Assembly: GCA_963804955.1 (NCBI GenBank)
Contig: CAWDSQ010000030.1
Span: forward strand, 192,001 to 256,000
Length of the DNA stretch: 64,000 nucleotides
Reading direction: 5' to 3'
Origin: an uncultured delta proteobacterium
Lineage (GTDB): Bacteria > Desulfobacterota > WTBG01 > CAIYCZ01 > CAIRTM01
Shown here: in pieces, positions 1 to 64,000 of the stretch
Numbering within the stretch: position 1 is the stretch's first letter
Layout of the letters: every line of letters starts with the position of its first letter
The notes under the pieces: generated by a model
What the model saw: only the letters and a program-made list of their open reading frames with translations
The model's database searches: none
Told to the model about the DNA's origin: nothing
Program-made: the position numbers and the translations under genes

Positions 1-798
1 GTCGACGAGATACGTCAAGCGCAGGCTGCATTGGCCGTTCCATTCGGTGAGGGCTACCTGGCTCCTGAAATAGGCCGCAAGGAGCATGTCGCTCATCGTG
101 GCATTGCGCGAGCGTGCATAGGCCCGCAGCTGCAGCACCCGCTCGCAAGGCAGATGCCGCACTGCATGGGCAGCAGGATCTTTTGGCCCGTACGGTGGGC
201 GCAGGGCAAGGCAGGGCTTTTGCTCCTGCAGCATGGTGCGGGCAGTGTTGCCGATAATGCGGGGCCATGCGGCTAGCGGGATACGGGCGAACAGCGCTCG
301 GCTGCCGCGGTATGCCATGTTTTCCTCTGGAAGAAAGCCGGGCTCGACGGCAAGGCGGGTGTAGATCGATGACAGAACGCGCAGGACATAATCGAACCGC
401 CGGCCGTCGCAGACGAGATGGTTGCATTTGGCAAGAAGCCGGTCTTCAGAGGAACCGGTGAACAGGCACAGGCGCACCTGCGGCCCAGTGCCTGCAGGCA
501 GATTCGTCAACTTGAACTGCTCAAGCCGGTCCCGGCTTTCGGTGACATAAAATATCTCTTCCCGAGACCACGTGGCCTCTTCCCAGTAGGGGCGCCAGGC
601 AGCATCTACAAAACTGCAGCCAAGGATGGGCAGGGCCTTAAAAAGAAGCTCCAGGGCACGGTAGAGCCTGTCGTGATCAAGTCGGTGCTCAAAAACCATT
701 TCGTTGAGAAAGGTCTTTGAGCCAAAATAAAGATCCCGGTCAAGGGCCATCATGCGGTCAGCGCTTACCGCAGAAAATGTACGCGGTGGATTCATCAT
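1..798 (-). CDS. Condensation-domain / CoA-dependent acyltransferase-fold protein (PapA5 / WS-DGAT / C-domain-like), 3' end beyond the window edge
   Basis: Not in the ORF track because it has no stop in the window. Manual translation from ATG at 798 (GGAG upstream) is open to base 1: MMNPPRTF...LLAKCNHLVCDGRRF...YARSRNATMSDMLLAAY...TYLVD. HxxxDG motif and an 'AT(V/M)(N/S)DxLLAA'-type segment are typical of the fold. Confidence 0.75.
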   Translation of the reverse strand, partial: MMNPPRTFSAVSADRMMALDRDLYFGSKTFLNEMVFEHRLDHDRLYRALELLFKALPILGCSFVDAAWRPYWEEATWSREEIFYVTESRDRLEQFKLTNLPAGTGPQVRLCLFTGSSEDRLLAKCNHLVCDGRRFDYVLRVLSSIYTRLAVEPGFLPEENMAYRGSRALFARIPLAAWPRIIGNTARTMLQEQKPCLALRPPYGPKDPAAHAVRHLPCERVLQLRAYARSRNATMSDMLLAAYFRSQVALTEWNGQCSLRLTYLVD

Positions 799-865
799 GG
801 ATGCTCCGGAATTAATTTTTTTGCCTTCTTTCACATCAAACTCGTAGAAAGCAGCCGTATGCTCA

Positions 866-2218
866 TCAGTCATGCTTTGCAAGAAAAAGCGGCAGCCGTG
901 CATCGGCTTCGTGAAGCTTACGGGCATAGTGCCTGACGCCCAGGTTTGCACCAAGCAGCAGGAACCGGCCTTCCCGGGCATTGCAGAACCGCTTGAAAAT
1001 ACGCTGCATGCTGTAGCTGCGGCGCCACACATCATGCAGCAGATTCTGCAGCGCGGCAGGGCGAATATGCCGGGGCTGAAAAACCACATGCTCCTGATCA
1101 TAATAGCGCCAGTCTTCAGTGAGAATTCTGCCTTCGGCCCTGATGCGCTCGAAAAGCCGGGTGCCGGGAAAGGGTGTAATGGCGGCAAATCGCACGAGAT
1201 CAAGCTCCAGATCGTCGATCCGCGAAACCATCTGCCCGAGTGACTCGGGCGTATCGCCGTCCAGCCCGAGCATGAAGGTTCCGAGAATCCCGATGCCGCG
1301 GTTGTGCAGGGTCCGCACCAGATCACGGTAGGCAGCGATATCGTTTGTGTCTTTTCGTTCCACGGCCAGGCTCTCAGCTGAGAATGACTCAAATCCCATG
1401 AGTATTCCCTTGCACCCGCTTGTGACGGCAAGCTCAAAGAGTTCTCGATCCGCAGTGAAATCGGTGCCCGCAAGGCCGCCCCAGTGAATATTGAGCGGTA
1501 TGAGCCGGCTGAAAAGCTCTTTTGCATAGTCCTTGTCATAGGTCAGGTTCGGGTCAAGGAAAAGGATCATTTTAGAGCCGAGCATCCTGATTTCTTCAAC
1601 CACTTCGTCAATATCCCTGCGGTACTGATTCCCCCAGAGGTGATTGATGGCGCAGAAGTCGCATTGGTTACCGCAGCCAAGCGTTGCAATGACTGTGGGC
1701 ATCGGCAAATATGCTTTTTTGCGCAGCAGATCCCGTCGGGCCACCGGGTGATGAATTCGGTCGCATGGCTCCTGGCAATAGATTTTCTGCGGAGCGCCTG
1801 CAGCAAACTCCCGCAACAGCTGCGGCCATGACCGGTCCCCGGCACCCACGACAACGGCGTCGGCATGCATGGCTGCTTCCTGCGGCATGAGGGTGGGGTG
1901 CGCGCCGCCCAGCACGGTGACAGCGCCGCGCTTTTTAAAATAATCGCACAGCTCGTAAGCGCGCGCAGACGATGAAGCGCAGCAGGTTATGCCCACGACA
2001 TCCCAGCTTTTTGCGTCATAATCAGCCGGCTCCGTTCCCTCGTCAACAATGTCGATTTGCGCGTTCAGCTCTTCTGGAACAAGTGCTGCAAGCGTGGTCA
2101 GCGTCAGGGGCGCATAGGTAACGGAACTGCGGAATATGCCGTTATAGTAATACGTGGCGTCGCGCGCAAGAATGATCAGAATTTTCAAGGCGCTGCCGTG
2201 TGCTGCGTTATTCATCAC
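866..2218 (-). CDS. Cobalamin-binding radical SAM enzyme (class B methyltransferase-like) #1
   Basis: N-terminal B12-binding region (GGAHPTLMPQEA), CxxxCxxC = CGNQCDFC, GFES and TPFPGT motifs, 450 aa. Confidence 0.9.
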   Translation of the reverse strand: MMNNAAHGSALKILIILARDATYYYNGIFRSSVTYAPLTLTTLAALVPEELNAQIDIVDEGTEPADYDAKSWDVVGITCCASSSARAYELCDYFKKRGAVTVLGGAHPTLMPQEAAMHADAVVVGAGDRSWPQLLREFAAGAPQKIYCQEPCDRIHHPVARRDLLRKKAYLPMPTVIATLGCGNQCDFCAINHLWGNQYRRDIDEVVEEIRMLGSKMILFLDPNLTYDKDYAKELFSRLIPLNIHWGGLAGTDFTADRELFELAVTSGCKGILMGFESFSAESLAVERKDTNDIAAYRDLVRTLHNRGIGILGTFMLGLDGDTPESLGQMVSRIDDLELDLVRFAAITPFPGTRLFERIRAEGRILTEDWRYYDQEHVVFQPRHIRPAALQNLLHDVWRRSYSMQRIFKRFCNAREGRFLLLGANLGVRHYARKLHEADARLPLFLAKHD

Positions 2219-2248
2219 GTTAAAAACCTCGATGTTAAATGCTGTTTC

Positions 2249-2503
2249 AGGACTGCCGTGCTAGTGGCTTTCGTATTCCTCTTCGGCTTCAAGCCGACCC
2301 TGGTTCTTGATCCCATGCTGGCAGGTAGCAGCAGTCTTATCATCCCCTTTGGTGGCTAGAGCATGTAACTTTATTCTGTAACCGTTTGCACCGGGGACTC
2401 TTTGGTTCATTCGCCCGTGCTAGATTCTCGCAAGATACACCGATTGAGGAACTACGCCAATGGCTCGAACCGCACGGGCTGCTTCACCAAAAACTCCCCG
2501 GTG
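2249..2503. other. Structured intergenic element: two long imperfect stem-loops
   Basis: CACCGGGGACTCTTTGGT (2389) pairs with ACCAAAAACTCCCCGGTG (ends 2503), with an inner GCCCGTGC/GCACGGGC stem. A second stem AGGACTGC..TGCTA / TAGCA GCAGTCTT spans 2249-2338. Confidence 0.5.
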
Positions 2504-2642
2504 ACCATATGGCTACAACATTTTGTTAAATGCTCTAAGGCCCCTTTCCACCCCTGCCTGAATATCTTGCTGCACTCCTGCCTTTTGCAGCCCGGTATTC
2601 TTATCGGGATATTCGCGGACCAGACTGTCGGGCTCCTTCTCT

Positions 2643-4388
2643 TTAGTCTGCAGTGCCATGGCCGGGCCTTTGCGCAGCCGGCGCCGTGTCAATTCTGATA
2701 TTTTTGATCCGCGCATTTGTCCCTACCTCGACGCTAAAGCGCGGGTAGGGGCTGTTCTTCTTCACATATACAGCATAGCCAAAGCCTGTGCGCATCCAGG
2801 AAAACGCGCCGGTTGAAAGATCGAGGATATCGATGGGGTGCAGGGAGCGCGGCCATGCCTCGCTCAGAAAGCCGGGACTGATGGCAAACGAGGTCATATA
2901 GTCGTAGTGCTCTTTGAACAGGGGTTCTTCGACTATGCCCGCAGCGCTGCCGGGATAAATATCGGATGACTTCATCCGCACGGTGTAGAGGAAAACATAA
3001 TCAGGGGCCAGGCTCAGGAGCAGTTCAAGCTCCCTTTTTTTAAAGGAGACGAAGCTGGCTGAGGGCGGGAAAAAAGATATATCGGGCGAACCGTAGCGGG
3101 CTTTGAGGTCTGCAAAATCACGGCTGGTGAGGCCGACCAGGTCCAGGGTGGCGGCCCGGGAAATATAGGCGAAGTAGCCCACATCGCCGATGGCTATGAG
3201 GGGTTTTGTCCCCAGTTCGCGGCGGACCCATTCGCCGAAAGTTCCCCAATTGAAGCGGGCACAAGCCCCAAGTTCACGCCATCGGTAATTAAAAGCCAAA
3301 TCCCTACAGAACTGATCGCCGGCTACAAACAGCAGGCCCGCTGCGAGTGCCGCCCAGAGCAGCTTTCTGGCCGCTGTCGGCGCCCATGAGCGCCAGAGCT
3401 CGGCCAGCAGCAGCTGGCAGCAGATGATCATCAGGGGCACCACGGGCAGATTATAGCGGAAATAGGGCATCCACTCCCAGGCGGAAAAGCAGAGGCTGGG
3501 CACAAACCCCGTGGCGATAAAAACATACAGGGGCGGCAGCATGCATCGTTTATCCGGCAGCCGCACAAAAATAAAAAACGGCAGAAGAAACAGAAGCCAC
3601 GCATAGTTGGTGAAAAAAGCGCGGTTGATAAAAAAGCCCATCAACAACTCCACATACAGGGGCATGGAGCCTTTGGCATAGTAGGTATTAGGAAGCAGCA
3701 GGCCATAGTAGTGCAGGCGCCACACAAGAAAAGCGCCGTAGCACAGGCAAAACAACAGTATGCCCGATAGCATTGGCCGCAGGGATTCTTTGTTTGAAAA
3801 GCGCCGCCATAGCAGCCAGGCGCAGTAGGCAAAGAAAAAAAGTATGCCCTCGGGCCGGGTGAAGGCTGCAAGCAGGAGCATAAAAAAAACACCGAAACAG
3901 CGGCCCTGGCTTTTGTGCGCCCTCATGCCTGCGGCGGCTGCGGCTGCCACCAGCATGGTGTAGCAGGAAGTTTCAAGACCTGATGCGGCATAAAACTGGA
4001 GGGGTAAATACAGCAGATACAGCAGAGGGCCGGCAAGAGACAGTATCCCCCGTACTGCGAACCAGCGCCAGGGGATGAACCATACCAGCAGCAGCGTCAG
4101 GCTGTTGCACAGGGCGCCTGCCATGCGGCTGACGCTGACCATGTCAAAGCCGAGCCTGTGCGCAGCGGCAAGAGAAAACATCCAGAGCGGATTGGAATAG
4201 CCCTCGACGCGCTCGCCGGGATTAAAGACCGGGCCATAACCGTCAGCGAGATTTCTGGAAAAGCGGAAGGTGATATAGGCGTCTTCACAAGGGTCGGGGG
4301 TCAGCGAGAAAATATAAGCCAGTTCCCCGGCATATATTCCAGCCACCAGCAGCCCCAGTATAAAGAGCCGGTTTTTTCTAGCAGCCAT
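2643..4388 (-). CDS. Multi-pass membrane GT-C-fold glycosyltransferase-like protein (AftB-like)
   Basis: EDAYITFRFSRNLADGYGPVFNPGERVEGYSNPLW after the first TM helix resembles the AftB-type loop motif. Also GLET, RPEG, PNTYYAK, DLVGL and many hydrophobic helices. Confidence 0.65.
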   Translation of the reverse strand: MAARKNRLFILGLLVAGIYAGELAYIFSLTPDPCEDAYITFRFSRNLADGYGPVFNPGERVEGYSNPLWMFSLAAAHRLGFDMVSVSRMAGALCNSLTLLLVWFIPWRWFAVRGILSLAGPLLYLLYLPLQFYAASGLETSCYTMLVAAAAAAGMRAHKSQGRCFGVFFMLLLAAFTRPEGILFFFAYCAWLLWRRFSNKESLRPMLSGILLFCLCYGAFLVWRLHYYGLLLPNTYYAKGSMPLYVELLMGFFINRAFFTNYAWLLFLLPFFIFVRLPDKRCMLPPLYVFIATGFVPSLCFSAWEWMPYFRYNLPVVPLMIICCQLLLAELWRSWAPTAARKLLWAALAAGLLFVAGDQFCRDLAFNYRWRELGACARFNWGTFGEWVRRELGTKPLIAIGDVGYFAYISRAATLDLVGLTSRDFADLKARYGSPDISFFPPSASFVSFKKRELELLLSLAPDYVFLYTVRMKSSDIYPGSAAGIVEEPLFKEHYDYMTSFAISPGFLSEAWPRSLHPIDILDLSTGAFSWMRTGFGYAVYVKKNSPYPRFSVEVGTNARIKNIRIDTAPAAQRPGHGTAD

Positions 4389-4716
4389 AAGCCTCCAATA
4401 TACGCGTATAATTTAGATGTTTGGATGCGAACCAGTTCACAAACAGACTGTTTTTTTGGCATGTCCTAGTATAAAGGCAACTGTGACATGAGCTGCCAAC
4501 TGATGCAATGCCAGTCAGGCGCCAGCCCCGGCAGCCATGCCGGCCTTTCCGTTGGCGGGCAGCCGCCTACCGGCTCTCCCGTATGCGGGAAACAGCAGGG
4601 AGTATACCGGATGACCTTTTTCATAGGCGAGTATCTTGTTATCACCGAGCATTTTCTCGAAATAGCTCGCGCCCATATTCGACAGGGCTTTAAAAGTTCT
4701 AACAGTGCTGCATGGC

Positions 4717-5829
4717 TCATAGTGCTGCGACCTCTATATAGGGGATGCGATTGTCAAGAGCGCTGTGCCAGCCCGCTGCATCGTCCCAGCAGATTGTGTA
4801 GAGAATGCTTTTGTAGGACAGATGAAGAAGGTTGCGGGCAGGCGCAAGCAGCGGATCGTTTTCCGCAAGCCCCACCATAAGGTATGCGTAGCCGCGCTGC
4901 GCAGCAAGATTATGGACATGCCGGAGCAAAAGTGAAAAAATACGGGCATCATTGTTTTCCATGCAGACAAAGCTGGCATAGGCCATGCGCAGCTCTTCTC
5001 CCGGGGGCGGCAGGGGCCGGGCGCCCAAGAGCCGCAGGCCCAGGTTGAACGGCCGGCGAAGGCTGCCTAGGGGCCAGCTGTAGCGCTGGATGACTATCTG
5101 CTTGCAGGAGGATTGGTCCCAGAGCCCGATGATGCCGGCGAGCTTTCCGCTGCGGCGGGCCAGAAGGAAGTCCCGGACATCAAAGCCCCGGGTGCGGGGG
5201 CTGCCGCAAAAATCATTTTCGGTGTAGCAGGGAAAAAACTGTTTTTCGCAGCCGCGGCGCCGCAGAAATTCAATTATCTCCGGAAGCTCCCCGGCTGTGC
5301 CGCGGCATACCTGTATTTTATCAGTGGTCACTGCCAGCGGCCGGCGGACAATGATCGCCAGCGTCCACAGGCGGCAGTAGGGCCGCACCGCCGGATATCC
5401 CGGCCGGGGCCGGTCTACAAACAGGCCTACCGGTTTGGTATTGCCTTCAATGATTGAGGCAATATAGCCCTGCACGCGGCCGTCGGCGTGAAGGCTTCTG
5501 AGCCACCGATGCCCCTGCGGCGCCAGCTGCAGCCACCGGCCCTGGAATTTTTTATCAACGCGCAGCTGGCTGTAGTAGCCCACCTCCTGCTCCCTCCCGT
5601 TAACAAAAAGCGGGCAGCTGGAACGGCCCATGATGCCCGCAAGCGCGCCGTCCGGCCGGTGGCGCGCCATGAGAACCTGGCTGAAGGGGCCCATGGTAGC
5701 GCAGCCCGGAAAATAATCGGGCTCGCGCAGATAATTCAGCGTTATGGGCCCCGGCATGGGATTTGCCGCAAGCAGATGCCGGATATCGGCATCATCGGCC
5801 TGCCCTGCAAGCCTGAGCTCAAAATCCAT
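4717..5829 (-). CDS. GNAT-fold acyltransferase-like protein (probably tandem GNAT)
   Basis: N-terminal 'ELRLAGQADD' and acyl-CoA-binding motif A-like 'QLRVDKKFQGR', 370 aa. Confidence 0.6.
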   Translation of the reverse strand: MDFELRLAGQADDADIRHLLAANPMPGPITLNYLREPDYFPGCATMGPFSQVLMARHRPDGALAGIMGRSSCPLFVNGREQEVGYYSQLRVDKKFQGRWLQLAPQGHRWLRSLHADGRVQGYIASIIEGNTKPVGLFVDRPRPGYPAVRPYCRLWTLAIIVRRPLAVTTDKIQVCRGTAGELPEIIEFLRRRGCEKQFFPCYTENDFCGSPRTRGFDVRDFLLARRSGKLAGIIGLWDQSSCKQIVIQRYSWPLGSLRRPFNLGLRLLGARPLPPPGEELRMAYASFVCMENNDARIFSLLLRHVHNLAAQRGYAYLMVGLAENDPLLAPARNLLHLSYKSILYTICWDDAAGWHSALDNRIPYIEVAAL

Positions 5830-5859
5830 TGCCGCCGCCCCTGTAGTTGTGCGTTTGCA

Positions 5860-7215
5860 TCAGTTCGCCCTGATAATCTCTCCGCGCCAGCCTGCATCGC
5901 CGAGGGGGTAGAAATCGCGCTGCGTAATCTCGCGGCGGAACATATTGTTGATTAATAAAAAGTTTCCGAACATCGACAGGCCTCCGCTGTTTACGGAGTC
6001 TATGCTTCGCTTCAGGATGCTGGGCCAGCTGTAGAATTCGCGGCGCGCTTCAACGCAGCGGCGCTGCAGTTCCTCCGGGGTCAGGTGCATGGGCTGGAAC
6101 GGCATTTTGTTGTAGCTATAGTTGTCATCAAGCCACCACGAATTATACAGCAGGCGGTTTTCCTGCTGCAGCCGGGCGTACAGCGGCGTGCCGGGAAACG
6201 GCGTCAGGTGGTTGAATGCCGTGATAAAAAACCGGTGCTGCCGGGCAAAGGCAACGCTTTCGGCAAACGAGGCGGCCGTATCGTGGTCATAGCCGAACAC
6301 GAAGGTGATGTAGAGCCGGATTCGATAGCGCCGCAGATTGGCAAGGGCCTGCGCATAGCCGCCCTGCATGGTGTTGAAGCCCTTGTTCATGGACGCAAGA
6401 TTCTCGGGGTTGAGGCTTTCAAATCCGATGAGAACGCACTGGCAGCCGCTGCGCGCGAGCAGTTCGAGAAACTCTTCGTCATGGGCGGCGTGGATGCTGA
6501 CCTGGCCGACCCACTTGATCTTGAGCGGTATGAGGGCGCGCAGAAAATCCTTTGCCTGCTCCATATCCGCCGTAAGATTATCGTCGATGAAAAAAATCGC
6601 CTTTTTCTGCGGCCACACCCGTCTGATTTCTTCCAGCACCTCGTCGGGGGGGCGGCAGGTTCGGCTGCGGTGAAAGGCCGTCTGTATCGAGCAGAAGTCG
6701 CAGCCGCAGGGACATCCCCGGCCCCATTCAACAAGCCCGATGGGCAGGTAGCGCTTGCCGCGGAAGATGCTCCGGTCGGGCTTGAGGCCCGAGAGTGCGG
6801 GCCGCGCCGAACAGCGGTAGAATTTTTTCAGGGTTCCGTGGCGGGCATCGTCGATAACCTCGGGCCACAGCAATTCCGCTTCGCCCACAACGACGGCCTC
6901 GGCATACAGCGCCACTTCATCCGGGCACAGGGTCGCGTGAAACCCGCCCATCACGACGGGCACGCCGCGGCGGCGGTACTCGCTGGCGATCTGGTAGGAC
7001 CTTTTTGCCGTGTACGTCTCGATGCTGATGGCCACAAGATCCGTGGGCCTGTCATAGGGTATGGCCTCCATGCGATCATCGTAAAACGCGATTTCAGCGT
7101 TCTTCAGCGGCAGCCCGGCAATGGTGGCAGCGGGCAGCGGCTCCATCTGCCATGTGCCGATATAGCGCTCTCCCGGCCTGCGTCCGACGCTGGGATGGAT
7201 AATGGTTATGCGCAT
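5860..7215 (-). CDS. Cobalamin-binding radical SAM enzyme #2
   Basis: GGFHATLCPDE, GEAE, RGCPCGCDFC, FIDDN, IGFES, TPFPGT. Confidence 0.9.
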   Translation of the reverse strand: MRITIIHPSVGRRPGERYIGTWQMEPLPAATIAGLPLKNAEIAFYDDRMEAIPYDRPTDLVAISIETYTAKRSYQIASEYRRRGVPVVMGGFHATLCPDEVALYAEAVVVGEAELLWPEVIDDARHGTLKKFYRCSARPALSGLKPDRSIFRGKRYLPIGLVEWGRGCPCGCDFCSIQTAFHRSRTCRPPDEVLEEIRRVWPQKKAIFFIDDNLTADMEQAKDFLRALIPLKIKWVGQVSIHAAHDEEFLELLARSGCQCVLIGFESLNPENLASMNKGFNTMQGGYAQALANLRRYRIRLYITFVFGYDHDTAASFAESVAFARQHRFFITAFNHLTPFPGTPLYARLQQENRLLYNSWWLDDNYSYNKMPFQPMHLTPEELQRRCVEARREFYSWPSILKRSIDSVNSGGLSMFGNFLLINNMFRREITQRDFYPLGDAGWRGEIIRAN

Positions 7216-7217
7216 AC

Positions 7218-8495
7218 CTACTTCCCCTGAAGTGTTTTATAAAAGCCCGGATATTCAAAATGCCTGAGCTTTTTGCAAATGCTGCAGGAATCCTCCACAG
7301 CCGTCGGCAACTGCTCAATGCCCATTTCCCGGATCTTTTCAGCCACCTCCTCTCCCATGCACCGGCCTTTGGGTTTGCCGATGAGGCTGTTCATGCGCGG
7401 CCATAAATTTTTAATGCTTTCCTGCCGGACATTGCCGAATGACAGCGGCACGAGATCGCAGGGCTGAAGCTCCCCGGAGGCGCTTATGTAGGAATGCTGC
7501 ACCCCGGCCGAGCACCCGAGCGTTTTGAAGTCTTGAACATGGATCTCGGAGGAGACTTTCATGCCCGACATGGTCCTGTTGGCTTCAGCCTGAATTTTTA
7601 AAAGCAGGCGCCGGGTTTCATCGGTGTAGGAAATATCGCTGAGGTCGTAGAGCGCCCGGCCGATTTTTTTCGGCTCCATGATGACGACATCCTTGACGCC
7701 GAGTGATTTTGCGAAATTGAAAAGTTTGAAAAGCTCCTCGCGGTTGATGCCTACCTTGGGGATCACGGATATGATAGCCGTGTAAAAGCCGTGGCTGACC
7801 GAAAGCTTCAGCGCTCGCACGGCATTGTCGAAAGAGACGTTGACCCCGCGTATTTTGTTGTCGGTGTCGCGGTCATAGGAGTTAAGGCTCACGGCAATAG
7901 CGTAAAGCCCGCTTTTTTTCAGTGACGCAGCCCGCTTTTCGTCAAGACCGCAGCCCGTGGTGAGCAGGTAGGTGACCGAGCGGCTGTCGATTGCTTCAAT
8001 GATCCGCTCCAGGTCCCGGCGCATCAGCGGCTCGCCGCCTGTGAATGAAATTGTGGGGCCGTTCATGTCCTGCACATCCTTCGCGACCCTGATCCACTCC
8101 TCGGTCGTGAGCTCGGGGCCAGGCTTTTTTCCGTCGTTGCTGCAGTAATAGCATTTGTAGGAACAGGCGTTTGTGACGGCGAAGCAGAATGTGGCAGGGG
8201 CTGATTTCTCAATGCGGGCATGCTGCGAGAAAATGTTTTTGCTGCTGGGCGTAGATTTAATAAAAGTCATGAAGGCTTCAGACGGTATGGGAGGAACGGT
8301 CATGTTGTGAAAAAACTGGCCGTTGTCCAAAACGATCATTTTGTCGACACTCAGCAGGCAGCGCATGGCTTTGCAGAGTCTGACCAGAGAGTAGGAAGGA
8401 TCTTCTTTCAATAGAGCATGCACCTGCCGTAAAAATTTCCTGGTTTTTTTGTCCAGAAACATGCGAATCATTACCGTCAAATTGATAAAAAACAT
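7218..8495 (-). CDS. Radical SAM protein with SPASM/Twitch-type C-terminal Cys motifs
   Basis: TNACSYKCYYC, FTGGEPL, CSAG...ISASGELQPC and further C-terminal Cys. Start re-assigned to ATG at 8495 (MFFINL); the ORF-track extension to 8762 overlaps the GH3 gene. Confidence 0.85.
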   Translation of the reverse strand: MFFINLTVMIRMFLDKKTRKFLRQVHALLKEDPSYSLVRLCKAMRCLLSVDKMIVLDNGQFFHNMTVPPIPSEAFMTFIKSTPSSKNIFSQHARIEKSAPATFCFAVTNACSYKCYYCSNDGKKPGPELTTEEWIRVAKDVQDMNGPTISFTGGEPLMRRDLERIIEAIDSRSVTYLLTTGCGLDEKRAASLKKSGLYAIAVSLNSYDRDTDNKIRGVNVSFDNAVRALKLSVSHGFYTAIISVIPKVGINREELFKLFNFAKSLGVKDVVIMEPKKIGRALYDLSDISYTDETRRLLLKIQAEANRTMSGMKVSSEIHVQDFKTLGCSAGVQHSYISASGELQPCDLVPLSFGNVRQESIKNLWPRMNSLIGKPKGRCMGEEVAEKIREMGIEQLPTAVEDSCSICKKLRHFEYPGFYKTLQGK

Positions 8496-8523
8496 GGGTT
8501 TCTCTCTCAGTAAAGTGTTGGCG

Positions 8524-10167
8524 TTACGCCGCGAAGCTGCCGCTGAGCGTATGCTGCCAGTCCGATTCCTTGCGCAGGGCAAGCAGTTTTGCATCTCCCA
8601 TGCCGCCGCAGGCGCCTGCAATTTTTTCAAAATAGCTCCGCTCGGGGTTGCCGCTTGTACGAAACAGCCGCAGGGGCGCAAGCTGCGAAAGGCTGCGCGC
8701 ATGGAGGTAGTGATAGTTTTCCATGAGCCCCTGCTCCATCGCGGCCCGCAGGGTTGCGGCATCAGGGTCGGTTGCTGCGCTGTAAAAAAAGACGTAGCCC
8801 GAGCCTGTCTCGTCCGGGGCCATCATGGCGAAGCTGAAGCGCGTGCAGAGTTCTTTTTCGGCTTGCCGTATAACGGATTCGACATGCCCCAGATGCAGCT
8901 TTTCACCGACCAGGTCGGTAAGGCAGTTGTCGCGCCCTGTGAACTCAAGCAGGGGCAGGCGGTTGAAGAATCCGGTGACCCTGACAAGATCGTGCAGCCG
9001 GTAGCGGTACAGCCCGCCGCCGGTTGTCATGATGGCGCTGTAGGTGCGGTCTTTTTCAATGCGCCACAGCGGCTGTACCTCGCCCGTGCCGGTGTCTGCA
9101 AATTCCAGAAAATGGGACGTGACGGCTGCGACCCGGTGGCCGGCAGGTCCTATCGGGATCGATACGACACCCTCTGTCGCGAGAAGCCCCTTGGGCTGGA
9201 TGGCCGCCTGCGGGAAGCGCTCGGCAAGAGCGGGCAGGCTGTGGGCCGACCAGCCGTCAGCCCAGCAGCTCAGCACTTTCAGGTTTGGCCAGATGCCCGC
9301 AAAGCCGTGCGCCCGGATATCGATGTTTTCCAGATAGTCAGCCCGGCCGGGGCAGGGGCGCAGGTACCTGGCGAACAGGGAGCGGCTGGCAGGCTCCGGC
9401 ACGGCGCTGGTGCTGATCGAGCCGAGCCTCAGGTCGCGGGTAAGCTCCGTAAAGCGGCGCTCGATGAGGTCGGCAAGAATCGACAGCACTGACGGGTGCC
9501 ACACTGAAATAAGGCGCAGGTTTTCCTGGCGAAGCAGAAAAAGGGCGCTGAGGTAGAGAAAGCTCTCCGTGCCGGCCACTGCCGCTGTTTCATGGGGCAC
9601 GCACATGAGCCGGCTGCAGCAGCGCATCTGAAGTGCGCTCAGGTATGCCGCATCGGGCATGAATCTCACCGGAACCTTTGAGTCCGCACTATCCTTCGGA
9701 TGCGTGTGCGGCGTCGTGACCCAGTACTGGCTGCCGCCGTGCAGGGCAGGGGTGTGCAGGAAGAGTGACGCCAGCCAGGGGCTGAGGGCCGCGCGGAACT
9801 GCCGAAGGAGCGACGGCGTGTAGGGAATGAGCTTGGTGGCGCTTGAGCTGCCGCTTGTGGGCACCAGCGCCAGAACTTCTTCCGCGGTCAGGACAGCCCT
9901 GCCGCCCTGCCTGATTCGGCTGATGTAGCCTTCCAGGTCTTCATAGCCGCACACGGGCACGGACCGGAAATCCTCATATGTCCTGATGCCGGAAAAGCCG
10001 TGGCGCCTGCCGTAGTCTGTGTCGCGGTTTGCCGCAATGATGCTGCGCAGCAGGCTCCGCTGAACCTCTTCGGGAGCCCGGCTCGCCCGCATAAATGCAG
10101 CGTAGCGGCTCATGCACGAAGCAAGCATGCCGCGTGACGCCAGGTGCTGCATGGTTCTTTCAAGCAT
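8524..10167 (-). CDS. GH3-family acyl-adenylating amide ligase
   Basis: N-terminal 'ANRDTDYGRRHGF', PTSGSSSATKLIPYT, ATEG, FLEF, TTGGGLYRYRLHDLVRVTGF, GEKL. Confidence 0.85.
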   Translation of the reverse strand: MLERTMQHLASRGMLASCMSRYAAFMRASRAPEEVQRSLLRSIIAANRDTDYGRRHGFSGIRTYEDFRSVPVCGYEDLEGYISRIRQGGRAVLTAEEVLALVPTSGSSSATKLIPYTPSLLRQFRAALSPWLASLFLHTPALHGGSQYWVTTPHTHPKDSADSKVPVRFMPDAAYLSALQMRCCSRLMCVPHETAAVAGTESFLYLSALFLLRQENLRLISVWHPSVLSILADLIERRFTELTRDLRLGSISTSAVPEPASRSLFARYLRPCPGRADYLENIDIRAHGFAGIWPNLKVLSCWADGWSAHSLPALAERFPQAAIQPKGLLATEGVVSIPIGPAGHRVAAVTSHFLEFADTGTGEVQPLWRIEKDRTYSAIMTTGGGLYRYRLHDLVRVTGFFNRLPLLEFTGRDNCLTDLVGEKLHLGHVESVIRQAEKELCTRFSFAMMAPDETGSGYVFFYSAATDPDAATLRAAMEQGLMENYHYLHARSLSQLAPLRLFRTSGNPERSYFEKIAGACGGMGDAKLLALRKESDWQHTLSGSFAA

Positions 10168-10894
10168 GGTGCTCTACCCATGATACAGGGGTTGTTCTGA
10201 TAGAGCGCCAGGCGGACCGGTTGAGGTTGCCGGGCCGCAGCGCCGTAATGCAGGCCAACTCGTCGCCTATGACATGGCCGGGATTTTTTTTGAAAAAAAA
10301 ATCAATATGCGGGTCACTCATCCTGCCGGGTGCGACCTGCTGCATAACTGGTTTCAGGCGGTCTTTCATGCCCTGCGTCCGGATAATGCCGCTCGGGGCG
10401 TCGTAGGAGCCTCTGAATTTGAACATCGCGGCCGCATCCAGCGCATGTTGAAAAGATTGCGGCGTCGGCATGTCGAACCTGGGGTAGAATTCATTGAAGA
10501 ATACCGGCAGAAACCTGTAGGTGCGGTAGCCTTTGGAGATGAGGAACCAGTAGAGATCGCGGTCGCCAGCAATATTGAGCCCTTTTAGGATCAGGTGGCC
10601 GAAGCAGCCGGCCAGGGCGGGGTAATTGCGGCATGCCCTGTCAACGATGGTATCGCCGCTGAAAAGAAACAGCGTTTCCCTGCCGTCCACGAGAATCGTC
10701 AATATCTGCAGCGTTGAAAATCCTCCGAGTGCGGAGCCGTTGCGCAGCACGATTACCCACTGCTTCTGCTCAAGATCGCTGAAAAAGGCGTCGGGCGCAA
10801 CATTTGCGAAATACCGGCAGTGCAGCTGCAGCATCTCCTCCCGATCGGCTTTGGTCAGGCATCCCTGTTGGTATATCTGCGACTGTAGGTTCAT
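10160..10894 (-). CDS. Conserved hypothetical protein, GNAT-like, coupled to the GH3 gene
   Basis: 244 aa, overlaps both neighbours. Segments GFSTLQ, FSGDTIVD and WFLISKGYRTYRFLP are compatible with a GNAT fold (inference). Confidence 0.55.
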   Translation of the reverse strand: MNLQSQIYQQGCLTKADREEMLQLHCRYFANVAPDAFFSDLEQKQWVIVLRNGSALGGFSTLQILTILVDGRETLFLFSGDTIVDRACRNYPALAGCFGHLILKGLNIAGDRDLYWFLISKGYRTYRFLPVFFNEFYPRFDMPTPQSFQHALDAAAMFKFRGSYDAPSGIIRTQGMKDRLKPVMQQVAPGRMSDPHIDFFFKKNPGHVIGDELACITALRPGNLNRSAWRSIRTTPVSWVEHHA

Positions 10895-12093
10895 GGCAGC
10901 CTTTCGTAATCGTGTTGATTGCTTTCAGCGGTAGAGCAGGCAGCGTGCCCGCACGGGGGCGATATCGAGCCGGATTCTTCAGCTCTGTCGGCATAGCCGT
11001 ACTGACTGATAAACGGCCCCCAGCGCCGGGCGATACGCTCCCGCGTTTCAGGGCTGAGGCTGAATTTGTTTTTTTTGTAGCCGGCGTTTTTTGCCGCATA
11101 TGCCTGCACCAGGGGTCTGACCTGTTCAAAGCAGTCAAGGGAAAGCGCTTTGTAGAGCTTTTCCATCTCGGCCTCGGGGGCTGCGGCAAGGTCCTCGTAG
11201 CGAATGCAGTGGAGCTGGCCCGGCGGGATCAGGTGGCGGTCGCTTTCGAATTTCAGGTGCATGCGGTTGAACACGTCAAGTACATACTCTTCGAGCTCAG
11301 CGGCATCGGGGGCGCGCAGCGAGGCGTACCGGGCGAATATGTTCCAGGTGTGGATCGCTGAAGGGAACACATCAAAGGGATTTCGAACCAGATAGACAAA
11401 CCGCGCTTTCGGAAACAGCCGAAGCAGGATGGCTGCGCGGAAGGTGTGGGTCGGCGATTTCAGGACAACCGGACGGTCCTGCCTGAAGGTGACTTTTTTG
11501 AGAAACTGCACAAGGCTGTTTTCCCAGTGCCTGCGGCTTGCGGCCGGGACTTTTTCAAGCTCATAGAAATCGGCATAGCGGCCTAAGTGCCTGATTAAAA
11601 AGTGGGTTGTGTACGGCGAGACCGCGCCCATGTAGGAAAGGGCGAATTCATCCTCCTGGGGGGTGTCAGGCCCTAACGCCATATTGTCCTGCAGCCGCTG
11701 CGATGGGAAGAAACGCTTGATGAGCGGCATGAACAGCCGATCTGCCAGCAAAAAGTTGTGCGGCGCCACGCAGGAAAAGCTCGTTGGAAAGGTGAAGCGC
11801 TCGTCCAGGCACAGCAGCTCATGCAGCAGCGTCGTGCCTGAGCGCCAGTGGCCCAGGATGAACACCGGCGCATCATGCACCTGCGTTGCCCTGATCCGCG
11901 CGCCGAACAGCAGGTTTTCAATCAGCTTTAAAACGCTCACCACCGTGCTCACTGCCGTAATGATAAGCACATCGGGGATTTTCGACGGGCTTATCCCCAG
12001 GCCGTAGCGCCGAAGGATCCGGCACCAGGCTGCAAAGTCAAAACCCGGCAGGAGCCGTAATGCAAGATAGGCTTTTACATCAAGTTTTTGCAT
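10891..12093 (-). CDS. PAPS-dependent sulfotransferase
   Basis: 5'-PSB motif GHWRSGTTLLH, plus LKSP, RNPFDVFPS and RYEDL. Start re-assigned to ATG at 12093 (MQKL). Confidence 0.85.
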   Translation of the reverse strand: MQKLDVKAYLALRLLPGFDFAAWCRILRRYGLGISPSKIPDVLIITAVSTVVSVLKLIENLLFGARIRATQVHDAPVFILGHWRSGTTLLHELLCLDERFTFPTSFSCVAPHNFLLADRLFMPLIKRFFPSQRLQDNMALGPDTPQEDEFALSYMGAVSPYTTHFLIRHLGRYADFYELEKVPAASRRHWENSLVQFLKKVTFRQDRPVVLKSPTHTFRAAILLRLFPKARFVYLVRNPFDVFPSAIHTWNIFARYASLRAPDAAELEEYVLDVFNRMHLKFESDRHLIPPGQLHCIRYEDLAAAPEAEMEKLYKALSLDCFEQVRPLVQAYAAKNAGYKKNKFSLSPETRERIARRWGPFISQYGYADRAEESGSISPPCGHAACSTAESNQHDYERLP

Positions 12094-12174
12094 CGCGCGT
12101 AGGATTCCTTTAAAACAAGCGTTCCGTTCGGGCTGCTTCGTCAGCAACCCGCTGCCTGCTCCAGGCAAGCAGTT

Positions 12175-13527
12175 TCATGCGGCTTTGCTCCCCAGAAGGT
12201 GATCGGTGGCCATCCACTGCTCGTCATAGGACGGCAGGCTCCTGCCGTAGAGGCGATAGCCGATATTTGCCAGGACTGAATATCTCAGAAAAGACCTGGC
12301 TCCCAGCAGGCGGCTGGTTATATTCCGCAGGCGGTAAGCCTCTTTCCAGATAGTGTGGTGCCCGTGATCGAGCTGCCCGACCGTCATGCCCCGCGGTTCA
12401 AAAACAACATGCTGGGCATCATAGAGGGCCCAGTTTTCAGTAAGAATGCGGCCCTCCTGCTTGAGTCGGTCGAAAAACGGTGTTCCGGGAAAAGGCGTAC
12501 AGACCGTGAACCGCGGCAGGTCGATATGGGCGCTGAGGACAAAATCCATGGTTTGCTGGAAGCAGTCGGGCCCGTCGCCGTCAAGGCCGTGCACGAAGCA
12601 GCCCATGATGGCAATGCCCCGCCTGTGCAGCTCGTCCGCAAGGGTGTAGTAGTCGCCGACGCTGTTGAACGCTTTGCTGATGCCGTCGTTGGTTTGCTGT
12701 GAAAGCGACTCAAAGCCGATCAAAAGCCCTCTGCATCCGCTGCGCGCCATGACATCCATCAGCTCGGGATGCCGCACCAGGCGGGTCGTGGCAAGTCCTG
12801 TCCAGAATTTTTTCAAGGGGATCATGGCGCTGTAGAGCTCCAGGGCATACTGGACGTTTTCAATGGGGCTGGGATCAACGAAGGTCATGTAGCGGCCGCG
12901 CATGGAACTTATGTCATCGATTACCTGGTCAACGGGCCGCGCCTCATAACGGCGGCACACGACCGGCGTTACGCAGAAATCGCAGGAATTCGGGCACCCG
13001 AACACGGCCTGCACGCTGTTGAGCGTGATAAAGCCGCGGTACTTCATGTGCTTGCGCAGCGGAGTTTTGAATTTTGAAAAATCGGTTTTACCTTCCGGCG
13101 GCTGGTAGCGCTTGCGGGGATTGCCGGCTTTGAAATCCCTCAGAAATTGGGGCCATGTCTCATAGGCATGGCCGGTGATGACCGTATCGGCATGGGTCAT
13201 TGCCTCCTGCGGCATGAGCGTGGAATGCACCCCGCCGAGCACTACATACATGCCCCGGCTGCGGAAATAATCAGCATAGGCGTACATGCGCTGCGAGGCC
13301 CCCGTAATGCCGGTTATGCCGACAATATCGGCCTGTATTTTTTCAGGCTCTATGGCTTCGGCGCCTTCATCATGCATTTCAATTTCGGCGGATACGTCAG
13401 GCGGCACGAGCGCCGCCAGCGTGGGCAGCGTCATGGGAGAATAGCGGAGGAATTTCGAGAAAGCGCCGGTCCCGAATCTGTATATCCCGGCTCGTGGCAG
13501 AATAAGAACTATTTTCATTGCACTCAC
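12175..13527 (-). CDS. Cobalamin-binding radical SAM enzyme #3
   Basis: GGVHSTLMPQEA, FGCPNSCDFC, IGFES, TPFPGT. Clearly paralogous to 866-2218. Confidence 0.9.
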   Translation of the reverse strand: MSAMKIVLILPRAGIYRFGTGAFSKFLRYSPMTLPTLAALVPPDVSAEIEMHDEGAEAIEPEKIQADIVGITGITGASQRMYAYADYFRSRGMYVVLGGVHSTLMPQEAMTHADTVITGHAYETWPQFLRDFKAGNPRKRYQPPEGKTDFSKFKTPLRKHMKYRGFITLNSVQAVFGCPNSCDFCVTPVVCRRYEARPVDQVIDDISSMRGRYMTFVDPSPIENVQYALELYSAMIPLKKFWTGLATTRLVRHPELMDVMARSGCRGLLIGFESLSQQTNDGISKAFNSVGDYYTLADELHRRGIAIMGCFVHGLDGDGPDCFQQTMDFVLSAHIDLPRFTVCTPFPGTPFFDRLKQEGRILTENWALYDAQHVVFEPRGMTVGQLDHGHHTIWKEAYRLRNITSRLLGARSFLRYSVLANIGYRLYGRSLPSYDEQWMATDHLLGSKAA

Positions 13528-13584
13528 CCTTAAGGATTAATTAAAATCTTATTAACGACATGTCATATGGCTGACTGATGTTTG

Positions 13585-14781
13585 CTATACTGTCAGCCAT
13601 TTCATGCCTTCTTTATCAAGCATGTGTCCGAATTGTTTCATTCGATCCCGAATGATGTTGTTATCGACTTTCTGAGTCATTTTTGAAGACAGCGTATTCG
13701 GCGAATCATAGTATTCAAAAGGGATTACCAGATCAAATTTCGCGTCTTTTATGAATCGTACGGTATCCATAAAATCTTCTTCCGTTTCGGAAGGAAATCC
13801 GATAATCACCTGTGAATACAGTTTTAATTTTGAATTTGCAGCTTTGAATGCATTGAGGGTTTTAAGCACTTCTTTGTTATTATTATAACGATTCATGAGC
13901 TGTAAAATTCTTTCACTGCCGGACTGGATGGGAAACATAATTTGAGTAATTGTTTTTTTCTCTATTCTTTTTATGATTTCATCCTGATTTTGCACCGCCC
14001 ATCGTGGATATAAATGCAATAAATACCATTCAATCCCATGGTCCCTGCCATTACCGTTTTCGTTATGATGAACTCCGGCCAGCTCATGTAATAATTCGCT
14101 TAACGAGGAACCGATATCAGAGCCATAGGCCCCAACGTTATCTGAAAAAAGTTTGAACTTTCGATAGCCTTTGTTTAATAATGATGCATATTCATTTTTT
14201 AATTCCTGAAGGGATTTGCTTTTCAATGGTCCGATCGCTTTTCTTATTCCGCAATAGGCACATTTTTCATTACATCCCCGGCCGATACGCAAATAGGGTA
14301 TCTGCTTTCCTGCGGAGAACATACTTAATGAAGTAAATTGTTTGTATAAGTTTTTATTTAATTTTATTTCCGGCAATGCTTTTTGAAATATATAAGACAG
14401 TTTCGGGTATAAATAATTTGCATCTTCCACCATGTTGAATTTGTATCTGAAATTCGGAAAAAAATCATCTATCTGTTCCAGTTGTTTTGTGGAAATGCAT
14501 TTGCCTGAAAAATTTTTCGATAATTCCTCAGGCGCAATTTCAGGAAGGCAACCGGCAACAATCAGCTCTCCCTTGTATGTTTTGTATTTCCGGATATTTT
14601 CAATGCTGGCATTTTTTCTGTTTTCTTTAAAACTGCAGGTCACAAAAATTATATAATCCGCCTTTCTGGCCGATGATACCATCCTGCAATCATTTATTTC
14701 AAAATATCTTATCAGTCGTGACATATCCAGATCGCGTCCCGGACAACCATTTGAACTGATATATATCCGTTTTGCATTCAT
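13585..14781 (-). CDS. Methylthiotransferase-like (MiaB/RimO/MtaB family) radical SAM enzyme without a TRAM domain
   Basis: UPF0004-type Cys triad (NGC, VTC, AGC), RGCNEKCAYC, PIQSGS, IIGFPSETEEDF. Ends at 398 aa; visibly AT-rich. Confidence 0.8.
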   Translation of the reverse strand: MNAKRIYISSNGCPGRDLDMSRLIRYFEINDCRMVSSARKADYIIFVTCSFKENRKNASIENIRKYKTYKGELIVAGCLPEIAPEELSKNFSGKCISTKQLEQIDDFFPNFRYKFNMVEDANYLYPKLSYIFQKALPEIKLNKNLYKQFTSLSMFSAGKQIPYLRIGRGCNEKCAYCGIRKAIGPLKSKSLQELKNEYASLLNKGYRKFKLFSDNVGAYGSDIGSSLSELLHELAGVHHNENGNGRDHGIEWYLLHLYPRWAVQNQDEIIKRIEKKTITQIMFPIQSGSERILQLMNRYNNNKEVLKTLNAFKAANSKLKLYSQVIIGFPSETEEDFMDTVRFIKDAKFDLVIPFEYYDSPNTLSSKMTQKVDNNIIRDRMKQFGHMLDKEGMKWLTV

Positions 14782-14849
14782 CTCGCGCCACTTTTATTTA
14801 TTAATTGTTCGAAGCCAACTGAATATCAACCTGCGCTATTGTCTTCAGG

Positions 14850-14878
14850 AGCCATCGCCTATGAGGGTGGTTGTTGAC
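14850..14878 (-). mobile_element. Degenerate IS200/IS605-like terminal hairpin
   Basis: Minus strand GTCAACAACCACCCTCATAGGCGATGGCT resembles the copy ending at 15768. Confidence 0.35.
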
Positions 14879-15040
14879 TTGTCAGGTGTTTTTTTAAATT
14901 TTCGTTTTATTTATCCGTATGATACATCTCGCGACAGCGGACCAGTCACCACTATTAACTTGTTAAAGGGGTCATACGTTACCGGACAGTATGAATTGTT
15001 CTTTTACCTTATAGCTCCCTGCTTTAAACGCTATCCTCGC

Positions 15041-15115
15041 GAGATTGCTTCGTCGTTTTGAATGCCCGCAATGCACGTGGGCGGTCATCGCGAGGCCGCA
15101 GGCCGTGGCGATCTC
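15041..15115. repeat. REP-like palindromic doublet (GTCATCGCGAG...GGCGATCTC type)
   Basis: GAGATTGCTTCGTCG...CGCAATGCAC followed by the inverted unit GTCATCGCGAGGCCGCAGGCCGTGGCGATCTC. Confidence 0.6.
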
Positions 15116-15276
15116 ATATGTGTGTCCGCTTACTAATGATCTTATTAATCATTGTTGTCAGTTGATGTAACAATTTAGCGTCGAGTTATTCGCTGCCGAA
15201 ATTTTCCAGTTACTGTTCTACGTCCTACTCGGTCCCCTCTCGGCAACGATGCTTCAGGAATGTATTATTATTTATA

Positions 15277-15293
15277 TGCAATAAAAGTGCCTA
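15277..15293 (-). promoter_or_regulatory. Candidate sigma54 (-24/-12) promoter facing the radical SAM cluster
   Basis: Minus strand TAGGCAC-TTTTA-TTGCA versus consensus TGGCAC-N5-TTGC(A/T), with correct GG/GC spacing. Confidence 0.6.
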
Positions 15294-15388
15294 AATATGC
15301 TTAAGCGTGGTAGCTTGAAATAAATGAAGCAATAACAAAGTATTAAATTATTATTTTGTTTGATGCCCTGACAGCGTCCGAATTCTTA

Positions 15389-15447
15389 TTGGTTGTTTTC
15401 AGCCAACTTTTCAGATTACTAGGGAGCTTTTGGTTCATTACAACCAA
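15389..15447. promoter_or_regulatory. Two palindromic candidate enhancer (UAS) sites
   Basis: TTGGTT-N6-AGCCAA (15389-15406) and TTGGTT-N6-AACCAA (15430-15447), offset by 41 bp. Confidence 0.5.
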
Positions 15448-15711
15448 TGGCCGCTGCATTTTTTTTTAAACAAAACATGTTAAGTTTCCAGGCAACCCAA
15501 AAAAAATAAGGGGGGGATTACTTATGGATATCTGTGGAGGGCATCGATGTTTCCGGTGTTGGCAACAGAGTGCCTGTTGCCAAGCAATGGATTGAATGTT
15601 TGTCGCACCTTTGATGCCGTCAGCATACCAGGCGCAAAACGTTTTATGGTCGTTCAGGCCGGATATGGGTACGGTTTTCTGAAGATGGCAACTTAAACAC
15701 TTCGTGTTTTT

Positions 15712-15768
15712 GATTACGCCCTTTCAGGGCGAAATCAAGCCACCCTCTCTATGCCGGTGGCTGTTGAC
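15712..15768 (-). mobile_element. IS200/IS605-family-like end remnant (two hairpins), no transposase
   Basis: Minus strand GTCAACAGCCACCGGCATAGAGAGGGTGGCTTG then GATTTCGCCCTGAAAGGGCGTAATC. Sits where the antitoxin ORF loses protein-like character. Confidence 0.45.
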
Positions 15769-15886
15769 AAGATTGCCGCACAATTTCAAACTCCGGCTCA
15801 AGCTCTTTGACTGCAACGGAAAAATTTTTGTTTTTCAGCAGCTCCTGTTTTACTGTGCTCCAGGCAACCGATGGTTTTTTTTTCAT
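15749..15886 (-). pseudogene. Truncated HigA/XRE-type antitoxin (N-terminus only, HTH lost)
   Basis: ATGA overlap with the toxin stop. MKKKPSVAWSTVKQELLKNKNFSVAVKELEPEFEIVRQ then SCQQPPA-stop (45 aa). Confidence 0.65.
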
Positions 15887-16245
15887 GGCTTGTGCCTCGC
15901 TAAAAAATCAGTCATGTACCGCAGCGCGGTTTCAATTTCTTTTTTCGGTGTTTTTTGAGTTTTTTTTACAAATCCGTGCAAGAGTATAAATCTGCTTCCG
16001 ACGGGCATAAAATAGAATATTCGTGACGCATCACCGCCGAATTTGATGCGCAACTCCCAGAGGTTCTTTTGAGCTGCTTCTTTGATGTGCTTAACATAGG
16101 GTTCTTTGAGCGCCGGACCGTATTCTGCAAGCAGCTCGATTTCCCAAAAGGCTTTAGCCCTGTGCTTGTCAGAGAGCGACTCCAGAAATTCTTTCACAGG
16201 AACTGCGCCGTTTTCTTTGCGGTAAAGTTCAACTTTCCAGTTCAT
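15883..16245 (-). CDS. RelE/ParE-superfamily toxin (Gp49/HigB-like)
   Basis: PVKEFL, EPYVKHI, LWELRI, RIFYF, ILLHGFVKKTQKTP. Confidence 0.85.
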   Translation of the reverse strand: MNWKVELYRKENGAVPVKEFLESLSDKHRAKAFWEIELLAEYGPALKEPYVKHIKEAAQKNLWELRIKFGGDASRIFYFMPVGSRFILLHGFVKKTQKTPKKEIETALRYMTDFLARHKP

Positions 16246-16669
16246 AAGCTCCGCATATCGTAAATGATATATCAGCTGAATGGTTTTTTCAATGAGAAAA
16301 ATCTATGCGCTCGTGAAATAACGTCTTTGTCTTTTTGAAATTATGAGGGCAACAGCTCCTTGTACGTCCTCTTCTGCTTCGCGGCAAACACCTCAAACTG
16401 GCGAACGCCGAAATCATAGCCGGTAACAGATTATTGTGCAATTGATTTATTTTTATAATTTTAGGTTGATTGCATAACGCATATTAATATTCAGGCTCGC
16501 GGGTTGGCAGTTGGCAACTCTGCATTCTTTTGGTGACAGTATCACGCGGTTTTGTCAGATGAGGTCAAAATGGAAAGATCAGTGGAAATTTTATGCAATG
16601 CTGGCGGAAAGGCTTACATGAAAAGCGGGTTAAAAAGCCGTAGGCTTTTTGTTGTCTTCAGGAATAAGT

Positions 16670-17059
16670 CTATGCGGGTGGTTGCTGATGTGCTGCCAAC
16701 ACTGAGCGCAGCAGTGCTGCCGGCGCCATGCCTGCAAGAGCCGCCAGACAATTGACAACAATATCCCCAAACTGGCAGGTGCGGTACGGTATGAAATACT
16801 GTACGAGCTCCATGCAGGCCCCATACAGGGCGGCAAGCAGGGCGCCTTTTATAAGGCCGCGCGGTACTTTTTTTATGAGAAGGTATGTTCCGGCTATGCA
16901 TGAAAGCGTGCCATAGGCAAGAGCATGGGCTAGCGTGCCGCTGTTGATGTCCCCGCTTACCGAAGGAATTACCGATAAAATAAATATTGCCAGCGCCTCT
17001 ATCAGGCAGGCCGAAAGCCAGAGCCCGGGAGCGCGCAGGTATGAAGTAAGCGGATGCAT
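16670..17059 (-). CDS. VanZ-family membrane protein
   Basis: HALAYGTL, ELVQYFIPYRT, DIVVN; start uncertain. Confidence 0.75.
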   Translation of the reverse strand: MHPLTSYLRAPGLWLSACLIEALAIFILSVIPSVSGDINSGTLAHALAYGTLSCIAGTYLLIKKVPRGLIKGALLAALYGACMELVQYFIPYRTCQFGDIVVNCLAALAGMAPAALLRSVLAAHQQPPA

Positions 17060-17180
17060 CCATAGCTGCATGGCGATACGATAGCATGGATGGCCGGTTG
17101 ATGCAATTGCAGCAACCACCTGTCAGAAGCCATGCTTTCCTCATGGACAGCGCTCAGATGTTTCTGCTATATGGTTTTTT

Positions 17181-18225
17181 ATGGAGAATAAAGCTTCACG
17201 AATTTCCTTTCTTGTGCTGCTGCTGCTTTTGATGGCCGCCTTTGGCGTCATTATTCAGCCCTTTCTCGTATCTGCACTGGTGGCGCTCATCATAACGGTC
17301 ATATGCTGGCCCATTAACCGGCTCTGCATGAAGCTGTGCAAGGGCCGGCGGTATGCCGCGGCAGGGCTGGCCACGCTGCTTGTATCGATCTGCGTTTTGG
17401 GCCCCTTGAGCACCATTATTACCGTTGCGGCCTTTAATGCCGTGGATGCGTTCAAGTCCGTTATCTCGCATCTTGCAGGTCGGCTCGATTGCCGAGGCCC
17501 TTGATCAGGCCAATGTCTGGATTCAGACAAAAGCGGCGGCCCTGCCGCAGTTTATTCCCGCAGATTTCAATATCAGGGCCAAGCTTTTGGGGCTTCTTTC
17601 TTCCATGGGTTCGGTCGTCTATGAGTATTCCCCCAAAGTCTTTACGGCAACGGCTGGTTTTTTTGCCGGCTTTCTTCTGGTTGTGCTTTTTCTCTTTATC
17701 TTTTTTGCCGAGGGAGAGCAGTTAAACGATGCCCTTATGAGCCTGCTGCCCCTTGACCCGCAGCACAAGCAGGTGCTGGCCAAAGAGGTTGCCGGCGTTA
17801 TCACCGGCATATTTGCCGGCATGGTTGTGACAGCCCTGGCACAGGGGATTTTAATCGGCATCGGCTACTGGATTGCGGGCATTGATAACCCGCTGGTGTG
17901 GGGCGTGGTTGCCATCGGGGTGACCCTTATTCCGGTTATCGGCGGTCCGGTCATGTATATACCGCCTGCTATCGCCCTCATTATCGGCGGCAGCATGGGC
18001 AAAGGGATTTTTTTGCTTATCTGGGGCGTAGCCATCGTCTCCATGGCCGACAATGTGATAAAGCCGGTTGTCATGCGCGGTAAGGTCGATGTCCACCCGG
18101 TGCTGCTGGCCCTTGCCATTATCGGCGGCAGCATGTGGCTCGGCGCCATCGGCTTTATCGTCGGGCCGGTCGTGGTGGCCCTGATGCTGGCAATGCTGCG
18201 GATCTATCGCAGGGAGTTTATGTGA
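17181..18225 (+). CDS. AI-2E family transporter (one frameshift near 17480)
   Basis: Two overlapping ORFs make one AI-2E protein: IPVIGG, DNVIKP, VHPVL, GFIVGP. Confidence 0.8.
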
Positions 18226-18227
18226 AA

Positions 18228-19256
18228 TCAGTGTGCCGGCCCGCCAAGCTGGCCGCAGGCTGCATGAATACCCTGGCCGCGCGATGAGCGCATGCGCACA
18301 AAGATGCCTTCACTGGCAAGCCAGGTGCAGAACAGTTTGCAGTTTTCCTCGCCGGGGCTTTCAAACAGTGCCGTCCGAGCCGGGATTATAGCCGATCACA
18401 TTGACCCGCACCGGCAGCCCTTCCAGAAAACGGGCAAGCCGGGCTGCCTGCCCGCGACTGTCATTTACTCCTTTTAAAAGCACGTATTCAATAAAGAAGA
18501 CCCCTTTTTTTCGAAGCGGGTAGGCTTGCAGCGCCTGCTTGAGCAGGGCAAGGGGGTGGACGGCGTTGATGGGCATCAGCTGTGAGCGCAGTTCGTCATC
18601 TGCCGCATTGAGCGATACTGCCAGATTGAGCCCGGGCCAGCCGAGCTCTCCCAGGCGCCGGATGCCATCGGTCAGCCCTGCGGTTGAAATCGTCATATGG
18701 CTGTGGGCAATGTCAAGGCCGCGCTGGTCGCTGAGCACGCGTATGGCCTGCACGACATTATCGAAATTATCAAGCGGCTCACCCATGCCCATGAAGACGA
18801 TATTGTCTATGGCGCGTCCGAGCCCGTGGCGTACGGCATAGACCTGCCCGACTATTTCTTCTGCCGCAAGATTGCGCAGCAGGCCCAATGACCCCGTGCG
18901 GCAGAAGGCGCAGCCCATGCGGCAGCCGGCCTGGCTCGACATGCACAGCGTTGATCTCCTGGGCATGGGAATCCAGACCGATTCCACGCGCAGGCCGTCG
19001 GCAAGAGAAAAAACGATTTTTGTAACTCCGTCCTGCTCAACCACCTCTGCAATAGCCGGAGCGCTGACATCAAAAGCGCTCTGCAGCTCCTGCTTGAGTA
19101 TGCCTGTCCTGCGACAGTTCGGGAGCTTGCTGCGAGGTCGGGATTTCCCTGCTTGAAAACGTGCCGGTAGAGTGCCGCGGCATGAAACATTCCCTTGCCC
19201 CAGCCCTCGTGCAGGGCGGCGGCAAAATCAGTGCAGGTGAGTGAAAAAAGATGCAT
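18228..19256 (-). CDS. rlmN: RlmN-family 23S rRNA/tRNA m2A methyltransferase (frameshifted)
   Basis: CMSSQAGCRMGCAFC, MGMGEP, IEYVLLKGVND. C-terminal RGQGIHAACGQL lies in another frame, stop at 18228. Confidence 0.85.
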
Positions 19257-19304
19257 GGAAGGTTTTCGTCCAGTCGTGCGGGTTGACAGGTCGGAAGCTG
19301 CCTG

Positions 19305-20637
19305 TTACAGCAGATTGCTGGCAAGCTCAGCAAGCACGGATCGTTCGCCTTTTTCAAGATTGACATGGGCGTAGAGCTGCTGGCCATGCATTTTTTCAAT
19401 CAGATAGCTCAGGCCGTTGGAATAGGTGTTGAGGTAGGGGTGGTCGATCTGAAAGATATCGCCGGTAAAGACCATTTTGGTGCCTTCGCCGGCGCGGGTG
19501 ATGATGGTTTTGACCTCATGGGGGGTGAGGTTCTGCGCTTCGTCAACAATGAAATAAATGTGCACCAGGCTTCGGCCTCTGATGTAGGACAGCGGGGAGA
19601 TGACCAGCTTTTCGTCAACGAGAAATTCTTTGATTTTTTTGTTTTTCGTGTCGCTTTCTGAAAACTGGTTTTGTATGACCCCGAGATTGTCATAGAGCGG
19701 CTGCATGTAGGGATCAAGCTTGGACTGTATGTCGCCGGGCAGGTATCCGATGTCCTTGTTGCTCAGGGGCACGACGGGCCGTGCGATGAATATCTGGCGG
19801 TAGTTTTTCCGCCGCTCCAGGGCTCCGGCAAGGGCAAGCAGTGTTTTGCCGGTGCCGGCCTTGCCCGTCAGGGTCACCAGCTGTATGTCGGGATTGGTGA
19901 GCGCGTCAAGCGCGAATATCTGTTCGGCATTGCGCGGCATGATGCCGTAGGCCTGTTTTTTGTCGATGCGGCGCAGCAGCTGCTGCTGCGAGTCAAACAT
20001 GGCAAGAGCGGATTTTTTGCCGTTGCGCATGATGAGGTATTCATTGGAGGCAAAATGGTTTTTTACCGGCAGAAGGCCGGCAGGTGATTTCAAAAGGTTC
20101 ACGGTAAATGCTTTCAATGAGTTCTGACGGCACGTTTTCTTCGATGCGGTGCCCGCTGTAGAGCGCGGCCGGATCCTTGACATGGTCGGTGAAGTAATCC
20201 TGGGCAACAATGCCCACCGATTTTGCCTTCATGCGCAGGTTCACATCTTTGGAAACCAGTATGACCTGGCGGGAGGAGTTTTCCTGCGCCAGGCGATAGG
20301 CAGTGTTCAGAATATGATGATCGGGTTTGCCGGGGGAATAGTTGTGGGCTATGTCTTCATGGAACGGCTGCTCGAGCCGTATGATTATGTTGCCGCGGCT
20401 GGGGCCGATTTTCACCCCGTTGCCAAAGAGTTTGTCGCCGCTCAGCTCGTCAAGGGCGCGCACGAATTCGCGGGCATGGTAGTTGACCGTGCCGCTGCCC
20501 TTTTTGAATTGATCGAGTTCTTCGATCACCGTGATGGGTATGACCACATCATGCTCCTGAAACTGGTGTATGCAGGAGCTGTCATGCAGAATGACATTGG
20601 TGTCGAGGACAAATATTTTATTTTTATGCCGTGCCAT
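19305..20637 (-). CDS. PIN-PhoH (PhoH2) protein (frameshift near 20060)
   Basis: VLDTNV PIN domain, then [24 protein letters not shown] in an adjacent frame. Confidence 0.85.
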
Positions 20638-20714
20638 GCAGATACTGAGTAAATTTTACAACAGCTTATCATGATCAACGGTACTATGCAATAAAACAAC
20701 TCGCTCTATGTGAA

Positions 20715-21855
20715 TTATGCTCTGAAATACCATCCCCGCCGATCCATCAGATACAGCACCAGCCACCATGCCGCAAGATAGCATGCGGCATGCGCAAACG
20801 AGCTTATATCGGTGCGGCCCATCCATGAGGCAAACAGCCGGTCATACAGCCAGAACCAGAGATGTATCGCCTGGCCATCCCTTGTGATGGCGACCGTCAG
20901 CAGTATGCGGGCGGCAATACCCGAGGCGAAAAATAAGAACAGAGCATTGCGCCCCATGATTTGAAAAAACATGCCGGGGCGGCGAAAGTCCCGCACTTCC
21001 AGCAGTTCATGGCAGAGTGCGAAAACCAGAGCGGCCCAGCCTGCCGATACCAGCACATAGGGCACGCTCCAGAGATCCTTGCAGATCGGCTGCCAGAGGC
21101 TTGCAGCAGAGCCGCAGACCAGCACTATGATTCCGGCGCAGACAAGCAGGAGAGACGTTTTTGACGTATGTGGCGACTGTCGCAGAAAGAGTCCTGCCTT
21201 GTAGCCGAGCAGCGCCGTGGCCAGCGCGGATACTGAGCTGAACAGCCCCTCCGGATCAAGCCCTCCGTCATACAGGTGGGGCGCACCGAGAAGCAGCCTG
21301 TCTATGATAAGGGCGGGATTGTTTTCCGGCGACAGGCTGCCTGGAAAACCCGCAAGCACTGCCCCGTATCCGACAAGCAGCAGGGCAATTGTCAGCCACA
21401 GCAGCCGTTCAGACAGCAAGACAATGCAGAGGCTTGCGGCACAATAGACAAGAGCTATGCGCTGCAGTACGCCCATGATGCGCAGGGTGCTGAAGTCGGG
21501 AGGTGCGGCATAGATGATCCATTGCAGCAGGCCGGGGAAGGCGTTCAGGAAAAGTCCCAGCAGGAAAAGAATCAGCGTTCTGCGCAGAATCCGGATGAAA
21601 AAATTCAGCGGCAGCCTGCCGGTATGTGCTGTGCCGGCAAGGGAAAAGGACTGCGAGGCGCCGACGGCAAAAAGAAAAAAGGGGAAAACAAGATCCGCAA
21701 GGCCGTAGCCGGTCCAGCCCGCATGCCGCAGCCAGCGGGAACATGTGCTGCCATGAGCCGGGATTATTGACCAGCACCATGCCGGCAATGGCAATGCCGC
21801 GCAGCATGTCAAGACTGCCAAGGCGGCCGGGGATTGGTTGTGTGCTATCGGGCAT
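20715..21855 (-). CDS. DUF5009 / heparan-alpha-glucosaminide N-acetyltransferase-like membrane protein (frameshifted)
   Basis: SLDMLRGIAIAGMVLVNNPGSW in one frame; HAGWTG, ADLVFPFFLF, GVLQRIAL, DPEGL in another. Confidence 0.8.
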
Positions 21856-22094
21856 AGTGAGAGCTGCCGCCGTTGTTTTTTAAGGATAGTGCTCAGAAGC
21901 AAATCTAGCCGCATTGCAAACAATTGGCAATGGTTTTTCAACAAGGGAAAAAGCACGGAAATGGGCAGCTGTGAAAATAAGCGGGAGGGGCGGGAAAAAA
22001 GAAACGTGAACGTTGCATATGTACAGGTCTCAGCAGGTGCCGGGACTTTAGAACGCAGTATATGCCGGGGCTGCGCGGCATTAAGCCATGGGGG

Positions 22095-22945
22095 TTAGTT
22101 TGTCTTTACAACAATATTGTCAATAAGCCGTGTTTTACCGAAAAATACGGCAAGGGCTACAACCGCATCCCGCCGTATATGGGTGACGTCTTCAAGCGTT
22201 TCAAGATCACAGACTTTTATGTAATCGATTTTTGCCAGCGGCTCTGCGCTGATATGTCTGCCAGACATGCCGGCTGAGCTTGAGCGCGTCGTGCTCTCCC
22301 TGCGCGCACATGTCCCGGATTTCAAAAAGCGACCGTGAGAGAACCAGCGCCGCTGTGCGCTCTTCGGCTGAGAGATATTTATTTCGTGAGCTCATGGCAA
22401 GCCCGTCGGGCTCGCGGACAATGGGCGCTCCGATGATCTCAATATCCACGTCAAGATCGCGCACCATGCGCCGGATGACCTGCAGCTGCTGAAAATCCTT
22501 CTCCCCGAAGACGGCAACATGAGGTTTTGTTGCATTGAAGAGCTTGGTCACAACCGTGGTCACGCCTTCAAAATGCGTCGGCCGCGTTATGCCGCAGAGA
22601 TGCTGCGTCAGCTTGTCTACCCGGACAGCTGTCTGATAGCCTTCCGGGTACATCTCTTCAGGCGTGGGCGCGTACACGCAGTCAGCGCCCTGCCGAGGTG
22701 ACAAGCTTCACATCGCGTTCCATGTCGCGGGGATAGGTTGTATAATCTTCCGTCGGTCCGAACTGCGTGGGGTTGACAAAGATCGTTACAATCACCGTAT
22801 CGGCATGCTCTTTTGCAAGGCGCACGAGACTTAAATGCCCCTCATGCAGATAGCCCATGGTGGGCACGACCGCAACGCGTTGTTGCTGCTGGCGCCGGGC
22901 ATCGCTGTAGCGCTGCATCTCTTGAACGGATTGTATGATCTGCAT
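22095..22945 (-). CDS. panC: Pantoate--beta-alanine ligase (frameshifted)
   Basis: [38 protein letters not shown] across three frames. Confidence 0.9.
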
Positions 22946-22953
22946 ACGGCCTC

Positions 22954-23757
22954 TTATTTAAATGAAAATTCTTCTGAGGGGAATGCGCCCGACTGTACTT
23001 CGTCAACATACTCGGCAACCGCTTTTTTGATGATGTCTTCAAGCTGCACGTACTGCTTCACAAATTTTGGCCTGAATTTACCTGACAGCCCGAGCAGGTC
23101 GTTTATCACCAGCACCTGGCCGTCGCAGTCGGCGCCCGCGCCGATGCCGATGGTCGGAATGGTAAGCGCTGCGGTAATATCGCGGGCAAGGCTTGCAGGC
23201 ACACCCTCGAGAACGACGGCAAAAGCCCCGGCCCTCTCAACAGCCTGCGCATCGGCCATAAGTTTCTGGCGCTGATGCTCCTCTTTGCCCTGCACCTTGT
23301 AGCCGCCCATGCGATGGATCGACTGTGGTGTCAGGCCGATATGGCCCATAACGGGAATATCGATGCGGGTGAGTGCGCTGATGACGTCTTCGGTGTTTTC
23401 TCCGCCTTCGACCTTGACCGCTTCTGCGCCGCCTTCCTTTAATAAGGATGCCGGCATTGCGCCGCGCCTCTTTAAGCGAGACCTGGTAGGACATGAACGG
23501 CATATCGGCAACCACCAGCGCCTGCCTGCGGCCGCGCGCCACAGCCTGCACATGGTGAAGCATGTCCGGCATGGTCACCGGGCAGGGTATTTTCAAGGCC
23601 CATAACCGCGTTGCCGACGGAATCGCCCACCAGCAGTATGTCAACATTGCACCCGTCAAGTATGCGGGCGATCTGGCAGTCGTAGGCAGTGAGCATGCAT
23701 GATTTTTCTGCCCTCATTTTTGAAACGCTGAATGTCAAGAATGGTGATTTTTTTCAT
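22954..23757 (-). CDS. panB: 3-methyl-2-oxobutanoate hydroxymethyltransferase (several frameshifts)
   Basis: [45 protein letters not shown]. Confidence 0.9.
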
Positions 23758-23770
23758 GCGATACTCCTGC

Positions 23771-24220
23771 TCAGTGGATTGTTGCCTTGGGCTCCATGCG
23801 GTCGAACATATCGTCCAGTTCATCGACCATCTTGTCTGCTATTGCACTGTTTACAAAAACCGGGCATTTCATGCGGACGGCAAGAGCCATGGCATCGCTC
23901 GGGCGCGAGTCTATTTCATAGGTTGTGCCGTCAAGGGCAAGATAGATGATGGCAAAAAAGGTATTGTCGCGCAGATCGGTTATCACAATTCGCTCAACAG
24001 TAGCGTTGAGCTGCGTGATAATGCCGGCCATGAGGTCGTGGGTGAGGGGCCTCGGGGTCCATGTCTGCTCAAGTCCCAGGGTTATGGAGCCTCCTTCGAA
24101 CTGACCGACCCATATGGTGAGCACGCGGCCCGTTGCCCGGTCAACCAGCACCACCCGGTATTGACCGGCATTGAAGTCAGGCGTACACTCCTTTATAATG
24201 ACTTCGATCAGCTTTTCCAT
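23771..24220 (-). CDS. Bifunctional nuclease family protein (DUF151)
   Basis: RPLTHDL, IDSRPSDAMALA. Confidence 0.9.
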   Translation of the reverse strand: MEKLIEVIIKECTPDFNAGQYRVVLVDRATGRVLTIWVGQFEGGSITLGLEQTWTPRPLTHDLMAGIITQLNATVERIVITDLRDNTFFAIIYLALDGTTYEIDSRPSDAMALAVRMKCPVFVNSAIADKMVDELDDMFDRMEPKATIH

Positions 24221-25059
24221 TGCAGTGTCTTTCTGTGTATGCGTGCCGCACGTTGTGCAGCCATGCTTTCATATACCTGAGTAATGTACTATAAAATAAC
24301 GGATCGTGCAAAAAAATGTTACCGTGCTGCAGTCGGACAGGTGCGACGGCCGTTCTGATTTCTTTTGAACCTGAACGCAGTTTTTTTACCCGCATCCTTC
24401 AGGGGATATGTGATAAGCCGGTATCTCTTGAAAAGTTGCTGTGCTGCTGCCTGCAGCGCTCAGGAAAACAAGCATAGGAACCAGCGCACCTTTGCCACCG
24501 CATCCTGCAATGGCGTTTTTTTATTACAGCCATCCGTTCGTGCTGAAGCATGCAGGATAGTCGTGGCCTGCTGCACGCAGCATGATTTCTTGCACCAGCT
24601 TGTATTTTTTTATAAGAAAAGTCTCCTGTTTGCAGAATTTTATTTATTAAAATTTATAAAATAAATATATTTTTATTATTTTTTATATTTTAAACTTAAT
24701 TTAATGGCTAGTTATTTTTGATGCAAGCTATAAAAATATATTGACGTAATCCAAGAAGTATAATATTTTTTATTTTTCACCAATAGAGGTTTGACTCTTG
24801 AAGGAGAGCTGATAGTACCCAGCCCGCTGAAATAACCACTTCATGAGCGCTGAGAGCATTGATAACCACATACGTTTTCTGCATCTGGCCCGTGCCGGTC
24901 ATTTTCTTGCACGCACGTGTCTCTCATCTCTCTCGGGCAAAAAGGAAACGCTTTAGCCGAATGGCATGCTAGCCTTTGCTCCTTCAGTACGTGCTGCTCA
25001 AATAAGTTGTATTTTATTGTTGTATTAAGTTACAAATCCTGTTAACATTTTAAGATTAT

Positions 25060-25131
25060 GCTGGCGTAGCTCAATGGCAGAGCAGCTGATTTGTAATCAG
25101 CAGGTTGCGGGTTCAAATCCCATCGCCAGCT
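25060..25131 (+). tRNA. tRNA-Thr(TGT), CCA not encoded
   Basis: Cloverleaf with GCTGGCG/CGCCAGC acceptor stem and anticodon loop TTTGTAA. Confidence 0.95.
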
Positions 25132-25154
25132 TGCTATTGGCTGATACGCATTTT

Positions 25155-25239
25155 GGTGAGGTACCCGAGTGGCCAAAGGGGGCAGACTGTAAATCTGCTG
25201 GCGATGCCTACGAAGGTTCGAATCCTTCCCTCACCACCA
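25155..25239 (+). tRNA. tRNA-Tyr(GTA)
   Basis: Anticodon loop CTGTAAA, long variable arm, CCA end. Confidence 0.95.
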
Positions 25240-25253
25240 GATTTATTTTATGG

Positions 25254-25330
25254 GCGGGAGTAGCTCAGCTGGCTAGAGCATCAGCCTTCCAAGCTGAGGG
25301 TCGCGGGTTCGAATCCCGTTTCCCGCTCCA
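25254..25330 (+). tRNA. tRNA-Gly(TCC)
   Basis: Anticodon loop CTTCCAA, GGTTCGAATCC, CCA end. Confidence 0.95.
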
Positions 25331-25348
25331 TGTGCGATACGCAAAGCG

Positions 25349-25425
25349 GCCCACGTAGCTCAGTAGGTAGAGCACTTCCTTGGTAAGGAAGAGGTTCACC
25401 GGTTCAAGCCCGGTCGTGGGCTCCA
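25349..25425 (+). tRNA. tRNA-Thr(GGT)
   Basis: Anticodon loop TTGGTAA, CCA end; canonical thrU-tyrU-glyT-thrT order before tuf. Confidence 0.95.
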
Positions 25426-25508
25426 TATTGCTTGATTTATAGCTATCAACAACATACGCACGAGCAATTAAAATAAATATAAAAACATATTCTTTTAGGA
25501 GGATAGCG

Positions 25509-26705
25509 ATGGCAAAGAAGAAATTCGAGAGAACCAAGCCGCATGTGAATATAGGGACGATCGGGCACGTTGATCACGGCAAGACGACGCTGACCTCGGC
25601 AATCACGAGGTATCTGGCGATGAAGGGCCAGGCGGCGAAGATGGATTTTGATCAGATCGACAAGGCGCCGGAGGAGAAAGAGCGCGGCGTTACGATATCG
25701 ATAGCGCACATTGAGTATGAGACAGCAAAGCGGCACTATGCGCATATCGACTGTCCGGGCCATGCCGATTATATCAAGAACATGATAACGGGCGCAGCGC
25801 AGATGGACGGCGCGGTGCTGGTCGTGAGCGCGGCTGACGGACCGATGCCCCAGACGCGGGAGCACATACTGCTTGCCCGTCAGGTGCGCGTGCCCAGCAT
25901 GGTGGTATTTCTCAACAAAGTTGACATGGTTGATGATCCCGAGCTGCTGGAGCTGGTTGATCTTGAGATACGGGAGCTGTTGAGCAAGTATGAGTTTCCG
26001 GGCGATGATACGCCGATTATTAAGGGAAGCGCGTTGAAGGCAATGCAGGCCCCTGAGGATGTAAAGCTTGATGAGTACAAGTGCATACAGGAGCTGCTTG
26101 ATGCCTGCGACAGTTTTATACCTGATCCGGTGCGGGACATTGACAAGCCGTTTCTGATGCCGGTGGAGGACGTGTTCACGATATCGGGCCGTGGAACGGT
26201 TGTGACGGGCAGGATTGAGCGCGGCCTGGTGAAGGTGAACGAGGAAGTTGAGATCGTGGGTTTTCGGGATACGCAGAAGACGGTATGTACGGGCGTGGAG
26301 ATGTTCCGCAAGATTCTTGATCAGGGGCAGGCCGGAGATAATGTCGGGCTGCTGCTGCGGGGCACCAAGCGTGATGATGTAGAGCGGGGGCAGGTCGTGG
26401 CAAAGCCGGGATCGATAACGCCGCATACGAAGTTCAAGGCGCAGGTGTATATTCTGGGCAAGGAAGAGGGCGGGAGGCATACGCCGTTTTTCAATAATTA
26501 CCGGCCGCAGTTTTACTTTCGGACGACGGATGTGACCGGGATGGTGCATCTGCCCGAAGGCGTCGAGATGGTGATGCCGGGAGACAATGTGGCAATGGAA
26601 GTGGAGCTTATCACGCCGATAGCGATGGAGAAGGAACTGCGCTTTGCGATACGCGAAGGCGGCAGAACGGTTGGCGCCGGCGTTATCAGTGATATAATTG
26701 CGTAA
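25509..26705 (+). CDS. tuf: Elongation factor Tu (copy 1)
   Basis: [17 protein letters not shown]. Confidence 0.99.
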
Positions 26706-26728
26706 TCTGTTTTGACGGGTTGTGAGCC

Positions 26729-26878
26729 ATGAGAGATATAGTAACGCTGTTGTGTTCGCAGTGCAAGCGCAAGAACTACAATACGACGAAGAATAAAAAG
26801 AAAACGACGGGCAAGCTTGAGTTTAAAAAATACTGCCGTTCTTGCCACTCGCATACAGTGCATAAAGAAGGCAAGTAG
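26729..26878 (+). CDS. rpmG: 50S ribosomal protein L33 (Zn-ribbon form)
   Basis: Manual translation MRDIVTLLCSQCKRKNYNTTKNKK...KKYCRSCHSHTVHKEGK. Confidence 0.95.
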   Translation: MRDIVTLLCSQCKRKNYNTTKNKKKTTGKLEFKKYCRSCHSHTVHKEGK

Positions 26879-26935
26879 TGCAAGCATTGACAGGAGCTTT
26901 GTGCCTCGGTAGGCAACGCCCATTATACTATGTAC

Positions 26936-27012
26936 AGGCCAGTAGCTCTAACGGCTAGAGCACCGGACTCCAAATCCGGGGGCTGAGGGTTCGAATCCCC
27001 CCTGGCCTGCCA
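26936..27012 (+). tRNA. tRNA-Trp(CCA)
   Basis: Anticodon loop CTCCAAA, CCA end, between rpmG and secE. Confidence 0.95.
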
Positions 27013-27035
27013 TACTACTTAAAAAAGGTGGATGA

Positions 27036-27236
27036 GTGGATTTCAAAGGCTTGATTGAAAAGACCAGACAGTTTTACCATGAGGTTCGGGTTGAGCTGAA
27101 AAAAATTTCCTGGCCGCCCCGCAAGGAAACGATGGCCTCCACATCGGTGGTGCTTATTATTGTGGTGATCGTTTCGTGCTTTTTGGGCCTTGTTGATCTG
27201 GGGCTTTCCAAGATTATAAACTCAATTCTGAGCTGA
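27036..27236 (+). CDS. secE: Preprotein translocase SecE
   Basis: ELKKISWP plus one TM helix. Confidence 0.95.
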   Translation: MDFKGLIEKTRQFYHEVRVELKKISWPPRKETMASTSVVLIIVVIVSCFLGLVDLGLSKIINSILS

Positions 27237-27243
27237 GGCCTCC

Positions 27244-27792
27244 ATGTCGAAAAAGTGGTATGTGGTTCACACGTATTCGGGCTATGAGAACAAAGTTAAG
27301 GAAATGCTTGATGAGCGTATCAAGGCCTACAAGATGGAGGACTCTTTTGGTGAAGTCCTGATACCTACAGAGGATGTCGAGGAGATCGTTCGCGGCAAAA
27401 AAGGCGATAAGCAGGTCAAGAAAACGACGCGAAAGTTTTTCCCCGGGTATGTTCTTGTTCAGGTCGATATGAATAATGAAACGTGGCACCTTGTGCGCAA
27501 TACGCCGCGGGTGACCGGTTTTATAGGCGGGAAAATAAGGCCTATCCCGATTCCGGATGACAGCGTCGATGACATGATCGGTAAAATCAGGGAGGGGAAG
27601 CTTCGCCCCAAAGTGATGATGAATTTTGAAAAGGGCGATGACGTAGCGATCATCGAGGGTCCGTTTGCAAGTTTTAACGGTGTTGTCGAAGATGTGAAGC
27701 CGGAAAAAGCGCGATTAAAGGTTCTGATAAGCATATTCGGACGTCAAACACCAATTGAGCTTGAATACTCGCAGGTTAAAAAGATTAATTGA
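27244..27792 (+). CDS. nusG: Transcription factor NusG
   Basis: WYVVHTYSGYE, FPGYVL, KOW motif. Confidence 0.98.
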   Translation: MSKKWYVVHTYSGYENKVKEMLDERIKAYKMEDSFGEVLIPTEDVEEIVRGKKGDKQVKKTTRKFFPGYVLVQVDMNNETWHLVRNTPRVTGFIGGKIRPIPIPDDSVDDMIGKIREGKLRPKVMMNFEKGDDVAIIEGPFASFNGVVEDVKPEKARLKVLISIFGRQTPIELEYSQVKKIN

Positions 27793-27822
27793 AAAAGCAC
27801 GGTGTAGAGAAAAGGGATTTTT

Positions 27823-28248
27823 ATGGCTAAAAAAATAATGACTCAGATTAAATTGCAGATTCCTGCGGGGAAGGCCAATCCATCTCCGCCCGTTGGCCCG
27901 GCGCTCGGTCAGCATGGGGTCAATATCATGGAGTTCTGCAAAGCATATAACGCGCGCACTGCAGACAAAGAAGGACTGATTGTACCGGTTGTTATTACGG
28001 TCTATGCCGACAGGTCTTTTTCTTTTATCACGAAGACCCCTCCCGCATCAGTTCTTTTGAAAAAAGCTGCGGGCATCGTTAAAGGGTCTGGCGAGCCGAA
28101 TAAAAATAAGGTCGGCAAGGTTACCGGGGTTCAGGTCCGTGAAATTGCCCAGGCTAAGATGCCGGACTTGAACTGCAATGATCTTGACATGGCCGTTCGA
28201 ATCGTTGAGGGTACAGCTCGTAGCATGGGCATTGAAATCGCAAACTAA
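27823..28248 (+). CDS. rplK: 50S ribosomal protein L11
   Basis: [15 protein letters not shown]. Confidence 0.98.
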
Positions 28249-28281
28249 AGTAATGCTTTTTTAGAGTCAGGGTGAACTTAT

Positions 28282-28980
28282 ATGGCACAACATGGCAAAA
28301 AGTACGAACTGGCCCTCGGAAGGGTCGACCGCGGAAAACGATACGGCCTGATGGATGCTATCGGCCTGCTGAAAGATGCGGCATATGCAAAATTTGATGA
28401 GACTGTTGAGTTGGTGGTGCGTCTGGGCGTTGATCCGCGCAAATCCGACCAGATGGTTCGCGGCACCGTGCTGCTTCCCCATGGGATCGGGAAATCGGTC
28501 AAGGTGGTGGTTTTTGCAAAAGGGGAAAAAGAGAAGGAGGCACGCGATGCCGGTGCTGACTATGTAGGCGCAGAGGATCTGGTGGAGAAGATTTCAGGGG
28601 GCTGGCTCGACTTTGACCGTGCTGTTGCAACCCCGGATCTTATGGGGCTTGTCGGCCGCATAGCAAAGGTTCTCGGGCCGCGCGGCCTGATGCCCAATCC
28701 AAAGCTCGGAACGGTTACCCAGAATGTGAAAGACACAGTTGAAGATTTAAAGAAGGGTAAAGTCGAGTTCAGAACGGACAAGGCCGGCAATCTGCATGTT
28801 TCGGTGGGCAAAAAGTCTTTTGATGATCAGAAGCTTTTTGACAATATTTTAGCACTTATTGATACCGTCAATCGCCTGAAGCCGGCGACCAGCAAAGGGC
28901 ATTATCTGAAGAATATCGTGCTTACTTCCACCATGGGCCCCGGGATCAAGGTGGACGTTGGATCATTGAAGGCCAACTGA
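28282..28980 (+). CDS. rplA: 50S ribosomal protein L1
   Basis: [18 protein letters not shown]. Confidence 0.98.
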
Positions 28981-29022
28981 TAACACGTAACCATTTATTT
29001 TCAAAGTTGATAGGTGACAGCC

Positions 29023-29547
29023 GTGGGTAGACGAGAACGAGAAGAAGCAGTAGCAGTACTGTCAAAACGGGTTCAGGATACAAAAGGCCTGATTGTGCTT
29101 GACTATCAGGGATTGAATGTTGAAAAGGTGACGAGCCTTCGCAAGCAGATTCGTGAAGCAGGCTGCGAGATGAAGGTTGCCAAAAACACACTCATGCGGC
29201 TGGCCACAAAGGACACCGTGTTCGAGCCTCTGCATGATCAGCTCGTAGGGCAGATGGCCGTTACCTTCATCGACGGTGATCCTGCGATGGTGGCGAAAGT
29301 TATTACAAAATTTCTCAAGGATAACCCCGATACGCCGCTGAAGGTTAAATCGGGCATGCTTGAAAAAATGGTGCTTAACCAAAAGGCTATTGAGCAGTTG
29401 GGTAATTTGCCGAGCCGCGAGGTGCTGCTCGGGCAACTGCTTGGCACGATTGCCGCACCGCTTACGGGTTTTGTGACCGTCCTCTCAGATATTCCGCGCA
29501 AATTCCTGAGAGTGCTGATGGCCATTAAAGATACAAAGAGCAATTAA
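29023..29547 (+). CDS. rplJ: 50S ribosomal protein L10
   Basis: VAKNTL, LPSREVL; start at 29014 or 29023. Confidence 0.95.
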   Translation: MGRREREEAVAVLSKRVQDTKGLIVLDYQGLNVEKVTSLRKQIREAGCEMKVAKNTLMRLATKDTVFEPLHDQLVGQMAVTFIDGDPAMVAKVITKFLKDNPDTPLKVKSGMLEKMVLNQKAIEQLGNLPSREVLLGQLLGTIAAPLTGFVTVLSDIPRKFLRVLMAIKDTKSN

Positions 29548-29590
29548 CTTGAATCCATGTAACATTTAAACGTTTTAGGAGGTCATGACA

Positions 29591-29980
29591 ATGGCAGAGA
29601 TTACGAAAGACGAAGTGGTCAAGTTCATCGAAAATATGACAGTGCTTGAACTTGCTAACCTGATCAAGGAACTTGAAGATAAGTTCGGCGTTTCGGCCGC
29701 AGCTGTTGCTGCACCTATGGCTATGGCCATGGCCGGCGCAGCGGGCGCTGCCGCTCCGGCGGAAGAAAAGACGGAATTTGATGTCATCTTAACCAATGCT
29801 GGTGAAAAGCGCATCAATGTTATTAAGGCCGTCCGCGAAATTACCAACCTGGGACTTAAAGAAGCCAAGGACTTTGTCGATGCTTTACCCAAGGCCGTTA
29901 AGGAAGCGGTGTCGAAAAACGAAGCTGAAGACATTAAAAAGAAGCTTGAAGAAGCCGGTGCCACAGCAGAGGTAAAGTAG
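29591..29980 (+). CDS. rplL: 50S ribosomal protein L7/L12
   Basis: [15 protein letters not shown]. Confidence 0.98.
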
Positions 29981-30071
29981 TCTGCAGTTCGGGAATGACC
30001 GTACGTAACTGGCGCTATGATTGGGCAGAACATTTGTGCTGCCCATTTTCATTACAACAATGGGGTGTTGC

Positions 30072-33000
30072 ATGAGCAAAATTGGTGCACATAAACTGCG
30101 CTTTCGGAAGAACTTCGAGAAAATACCGGATATCATGAAGATCCCGAATCTGATTGATATCCAGAAAAAGTCCTACGAGAGTTTTTTGCAGCAGCACGTG
30201 CCGACGGAGCTGCGCGCAAACAGCGGCCTGCAGTGGGTGTTTAAGAGTGTTTTTCCCATAAAAAATTATAATGAAACGTCGTCTCTTGAATTTGTAAGCT
30301 ATGGCCTTGGCACGCCTAAATACGATATCGACGAGTGCCGTCAAAAGGAGCTTACCTATGCTTCTCCCCTCAAAGTGCTTATTCGTCTGGTGAATTATGA
30401 CCCTGAAACGAAAAATATCCGCGATATAAAAGAGCAGGAGGTCTATTTCGGGGAAATACCCCTGATGACCGAGACGGGCACGTTTGTCATCAACGGCACT
30501 GAACGGGTTGTTGTCAGCCAGCTGCATCGTTCCCCCGGCGTTTTTTATGATCATGATAAAGGCAAAAACCTTTCGAGCGGCAAGTTTCTCTATTCTGCAC
30601 GCCTGATACCGAGTCGCGGCTCCTGGATTGATCTTGAGTATGACTCCAAGGACATCATCTATGTGCGTATTGACCGCCGCCGCAAGTTTCCTGTCACGGT
30701 GCTTCTGAAGGCGCTCGGGTTCAGCAAAGAAGAACTGCTGCACTACTTCTATACTGTTGATGATGTGGTTGTTGAAGATGGCAAGCTGCGGCGCAGTATC
30801 CGTTCGCCCTTTTTTGAAGGCAGGGCGCATGGAGAAATTGTCCATGCAAAAACAAAGGCCGTCATCGTCAAGAAGGACAAGAAAATTACGCGGGCGCTTG
30901 CGAGGAAAATTCACGAGGCGGGAATCGAGTTCATCCCTGTGCTCCCGGAAGAGCTCAAAGACCTTATTGTTGCCGCCGATGTGCTGGATCCGCAGACGGG
31001 CGAGGTTGTTGCGGCCTGCAATGACGTGATCACCGATGAGATTCTGGCTGCTATCATGCAGCGGGGCATAAAGAATTTCAAGATTCTTTTTATCGACAAC
31101 CTGCATATTGATGCATCATTGCGGGAGACGCTTCTGCTGGATAAAGCCAAGTCCGCTGATGATGCCATTGTTGAAATCTATAAGCGGCTTCGCCCCAATG
31201 ATCCGCCGAGTCAGGAAAGCGCAAATCTTTTTTTCCACAAGCTTTTTTTCGACCAGGAGTATTATGAGTTAACCGAGGTCGGACGTATTAAAATCAACCA
31301 CCGCCTCAATCGCAAAACTCCGCTGGACATGCAGGTCCTTACCAAGGAGGACATCCTTGAGACCGTGCGCCTGCTGATTGAAATCAAGAACGGCCGCGGT
31401 GTGGTCGACGACATAGACCATCTGGGCAATCGCCGCGTACGAACGGTCGGCGAGCTGATAGAAAACCATTACCGCATCGGACTGGTGCGCATGGAGCGCG
31501 CTATTAAAGAGCGCATGAGTCTGCAGGAAATCGAAACGCTCATGCCCAATGACCTGGTGAATTCCAAGATGGTGTCTGCCGTCATTAAGGAGTTTTTCGG
31601 GTCAAGCCAGCTTTCTCAGTTCATGGATCAGACAAATCCTCTTGCTGAAATCACCCATAAACGGCGCCTGAGTGCGCTTGGCCCCGGCGGGCTTACCCGG
31701 GAGCGTGCGGGTTTTGAGGTGCGTGACGTTCATCCCACGCACTACGGCCGCATCTGCCCGATCGAAACGCCGGAAGGACCCAATATCGGCCTCATCGCAT
31801 CGCTGTCAACCTATGCCCGCGTGAACGGGTACGGTTTCATTGAAACGCCCTACCGCAAGGTTGAGAAGGGGCGCGTGACCGATACCATCAGTTTTCTCAC
31901 AGCCCTTGATGAGGAAGAATACAGCATTGCGCAGGCCAATGCTCCTGTTGATGACAAGGGGCGTTTTAAAAACGCCCTGATACCCGCGCGCAAAGGCGGC
32001 GAGTTTGTCATGGCGGCAGCTGAAGAGGTGCAGTACATGGACGTATCGCCCAAGCAGCTCGTCAGCGTGGCAGCATCGCTCATTCCATTTCTTGAAAATG
32101 ATGACGCCAACCGGGCGCTTATGGGCTCCAATATGCAGCGTCAGGCTGTTCCTCTTTTGTGCACCGAGGCGCCCCTTGTCGGAACGGGCATGGAGGGCTG
32201 CACCGCCCGGGATTCTGGCGTGGCAGTGGTTGCCCGCAGAAGCGGCACGGTACGAAGCGTTGATGCCGATCGCATTGTTATCAAGCATGATGACGATGAT
32301 GCCCGCATCGGCTCTGATGTCGATATTTATAAGCTTACCAAGTACCGCCGGTCCAACCAGAACACCTGCCTTAACCAGCATCCGATTGTGGACGTCGGCG
32401 ATTACGTTGAAGCCGGAGATATCGTGGCGGATGGCCCGTCGACAGAAATGGGTGAGCTGGCCCTTGGCCGCAATGTGCTTGTAGCGTTTATGCCATGGGG
32501 CGGGTACAATTTTGAAGATTCGATACTGGTGAGTGAAAAGCTTATTCGTGAAGACAGCTTTACCTCGATACATATTGAAGAATTTGAGGTTCTTGCCCGC
32601 GATACCAAGCTTGGCAAGGAAGAAATTACCCGGGATATCCCCAATGTCGGCGAAGATATGCTCAGCAATCTTGATGAAAGCGGCATAATCAGAATCGGGG
32701 CAGAGGTGAAGACCGGCGATATTCTTGTCGGGAAGATAACGCCAAAGGGCGAGACGCAGCTCTCGCCCGAAGAAAAGCTGCTGCGCGCTATTTTCGGCGA
32801 AAAGGCGCGTGATGTTCAGGATACATCGCTGCGCGTACCAACGGGCGTTGTCGGGACGGTTATCAGCGTTAATATTTTTTCACGCAAAGGGGCTGACAAG
32901 GACGAGCGGACCCGATCCATCGAGGATGAGGAGCGCGCCCGTATTTTGAAGGATCAGGAGGATGAGATCCGTATCTTGCGTGAGAGCATCAATAAGCGAT

Positions 33001-34177
33001 TGAAGAAACTGCTGATTGGCAGAGCCTGCGCCAAAAAGTACTTACTGATGAGAAAAAGGGCAAGGTGATTTTCAACAAGAATCAGGTGTTTACGGAAGCC
33101 GATGTTGATTCAATGCCGATCAATAAGTGGCTGCATATCCCTATCGCCAACGGCGATGATGTTTCAGACAAGATACAGAAGCTCAAGGAAGGGCTTGATG
33201 AGCAGATTAATCTCATTAAAATGATCTTTGATGAAAAGATAGAGAAAATCAAGCGGGGCGACGAGCTGCCTCCGGGCGTCATTAAGATGGTGAAGGTCAA
33301 TCTTGCCGTGAAGCGCAAGCTTGCTGTGGGAGACAAGATGGCCGGGCGCCACGGCAACAAGGGCGTTCTCTCGCGCATACTGCCCATTGAAGACATGCCG
33401 TACATGGCAGACGGCAGGGCTGTTGACATCGTGCTCAATCCGCTGGGCGTTCCTTCGCGCATGAATGTGGGCCAGATACTTGAAACGCATCTGGGATGGG
33501 CAGCACGGGGGATTGGCGAAAAGATCGAGGCTATGGCGCAGTCGGGAATAAGCCCTGCAAAGATTAAGGAAAAGCTCAGGGAAGTCTATGGGAGCCGCGA
33601 CATTTCAAAACTGATCGACAAGCTGACGGATGAACAGGTTGTGTCGCTTGCCAGAAAGCTCGGTCGCGGCATCCACACGGCAAGCCCTGTTTTTGACGGG
33701 GCCAAAGAGGACCAGATCAATAAATCCCTTGAAGACGGGGGGCTGCCTCTCAGCGGCCAGACCGTGCTTTTCGACGGCCGTACCGGTATTCCGTTTGATA
33801 AGGATGTCACCGTCGGCATTATCTATATGCTGAAACTGCACCATCTTGTTGATGATAAAATTCATGCGCGATCTATCGGCACCTATTCGCTCGTGACCCA
33901 GCAACCCCTGGGCGGCAAGGCGCAGTTTGGCGGCCAGAGACTTGGTGAAATGGAAGTGTGGGCTCTGGAAGCATACGGTGCGGCCCATACGTTGCAGGAA
34001 CTGCTCACCCTCAAGTCCGATGATGTGTTTGGCAGAACCAAACTGTATGAAAATATTGTCAAGGGAGATCGCGATATAATGCCGTCTATCCCGGAATCTT
34101 TTAATGTTCTCGTCAAGGAACTGCAGAGCCTTTGCCTTGATGTGCAGTTTATTGAAGCAGAGAAAAAAGAAATTTAA
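30072..34177 (+). CDS. rpoB: RNA polymerase beta subunit (single frameshift near 33035)
   Basis: [30 protein letters not shown]. Adding one A to the A-run in GCCAAAAAGTACTT joins the two ORFs. Confidence 0.97.
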
Positions 34178-34200
34178 TAATCCATTTAAAAGGTGAATTT

Positions 34201-37200
34201 ATGAATGGATTTTTTTCACTCCATCAGACACAGTCACGCGCAGTAGACAGTTTTGACGCTTTAAAGATTTCTATCGCATCAGCTGAAACCATTCGAAGCT
34301 GGTCCAACGGTGAAGTCAAGAAGCCGGAAACCATCAATTACAGAACATTTAAGCCCGAGCGTGACGGCCTGTTCTGCGCAAAGATTTTCGGGCCGGTAAA
34401 GGATTATGAGTGCAACTGCGGCAAGTATAAGCGGCTGAAGCACCGCGGGATTGTCTGCGAGAAATGCGGCGTTGAGGTTATCGCCTCCTTTGTCCGGCGT
34501 GAGCGGCTTGGCCATATTGAGCTTGCCTGCCCCGTAGCGCATATCTGGTTTTTGCGCAGTCTTCCAAGCCGCATTGGCACACTGCTCGACATGACGCTGC
34601 GCTCCCTTGAGAAAGTACTGTATTTCGAGTCATTTGTGGTTATTGACCCGAAAAAATCATCCTATAAGATGGGAGATCTTCTGGACGATGATGCTTTGCG
34701 CAAAGCAAAGTATGAACTTCATGAGGATTTCGAGGCCGGGATGGGCGCTGAAGCCATCAGGGCGCTGCTTCGCAGGCTTGATCTTGAAGCGCTTTCAGCC
34801 CAGATGCGCGAAGAGATTTTGCTCACCTCATCAGAGGCAAAGAAGAAAAAGCTCGCTAAGCGCCTTCGCATTGTTGAGGCATTTCGCCTGTCCGGCAATA
34901 AACCGGAGTGGATGATCCTTGAGGTTGTTCCTGTAATCCCGCCTGATCTGCGGCCGCTTGTGCCCCTTGACGGCGGTCGTTTTGCAACCTCTGATCTCAA
35001 TGACCTGTATCGCAGAGTTATCAACAGAAATAACCGGCTCAAAAAGCTTCTTGAGCTTGACGCTCCCGAGATTATCATTCGAAACGAAAAACGCATGCTG
35101 CAGGAGGCTGTGGATGTTCTGTTTGATAACGGCCGCCGCGGCAAGGTCCTTACCGGGCGCAATAAGCGGCCGCTCAAGTCCCTCAGCGACATGCTCAAAG
35201 GCAAGCAGGGCCGTTTTCGTCAGAATCTGCTCGGTAAGCGTGTTGATTATTCGGGACGAACCGTTATTGTCATAGGCCCGGAACTCCGGCTTCATCAGTG
35301 CGGGTTGCCCAAGCGCATGGCCATTGAGCTTTTTAAGCCTTTTGTCTACAACCTGCTGATCATGAAAGGCCATGCCACGACCATCAAAAGCGCAAAGAAA
35401 CTGGTCGAGCGTGAAAGCTCCGAGGTGTGGGATTGCCTTGAAGAGGTCGTGAAGGAATTCCCCGTGATGCTTAACCGTGCACCGACACTGCACCGTCTGG
35501 GAATTCAGGCCTTTGAACCCGTGCTTATCGAAGGAAAAGCCATTCAGCTGCATCCTCTTGTCTGCACAGCATTTAATGCCGATTTTGACGGCGACCAGAT
35601 GGCTGTGCACGTTCCTATTACCATGGAAGCGCAGATTGAGGCGCGGGTTCTTTTGATGTCAACCAACAATATACTCTCGCCTGCCAATGGCAAGCCCATT
35701 ATCATTCCGACGCAGGATATTGTCCTGGGCGTCTATTACATGACCCGCGAGAAAGATATGGCTAAAGGCGAGGACAAGGCCTTTGCAAATCCCGGTGAGG
35801 TCCGCATGGCCTATGATGCAGGCGAAGTGGACCTGCAGGCCCGCATTCGCGTGCGTCTTGATGGCGCGCTTGTAGAAACGACGGTCGGGCGCGTCATCCT
35901 GCGCGAGATTATTCCTCCGGAGATCCCTTTTGCGGTTATCAACCGCGTCATGAATAAAAAGGAGCTCGCCAACCTTGTCGACTACTGCTACCGGTACTGT
36001 GGCGATAAAAAAACAGTTATTCTTTCGGACCAGCTCAAGAATCTCGGCTACAGGTATGCAACACAGTCGGGCATCTCAATTTCCATCAAAGACATGCGGA
36101 TTCCGAAACGCAAGACTGAAATAATTGAAGAAACTCAAAAAGAGGTTCAGGTCATAGATGATCAGCATAAAGAGGGCCTGATAACCACTGGAGAGCGCTA
36201 CAACAAGGTTATTGACATCTGGGCCCGTGTCACCGAGCAGGTGTCCGATGAGATGCTCAACGAGCTTGGCAAGGATGAAGTTAAGGATAAAGAAGGCAAG
36301 CTGAAGCAGTCACAAAGCTTTAATTCCATATATATGATGGCTGATTCGGGTTCCCGCGGCAGTGCTCAGCAGATTCGCCAGCTTGCCGGTATGCGCGGCC
36401 TTATGGCGAAACCGTCGGGAGAAATTATCGAAACGCCCATTACCGCCAATTTCCGTGAAGGCCTCACCGTGCTGCAGTATTTTATTTCGACGCATGGCGC
36501 GCGCAAGGGACTTGCCGATACGGCGCTGAAAACGGCAAACTCGGGCTATTTGACCCGCAGGCTTGTGGATGTCGCGCAGGATTGCGTCATCAATGAATAT
36601 GACTGCGGAACCATTGATGGTATCCCCATGTCATCGCTGGTTGAAGGGGGTGAAATCATAGAGGCTCTCGGAGACCGTTTGCTGGGCCGCGTGAGCCTTG
36701 ATGATGTTATCGATCCTATCACCGGTGAAGTCATTGTCCATAAAAGCGAAGAAGTTGACGAAACTGCTGTCGAAAAGCTGAAAGAGGCGGGCATCGAACA
36801 TGTTCGTATTCGCTCGGTGCTTACGTGTCAGTCAAAGCGCGGCGTGTGCGCTAAATGCTACGGCAGAGATCTTTCCCGCGGCCGCATGGTCAATATCGGC
36901 GAAGCTATCGGTATTATTGCCGCTCAGTCGATCGGCGAACCGGGTACACAGCTGACGATGCGTACCTTCCATATCGGCGGAACAGCCAGCCGGCGTGTCG
37001 CGCAGACAACACTTGAGGCGCAACATGCGGGAACGGTCAAGTACATAAATTTACGCTGTATAACCAATCGCGAAGGCCATATTGTCGTCATGAACCGCAA
37101 TGGGCAAATTGCAATTGTTGACAGCCAGGGCCATGAACGCGAAAAGAACCCGGTAAATTATGGCGCAAAGCTGAGAGTCAAGGAGGGTGATAAGGTTAAA

Positions 37201-38325
37201 AAGGATGAAATTCTGGCTGAATGGGATCCTTTCTCAACGCCAATCCTGGCTGAGGTCAGCGGCATCGTGAAATTTGGTGACCTGATAGAGGGCAACACCT
37301 TTCGTGAACAGGTTGATGAGGTTTCGGGGCTGTCGTCACGGGTTGTTATGGAGTCCAAGGATCCCGACAACCGCCCCCGTATTTCGATTAAGGATGAAAA
37401 AGGCAAAACCATAAAATTGCCCGCTGAAAAAGATCGTGAGGCCAGGTATTTTATGCCGGTCGGGGCTAACATAGTAGCAAATGAAGGCGCCAGGGTTGAG
37501 CCCGGAGACAGTATAGCAAAAATTACGCGTGAAACATCAAAAACCAAGGATATCACGGGCGGATTGCCGCGTGTTGCAGAGCTTTTTGAGGCCCGCAAGC
37601 CTAAGGAAGTGACCGTCATCAGCGACATCGACGGCAATGTTTCCTTCGGCAAGGATGTGAAAGGCAAGCGCAAGGTCATCATTACCCCTCTGGTCACCGA
37701 TGTCGGCGGCCACAAGCTTGAGCCAAAAGAGTATTTGATACCCAAGGGCAAGCATATTAACGTTCATGAGGGCGACAGGGTGCGCGCAGGCGAGCAGATC
37801 ATGAATGGCTTGAGAGATCCCCATGACATCCTCAGGATATTGGGTGAAAAGGAGCTGGCGAAATTTCTGGTCGATGAGGTCCAGGAGGTTTACCGGCTCC
37901 AGGGCGTCAAGATTAATGACAAGCATATTGAAGTCATTGTTCGCCAGATGCTGCAGCGCGTGAAAATAATGGATGTTGGCGATACTAATTTTCTTCTCGG
38001 CGAGCAGGTCGAGAAGATGCGTTTCGAGAATGAAAATGACAAAGTGCGTGAGCGCGGAGGCCAGGTGGCAGTCGCGGAACCCCTTCTTCTTGGTATAACA
38101 AAGGCATCCCTCAGCACGGAAGGTTTTATTTCCGCCGCCTCTTTCCAGGAGACGACCCGCGTGCTGACGCAGGCCGCTATTGAAGGGAAGGTTGACCAGC
38201 TGCGCGGGCTTAAGGAAAACGCAGCCATGGGGAGGTTAATTCCTGCCGGGACCGGGTATCTTGAGTATCGGCAGGCCGACATTGTTGTCGGAGATCAGGT
38301 GCCGTCTGAAGCCGCATCGAAATGA
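34201..38325 (+). CDS. rpoC: RNA polymerase beta' subunit
   Basis: NADFDGD and Zn-binding Cys motifs. Confidence 0.99.
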
Positions 38326-38370
38326 TTTCCGCGAATTGCACAAAAATAAATGGTTTTATCGTTTTTGTAA

Positions 38371-38397
38371 TTGACAGAATTTTGTACGTATGATAAT
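38371..38397 (+). promoter_or_regulatory. Candidate sigma70 promoter of the str operon
   Basis: TTGACA at 38371, TATGATAAT at 38389-38397; spacing short of optimal. Confidence 0.45.
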
Positions 38398-38436
38398 TAA
38401 GTTTCTTTAATTTGCTAATGTTGTTTAGAGGAACAT

Positions 38437-38811
38437 ATGCCGACAATTAATCAGCTTTGCACTCAGGGTCGACAGCCGACAAAGTACAAAACCAAATCGC
38501 CTGCTCTCAAAGAGTGCCCCCAAAAGCGTGGTGTATGCACGCGCGTTTATACCACGACCCCGAAAAAGCCCAACTCGGCGCTTCGCAAGGTGGCCCGTGT
38601 CCGTTTAACCAGCGGCGTTGAAGTTACCGCTTATATCCCCGGTGAGGGGCATAATCTCCAGGAGCACTCCGTGGTGCTTGTGCGTGGCGGGCGAGTCAAA
38701 GATCTTCCCGGTGTGCGCTATCATATAGTGCGCGGCACACTGGATGCGTCCGGTGTTGACAAGCGGCGGCAGAGTCGTTCCAAATATGGCGCAAAAAGAC
38801 CAAAGAAGTAA
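38437..38811 (+). CDS. rpsL: 30S ribosomal protein S12
   Basis: [18 protein letters not shown]. Confidence 0.99.
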
Positions 38812-38838
38812 TACAGTCTTAGTAATGGAGTTGACAGT

Positions 38839-39309
38839 ATGGCCAGACGTCGTGAAGCAGTAAAGCGAGAGAATCTTCCAGATCCCCGGTACAATGATGT
38901 AACGGTTGCACGTTTTATCAACAGGATTATGCAGTGCGGCAAGAAAAGCGTTGCAGAAGCTATCGTGTATGGCAGCTTTGATGTGATCAAGGAAAAGATA
39001 GGCAAAGATCCTCTTGAAACCTTCAAGGCGGCTCTGAATAATGTACGGCCTGCCGTTGAAACAAAATCGCGCAGAATCGGCGGCGCGAACTATCAGGTGC
39101 CCATTGAGGTCAGGCCTGAACGGCAGATGGCCCTTGCCATGCGCTGGATTATAGGATACTCCCGCGGGCGATCTGAAAAGACCATGGGGGAGAAGCTGGC
39201 CGGCGAGTTGATGGACGCGATTAATAATCGGGGCAATTCGGTCAAGAAAAAGGAAGATACCCATAAAATGGCCGCCGCCAATAAGGCATTTGCGCATTAC
39301 CGGTGGTAG
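38839..39309 (+). CDS. rpsG: 30S ribosomal protein S7
   Basis: [21 protein letters not shown]. Confidence 0.99.
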
Positions 39310-39333
39310 TCGGGGAATTTTAGGAGGATAGCG

Positions 39334-40530
39334 ATGGCAAAGAAGAAATTCGAGAGAACCAAGCCGCATGTGAATATAGGGACGATCGGGCACGTTGATC
39401 ACGGCAAGACGACGCTGACCTCGGCAATCACGAGATATCTGGCTATGAAGGGCCAGGCGGCGAAGATGGATTTTGATCAGATCGACAAGGCGCCGGAGGA
39501 GAAAGAGCGCGGGGTTACGATATCGATAGCGCACATTGAGTATGAGACAACAAAGAGGCACTATGCGCATATCGACTGTCCGGGCCATGCTGATTATATA
39601 AAGAACATGATAACGGGCGCAGCGCAGATGGACGGCGCGGTGCTGGTCGTGAGCGCGGCTGACGGGCCGATGCCCCAGACGCGGGAGCACATACTGCTTG
39701 CCCGTCAGGTGCGCGTGCCGAGCATGGTGGTATTTCTGAACAAAGTTGACATGGTGGATGATCCCGAGCTGCTGGAGCTGGTTGATCTTGAGATACGGGA
39801 GCTGTTGAGCAAGTATGAGTTTCCGGGCGATGATACGCCGATTATTAAGGGAAGCGCGTTGAAGGCAATGCAGGCCCCTGAGGATGTAAAGCTTGATGAG
39901 TACAAGTGCATCCAGGAGCTGCTTGATGCCTGCGACAGTTTTATACCTGATCCGGTGCGGGACATTGACAAGCCGTTTCTGATGCCGGTGGAGGACGTGT
40001 TCACGATATCGGGCCGTGGAACGGTTGTGACGGGCAGGATTGAGCGCGGCCTGGTGAAGGTGAACGAGGAAGTTGAGATCGTGGGTTTTCGGGATACGCA
40101 GAAGACGGTGTGTACGGGCGTGGAGATGTTCCGCAAGATTCTTGATCAGGGGCAGGCAGGAGATAATGTCGGGCTGCTGCTGCGGGGCACCAAGCGTGAT
40201 GATGTAGAGCGGGGGCAGGTCGTGGCAAAGCCGGGATCGATAACGCCGCATACGAAGTTCAAGGCGCAGGTGTATATTCTGGGCAAGGAAGAGGGCGGGA
40301 GGCATACGCCTTTTTTCAATAATTACCGGCCGCAGTTTTACTTTCGGACGACGGATGTGACCGGGATGGTGCATCTGCCCGAAGGCGTCGAGATGGTGAT
40401 GCCGGGAGACAATGTGGCAATGGAAGTGGAGCTTATCACGCCGATAGCGATGGAGAAGGAACTGCGCTTTGCGATACGCGAAGGCGGCAGAACGGTTGGC
40501 GCCGGCGTTATCAGTGATATAATTGCATAA
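39334..40530 (+). CDS. tuf: Elongation factor Tu (copy 2)
   Basis: Near-identical to 25509-26705. Confidence 0.99.
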
Positions 40531-40547
40531 GTAGGAAACTGACGTTT

Positions 40548-40877
40548 ATGAAAAAAGTTGATGCTCTTGGAGAAAACCAGAAGATACGAATACGCCTGAA
40601 AGCGTATGATCATAGACTTTTGGATCAATCTGTGGTTGAGATCGTTGATACGGCGAAGAGAACCGGTGCACGGGTAGTAGGGCCGATTCCGCTGCCGACA
40701 GTCATAAACAAATACTGCGTTCTCCGCTCTCCGCACGTTGATAAGAAATCCCGGGAGCAGTTTGAGATGAGAACTCACAAGCGGCTGCTGGATATTCATG
40801 AGCCAACCGAACAGACAGTTGATGCCCTCATGAAGCTTGATCTTTCCGCAGGCGTTGACGTTGAAATTAAGCTCTAA
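40548..40877 (+). CDS. rpsJ: 30S ribosomal protein S10
   Basis: [15 protein letters not shown]. Confidence 0.98.
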
Positions 40878-40904
40878 TAACTGAGTTGTTTGGAGATTTA
40901 TACA

Positions 40905-41531
40905 GTGGCACTAGGATTAATCGGTAAAAAACTCGGCATGACACAGGTCTTCTCATCTGAGGGAGAGGTTGTATCCGTGACGGTCATTGAGGCGGGCCCT
41001 TGTGTGGTCATGCAGAAAAAAACCCTCGAAAATGACGGGTACTGTGCTCTTCAGCTCGGCTATGGACAGAAGAAGCTTGAAAAGTTTAATAAGCCGATGC
41101 AGGGGCATTTGAAAAAGGCGGGAGACCAGGGGCTTCGGTATCTCAGGGAATTCCGATTGACAAAAGTAGATGCTTTTACAGTTGGCGACAAGGTGGATCT
41201 TGATATTTTTGAGAGCGGGGAAAAAGTTGAGATTGTTGGTACAACCAAAGGTAAGGGGTTTGCCGGTAATATAAAGCGCTGGGGATTTAACCGGGGGCCT
41301 ATGTCTCACGGATCAAAATTTCACCGGGTTGTTGGTTCGATAGGATCAAGCGCATATCCTTCCCGTGTTTTTAAGGGGAAAAAAATGCCGGGACATCTTG
41401 GCTGTGCCAGTCTTACCCAAAAAAACATCAGGATTGTCGATAAAAAGTCGGATCAGAACATCATTCTTGTGAAGGGCGCTGTTCCCGGGCCCAAAAATGG
41501 AATTATACTTATTTATAAAATGACAGACTAA
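40905..41531 (+). CDS. rplC: 50S ribosomal protein L3
   Basis: GKKLGMTQ, KGKGFAG. Confidence 0.97.
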   Translation: MALGLIGKKLGMTQVFSSEGEVVSVTVIEAGPCVVMQKKTLENDGYCALQLGYGQKKLEKFNKPMQGHLKKAGDQGLRYLREFRLTKVDAFTVGDKVDLDIFESGEKVEIVGTTKGKGFAGNIKRWGFNRGPMSHGSKFHRVVGSIGSSAYPSRVFKGKKMPGHLGCASLTQKNIRIVDKKSDQNIILVKGAVPGPKNGIILIYKMTD

Positions 41532-41553
41532 TTAATGTTCCGGGTATGCTGCT

Positions 41554-42174
41554 ATGACAATGCTTGACGTGTACAATATCAATAAAGAAAAAGTTACTCA
41601 AGTAGAGGTTGACGAGAGAATCTTTGACAGTGAGGTCAAAGAGCATCTTTTTTATGAAATAATAAGGGCTCAGCTGGCTAATCGCCGTTCCGGGACAGCA
41701 TGTACAAAAACCCGTGGTGAGGTAAGCGGCGGCGGCAGAAAACCCTGGAAGCAGAAAGGCACAGGCCGGGCCCGTGCCGGAAGTTCCCGCTCACCAGTAT
41801 GGCGGGGTGGCGGCATATCATTTGGTCCAAAGCCGCGTGACTACAGCTATACGGTGCCGAAAAAAGTCAAAAGAATTGCTCTCTGTTCAGCACTGACAAA
41901 AAAACGCAGAGAAGAAAAGCTGATGATTCTCGATAAGTTTGACCTTTCGGCGATTAAGACCAAGTCGTTTACAAATATTCTGGACAGGCTTGGTAACCAG
42001 CGGGTGCTTATTATTGATGATGATAACCGGAACCTCAGTCTCAGTGCCCGTAATGTACCTCATGTAAAAGTATTGTCGCCGCAGGGCCTCAATTTGTATG
42101 ATATTCTCTACCATGATGGCCTGTATATTACCCTGCCTTGCCTTGAAAAGATTCAGAGGAGACTGGTCGCATGA
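41554..42174 (+). CDS. rplD: 50S ribosomal protein L4
   Basis: [14 protein letters not shown]. Confidence 0.98.
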
Positions 42175-42461
42175 AAGAAGTATACGGATGCATTCGAAGG
42201 CCAATCGTAACGGAAAAGAGCAACCTCATCAAAGATATCGCCAATAAAGTCGTGTTTGAAGTTGATACGGTTGCAAATAAGGTTGAGATTAAGAATGCCG
42301 TACAGCAGCTTTTCAAAGTTACGGTTGAGGAAGTCCATGTTATGAACTTTCTTGGTAAGCGTAAACGGGCTGGGCGGATCATCGGTAAAAAACAGGATTG
42401 GAAAAAGGCAATCGTAACTCTGAAAAAAGGCGATAAAATAGAGTTCTTTGAAGGCGTGTAA
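42171..42461 (+). CDS. rplW: 50S ribosomal protein L23
   Basis: [15 protein letters not shown]. Confidence 0.97.
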
Positions 42462-42503
42462 GAATTCTGTAGTCTTATAGGCAATTAATAAACGGAGTTT
42501 AGA

Positions 42504-43328
42504 ATGGCAGTTAAGGCATTTAAACCAACGTCTGCAGGTAGGCGCTTTCAGACAGTAGCAGACTTTGAAGAGATAACAAAAAGCACACCAGAGAAAAGCC
42601 TGCTTTCTCCTCTGCGAAAATCCGGCGGCCGGAATAATAATGGACGCATAACTGCACGATATATCGGTGGCGGCCATAAGCAGCGCTATAGAATAATTGA
42701 TTTTCGCCGTGACAAGCATGACATATCTGCACGGGTCGCAAGTATCGAATATGATCCCAACAGAACATCCCGAATTGCGCTGCTGCAGTATAAGGATGGC
42801 GAAAAACGCTACATCGTTGCCCCGGCTGAACTCAGGCTTGGCGATGAGATAATGGCGGGTGAAAACGCTGAAATACGGCCCGGAAATGCTTTGCCGATAA
42901 AAAAAATACCCGTCGGCACCATGATCCACAATATCGAGCTTCGCATGGGTAAGGGCGGGCAGCTGGTTCGAAGCGCCGGCACCAGCGCACAGCTTTCTGC
43001 AAAAGAAAAAAATTATGCTCATATAAAAATGCCATCCGGCGAGCTTCGCCTGGTTCATGTTGACTGCTATGCTACAATCGGGCAGGTCGGCAATGCGGAT
43101 CATGCCAATATTTCCATCGGTAAAGCGGGCAGGAAGAGATGGCTTGGAAAAAAACCAAGGGTTCGCGGTGTGGCTATGAATCCGGTTGACCATCCCATGG
43201 GCGGAGGCGAAGGCCGCTCATCCGGAGGTCGCCACCCCTGTACACCATGGGGTAAGCCGACCAAGGGATACAGAACAAGAAAAAATAAACGGACGAGCAG
43301 CTTCATTGTCAGAAGAAGAAACAAGTAG
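42504..43328 (+). CDS. rplB: 50S ribosomal protein L2
   Basis: [18 protein letters not shown]. Confidence 0.99.
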
Positions 43329-43344
43329 CGCGGAGTGATATGCG

Positions 43345-43605
43345 ATGGCACGGTCAATTAAAAAAGGCCCCTTTATTGATGAAAGTCTGATGAGAAAGAT
43401 CAGAAAGGCCCAGGACGCCAATAACCGGCAGGTAATAAAGACGTGGTCCCGCAGGTCGATGATCATTCCCGATATGATAGGTTTTACATTTGCTGTTCAC
43501 AATGGAAAAAAATTCTTCCCTGTATATGTCACGGAGAACATGGTCGGTCATAAACTTGGTGAGTTTTCACCGACGCGAACCTATCATGGTCATGCCAAAA
43601 AGTAA
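43345..43605 (+). CDS. rpsS: 30S ribosomal protein S19
   Basis: KTWSRRS, GHKLGEF. Confidence 0.98.
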
Positions 43606-43639
43606 CAACAGCTAACCTTTAGAGGCAGAGAAACAGTGT

Positions 43640-43972
43640 ATGGAAGTCAGGGCAGTTGATAAATATATTCGGATATCTCCGCGAAAAGCTCGGCTGGTGG
43701 CAGATATGGTCAAGGGAAAGCCTGTGAGTGACGCTCTGAGTATTCTCGAATTTACGCCGAAAGCAATAAGCATTTATATGTACAAACTCATCAACTCGGC
43801 CGTTGCCAATGCATCCCACAAGGAAGGTGTTGATGTTGATATTCTGTATGTCAAGAACGTGTTTATCGATCAGGGCCCGACACTCAAGCGTTTCCGCCCT
43901 GGACCCCAGGGCAGAGGGTTTAGAATTTTAAAACGCACTTGTCATTTAACCGTGATTCTTGCAGAAGCTTAA
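43640..43972 (+). CDS. rplV: 50S ribosomal protein L22
   Basis: RISPRKARLV, SAVANA. Confidence 0.97.
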   Translation: MEVRAVDKYIRISPRKARLVADMVKGKPVSDALSILEFTPKAISIYMYKLINSAVANASHKEGVDVDILYVKNVFIDQGPTLKRFRPGPQGRGFRILKRTCHLTVILAEA

Positions 43973-43991
43973 TTAATTTAAGGAGGTCGGT

Positions 43992-44645
43992 TTGGGCCAA
44001 AAAGTTCATCCTATTGGTTTTCGTCTCGGAATTATCAAAACCTGGAATTCCCGATGGTATGCAGATAAGAATTATGATCTCCTGCTGCACGAAGATATTA
44101 AGATCAAGGGTTTTGTTAAAAAACAGCTTAATCAGGCCGGCATTTCATCAGTAGAGATTGAGCGTGCGGCCAATAAACTTCGGATTAATATTGCTGCTGC
44201 ACGACCGGGCATCATTATCGGCAAAAAAGGTTCTGAGATCGAGAAGCTAAAGGCTGAAATACAAAAACTTACTGATCGTGAAGTTTTTGTAAACATAATT
44301 GAAGTACAGCGCCCGGAGGTTGATGCACAGCTTGTCGCCGAAAATATCTGCCAGCAGCTTTTGAAACGGGTTGCCTTTCGACGTGCAATGAAGCGTGGAG
44401 TCGGTTCTGCCATGAAGTTCGGCGCGAAGGGTGTCAAAATTGCCTGTTCCGGGCGTCTGGGCGGGGCTGAAATGGCGCGGCATGAATGGTATCGTGAGGG
44501 ACGTGTGCCCTTGCAGACATTGCGGGCTGATATAGATTTCGGCTTTTCAGAAGCGAGAACCACCTACGGCATTATTGGGGTTAAAGTCTGGATTTTTAAG
44601 GGTGAAATGTTGACTAAGGGGAAATCATCACATGTTGGCTCCTAA
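43992..44645 (+). CDS. rpsC: 30S ribosomal protein S3
   Basis: [22 protein letters not shown]. Confidence 0.98.
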
Positions 44646-45051
44646 GAAAATTAAGCATAGAAAAATGATGAAAGGCCGCATGACGGGAAGCGCCTGTCGC
44701 GGGAACAAGATAGATTTCGGCAGTTTTGGCCTGAAGGCTGTAGAATGCGGATGGATATCATCACGTCATATTGAGGCTGCTCGTATTGCCTTAATTCGCC
44801 ATGTGAAACGCGGCGGCAAGCTTTGGATCCGCATTTTTCCGGACAAGCCTATCACCAAAAAGCCAGCTGAAACCCGCATGGGCAAGGGTAAGGGAGCTCC
44901 TGAATACTGGGTTGCGGTCATTAAGCCGGGCAGGATTCTTTACGAGATTGAGGGCGTAACTGAAGAGGTTGCAAAAGAGGCTTTTCGTCTTGCCGCTCAT
45001 AAACTGCCCATTAAAACAACATTTGTCATGAGGGAAGTCAGTGAAAGCTAA
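44632..45051 (+). CDS. rplP: 50S ribosomal protein L16
   Basis: RMGKGKG. Confidence 0.98.
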
Positions 45052-45241
45052 AGATTTTCGTGAATTATCAGCTGAAGAGCTTGCACAGCGGGAGAAGGAC
45101 ACTCGAGACAAGCTGTTTAATTTTAAAATTCAGCGCGCCACAAATCAGCTGGCAAATACTGCAGATATACCAAAAGCGCGCAAGGATATTGCTCGTATCA
45201 ATACAATCCTGAACGAGAAGCAACGTTCTGTAACCAAATAA
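45041..45241 (+). CDS. rpmC: 50S ribosomal protein L29
   Basis: [13 protein letters not shown] and synteny. Confidence 0.95.
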
Positions 45242-45272
45242 TGATTGAATGTTTGGAGCATAGGGAAAACCG

Positions 45273-45524
45273 ATGGAAGGCCAGAAAAAGAGAAGAACGG
45301 GAGTCGTTGTCAGCAATAAGATGGACAAGACGGTCGTGGTAGTCACAGATAGAATGACCCGGCACCCGTTATACCTTAAATATATAAAGAAAAGAGTAAA
45401 GTTTAAAGCTCACGATGAAGTAAATGCCTGCCAGATCGGTGATACTGTGCTGGTAGAGGAAACCCGGCCGCTGAGTAAAGACAAGCGCTGGAGAGTTGTT
45501 GAAGTTGTTCAGAAGGCTATTTGA
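45273..45524 (+). CDS. rpsQ: 30S ribosomal protein S17
   Basis: [16 protein letters not shown]. Confidence 0.98.
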
Positions 45525-45574
45525 AAGAAGTCTATTCAGGCAAAATAATTCCTCGATAATAAAGGAATACGGCA

Positions 45575-45943
45575 ATGATTCAGATGCAGACAAGGCTTGT
45601 GGCTGCTGATAATTCGGGAGCAAAGGAACTGCAGTGTATTAAGGTTCTCGGAGGTTCTCGCCGTCGGTATGCCTATCTTGGCGATGTTATCATCGTCTCC
45701 GTAAAAGAAGCAATACCGAATTCAAAGGTCAAGAAGGGGTCGGTTATGCGTGCGGTTATCGTGCGCACGGCCAAAGAGATTAAGCGGGCTGACGGTACGT
45801 ATATCCGTTTTGACGACAACTCGGCGGTGCTTATAAATAATGTCAATGAGCCTGTTGGCACACGTATTTTTGGCCCTGTCGCCAGAGAGCTGCGTGCCAA
45901 GAATTTCATGAAGATCATATCGCTTGCCCCTGAAGTTGTGTGA
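45575..45943 (+). CDS. rplN: 50S ribosomal protein L14
   Basis: [15 protein letters not shown]. Confidence 0.98.
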
Positions 45944-45970
45944 GCGTTTAGGTAGCGGGAGACAGGAACA

Positions 45971-46303
45971 ATGGTAGAACGATCAAAGCTGCATGTGAAA
46001 AAAGGCGACACGGTCGTCGTGCTTTCCGGTAAGGAAAAAGGGCGATCCGGCAAGGTGTTGTCGGTAAACACCAAGAAGGAAAGAGTGTTTGTCGAAAAGC
46101 TGAATATGATCAAACGACACTCACGGCCCAGTAAAAATGCTCCACAGGGAGGTATCATAGAAAAAGAGGCTTCCCTGCATGTTTCTAATGTGAATATTTT
46201 CTGCCCTAAATGCAGCAAAGCAGTGCGTATTAAGAAGCGAGTGCTTGATGACGGCAAAAAAGTTCGCACATGTGTTAAGTGTAGCGAAATTCTGGATCAG
46301 TAG
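45971..46303 (+). CDS. rplX: 50S ribosomal protein L24
   Basis: KKGDTV KOW motif, HVSNV. Confidence 0.97.
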
Positions 46304-46314
46304 GAGAACGATAC

Positions 46315-46857
46315 ATGAGCCGGCTTAAAGAAAAATATATTAAAGACATCATGCCGCAGATGATGAAGAAATTCGGGTACAAGAATGTCATGCAGGTGCC
46401 CAAAATTGATAAAATCGTTATCAATATGGGGCTTGGTGAGGCAATACAGAATGTCAAGGTTCTGGAAGCTGCGGAGAAGGAGCTTGCTGCAATCACCGGA
46501 CAGAAGCCGGTGATTACCAAAGCGCGCAAGGCGATTGCAAATTTCAAGCTTCGCGAGGGCATGCCTATCGGCTGCAAGGTGACCTTGCGGCACGAGCGGA
46601 TGTATGAGTTTCTTGACCGTCTGCTGAATCTTGCTCTGCCGCGTATTCGTGACTTTAAAGGTGTTTCCGCAAAAGCCTTTGACGGCCGCGGGAACTATGC
46701 CCTGGGGATTCGGGAGCAGATTATTTTCCCTGAGATCGACTATGATAAGATTGATAAAATCAAGGGCATGAACATTGTTATAGCGACGACTGCCAAGAAC
46801 GATGAAGAGGCTAAGGCTCTTCTGCAGTTCATGGGCATGCCCTTTGGTGCTAACTAA
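46315..46857 (+). CDS. rplE: 50S ribosomal protein L5
   Basis: ITGQKP, FDGRGNY. Confidence 0.98.
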
Positions 46858-46879
46858 GACGTGTTAAGAGGAGAGGTAC

Positions 46880-47065
46880 GTGGCCAAAACATCGCTTATT
46901 GTCAAAGCTCAGCGCACCATGAAATTCAAGGTGCGACAGTATAACCGGTGTCCGATCTGCGGACGCTCACGGGCATACTACCGCAAATTCGATATGTGCA
47001 GGATTTGCCTCAGGAAACTGGCGCTGCGGGGCGATATCCCCGGTGTTATAAAATCGAGTTGGTAA
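46880..47065 (+). CDS. rpsN: 30S ribosomal protein S14, type Z
   Basis: 61 aa, CPICGR and CRIC. Confidence 0.97.
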
Positions 47066-47093
47066 AACGTTGTAAGCAAGGAGTACGGCGCAT

Positions 47094-47489
47094 ATGATGA
47101 CTGATCCAATTGCGGATATGCTGACCCGCATACGAAACGCAAACAAGGCAAAGTTCGAGAAGGTTGAGATACCCTCGTCAAAGATCAAGGTGAGTATAGC
47201 CAGGATCCTTAAGGAAGAGGGCTATATTAGAAATTTTTCAGTCGTTACTGATAACAAGCAGGGTGTTCTGCAGATAGCGATGAAGTATGAAGGCAAGGGG
47301 GGGGCGATTATTTCCGAAATTAAGCGGGTATCTAAACCAAGTTGCCGCATGTATGTTGATAAAGACGCCATCCCCATGATTCGCAGCGGTTTAGGCCTGG
47401 CTATTTTGTCGACATCAAAAGGCATTATGACCGACAAAGAAGCGCGCAGGCAGCAGGTTGGCGGCGAAGTTATTTGCACTTTCTGGTAA
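47094..47489 (+). CDS. rpsH: 30S ribosomal protein S8
   Basis: [12 protein letters not shown]. Confidence 0.98.
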
Positions 47490-47507
47490 GAATAGGAATA
47501 TAGCATC

Positions 47508-48044
47508 ATGAGCAGAATTGGTAAAAAACCCATTGCTGTACCCAAAGGTGTCAAGGTTCAAAAAGACGGCGACCTGCTAAAGATCGAAGGTCCTAAAGGA
47601 AAGCTTGCTCATACAATTCCGGCGTGCATTACCGTTGAAACGGGGACTGATGAGATACTCGTATCGCGTCCTTCCGACGAACGCAGAGAGCGTTCACTGC
47701 ATGGGTTGACCCGCACCCTGGTTGCAAATATGGTCGAGGGCGTCACACAGGGCTTTAAGCGGGAGCTTGAGGTTGTCGGCATCGGCTATAAAGCTGAAAA
47801 AGCCGGCAAGACGCTGAAGCTTTCCGTAGGCCTCTCCCATGTTATCAGCTTTGACGAACCGGAGGGCATTCTGATTAATGTGGAGAAACAAATAATCAGA
47901 GTTGAAGGAATTGATAAATGCCTTGTTGGTCAGACCGCGTCAAAAATCAGACTGTTTAAGAAGCCTGATGTTTATAAAGGCAAGGGTATCCGCTACGTCG
48001 GTGAAGTTGTGAGAAAGAAAGTTGGCAAGGCCGGTGCTAAGTAA
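47508..48044 (+). CDS. rplF: 50S ribosomal protein L6
   Basis: MSRIGKKPI, YKGKGIRY. Confidence 0.98.
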   Translation: MSRIGKKPIAVPKGVKVQKDGDLLKIEGPKGKLAHTIPACITVETGTDEILVSRPSDERRERSLHGLTRTLVANMVEGVTQGFKRELEVVGIGYKAEKAGKTLKLSVGLSHVISFDEPEGILINVEKQIIRVEGIDKCLVGQTASKIRLFKKPDVYKGKGIRYVGEVVRKKVGKAGAK

Positions 48045-48095
48045 TATCAGGCGCGGCCATGATGTGACCATCTCATAAAGAAAAATGGAGTAAGT

Positions 48096-48464
48096 GTGAA
48101 TCTGCAGCATAAGAAAGAGCTCAACCGGCTCAAACGCAAAAAAAGAATCCGCAGGCATATAATCGGCACCAGCATACGACCGCGGATGACCATTTTTAAA
48201 AGCCTCAATCACTGTTATGTGCAGCTGATTGACGATGAGTCGCAGAAAACAATTGTGGCCGCATCAACGGTCGGCAAGGAACTTAAAAGTTCGCTTGCGC
48301 AGACCGGGAACACAGAGGCTGCGCGCAAACTGGGTCACGTGATAGCCGAAAAAGCTATGGCGATGAATATTACCTCTGTTGTGTTTGATCGTAACGGATT
48401 TCTGTATCATGGGCGCGTCAAAGCTTTAGCTGAAGGGGCCCGTGAAAAAGGCCTGCAATTTTAA
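48096..48464 (+). CDS. rplR: 50S ribosomal protein L18
   Basis: VVFDRNGFLYHGRV. Confidence 0.98.
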   Translation: MNLQHKKELNRLKRKKRIRRHIIGTSIRPRMTIFKSLNHCYVQLIDDESQKTIVAASTVGKELKSSLAQTGNTEAARKLGHVIAEKAMAMNITSVVFDRNGFLYHGRVKALAEGAREKGLQF

Positions 48465-48476
48465 GGAGGAACTGTC

Positions 48477-48971
48477 TTGGTGTACGAGAGCGATCAAGAA
48501 TCCAATCTTACGGATAAGGTAGTACATATAAACCGTGTTGCCAAGGTTGTTAAGGGCGGTCGGCGCTTTAGTTTCAGCGCACTTGTTGTTGTCGGCGATG
48601 GCAATGGCCAGGTCGGGTGCGGATTGGGCAAAGCGCGTGAAGTGCCTGAGGCAATACGCAAGGCCATTGAACATGCCAAACGCAATATGATTAATTTCCC
48701 GCTTATTGACGGGACCATCCCCCACGAAGTGATTGGGGCGCACTGCTCCGGGCGCGTATTCATGAAGCCGGCTTCTCAGGGAACAGGCATCATAGCCGGC
48801 GGGGCTGTCCGGTCGGTCATTGAAGTTTCAGGTATTAAGAATATACTGACAAAGTGCCTCAGGACCAATAATCCGCATAATGTGCTCAAGGCGACAATCG
48901 ATGGTCTGAAGCACCTGCAGCATGCCGATGAGCGCAGAAGAAAGCTTGGCCCAATAGAGCGGTTGTTGTAA
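48477..48971 (+). CDS. rpsE: 30S ribosomal protein S5
   Basis: [12 protein letters not shown]. Confidence 0.98.
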
Positions 48972-49011
48972 ATAAAAATTAAGGCTTTTCAGATAAGCAG
49001 AGGATGTTTTA

Positions 49012-49458
49012 ATGGATCTTAGTAGCTTACACCCGAATAAGGGCGCTGTAAAAAGCAGAAAACGAGTCGGTCGCGGTCCTGGTTCAGGCCATGGCAAGAC
49101 ATCCTGCCGCGGTCATAAGGGGCAGAAAGCCAGAACCGGATCCGGCGGGTTTAACGGATTTGAAGGCGGGCAGATGCCGTTGCAGCGCCGGTTGCCCAAG
49201 CGCGGATTTACTAATATTTTCAAAAAAGAGTATGCGCTTGTTCAGGTTAAGGATCTTAATACTTTTGAGAAAGACAGCGTCATTGATGCTGCTGTTTTAG
49301 TTAAGTGCGGTTTGGTTAGAAAAGTCTGCGATGGCATTAAGCTGCTTGGCAAGGGGGAAATCGACAGGCCGCTGACGCTTAAGGTTCACAAATGGAGCCA
49401 GAGCGCTTATGCCAAGATTATCGCAGCTGGCGGAGTAGAGGGGATAGAGGGGATATAA
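49012..49458 (+). CDS. rplO: 50S ribosomal protein L15
   Basis: GFEGGQMPL. Confidence 0.97.
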   Translation: MDLSSLHPNKGAVKSRKRVGRGPGSGHGKTSCRGHKGQKARTGSGGFNGFEGGQMPLQRRLPKRGFTNIFKKEYALVQVKDLNTFEKDSVIDAAVLVKCGLVRKVCDGIKLLGKGEIDRPLTLKVHKWSQSAYAKIIAAGGVEGIEGI

Positions 49459-50792
49459 GTGGTCGGCGGTTTTCAGAATATTCCAAAAATTCCAGAGCTG
49501 AGAAAGCGGCTTCTTGCCACTTTTATTCTTCTGGCGGTGTATAGGATCTGCGTACACATACCTACCCCGGGCATTGACGGGAAGGCGCTTGGCTGCTTTT
49601 TTTGCCCGTACCAAGGGGACGCTGCTTGGCTTGGTTGACATGTTTTCCGGCGGCGCTTTCGAGCAAATGTCGATAGTGGCCCTTGGCATAATGCCCTATA
49701 TCAGCGCGTCAATTATTCTCCAGCTGCTTACGGTTGTTGTGCCCTATCTGGAAAAGCTTAAAAAAGAAGGCGAGGCGGGACGCAAAAAAATCACGCAATA
49801 CACCCGCTATGGAACTGTCGGCCTGAGTATTATTCAGGGATTTGGTATTGCAGTCGGCCTTGAGCGTATGACCGGGCCCGGCGGAAGTCCGATAGTCATA
49901 GACCCGGGCTGGGGGTTTAGAATCATTACGGTTATAACGCTGACCGCAGGAACAGCTTTTCTCATGTGGCTCGGTGAGCAGATAACTGAGCGCGGCATCG
50001 GCAATGGTATCTCGCTGATCATTTTTGCCGGTATAGTGTGCAGGTTGCCCGCGGCAGCAAGTACTACTCTACAGCTCATGCAGACAGGTGAAATGGGGCC
50101 TGTGACTATACTGTTTATTGTTGCGCTTATGGTGCTGGTTATCGGCTGCATTATTTTTATAGAACGTTCACAGCGGCGCATACCGGTGCAGTACCCTAAG
50201 CGGGTAGTTGGCAGAAAAGTGTATGGAGGGCAGAGTACGCATTTGCCTTTAAAAATTAATACAGCAGGTGTTATACCTCCAATTTTTGCATCTTCAATTC
50301 TTATGTTTCCGCTGACGATTGCGCAGTTTATTTCAACAGAAACACTTGAAGCCTATCCCTGGATTGATAGCTATAATAAATAGTCTTGGTCCTGGCGCTG
50401 TAGCCTATAATGTGCTGTATGTCGCTTTTATAGTCTTTTTTGCTTACTTTTACACAGCAGTAACTTTTAATCCTGTTGATATTGCCGATAACATGAAGAA
50501 GCAGGGCGGGTATATTCCTGGCATACGGCCGGGCAAAAAGACCGCTGAGCATATTGACTGGGTTTTGACACGAATCACCTGTATCGGCGCAATTTATATT
50601 TCTGTTGTTTGCGTTTTGCCGACAATACTGATCAGCAAGTTCAACATACCTTTTTATTTTGGCGGTACGGCACTGCTAATCGTTGTTGGTGTGGCTCTTG
50701 ATACGATTGGTCAGATAGAATCTCATATGCTTGTCCGTCATTATGACGGTTTTTTGAATAAAGGGCAGATTGGCGGAAGAGTCCGCAGGTAG
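49459..50792 (+). CDS. secY: Preprotein translocase SecY (frameshifts near 49590 and 50370)
   Basis: GTG start giving [48 protein letters not shown] across three frames. Confidence 0.95.
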
Positions 50793-50827
50793 TACATGTC
50801 AGCAGCAACGGCAGCTATACAGGTTTT

Positions 50828-51046
50828 ATGGCGCGAGATGATTTAATCGAACTTGAAGGCGAGGTTCTTGAAACACTTCCCAATGCGATGTTCTGGGTGA
50901 AGCTTACGAATGGCCATAAATCGCTTGCCACCATATCCGGCAAAATGCGAATGCATTATATAAAAATATTGCCTGGCGATAAGGTTACCGTACAGTTTTC
51001 TCCATATGACCTTAATCGAGGCAGAATAACCTATCGGGCAAAGTAA
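50828..51046 (+). CDS. infA: Translation initiation factor IF-1
   Basis: LPNAMF, SGKMRM, GDKV. Confidence 0.98.
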
Positions 51047-51073
51047 CTAAGTGAGCATAAAAGGTAAGAGGTT

Positions 51074-51187
51074 ATGAAAGTACGTTCTTCGGTTAAAAAA
51101 ATTTGTGACAAGTGCAAGATTATAAAGAGAAAAGGCGTCGTCAGGGTTATTTGCGATAATCCAAAACATAAGCAGCGCCAGGGTTAA
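51074..51187 (+). CDS. rpmJ: 50S ribosomal protein L36
   Basis: Manual translation [37 protein letters not shown]. Confidence 0.97.
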
Positions 51188-51217
51188 TGAATTTACTTGT
51201 AAGAAAAGGAGTAGAAC

Positions 51218-51599
51218 GTGCCAAGAATCGCGGGCGTTGATGTGCCAAAACAGAAACAGATCTGTATAGCATTAACTTATATATACGGTATCGGTCCGTT
51301 ACACGGCGAAACAAATTCTCCAAACCATCGATATCGATCCGACAAGGCGGGCGGGGACACTTTCTGAGCAGGAAGTGGCAAAGATTCAAAACATGATCTT
51401 TGCTGATTGCAAAACCGAAGGTGATCTTCGCAAGGAAGTTTCCATGAACATCAAGCGGCTCATGGAGATCGGTGCATACCGCGGGCTGCGCCACCGCAGG
51501 GGCCTGCCGGTGCATGGCCAGCGAACGCATACGAACGCTCGTACGCGTAAAGGTCCACGCCGCGCAATACAGGGCAAAAAGAAAACACCGACAAAATAA
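51218..51599 (+). CDS. rpsM: 30S ribosomal protein S13 (frameshift near 51300)
   Basis: [16 protein letters not shown], then [17 protein letters not shown]. Confidence 0.95.
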
Positions 51600-51629
51600 G
51601 GTGAATCAATTAAACGATAGAGGAAACTG

Positions 51630-52022
51630 ATGGCTGGCAAGAAAAAGATTATACGCAAGAAAAAGGAAAAGAAGAACATCCCCAATGGGATTGCGCACAT
51701 TCAGGCCACGTTTAACAATACCATCATAACCATTACCGATGTGATAGGCAATGTGATAGCCTGGTCAAGCGCTGGTACTGCAGGGTTTAAGGGGTCCCGC
51801 AAGAGTACACCATTTGCTGCCAGTCAGGCTGCTGAGGATGTGGCAAAAAAAGCCAGAGAAAATGGCGTTAAAAACATTGAGGTCCTTGTGCGCGGCCCTG
51901 GTTCCGGGCGGGAAGCTGCCATACGTTCTCTGCAGTCCAGCGGCCTCAATATATCATTGATTCGCGATCAGACCCCGATCCCTCATAACGGCTGTCGCCA
52001 GCCAAAACGCAGAAGAGTCTGA
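51630..52022 (+). CDS. rpsK: 30S ribosomal protein S11
   Basis: [16 protein letters not shown]. Confidence 0.98.
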
Positions 52023-52068
52023 TGGCTACCGCTAACGTGTACTGGTTTCATAAGAAAGGAGATTTCCT

Positions 52069-52696
52069 TTGGCTCGATATATAGGATCAAAATGCAGGCT
52101 TTGCCGCAGAGAAAACACCAAGCTCTTTCTGAAGGGAGAGCGTTGCTATACTGATTCATGTGCATTTGACAGACGGCAGTACGCTCCCGGGCAGCATGGT
52201 CAGAACCGCGCTAAGTTTTCCGCATATGGTGAGCAGTTGCGGGAAAAGCAGAAGGTGAAACGTATTTACGGCGTGCTGGAAAAACAGTTTCGGAATTATT
52301 TTCACAAGGCTGCACAGAAAAGGGGCGTTACCGGCGAGAACCTGATCGAGATGCTGGAAAGCAGGCTGGATAATATGCTGTACCGCCTGGGCTTTGCTAC
52401 TTCCAGGACTGAAGCACGGCAGCTGATCCGGCATCGGCATTTTGCGGTAAACAACCGCCAGGTTGATATACCTTCGTATCTTGTCAAGATAGGTGATGTT
52501 ATTCAGGTGCGTGAGAAAAGCAGATCCATAGCACGCATCAAAGAATCGGTTGAGACCGCTAAGCAGCGAGGCATTCCAGGCTGGGTTGAAGTTGATGCTG
52601 AGCAATTTTCAGGGCAAAATAATTGCCTTGCCCAAACGTGAAGAAATAACGATGCCGATAAAAGAACAGCTTATTGTCGAGCTATACAGTAAATAA
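52069..52696 (+). CDS. rpsD: 30S ribosomal protein S4 (frameshift near 52615)
   Basis: CRLCRRE, LREKQK, LESRLDN; C-terminal [10 protein letters not shown] in another frame. Confidence 0.95.
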
Positions 52697-52734
52697 TTCA
52701 CATACAACATAACAGTTGCTGAAGGTGAGGTGCT

Positions 52735-53793
52735 ATGCGTCGCATGTGGCAGACCATTATAAGACCAAAACGGCTCGAGGTTGATGAGGAGACACTCTCC
52801 CCGACTTACGGGAAGTTTGTGGCTGAGCCATTCGAAAGAGGGTTTGGAATAACGATTGGCAATGCGCTTCGTCGGGTGCTGTATATCGTCAACTCAGGGA
52901 GCAGCTATTACAGCAGTTCGCATAGACGGCATTCTGCACGAGTTTTCTACTGTCCCCGGGGTCAAGGAAGACGTTACCGAAATTATTATGAATCTTAAGG
53001 AAGTTGAGCTCAAGCTCAACTCCGATGGGCCGGAAAAGATTTATATTAAAGCAAAAGGTGACGGGATCGTGACCGCCGGCGATATCACTACCAATAATAA
53101 TGTGGAAATATTGAACCCCGACGCAGCATATAGCCACGCTTTCACATGATGCCAAGCTTGTCTATTGAAATGACTGTGCAGGCCGGCACCGGCTATCTTC
53201 CTGCCGATAAAAGCCGTGATGAAAACGCACCCATCGGAACGATACCGATTGATGCCATTTTCAGCCCTATCAAGAGAGTTAATTTTAATGTCAATTATGC
53301 GCGTGTCGGGCAGATGACCGACTATGAAAGGCTGACTCTTGAGGTGTGGACAGATGGATCCATAGCCCCGGAGGATGCAATTGCGTTTGCTGCAAAAATT
53401 CTCCAGAATCAGTTGAAGCTTTTTATTAATTTTGAAGATGAAATTGAGGTCCTGCCAAAGGCAGAGCCGACCAGGCAGCGGTTTAACGATAATTTGTACA
53501 GGAGTATCGATGAACTTGAGCTCTCGGTCCGCTCATCAAACTGTCTGAGAAATGCAAACATTCGATATATCTGGGAGCTGGTAACGCGGACAGAACCCGA
53601 AATGCTGAAGACGAAAAACTTCGGTCGCAAGTCACTCAATGAGATTAAGGAAATACTGTCTGAGATGGGATTGACCTTAGGCATGAAGCTTGACGGTTTT
53701 GAGCCCCCATCCCGCCGCGACGATGATCTCGACGATATTGATGATTCTGATGAACTGCTTGACGATGACCAGGAAATTGATGACGAAGAGTAA
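52735..53793 (+). CDS. rpoA: RNA polymerase alpha subunit (two frameshifts)
   Basis: [38 protein letters not shown] across three ORFs. Confidence 0.95.
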
Positions 53794-53826
53794 TCTGATT
53801 GACATTACTATTTAGGATGCTGAAGC

Positions 53827-54369
53827 ATGAGACATTTAAAGGCGAATAAAAAACTGGGCATGGATTCCAGCCACCGCAAGGCTGTGCTGAGAAATATGGT
53901 GACATCGCTCATTGAACATGAACGTATCAAGACAACAGATACGCGGGCAAAAGAATTGCGCCGTATAGCCGAAAGAATGGTAACCCTTGGCAAGCGTGGC
54001 GACCTGCATGCGCTCCGGCAGACCATGGAGGTAATCCGTGTAAAAAGTGTTGCAACGAAGCTTTTTGAAGATATCGCACCCCGCTATAAGGACATCAATG
54101 GCGGGTATACGCGCATTATCAAAATCGGCCATCGGCATGGCGACAATGCACCCCTTTCCATAATCGAATTTACTGTCCAGAAACAGGAAGAAAAGAAAGA
54201 ACCAAAGAAAGAAGCAAAGAAAGAACCAAAGAAGAAGCAAAAAAACGCAAAGAAAGAAACAAAGAAAGAAGCAAAGAAAGAATCAAGAAAGAAGCAAAGA
54301 AAGAAGTCAGAAAAAGTCAAAAAGTCTGTTGAAAAGAAAGCAAAAGCTTCTTCCAAGGAAAAAGCCTGA
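53827..54369 (+). CDS. rplQ: 50S ribosomal protein L17 with Lys/Glu-rich tail
   Basis: [18 protein letters not shown]. Confidence 0.97.
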
Positions 54370-54390
54370 ACTGACGAACTGTTTGCACTG

Positions 54391-54428
54391 AAAGGGGTTA
54401 TCCGAGTACTTCGGTTAACCCCTTTTTT
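54391..54428 (+). terminator. Rho-independent terminator closing the alpha operon
   Basis: AAAGGGGTTA-TCCGAGTACTTCGGT-TAACCCCTTT followed by a T tract. Confidence 0.85.
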
Positions 54429-54490
54429 ATTGCGTTCAAGCAGTGGCTTGACTATAATATTTTGTAAATTATGCTATTATAACTTAGCAT

Positions 54491-54895
54491 ATGAGCTTAA
54501 AGCAGGTTGATCGACTCTACAGGAAAATGATTGTGTATGATTCGGCATGCACCGGCAGAATCAATTCCGGTGTCCGTTCAGAATTGTTCCATGTTATTAT
54601 GGATGATATTGATCGCCTTCAGAAGAAGGCCCTGCGTTTGCCCCCCGAGTCTGAGCAGTACCGGTCGCTTGATAGCGAGATACGGAAACTGCTTTTGAAA
54701 GAGATACAGATCATTATAGATGATTATATGATTTCGCAGCAGCAGGGGACGCTTGATCTCTGGAATCGCATGTATGGAGATATAAAACACTATATCAGAA
54801 ATTTTTATCTTTATAGTAAGGGTGAGCTTAACGAGTCTGATGAGCAGGTCATGGACCGATACGGTTTTTATATGGACGATGCAACCCGAGCGTAA
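54491..54895 (+). CDS. Hypothetical protein
   Basis: 134 aa ORF with protein-like composition; TTGACT/TATGCT upstream. Confidence 0.6.
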   Translation: MSLKQVDRLYRKMIVYDSACTGRINSGVRSELFHVIMDDIDRLQKKALRLPPESEQYRSLDSEIRKLLLKEIQIIIDDYMISQQQGTLDLWNRMYGDIKHYIRNFYLYSKGELNESDEQVMDRYGFYMDDATRA

Positions 54896-54902
54896 AGGAG
54901 GC

Positions 54903-55682
54903 ATGCTGCCGATGGTAACCGATCAGGATGTCGATAAACTTGCTGCTAGCATCATACATGCAAAAAAGGTGGTTGCTCTGTGCGGCGCCGGCATGTCGGT
55001 TGAGAGCGGAATAGCATCCTTTAGAGGCAGGGGAGGGCTCTGGGAGAAATACGATCCCGAGGAGTACGGCCACATACATACGCTTCGCCATCATCCCGAA
55101 AAAGCCTGGATCATGCTCAGGGAAATGTCGCGCGAAATCATGAAGGCCAAGCCCAACAGCGGGCATCTGGCCCTTGCAGAGCTTGAGCAGCTGGGCTGCC
55201 TCAGCTCCATTATAACGCAGAATGTCGATGGCCTGCATCATGTGGCCGGCAACAAAAATGTGATCGAGTTTCACGGCAATATGCAGTCGGTTGTGTGTAT
55301 GGACTGCGGCGATCGGCAGCCGATGCCGGCCATCAACATAGATGACAGCCCGCCGCGGTGCAAAAAGTGCCGGGGCGCCTATAAGCCAGACGCTGTTTTT
55401 TTCGGCGAAGCCATCCCTTCAGATGCGCTTACCCGTTCGCACTTTGATTCCAGAACCTGCAGCCTCATGCTGGTAATAGGAACATCGGCCCTCGTGTATC
55501 CGGCAGCGACAATGCCGGAAATTGCTAGCAGTTCAGGGGCAGAGGTTGTTGAGATTAATCCTGCGGAAACACCTCTTACGGCAAGCCATATTTCAAACTA
55601 TATTTTAAAAGGACCTTCAGGAGAAGTGCTCGCCCGTGTTACGGCCCGCGTGAAGGAGTTGCTTAAGGCTGCACGCCGGTGA
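54903..55682 (+). CDS. cobB: NAD-dependent protein deacylase (sirtuin)
   Basis: GAGMSVESGI, TQNVDGLH, HG, CxxC...CxxC, GTSALVYPAA; AGGAGG RBS before 54903. Confidence 0.9.
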   Translation: MLPMVTDQDVDKLAASIIHAKKVVALCGAGMSVESGIASFRGRGGLWEKYDPEEYGHIHTLRHHPEKAWIMLREMSREIMKAKPNSGHLALAELEQLGCLSSIITQNVDGLHHVAGNKNVIEFHGNMQSVVCMDCGDRQPMPAINIDDSPPRCKKCRGAYKPDAVFFGEAIPSDALTRSHFDSRTCSLMLVIGTSALVYPAATMPEIASSSGAEVVEINPAETPLTASHISNYILKGPSGEVLARVTARVKELLKAARR

Positions 55683-55821
55683 ATTTATTGTTCTACGAAA
55701 AATATTGACGGTTAACAGATTTTAACCTTTGTCCGATTTTTTCATGCAGAGCACAACCTAAAGACGCGCCCATAGGGGCTAATAAAAAGAGTATTATTGG
55801 CAATGCAATCGTATATATTCC

Positions 55822-56336
55822 CTAAGCAAGTATTGAATGTCCAAAGGCAACTTTTAAAACTTCAAAAATTAAAATCCCTGCTGTAAAACCCAGTAGGGCG
55901 CCGCCGACACAAAACAGCTTACCGGAAAAACTATCCTTCACACCTGGGAAATAGCCCAAGATGCTTCTACTCTGTTTGTCTGCCGGATAGATATATTCTG
56001 CATCCGTGAAGTCCCACATGAAATGTTCAAGCCATGATTCAAAGTCGTTCCACCTAAGGGGATACTCTTGGCTTTGGAACGGGCACGTGCTTGCTTTTCG
56101 GCTGCAACACGTTGTGCTGGATAGTCATATTGATTGTTTCGGGCATAATCATAATGCATGCGTATGCACGGATATGACAGCACTTCCCAAACTTCGTTTA
56201 TCAGGAGCATTCTTTCATGCGCCCCGCCGTGATCCGGATGACATTCAACGGCACGCTTGCAATATGCATTTTTGATATCCTGCATGCCGAGGATTTCATA
56301 ATAGTCAAAATTCATGCCGTACTCCTGATTAAACAT
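55822..56336 (-). pseudogene. Degraded or frameshifted J-domain protein with C-terminal TM segment
   Basis: DYYEILG and CHPD; second helix region looks shortened; tail is in another frame. Confidence 0.55.
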
Positions 56337-56474
56337 TTCTTCTATTTATAGCTGCTGGTTTTGTCATCCAAGGTCAAAAAGAAATTTTTTCTTTTTAGGT
56401 TCCCTTAAAGAGCTTTTCAAAACAAAACCCGCATGGTATGAATCAGACTAATTGTTTTTAAGAGAAATATTTTA

Positions 56475-58418
56475 ATGTCTACCGTAATCATTAATTTAAA
56501 AGATTTTATTGTTGATCCCGAGAAGAGGATCGACCTTGTTTCTCGGCCGCCTCAGGAAGCTATAGGGATCATAAAAAATTCTTATGGTTTTCTTTCCAGC
56601 ACTATTGATGTCTCCATTGAGAATGGCTTTGCCATCATTAGCCTTATAGAGCCCCCGCCACAAAGAGCCGATGAAGCAGAAAAAATATACACCAGGGGTG
56701 TTCGGGATGCTGAACAGGGCGATTATGCAAAAGCCATTAAACGATTCCAGCAGGTCATTGAAATTTTACCTTTTCATATAGACGCCCGCCGCAATCTCGC
56801 CATGGCTTATCTTGAATCAAAAAACTTTGCCAAGGCAAAAGAACATCTTATGGAGTGTTCGCATCTTGATCCCAATAATGTCTGGACGCTTATACTTCTG
56901 GGAAACCTCTACGGTAAGCACGAACGCAACTTTCCGGTTGCTGAATTCTATTATGAAAAAGGGTTTTCTGTGAATCCGCACGACAGTATCCTGCTGAACA
57001 ATTATGCAGCCATAAAAATGGAACTGAAAGATTATTCAGGTGCACAAGACCTCTTTGAAAAAGCCCTGGCTGCCGACCCTTCATATCCAAACACTTATCT
57101 TGGCCTGTCCATGCTGTATCAATCGATGGGCAATGTAGAAGAATCTTCTCAGGTGTTGGACAAGTTATTTGAACAGCCGAAATCTTCAGATGTGCGCTCA
57201 ACGCCTATTTATAAATATGCCCGAGATCTGTATCTTGATCTTAATAAACAGCGGGCGGAAAAAGAATATGATCAGATGATGAGCGCTATTTCCATACAGC
57301 AGAAAAAGTTAGGAGAAGAGACGGGTTACCCTGTTCAAATCATTGAAGACAATACGCTGGAATATATATCCGGCACTGCGCAGATGGCCTGGAAACATAA
57401 CCGCGAAGATCATGTTATAAGATATCGGAACAAATCAGCTGCCATAACGCCGCATTTGCTGGCCCATGAAATGGAGCATATTGTTCTTGAGAAAAATGCA
57501 CGGCAGGCCCACCGCAATAAATATTTTATGACAACGCCAACTACGCGAGAGCACAGTATCCGGGCTGTTGGCGACCATATTTTCAAGCTAAAAAAGCAAG
57601 GATATCCTGAGAATGAGCTTTCATCAATAATTCCACAGCTCATAAGTGGTCTGTGCAATCAGTTGTTTAACTGCCCAATTGATATGATGGTAGAATATAA
57701 TCTTTACGAAAAGTATCCGGCAATGCGCACCAGCCAGATCGTATCCCTTCATCAGTTGAATCTTGAAGCGATGAAGATTTTTTCCAGCCAGGATATAAAA
57801 CGGTTTACCCCCCCCTTCATGTATCGTGCCAGTATCACATTAAATTGTGCCACAGCACTTTTTGTTGATCAGCTTTTCAAAAATAGAACCGACTACGCAG
57901 CACCTTATAAAACCTCCGACTTTTTTCAAACAGGCAGGCAGCTTTTTGATGTCTGGAAAAAGCGCTGCGCTGATTTCCATCCCGGCGATGAATATGATTT
58001 GGTGGATGAATACGCCCGCCTGCTGAAGCTCCAACAGTGGTATGTCTGGAACGACGACATTTCCGTTTCTGCATCTCTAAGCAATTCTGAAAATCCAAGA
58101 GAACCCGTCACAGCAGATTTGCCCGAAACCTACACCTATTGTCTTGAGGCCTTAAAACGGTTTGATGGAAAATTGCGTGATGAAATTTTCAAGATCGCCT
58201 CAGAGATCGGACTGCTCGGCACCAAAGGTATTGATCACACCACACCGGACAAAACCTACACGCTCAAATCCTACCCCAACGAGACATTCACCGGCATGCA
58301 TCTGCTTTGTCTCATGTATGTCGGCTTTAAATTGATTGAGCCTGACCTTAACACAGGGCTTGATTTTAAAGACGCCTACGAAATGGCGCTAGAGGCGCAT
58401 AAAGCCAGAATTCATTAG
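56475..58418 (+). CDS. TPR-repeat protein with HEXXH motif
   Basis: Several TPR units (ARRNLAMAY, LGNLY, LLNNYA, YLGLSMLY) followed by LLAHEMEH. Confidence 0.8.
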   Translation: MSTVIINLKDFIVDPEKRIDLVSRPPQEAIGIIKNSYGFLSSTIDVSIENGFAIISLIEPPPQRADEAEKIYTRGVRDAEQGDYAKAIKRFQQVIEILPFHIDARRNLAMAYLESKNFAKAKEHLMECSHLDPNNVWTLILLGNLYGKHERNFPVAEFYYEKGFSVNPHDSILLNNYAAIKMELKDYSGAQDLFEKALAADPSYPNTYLGLSMLYQSMGNVEESSQVLDKLFEQPKSSDVRSTPIYKYARDLYLDLNKQRAEKEYDQMMSAISIQQKKLGEETGYPVQIIEDNTLEYISGTAQMAWKHNREDHVIRYRNKSAAITPHLLAHEMEHIVLEKNARQAHRNKYFMTTPTTREHSIRAVGDHIFKLKKQGYPENELSSIIPQLISGLCNQLFNCPIDMMVEYNLYEKYPAMRTSQIVSLHQLNLEAMKIFSSQDIKRFTPPFMYRASITLNCATALFVDQLFKNRTDYAAPYKTSDFFQTGRQLFDVWKKRCADFHPGDEYDLVDEYARLLKLQQWYVWNDDISVSASLSNSENPREPVTADLPETYTYCLEALKRFDGKLRDEIFKIASEIGLLGTKGIDHTTPDKTYTLKSYPNETFTGMHLLCLMYVGFKLIEPDLNTGLDFKDAYEMALEAHKARIH

Positions 58419-58455
58419 GGTATGGGCTAAACGCATTTGCCAGTGAGGAGGGATT

Positions 58456-58944
58456 ATGGCCCAAGTTATTATCCAACCTGCAGCAAATGACCTCGCGTTT
58501 GAGCATTATCGTAATACAGTTTTAAGAAAAGTGTCTTTAACTGCAATTTTTCCACAAGTTGATGAAAAAAAATTCCTTAGATTAAAAAATATTTATCGTT
58601 AATCCGATGTTTCTGTTTGGGGTGTTAAACAAGGCGTCCGGAATAGTTGGGCAATAATGCAGCCTGATGACATTGTCCTTTTCTTTCGGGACAACAGAGT
58701 AATGGCTAATGCCGTTGTAACGTTTACAATGCACTCAGCAAAATTAGCAGAAAAACTTTGGGGTTTTGATGAAGGGTGCACCACTTGGGAATACATTTAT
58801 TTTCTTAAGGAAGTTCAAATGATTGATGTTCCGATGGGTCTAATTAATATAGCAGCCGGCTATCCGTTGAATCGTATCCATAGAAGGCTTAATGTTTTAA
58901 CTGCTGTGCAGAGTGCAGCGGTTATAAACAGGCTCAATCTATAA
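58456..58944 (+). pseudogene. Putative PUA/EVE-like domain protein with one in-frame stop
   Basis: GAGGAG RBS, ATG at 58456, TAA at 58600-58602 in frame with ORF 58657-58944; motif WGVKQG...W..MQPDDIVLF. Confidence 0.5.
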
Positions 58945-58989
58945 CCATATTTAATTAAAAATATTTTAGGCTAACTGGTTGGGTACACA

Positions 58990-59328
58990 ATGGATACACT
59001 AATAAAAAAACTCGGACAATTCGCAAAAGAACGTGACTGGGAGCAATTTCACTCACCAAAAAATCTTTCTATGGCTTTGGCGGTTGAAGTAGCCGAACTG
59101 TTAGAACATTTTCAGTGGCTGACTGAAGAACAAAGCCGCAAGCTTGATCCAAAAACCTTAGCAAAGGTTAAAGAAGAAATTGGGGATACTCAGATTTACC
59201 TTGCACGCTTAGCAGATCAGCTCGGTATTGACCCTCTTGACGCAGCGAATGAAAAACTTATAAAAAATGCAGTTAAGTATCCCATCGAAAAGGCTAAGGG
59301 ATCGGCCAAAAAGTACACAGAGTTATAA
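58990..59328 (+). CDS. MazG-like nucleotide pyrophosphohydrolase
   Basis: RDWEQFHSPKNL, EVAELLE, EEIGD, KYP. Confidence 0.9.
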   Translation: MDTLIKKLGQFAKERDWEQFHSPKNLSMALAVEVAELLEHFQWLTEEQSRKLDPKTLAKVKEEIGDTQIYLARLADQLGIDPLDAANEKLIKNAVKYPIEKAKGSAKKYTEL

Positions 59329-59331
59329 AGT

Positions 59332-61692
59332 ATGCTGATTTACCAAGATACCACTGCGCAGTTTATAAAAGATATCAGGGAAAATATAATTACTGATATC
59401 ATGTCGCGTAATTTTATTCAGCGACTAGGCAGAAAACCTGTGCGTAGCGAATCTGCTTCTTGGCAAAATTCTTTGCCGCGGGTAAGGGATTTAATTGAAA
59501 TTGCAGAGCTTTATGATAACAAAATAGCCTTGGAATATGAAGTTCCGTACATTCAAAACAGGATAGATTGTTTGCTTTTTGGTAAAGGTGAAAACGATTC
59601 TGATAATATCGTTCTACTAGAACTAAAACAATGGACCTCTGTGCAGGCATTAGAAATTGATGGTAATTTTGTTGAAACTTATACTGGTGGCAGGGATAGA
59701 GTTGTTGCTCATCCTTCGCAACAGGTCCAAGGCTATAGCAACTATCTAAAAGGTTTCATTGAAGGCTTTGATGCAAAACCGCCACTGGTGCTTTTTAGCT
59801 GCTCTTATTGTCATAATTACAAAAAAAATGCTGCTGATGGTCTGTTTAACCCAATTTATCAAAAGCTTATTGAGGAATACCCTGTATACACAAAAAATGA
59901 CACAATGTTATTAGCGAATAAAATAAAAGAATTACTCAAGGAAGGAAAAGGATTTGAAATCTTTAACCGTTTTATGCAAAGCCCTGTTCGCCCTACGAAG
60001 AAGCTGCTTGAAAATGTTGCAAGGGTAATACGGAATGAGGTGGTTTTTTCGTTATTAAATGAGCAACTAGTCGCTAAAAATCTTATATGGTCAAAAGTTG
60101 CTAGGGCTGACAAAACTCAACATAAATCTGTAATTATTGTCCATGGCGGCCCTGGCACAGGTAAATCTGTTATTGCAATAAACATTTTGGCAGAAGCAGC
60201 CCAACGCCGTAAAAAAGTTTTTTATGGATGCAAGTCAAAGCCTTTTACCGAAGGTCTTAAATCACTTGTTGGCAGAGATGGTGCTTTGCTTTTTTCAAAT
60301 TTATATCGTTTTATTCCAAGCAGGGTTCAAGAAAATGAATTGGATTTGCTGCTCATAGATGAGGCCCACAGGATTGAAAAAAACAGTAACCATCAACACA
60401 CAAGGCGCACAGATAGAACTGATATGCCACAAATTGATCAATTGATTAGATGCGCAAAAACATCGGTTTTCTTCATTGATGATAAGCAAAACGTAAGATG
60501 GAAAGAAATTGGCAATTCTCAACTAATAAAAGACACTGCAATACAGTACAAATGCGAATTTGAAGAAGTTACATTAGAAACCCAATACAGATGTATGGGC
60601 TCTAATGATTATTTGCTTTGGATTGAATCTGTTTTGGGTTATGCAAGCGAAAAACGCATTTTGAGAAAAGATGAACTGTTCGACTTTAAAATTTTTGATA
60701 ATCCCCAAGCCTTATATAATGCGCTTGCAATAAAAGAAGCTGAAAAACATAATTCAGCACGATTAGTTGCCGGATTTTGTTGGCCATGGAGCCAAAATTT
60801 AGCAGTCGATGGGTCACTAGTGAACGATGTAAAAATTGGCGATTTTGCCATGCCATGGGAAACACATGATAAGATAACTCGGCCACCCAGAGGCTTTGTT
60901 AAATGGTTTGAATGGGCTTATAAACCCGAAGGATTTAAACAGGTTGGATGCATTTATACTGCACAGGGTTTTGAATTCGACTATATTGGTGTCATTGTTG
61001 GAGATGACCTGTCCTGTGACATTAAAAACAACTGTTTAGTGGGCAATATTGCCGCAACAAAAGATCCAGTATTGCGACAGCATGGTGAAGATTTTGACCG
61101 ATATGTGAAAAACATTTATAGAACTTTACTCACTAGAGGGATGAAAGGTTGTTTTGTCTATTTTACAAACGGGAATACAAGAAAATTTTTTGAACAGTAT
61201 CTGGAATCCAAAGCTGAAGTAATTGAACTAATTCCATATGTCAATTCTCTGCCATTAGTTGAACTCAGAGCTGCAGCCGATTCAGGATATGCAACTACTG
61301 ATGGTGTTTTTACAGACGACTCTAGTATTAAATTAATTTCCGTTGAAGGTGGTCCTTTTCAAAAGGATCGCTTCGTTGTAAGAGCTGACGGCGATTCAAT
61401 GGAACCACATATCCCTGACGGAAGTTTGTGCCTTTTTCGAAAAGACCTAGGGGGCAGCAGAAATGGTAAAATTGTTCTTTGCCGAATAGAAGGATTTGCG
61501 GGTGAATTTCCTTTTGCGGTTATAAAACGCTACCAAAGTGCCCGATCCCCTTCGGATGAAAGCTTAGGGATGGCTCAAAAAATCGTTTTGTCATCATTAA
61601 ATACGAATCATGAACCTATTGTCCTGTCTGATGGCGATGAGTTTTCAATTTTAGGAATTTTTGAACGAGTTATCTCTGAAGAAAAAGCTTAA
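59332..61692 (+). CDS. DUF2075 (Schlafen group 3-like) helicase with N-terminal PD-(D/E)XK-like domain and C-terminal S24 peptidase-like domain
   Basis: RID...LELKQW, GGPGTGKS, DEAH, VGCIYTAQGFEFDY, LLTRGMKG, then GDSMEP...IKRY. Confidence 0.85.
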   Translation: MLIYQDTTAQFIKDIRENIITDIMSRNFIQRLGRKPVRSESASWQNSLPRVRDLIEIAELYDNKIALEYEVPYIQNRIDCLLFGKGENDSDNIVLLELKQWTSVQALEIDGNFVETYTGGRDRVVAHPSQQVQGYSNYLKGFIEGFDAKPPLVLFSCSYCHNYKKNAADGLFNPIYQKLIEEYPVYTKNDTMLLANKIKELLKEGKGFEIFNRFMQSPVRPTKKLLENVARVIRNEVVFSLLNEQLVAKNLIWSKVARADKTQHKSVIIVHGGPGTGKSVIAINILAEAAQRRKKVFYGCKSKPFTEGLKSLVGRDGALLFSNLYRFIPSRVQENELDLLLIDEAHRIEKNSNHQHTRRTDRTDMPQIDQLIRCAKTSVFFIDDKQNVRWKEIGNSQLIKDTAIQYKCEFEEVTLETQYRCMGSNDYLLWIESVLGYASEKRILRKDELFDFKIFDNPQALYNALAIKEAEKHNSARLVAGFCWPWSQNLAVDGSLVNDVKIGDFAMPWETHDKITRPPRGFVKWFEWAYKPEGFKQVGCIYTAQGFEFDYIGVIVGDDLSCDIKNNCLVGNIAATKDPVLRQHGEDFDRYVKNIYRTLLTRGMKGCFVYFTNGNTRKFFEQYLESKAEVIELIPYVNSLPLVELRAAADSGYATTDGVFTDDSSIKLISVEGGPFQKDRFVVRADGDSMEPHIPDGSLCLFRKDLGGSRNGKIVLCRIEGFAGEFPFAVIKRYQSARSPSDESLGMAQKIVLSSLNTNHEPIVLSDGDEFSILGIFERVISEEKA

Positions 61693-61781
61693 GAAGAAAA
61701 TGGGGGAAAAGATTTTTACTGCCCCGCAACTCTGCTGTAACCGTACTTTAATCTGAAAGCCCGGCACCAGACAAGTCATGT

Positions 61782-62363
61782 ATGGTGAAAATGGACAGAA
61801 ATGCATTTGAAGTCCTATGCGAAGCGCGATACTGCTGGCGGCTGGGATGCACGACCTGCGGCACCTGGCCGCTCAAAGCTGATCTGTATAGGCTGATTTT
61901 AGGCTTTCATCCGGATGATCCTGATTGGCAATGCGAGTTCCGCTGCGTTGAGACGGAAACAGGCACAGCGCCGTATCTTGAAATCGTTGTGCAGCCAGAA
62001 AGGGGAAAATTCCCCAGCCGCTATCCCGAGTATCCGCCCCCACGGGAATTATCCGAAACAGATCAGTTAAAGCTTCAAACTGTGGTGAAAGATGTGCGCA
62101 TTGCCCGTCTCAATATGGCCGAGCCCCGGTGGCTGGGATATTTGGGCGTTGCCCTGAAATGGTGCGAAGAGGTTGAACAGCACAACAAAATTCTTACCCA
62201 TGCCCTTGTGCCGCAATTTGCAGAACTTCTGGCATCCGGCCAACCCCATGCCCGGCAAAGTTTCCAGCATATTATAGATAGTCATCTTACCTGGCAGAAT
62301 CTGGAAGAAGTTGAGCGCGCCTTACTGTGGGGCAACATTATAAAACGATCGGCGCCTTGGTAA
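61782..62363 (+). CDS. Hypothetical protein with N-terminal Cys cluster
   Basis: LCEARYCWRLGCTTCG, 193 aa. Confidence 0.6.
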   Translation: MVKMDRNAFEVLCEARYCWRLGCTTCGTWPLKADLYRLILGFHPDDPDWQCEFRCVETETGTAPYLEIVVQPERGKFPSRYPEYPPPRELSETDQLKLQTVVKDVRIARLNMAEPRWLGYLGVALKWCEEVEQHNKILTHALVPQFAELLASGQPHARQSFQHIIDSHLTWQNLEEVERALLWGNIIKRSAPW

Positions 62364-62495
62364 AAAAATAATCACTTGGCAAGCCGGCAGCCCTTCACCA
62401 AGCCCAGCTTTCCCTCAAAACAATCCCCGAATACAGCCACCCGTATTTCTGGGAGCCATTTGAGATGATCGGGGACTGGAGGTAAACTTTTAACC

Positions 62496-62524
62496 TTGAC
62501 TCTGTCTTTAGCCGGTGCTACTTT
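62496..62524 (+). promoter_or_regulatory. Candidate sigma70 promoter of the Phd-PIN operon
   Basis: TTGACT-N17-TACTTT with extended -10 TG. Confidence 0.55.
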
Positions 62525-62551
62525 TTTTAAACAGCCTAAGGAGCATATTAT

Positions 62552-62788
62552 ATGGAAACAATTCCAATCACAAAATTCAAGGCATCCTGTTTGTCAGCAC
62601 TTCAAAAAGTTAATAAAACCGGTCAGCCCCTTCTGATTACAAAAAGCGGGCAACCGGTAGCCATGGTGACTACGCCACCCGGCAATGCTAACACAGGTGA
62701 AGCGTTTGGATGTATGAAAAACGCAATAAAAATACAGGGTGATATTCTCAGCCCCCTTTCTAAAAAAGGCTGGGAAGCCCTGCGCTGA
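62552..62788 (+). CDS. Phd/YefM-family antitoxin
   Basis: IPITKFKA, LLITKSGQPVA; stop overlaps toxin start. Confidence 0.85.
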   Translation: METIPITKFKASCLSALQKVNKTGQPLLITKSGQPVAMVTTPPGNANTGEAFGCMKNAIKIQGDILSPLSKKGWEALR

Positions 62789-63183
62789 TGAGAATTCTTA
62801 TAGATACACATATCTGGCTATGGAATCTTGCGGGCAGCCCGGAGCTCCCCTCATATTTTAAAGACCTTCTTGCAAACAGCAGGCATGAAATATGGCTTTC
62901 CCCAATTACCTTATGGGAGGTACTGGTGCTGGCAGAGAAGGGGAGAATCCGTCTTAATAATACTCCCGACGCCTTTATAGAAAAGGCCCTGCAATTGTGG
63001 CCGGTGAAAGAGGCCCCGCTGGATTTTAGAATTGCCCGAAAAAGCCAGGAAATTAAACTGCCACATCAAGACCCCGCTGACCGTTTCATTGCTGCAACAG
63101 CCATAGTCTATGATCTCCGGCTGATGACAGTCGATAAACGGCTAATCGCAGCTTCAGAAGTGCCGACAATCGCCAAAAAATAA
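62788..63183 (+). CDS. VapC-family PIN toxin
   Basis: LIDTHIWLW, SPITLWE, HQDPADRFIAATA, TVD. Confidence 0.9.
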   Translation: MRILIDTHIWLWNLAGSPELPSYFKDLLANSRHEIWLSPITLWEVLVLAEKGRIRLNNTPDAFIEKALQLWPVKEAPLDFRIARKSQEIKLPHQDPADRFIAATAIVYDLRLMTVDKRLIAASEVPTIAKK

Positions 63184-63341
63184 AACTTTGAAAAAGCCCA
63201 CGCCCTGCGCCAGTCTCAACTCGCGAGAAAAAAAGACGGTTCTATTTAACGTCATTTTTTCGGCTTGTCATCAAATTCAAAAAATGATTTTGCAGGTCGT
63301 TCGCCACAGTGGAGGCCCGGCATGTCTCTGCCGGATAAATG

Positions 63342-63374
63342 CCGACCAAGCACCGACTAAGCACCGACTAAGCG
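63342..63374 (+). repeat. Short tandem repeat, 3 x 11 nt
   Basis: CCGACCAAGCA CCGACTAAGCA CCGACTAAGCG. Confidence 0.7.
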
Positions 63375-63495
63375 ACAAGTCAAAAAACAGAAACGGTTTC
63401 ATTTATTAACATCAAGAGACTCATTGTTGAGGGGAACATAGAAAAGCAATAGAAAGGCAGAATGAGGAAACAGTCACCTGTTGTTTTGAAATTTA

Positions 63496-63542
63496 TTGAC
63501 TGAAATTGAATAGCAGGCTATATTTATGTAAGAAATTCTTAC
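63496..63542 (+). promoter_or_regulatory. Sigma70 promoter and palindromic operator of the AbrB-PIN operon
   Basis: TTGACT-N17-TATATT, then the palindrome GTAAGAA-A-TTCTTAC (63528-63542). Confidence 0.6.
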
Positions 63543-63559
63543 TTATCGGGAGGTCAATA

Positions 63560-63829
63560 ATGAGTGCAGTCGAAATTACCAGCCTTTCCTCAAAGGGGCA
63601 GATTGTTATCCCAAGTTCCATTCGCAATGATCTGAAAATATCGGCGGGAGATAAATTTGCTATTATCTCCGATGGCGAAAATATTCTTCTTCGTCCGGTA
63701 GAGAAGCCGAAAATTGATAAATTTCGAGCACTCATTGCGGCGAGCAGAAAATATGCACGAGAGAATGGTCTGCAAAAGGAAGATGTCTTGAAAGCGGTAA
63801 AAAAGATTCGTCGTGAAAATCGTTCTTGA
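63560..63829 (+). CDS. AbrB/MazE/SpoVT-family antitoxin
   Basis: SSKGQIVIPSSIR, GDKF, ILLRP; GGAGG RBS before 63560. Confidence 0.85.
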   Translation: MSAVEITSLSSKGQIVIPSSIRNDLKISAGDKFAIISDGENILLRPVEKPKIDKFRALIAASRKYARENGLQKEDVLKAVKKIRRENRS

Positions 63830-63938
63830 TACAAATGTGTTGGTTTCGGGAATCTTTTGGGGCGGTATCCCTTTCAGGATATTGGAACATTGGATATCTG
63901 ATGACATAGAAAAATTATTGCAACGCCTGATATACTGA
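63813..63938 (+). pseudogene. PIN-domain toxin, frameshifted or truncated
   Basis: MKIVLDTNVLVSGIFWGG; frame lost at the A-run near 63910, IIATPDILNEY continues in another frame. Confidence 0.7.
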
Positions 63939-64000
63939 ATGAATATGTGCGGGGGCGGAAACAATAGAAACAATAAGGGACAGCCACCGATTAAATTCCC

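Follow-up and report, generated by a model that had tools for sequence, protein, structure and literature searches.

Organization of the gene cluster

The window analyzed here, a 64,000-nucleotide stretch of a contig from an uncultured delta proteobacterium, begins with a run of co-directional genes on the minus strand. The ORF listing and the Pfam and NCBIfam scans recovered all eleven genes that an earlier note had described, in the order it had given. Its expectation that the cluster continues past the left edge also held: a further 1.9 kb lies there, in which the acyltransferase gene is completed and a fourth B12 radical-SAM (B12-RS) gene follows, before a convergent nuo operon ends the cluster. 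The count of "at least 11" genes stands at twelve, and the five radical-SAM enzymes are corrected to six. The ACP, KAS, fatty acyl-AMP ligase and transporter genes for which a leftward extension had been advised were not found left of the window. The features, in transcription order, are as follows.

13585..14781, minus strand: MiaB/RimO-like radical SAM protein, 398 aa (UPF0004 55.4 bits and Radical_SAM 76.7 bits; without a TRAM domain)
12175..13518, minus strand: B12-RS of orthogroup A (B12a), core, 447 aa (Radical_SAM 42.4 bits; B12-binding 25.8, below the cut-off of 32.1; DUF4070)
10891..12093, minus strand: PAPS-type sulfotransferase, 400 aa (Sulfotransfer_3 119.6 bits, cut-off 27; Sulfotransfer_1 50.8 bits)
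10160..10894, minus strand: orphan single-GNAT protein with a C-terminal extension, core, 244 aa (AlphaFold2 and fold search)
8524..10167, minus strand: GH3-family adenylating amide synthetase, core, 547 aa (GH3 N-domain 176.3 bits, cut-off 23.6; GH3_M 57.5; GH3_C 20.1)
7218..8495, minus strand: RS-SPASM protein, 425 aa from the ATG at 8495 (Radical_SAM 85.1 bits; SPASM 26.6 bits)
5860..7215, minus strand: B12-RS of orthogroup B (B12b), core, 451 aa (Radical_SAM 52.8 bits; B12-binding 34.3; DUF4070)
4717..5829, minus strand: orphan tandem-GNAT protein, core and signature protein, 370 aa (AlphaFold2 and fold search)
4389..4716, no strand: non-coding gap
2643..4388, minus strand: GT-C-like polytopic membrane protein, 581 aa (soluble C-terminal domain of about 220 aa)
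866..2215, minus strand: lineage-specific B12-RS duplicate of orthogroup A (B12c), 449 aa (Radical_SAM 58.2 bits; B12-binding 37.1)
1..873, minus strand: 5' two-thirds of a stand-alone condensation/PapA5-like acyltransferase, 453 aa (whole gene L003:3512-4873)
L003:2137-3435, left of the window: fourth B12-RS (B12d), orthogroup D (Pfam; tree group D)

Indel errors in the assembly split rpoB (at 33065-33068), one PALP gene and one AI-2E gene, and therefore ORF ends may be slightly off; all twelve ORFs of the cluster are intact. The intergenic gaps in transcription order are 66, 81, -4, -8, 28, 2, 30, 328, 427, -8 and 76 nt, because of which the tight packing reported earlier applies to most of the genes (-8 to 81 nt), the exceptions being the two gaps of 328 and 427 nt. 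On sequence comparison the 328-nt gap is a deletion scar: 131 nt of it correspond to the 5' end of a further RS-SPASM gene that occupies this position in L085, a near-identical metagenome contig that carries a close relative of the cluster and two further radical-SAM genes, and in contigs of two other metagenome runs 215 nt are replaced by 30 other letters.

The MiaB-like gene is, from its sequence, probably a foreign neighbor whose membership in the cluster is doubtful. Its GC content is 0.364, against 0.52-0.63 for the other cluster genes and 0.524 for the genome. Homology to L085 begins only 64 nt upstream of B12a, the gene is not found upstream of B12a in that contig, and it accompanies the cassette in none of 81 other loci. 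The protein has a CNEKCAYC motif and scores 220.4 on TIGR00089 (cut-off 251), with a match that stops at model position 359 of 429; its TRAM-less relatives are widespread and found in other contexts. The acyltransferase at the left edge scores 27 bits on the Condensation domain (cut-off 30.6) and 25.1 bits on the PapA5 model (cut-off 396), with a single HLVCD(G) motif at residue 152 and weak matches to NRPS C domains. It is absent from L085 and from 80 other loci, and B12d is likewise absent from L085. Such irregularities, together with the two large gaps and a core order that departs from the canonical one, would fit twelve genes that are not one functional unit, the core having been joined by unrelated neighbors during island formation. 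We consider this highly improbable in view of the intact ORFs and of the sulfotransferase, RS-SPASM, GT-C-like and B12c genes, which are interleaved with the core genes through overlaps or gaps of 2-30 nt and are kept at 64-94% identity in L085.

A widespread five-gene core cassette

The idea of one unitary eleven-gene system did not survive comparison with other genomes; the conserved unit is five genes only, encoding two B12-RS enzymes, the tandem-GNAT protein, the single-GNAT protein and the GH3 amide ligase. Eighty loci were fetched with a profile of the tandem-GNAT protein, the signature protein of the cassette. These loci come from other phyla, and 42 of the 80 contain all five genes, as do 35 of the 46 that have at least 4.5 kb on each side; taken singly, B12a has relatives in 48, the single-GNAT protein in 61 and GH3 in 54 of the 80. 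The order B12a-B12b-tandemGNAT-GNAT-GH3 is fixed in 42 of 42 complete loci, relative to all of which the window is rearranged. The grouping of the core genes, syntenic in 42 of 80 loci, exceeds chance.

By their database record labels, the carriers belong to Chloroflexota, Acidobacteriota, Desulfuromonadales/Geobacteraceae, Gemmatimonadetes, Elusimicrobiota, Bacillota, Actinomycetota, Planctomycetota and Gammaproteobacteria, with Brevibacillus, Symbiobacteriaceae and Rubrobacteraceae as Gram-positive examples. For the signature protein, 1433 representative clusters were counted at E<=1e-30; its gene is found in none of 40 relatives ranging from genus to class and in five of 401 genomes of the phylum, the window's genome included. 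This sparse occurrence among relatives speaks for acquisition of the cluster, as does its GC content of 0.52-0.63 in a genome of 0.524. A literature search found no paper on the five-gene cassette. We favor, at somewhat better than even and jointly with the amide-lipid mechanism proposed below, a mosaic, horizontally acquired operon assembled around this widespread orphan cassette.

Predicted functions of the core proteins

The GH3 protein, the only one encoded in the genome, is by its sequence a bona fide member of its family. It matches plant GH3.5 with an E-value of 3.4e-30 and aligned nucleotide-binding motifs, and the relatives with solved structures are ligases of IAA, jasmonate and benzoate.

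Both GNAT-like assignments of the earlier note were confirmed by AlphaFold2 models and fold searches. The 244-aa protein has no Pfam or NCBIfam match; its model (pLDDT 94.8) shows a single GNAT fold (Z 12.8 to 10.2) with effectively tied matches to NatD, AAC(2'), LasI and FeeM, so that N-terminal acetyltransferases, aminoglycoside acetyltransferases, AHL synthases and an N-acyl amino acid synthase fall within about 2 Z units. The 370-aa protein has no Pfam match, and its model (pLDDT 90.3) shows a tandem GNAT fold (Z 21.9-20.2) with tied matches to MAB_4324, glucosamine N-acetyltransferases and N-myristoyltransferases. As comparisons of predicted models, these matches cannot show whether the donor is acetyl or long-chain, or whether the acceptor is a peptide or a lipid. 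No membrane segment is predicted in any of the five core proteins.

Of the B12-RS enzymes, B12b is the best-conserved gene of the cassette, with 55-76% identity to relatives in other phyla; it is placed in tree group B, and its nearest neighbor comes from a Caldilineaceae record. B12a falls into group A, with HpnJ, BchE and the ladderane-lipid B12-RS as its top NCBIfam matches, all far under their cut-offs. Its sister in the tree is B12c (support 0.72), of which L085 has an 86% identical copy. HpnJ and ladderane-type models are among the top matches of all four B12-RS enzymes, at scores 5-10 times under the curated cut-offs.

Genes added in the window's lineage

The sulfotransferase has one N-terminal hydrophobic segment (residues 37-55) and a weak NCBIfam match to the Nod-factor enzyme NoeE; a 64% identical copy is found in L085 only and none in the 80 other loci. 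The RS-SPASM protein, with a 93% identical copy in L085 only, has NirJ2, AhbD, StsB and PqqE as top NCBIfam matches, all far under the cut-offs. The GT-C-like protein, 94% identical to a copy in L085 only, has eight hydrophobic segments within its first 361 residues; residues 35-241 match the solved arabinosyltransferase AftB (E 7.2e-8), at 33.8 bits on the AftB-type NCBIfam model (cut-off 1050). A membrane product fits these additions, given the hydrophobic N-terminus of the sulfotransferase, the eight GT-C-like segments and an APS kinase encoded in the genome for PAPS supply. Because the sulfotransferase, RS-SPASM, GT-C-like and B12c genes recur together only in this one near relative, it is their adjacency that would tie them to a shared product.

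Neighbors of the cassette in other lineages

To the cassettes of other lineages further genes have been added, and 44 co-directional or embedded ORFs inside them were scanned for domains. FA_desaturase genes lie inside the cassettes of L047, L051, L052 and L074, FA_hydroxylase in L049, PAP2 in L051, L074 and L082, ICMT/PEMT in L057, an alpha/beta hydrolase in L053, a hexapeptide acyltransferase (LpxA/D-type) in L051 and L074, and Rieske proteins in L047, L051, L070 and L074, the Rieske family occurring in 12 of the 80 loci at 48-54% identity across phyla. Genes directly flanking the cassette include PlsY and a desaturase in three Dehalococcoidia loci, a PLD-type enzyme in three Desulfuromonadales-type loci, and a CDP-alcohol phosphatidyltransferase with a PlsC-type acyltransferase in L038. 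These insertions lend indirect support to the suggestion that the product is a lipid or envelope molecule. The lipid-type additions come from relatively few lineages, some of which are relatives of each other, and most cassette neighbors are non-lipid (ABC ATPase, creatininase, metallo-beta-lactamase, NUDIX, 23S-IVP, macro and pentapeptide genes).

The product might instead be a soluble small molecule, for example a signal, an antimetabolite or a siderophore-like compound consisting of an amino-acid or polyamine conjugate that is N-acylated or C-methylated, with the GNAT proteins in short-chain acylation or self-protection. Plant GH3 enzymes conjugate many non-lipid acids, as the ligases related to this GH3 illustrate, and acetyltransferases that act on small amines and sugars are among the fold matches of the GNAT proteins. 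The core proteins without membrane segments, the ABC ATPase genes directly upstream of the cassette in five Acidobacteriota-type loci and a patchy distribution like that of secondary metabolism point the same way. We nevertheless judge a soluble product unlikely, as the cassette of several phyla harbors integral-membrane desaturases, a fatty-acid hydroxylase, PAP2 and PEMT-type enzymes, phospholipid genes flank it elsewhere, and the window's own additions include a GT-C-like polytopic protein and a sulfotransferase with an anchor.

Some of the same genes would suit remodeling of an existing envelope glycolipid or glycan (lipid-A-like or lipoglycan, for instance) instead of a new amide lipid, the GT-C protein, sulfotransferase, PAP2 and hexapeptide acyltransferases being the main actors. 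The AftB resemblance, the NoeE match and the PAP2 and LpxA/D-type genes within the cassettes of L051, L074 and L082 are in keeping with this, but all these actors are lineage-specific and the conserved core contains none of them. The cassette also occurs in the Gram-positive lineages named above, which argues against a lipid-A-type target, and we hold remodeling to be improbable.

In agreement with the earlier note, the gene content includes no NRPS, PKS or terpene core, and no RiPP core is visible. A RiPP-like peptide or protein-modification system whose substrate is encoded elsewhere would have the B12-RS enzymes C-methylate, the RS-SPASM protein crosslink, the GNAT proteins acylate an N-terminus or lysine, and GH3 ligate an amine to a carboxylate. 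It could draw on weak matches of the RS-SPASM and B12-RS proteins to StsB, PqqE, ApyD and RiPP C-methyltransferase models, on the N-terminal acetyltransferases that are best folds for the 244-aa protein and the N-myristoyltransferases among those for the 370-aa protein, and on the two extra radical-SAM genes in L085. Yet no plausible precursor peptide was found in the window's gaps or upstream, no small ORF is common to more than near relatives in 51 loci searched, and none of the twelve genes encodes, by Pfam, a PqqD/RRE, a leader peptidase or an exporter. With peptide-maturase model scores all far under their cut-offs and lipid-type additions in other lineages, such a system appears very improbable. 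Peptide maturation also typically uses RS-SPASM and multiple B12-RS enzymes, which counts against a lipid, as do the GH3 score of 46.7 bits on the OlsH model, the lack of a membrane segment in the core and the mostly non-lipid neighbors.

Relation to known systems

As noted earlier, the cluster matches no characterized pathway; the curated NCBIfam cut-offs for such pathways are all unreached. The proteusin/polytheonamide-type RiPP clusters contain several B12-RS C-methyltransferases and SPASM enzymes per operon, a combination repeated here, but neither this cluster nor the 51 related loci yielded a precursor peptide, an RRE, a protease or an exporter. Mycobacterial sulfolipid-1 and PDIM acylation involves the sulfotransferase Stf0 and the acyltransferases PapA1, PapA2 and PapA5. 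The likeness lies in a PAPS sulfotransferase and stand-alone condensation-like HxxxD acyltransferases decorating an envelope lipid; the present cluster differs in having no polyketide synthase, trehalose or MmpL gene, and its acyltransferase, at 25.1 against 396 on the PapA5 model, is unique to the window's lineage.

Known lipid B12-RS enzymes include HpnJ, HpnP and HpnR (hopanoids), GrsA/B and Gmm (archaeal tetraethers) and those of the ladderane cluster; these too are Class B radical-SAM enzymes, methylating or cyclizing unactivated lipid carbons (PMC13459092). All four B12-RS proteins here differ in scoring 5-10 times below the curated cut-offs, and no squalene-hopene cyclase was found in the window's 87%-complete genome. 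The outline of that review has no section on a GH3 or GNAT partner, and "GH3" occurs 0 times in its accessible text (PMC13459092).

The OlsH/OlsI ornithine-lipid pathway also has a GH3-family enzyme, which uses free fatty acid to make the amide bond of a membrane amino lipid, with acyltransfer and tailoring enzymes encoded beside it (PMC12493201; PMC12971839). OlsH of Singulisphaera acidiphila, a bacterial GH3, makes N-acyl ornithine from a fatty acid and ATP (PMC12493201). The GH3 protein described here reaches 46.7 bits on the OlsH model (cut-off 620), the twelve genes contain neither an OlsI-type alpha/beta hydrolase nor an OlsG methyltransferase, and the partners are two orphan GNAT proteins and two to four B12-RS enzymes; "radical SAM" and "B12" occur 0 times in the accessible text of the two papers (PMC12493201; PMC12971839).

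Proposed role of the cassette

The lipid-type neighbors in other lineages and the absence of a conserved precursor peptide therefore make a tailored amide lipid the best reading; we infer every substrate, the step order and the membrane-lipid nature of the product. At first, GH3 would adenylate a carboxylate (a fatty acid is the likeliest) and couple it to an amine, forming the amide by OlsH-type chemistry. The single-GNAT and tandem-GNAT proteins may then attach more acyl groups, with acyl-CoA or acyl-ACP as donor, and the B12-RS enzymes (A and B, here also D and the duplicate of A) would methylate the product at unactivated carbons, or alter these in another way, without oxygen. The RS-SPASM protein, the membrane-anchored PAPS sulfotransferase and the PapA5-like O/N-acyltransferase are proposed to contribute tailoring steps added in the window's lineage, presumably oxygen-independent as well, and the GT-C-like glycosyltransferase another on the outer side of the membrane, so that methylation, amide formation, sulfation and glycosylation would converge on a single product. 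With a confidence slightly above even, we propose that the operon makes and decorates an amide-linked membrane lipid without need for oxygen.

Gene content and borders of the cluster

The window is C30:192001-256000. Genes were called from an ORF listing together with Pfam and NCBIfam scans, and start codons were refined afterwards. The eleven genes named in an earlier note on this DNA are all present by these sources, in the order and on the minus strand that it gave. Leftward extension into L003 (the DNA stretch left of the window), which the same note had proposed, completed the acyltransferase gene and gained a fourth B12 radical-SAM gene before reaching a convergent nuo operon; genes for an ACP, a ketosynthase, an acyl-AMP ligase and a transporter are all absent left of the window. 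After this leftward reading the cluster totals 12 genes, including six for radical-SAM enzymes.

Genes of the cluster (window coordinates unless L003 is named)
13585-14781, minus strand, MiaB/RimO-like radical-SAM protein
12175-13518, minus strand, B12a, B12-binding radical-SAM enzyme
10891-12093, minus strand, sulfotransferase
10160-10894, minus strand, 244-aa protein (single GNAT fold)
8524-10167, minus strand, GH3
7218-8495, minus strand, RS-SPASM protein
5860-7215, minus strand, B12b, B12-binding radical-SAM enzyme
4717-5829, minus strand, 370-aa protein (tandem GNAT)
2643-4388, minus strand, 581-aa membrane protein, GT-C-like
866-2215, minus strand, B12c, B12-binding radical-SAM enzyme
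L003:3512-4873 (whole gene, running off the left edge of the window), minus strand, condensation-like acyltransferase of 453 aa with one HLVCDG motif
L003:2137-3435, left of the window, B12d, fourth B12 radical-SAM gene

In this order the genes are spaced by 66, 81, -4, -8, 28, 2, 30, 328, 427, -8 and 76 nt. The twelve genes form a genuine mosaic operon, intact and centred on an orphan cassette that is widespread. Its right border is an AT-rich stretch (GC 0.40 in 14001-16000). A scan for promoters and terminators was uninformative: shuffled sequence gives 11.9 +/- 4.5 promoter-like and 22.7 +/- 5.0 terminator-like sites, and the real sequence gives 17 and 28. The bordering stretch also holds, within 15749-16245, a Gp49/HigB-like toxin gene (120 aa, 100.8 bits in Pfam) and a 45-aa ORF that follows it and overlaps its end; the pair may mark an island boundary. 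About 11 kb separate the biosynthetic island from the EF-Tu/nusG-rplA-rpoBC housekeeping block.

A conserved five-gene core across bacteria

The core cassette consists of B12a, B12b, the tandem GNAT, the single GNAT and GH3. The 370-aa tandem GNAT has no counterpart in 40 relatives, from genus to class, and has hundreds of homologues in a large protein collection; when its profile was run against 1.84 billion representatives, 1433 proteins matched at E<=1e-30, rising to 2830 at E<=1e-10. Scanning a single genome for each species gave 112 confirmed stretches from many phyla, of which 80 loci were kept and their gene content was read by tblastn with all 12 cluster proteins. By this measure, relatives of B12b occur at 69 of the 80 loci, of the 244-aa GNAT at 61, of GH3 at 54, of B12a at 48 and of B12d at 21. 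The five-gene core is complete at 42 of the 80 loci, or at 35 of the 46 with at least 4.5 kb available on each side, and the order B12a-B12b-tandem GNAT-GNAT-GH3 is kept in every one of the 42. Part of the core is missing at the other 11 roomy loci, indicating that the tandem GNAT is not confined to this cassette. Two loci with the complete cassette come from carriers in culture, going by their record titles: Desulfuromonas sp. CSMB_57 (L064) and Brevibacillus sp. H7 (L068).

By record title, the core loci belong to Chloroflexota (Anaerolineae, Caldilineae, Dehalococcoidia and Chloroflexales), Acidobacteriota, Desulfuromonadales/Geobacteraceae, Gemmatimonadetes, Elusimicrobiota, Symbiobacteriaceae, Brevibacillus, Rubrobacteraceae, Planctomycetota and Gammaproteobacteria. 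Within the phylum of the source organism, the tandem-GNAT profile finds only five of 401 genomes at E<=1e-20, the source genome counted; the GC content of the cluster is above the genome mean, and the nearest B12b relative in the tree is a Caldilineaceae record. Taken together, these three features would fit a horizontal acquisition of the cluster. A plasmid search with the tandem-GNAT query returned only two records, at 23-26% identity.

Several variants of the operon were seen. A 23S-rRNA-IVP-family gene lies between B12b and the tandem GNAT in three Anaerolineales/Caldilineaceae loci (L009 9539-9916, L014 9450-9902 and L023 9588-9956), and macro-domain and pentapeptide-repeat genes lie between other cassette genes, as small unrelated inserts in an otherwise conserved operon. 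Two representative proteins of the tandem-GNAT family are apparent fusions at the protein level, with the tandem GNAT placed behind a B12 radical-SAM enzyme in one (P0180) and behind a GH3 in the other (P0238); if real in DNA, they would physically tie core enzymes together.

The GNAT proteins and the GH3 ligase

Neither the 244-aa nor the 370-aa protein has a match in Pfam or NCBIfam. AlphaFold2 models built from alignments of relatives are confident for both (pLDDT 94.8 and 90.3, respectively) and predict a single GNAT fold with a C-terminal extension for the former (top match Z 12.8, rmsd 2.7, 152 residues aligned) and a tandem GNAT for the latter (Z 21.9, rmsd 3.7, 298 residues aligned), which upholds the "GNAT-like" labels that both had received in the earlier note. 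The single fold matches, within about 2 Z units, N-terminal acetyltransferases, AAC(2'), the AHL synthase LasI (Z 11.5) and the N-acyl amino acid synthase FeeM (Z 10.7). The tandem fold matches MAB_4324 (Z 21.9), glucosamine N-acetyltransferases (Z 21.4 and 20.2) and N-myristoyltransferases (Z 20.6). The fold searches do not tell whether the donor is an acetyl or a long-chain group, nor whether the acceptor is a lipid or a peptide, and a search of the ESM Atlas returned GNAT clusters only, unnamed or generic.

The N-terminal and central domains of the cluster GH3 score 176.3 and 57.5 bits against a Pfam cut-off of 23.6 (PF03321/PF23571/PF23572), and the C-terminal domain falls slightly under it at 20.1 bits. 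The protein matches plant GH3.5 with an E value of 3.4e-30, in an alignment that places TSGSSSA.TKLIP opposite SSGTSGGERKLMP and YRYRLHDLVRVTGF opposite YRVGDLLRVTGF, the conserved motifs for nucleotide binding (a Ser/Thr/Gly-rich loop and a YRxGD-type motif). Judged by these similarities, it is a bona fide member of the GH3 family, and a genome search found no second GH3 in the source genome.

Among the steps of the cluster, biochemical precedent exists for GH3 alone. OlsH, a bacterial GH3 of ornithine-lipid synthesis, forms N-acyl ornithine from a fatty acid with ATP (PMC12493201), and the tree given in that paper contains GH3 homologues of Acidobacteria and Thermoanaerobaculia by accession. 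The cluster GH3 is not an OlsH equivalog: on the OlsH model (NCBIfam NF052613) it reaches 46.7 bits, and the cut-off is 620. The OlsH/OlsI pathway includes an OlsI-type alpha/beta-hydrolase O-acyltransferase, whereas Pfam finds no alpha/beta-hydrolase domain in the 12 genes of the cluster; such genes lie beside or within the cassette at four other loci (L009, L014, L023 and L053).

Radical-SAM enzymes

All four B12 radical-SAM enzymes carry the Radical_SAM domain (42-58 bits in Pfam) and, read by eye in their translations, the CxxxCxxC motif. The B12-binding domain scores 33.5-37.1 bits in three of them and 25.8 bits, under the cut-off of 32.1, in B12a. No equivalog cut-off is passed by any of them, the top scores being 73-89 bits against cut-offs of 360-600 (HpnJ, BchE, PhpK, HpnR, ladderane-type and others). 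A tree of 144 such sequences resolves four orthogroups, of which the cluster has A (B12a), B (B12b) and D (B12d); B12c is a lineage-specific duplicate within group A (sister support 0.72), and the remaining group, X, is missing from the window and present in Anaerolineae-type loci.

The RS-SPASM protein has a radical-SAM core (85.1 bits against 29.5) and a SPASM domain (26.6 against 21.5) by Pfam, and passes no NCBIfam cut-off of a characterised equivalog. Its N-terminal extension of about 100 residues has no Pfam match, RRE and PqqD included.

The MiaB-like protein has the UPF0004 and Radical_SAM domains and lacks the C-terminal TRAM domain of MiaB/RimO methylthiotransferases; on TIGR00089 it reaches 220.4 against a cut-off of 251, with the match stopping at model position 359 of 429. 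Its gene has a GC content of 0.364, against 0.52-0.63 in the other eleven cluster genes; homology to L085, a closely related metagenome contig, begins just 64 nt upstream of B12a; and TRAM-less relatives of the protein are widespread across unrelated lineages. On these three grounds the MiaB-like gene is probably a foreign neighbour. In the region 18361-20637 the minus strand also encodes another small radical-SAM protein, of 227 aa, and PhoH-like and PIN-domain ORFs that overlap; as far as seen, they have no link to the cluster.

Add-on enzymes and a near relative of the cluster

The sulfotransferase scores 119.6 bits against 27 and 50.8 against 22 (PF13469/PF00685) and has one N-terminal hydrophobic segment. 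An APS kinase is encoded in the genome, so PAPS should be available. Residues 35-241 of the GT-C-like protein match the solved AftB structure (E 7.2e-8), and its eight hydrophobic segments are followed by a soluble part of about 220 residues; on the AftB-type NCBIfam model it scores 33.8 against a cut-off of 1050. The acyltransferase is under both cut-offs applied to it (27 against 30.6 bits for the Pfam condensation domain and 25.1 against 396 for the PapA5 model) and carries a single HLVCD(G) motif of the HHxxxDG type at residue 152. Tblastn matches that covered more than 100 residues of the query at E<=1e-5 were counted as relatives. None of the 80 loci has one for the MiaB-like protein, the sulfotransferase, the RS-SPASM protein, the GT-C-like protein or the acyltransferase, and the add-ons are, by this comparison, lineage-specific.

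L085 was the sole locus from a metagenome scan. Its proteins are 82-94% identical to those of the window (64% for the sulfotransferase), and it keeps the window's order of B12a, sulfotransferase, GNAT, GH3, RS-SPASM, B12b, tandem GNAT, GT-C-like protein and B12c. The acyltransferase and B12d are absent from it, and it has as extras a 624-aa protein, a second RS-SPASM and another radical-SAM protein. The window's 328-nt gap holds a 131-nt remnant of the extra RS-SPASM gene and is thus a deletion site. The 624-aa protein, which has no Pfam match and no counterpart in the window, is encoded between B12a and the sulfotransferase (L085 1508-3382). An apparent GH3-SPASM fusion in L085, an ORF of 982 aa, is caused by an A-run that is one nucleotide shorter near the 3' end of GH3, and was for this reason excluded as evidence of physical linkage. 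Contigs from four DNA runs gave short, low-depth matching pieces, none spanning the cluster, and show that near-identical DNA occurs in other freshwater-labelled metagenomes; the 22 runs listed include no RNA run that carries it. Among the cassette variants found, that of the window is the most elaborated, with the predicted addition of sulfation, glycosylation, acylation and SPASM chemistry.

Other genes and probable assembly errors

The rpoB gene lies in two overlapping ORFs (30021-33068 and 33065-34177, matching positions 1-207 and 173-373 of the RNA_pol_Rpb2_6 profile); a frameshift in this essential gene points to an assembly indel error. More genes are apparently split or shortened at L001 (a further stretch) 3798-4770 and 6718-7443 and at window 17181-18225. 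A PALP enzyme is spread over two ORFs, the NadA match is restricted to profile positions 1-220 of 295, and the AI-2E transporter match begins at profile position 78 and is preceded by a separate 107-aa hydrophobic ORF; these three cases fit assembly indels. Two EF-Tu genes with equal Pfam scores (25509-26705 and 39334-40530) lie on either side of the nusG-rplA-rpoBC region. A 786-aa protein (59332-61692) joins a Schlafen-group-3-type helicase domain (277.2 bits) to a C-terminal Peptidase_S24 domain; this unusual fusion is possibly defence-related.

Proposed substrate and product

A search for a peptide precursor among small ORFs, both upstream of the cluster and within its two gaps, gave no convincing candidate, and 612 small ORFs around 51 cassettes cluster only into families common to near relatives (at most three closely related loci). 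This lack of a small ORF that accompanies the cassette disfavours a cis-encoded peptide; a precursor gene located elsewhere would escape these scans. A hopanoid is unlikely, since no squalene-hopene cyclase domain was found in the source genome (36 contigs, 87% complete).

The strongest support for a lipid substrate is indirect and comes from the genes that other lineages insert, found when 44 ORFs embedded in the cassettes of other loci were scanned for domains and the flanking genes were read.

Lipid-type genes embedded in or flanking the cassette at other loci
Fatty-acid desaturases, in cassette: L047, L051, L052, L074
Fatty-acid hydroxylase, in cassette: L049
PAP2 phosphatases, in cassette: L051, L074, L082
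ICMT/PEMT-type membrane methyltransferase, in cassette: L057
Alpha/beta hydrolase, in cassette: L053
Hexapeptide acyltransferases, in cassette: L051, L074
Rieske proteins, in cassette: L047, L051, L070, L074
PlsY and desaturase, flanking: three Dehalococcoidia loci
PLD-type enzyme, flanking: three Desulfuromonadales-type loci
CDP-alcohol phosphatidyltransferase and PlsC-type acyltransferase, flanking: L038

The Rieske family occurs at 12 of the 80 loci, in the same position and with 48-54% identity across phyla. There are many non-lipid neighbours too (ABC ATPase, creatininase, metallo-beta-lactamase, NUDIX, 23S-IVP, macro and pentapeptide genes), and the lineages with lipid-type add-ons are partly interrelated; the inserted genes are suggestive of a lipid substrate, not proof.

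On balance, we lean towards the reading that the cluster makes and decorates an amide-linked membrane lipid by a route independent of oxygen, with product and substrates as predictions. None of the add-ons in the lineage of the window needs oxygen, and loci whose record titles name groups that are typically aerobic have di-iron desaturases and hydroxylases and Rieske proteins as their add-ons. We propose that aerobes and anaerobes share one scaffold, which the former would tailor with oxygen-dependent enzymes and the latter with radical-SAM enzymes. A more far-reaching proposal, which we offer tentatively and regard as doubtful in its full extent, is that the core forms an oxygen-independent route to an unseen class of bacterial amide-linked membrane lipids whose alkyl parts are C-methylated or cyclised by the B12 radical-SAM enzymes, and which aerobes would decorate by desaturases, hydroxylases and Rieske oxygenases, and anaerobes, the lineage of the window among them, by additional radical-SAM enzymes together with sulfation, acylation and glycosylation in the periplasm.

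The absence of a recognised characterised pathway, as the earlier note had put it, still holds: none of the 12 cluster proteins passes a curated equivalog cut-off in NCBIfam, and a full-text literature search found no paper on a gene set of GH3, GNAT and B12 radical-SAM enzymes. The outline of a 2026 review of lipid-modifying radical-SAM enzymes contains no comparable system (PMC13459092).

Solving the cassette would show what two orphan GNAT families and four B12 radical-SAM orthogroups do, would widen the part that bacterial GH3 ligases have recently been found to play in making lipids, and would possibly reveal a new lipid class of anaerobic sediment bacteria. If the more far-reaching proposal is true, many uncultured bacteria of sediments and soils would produce lipids of this class, which could give rise to methyl-branched lipid signals that are as yet unassigned in environmental samples. 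The variant in the window offers a view of how the scaffold may diversify without oxygen.
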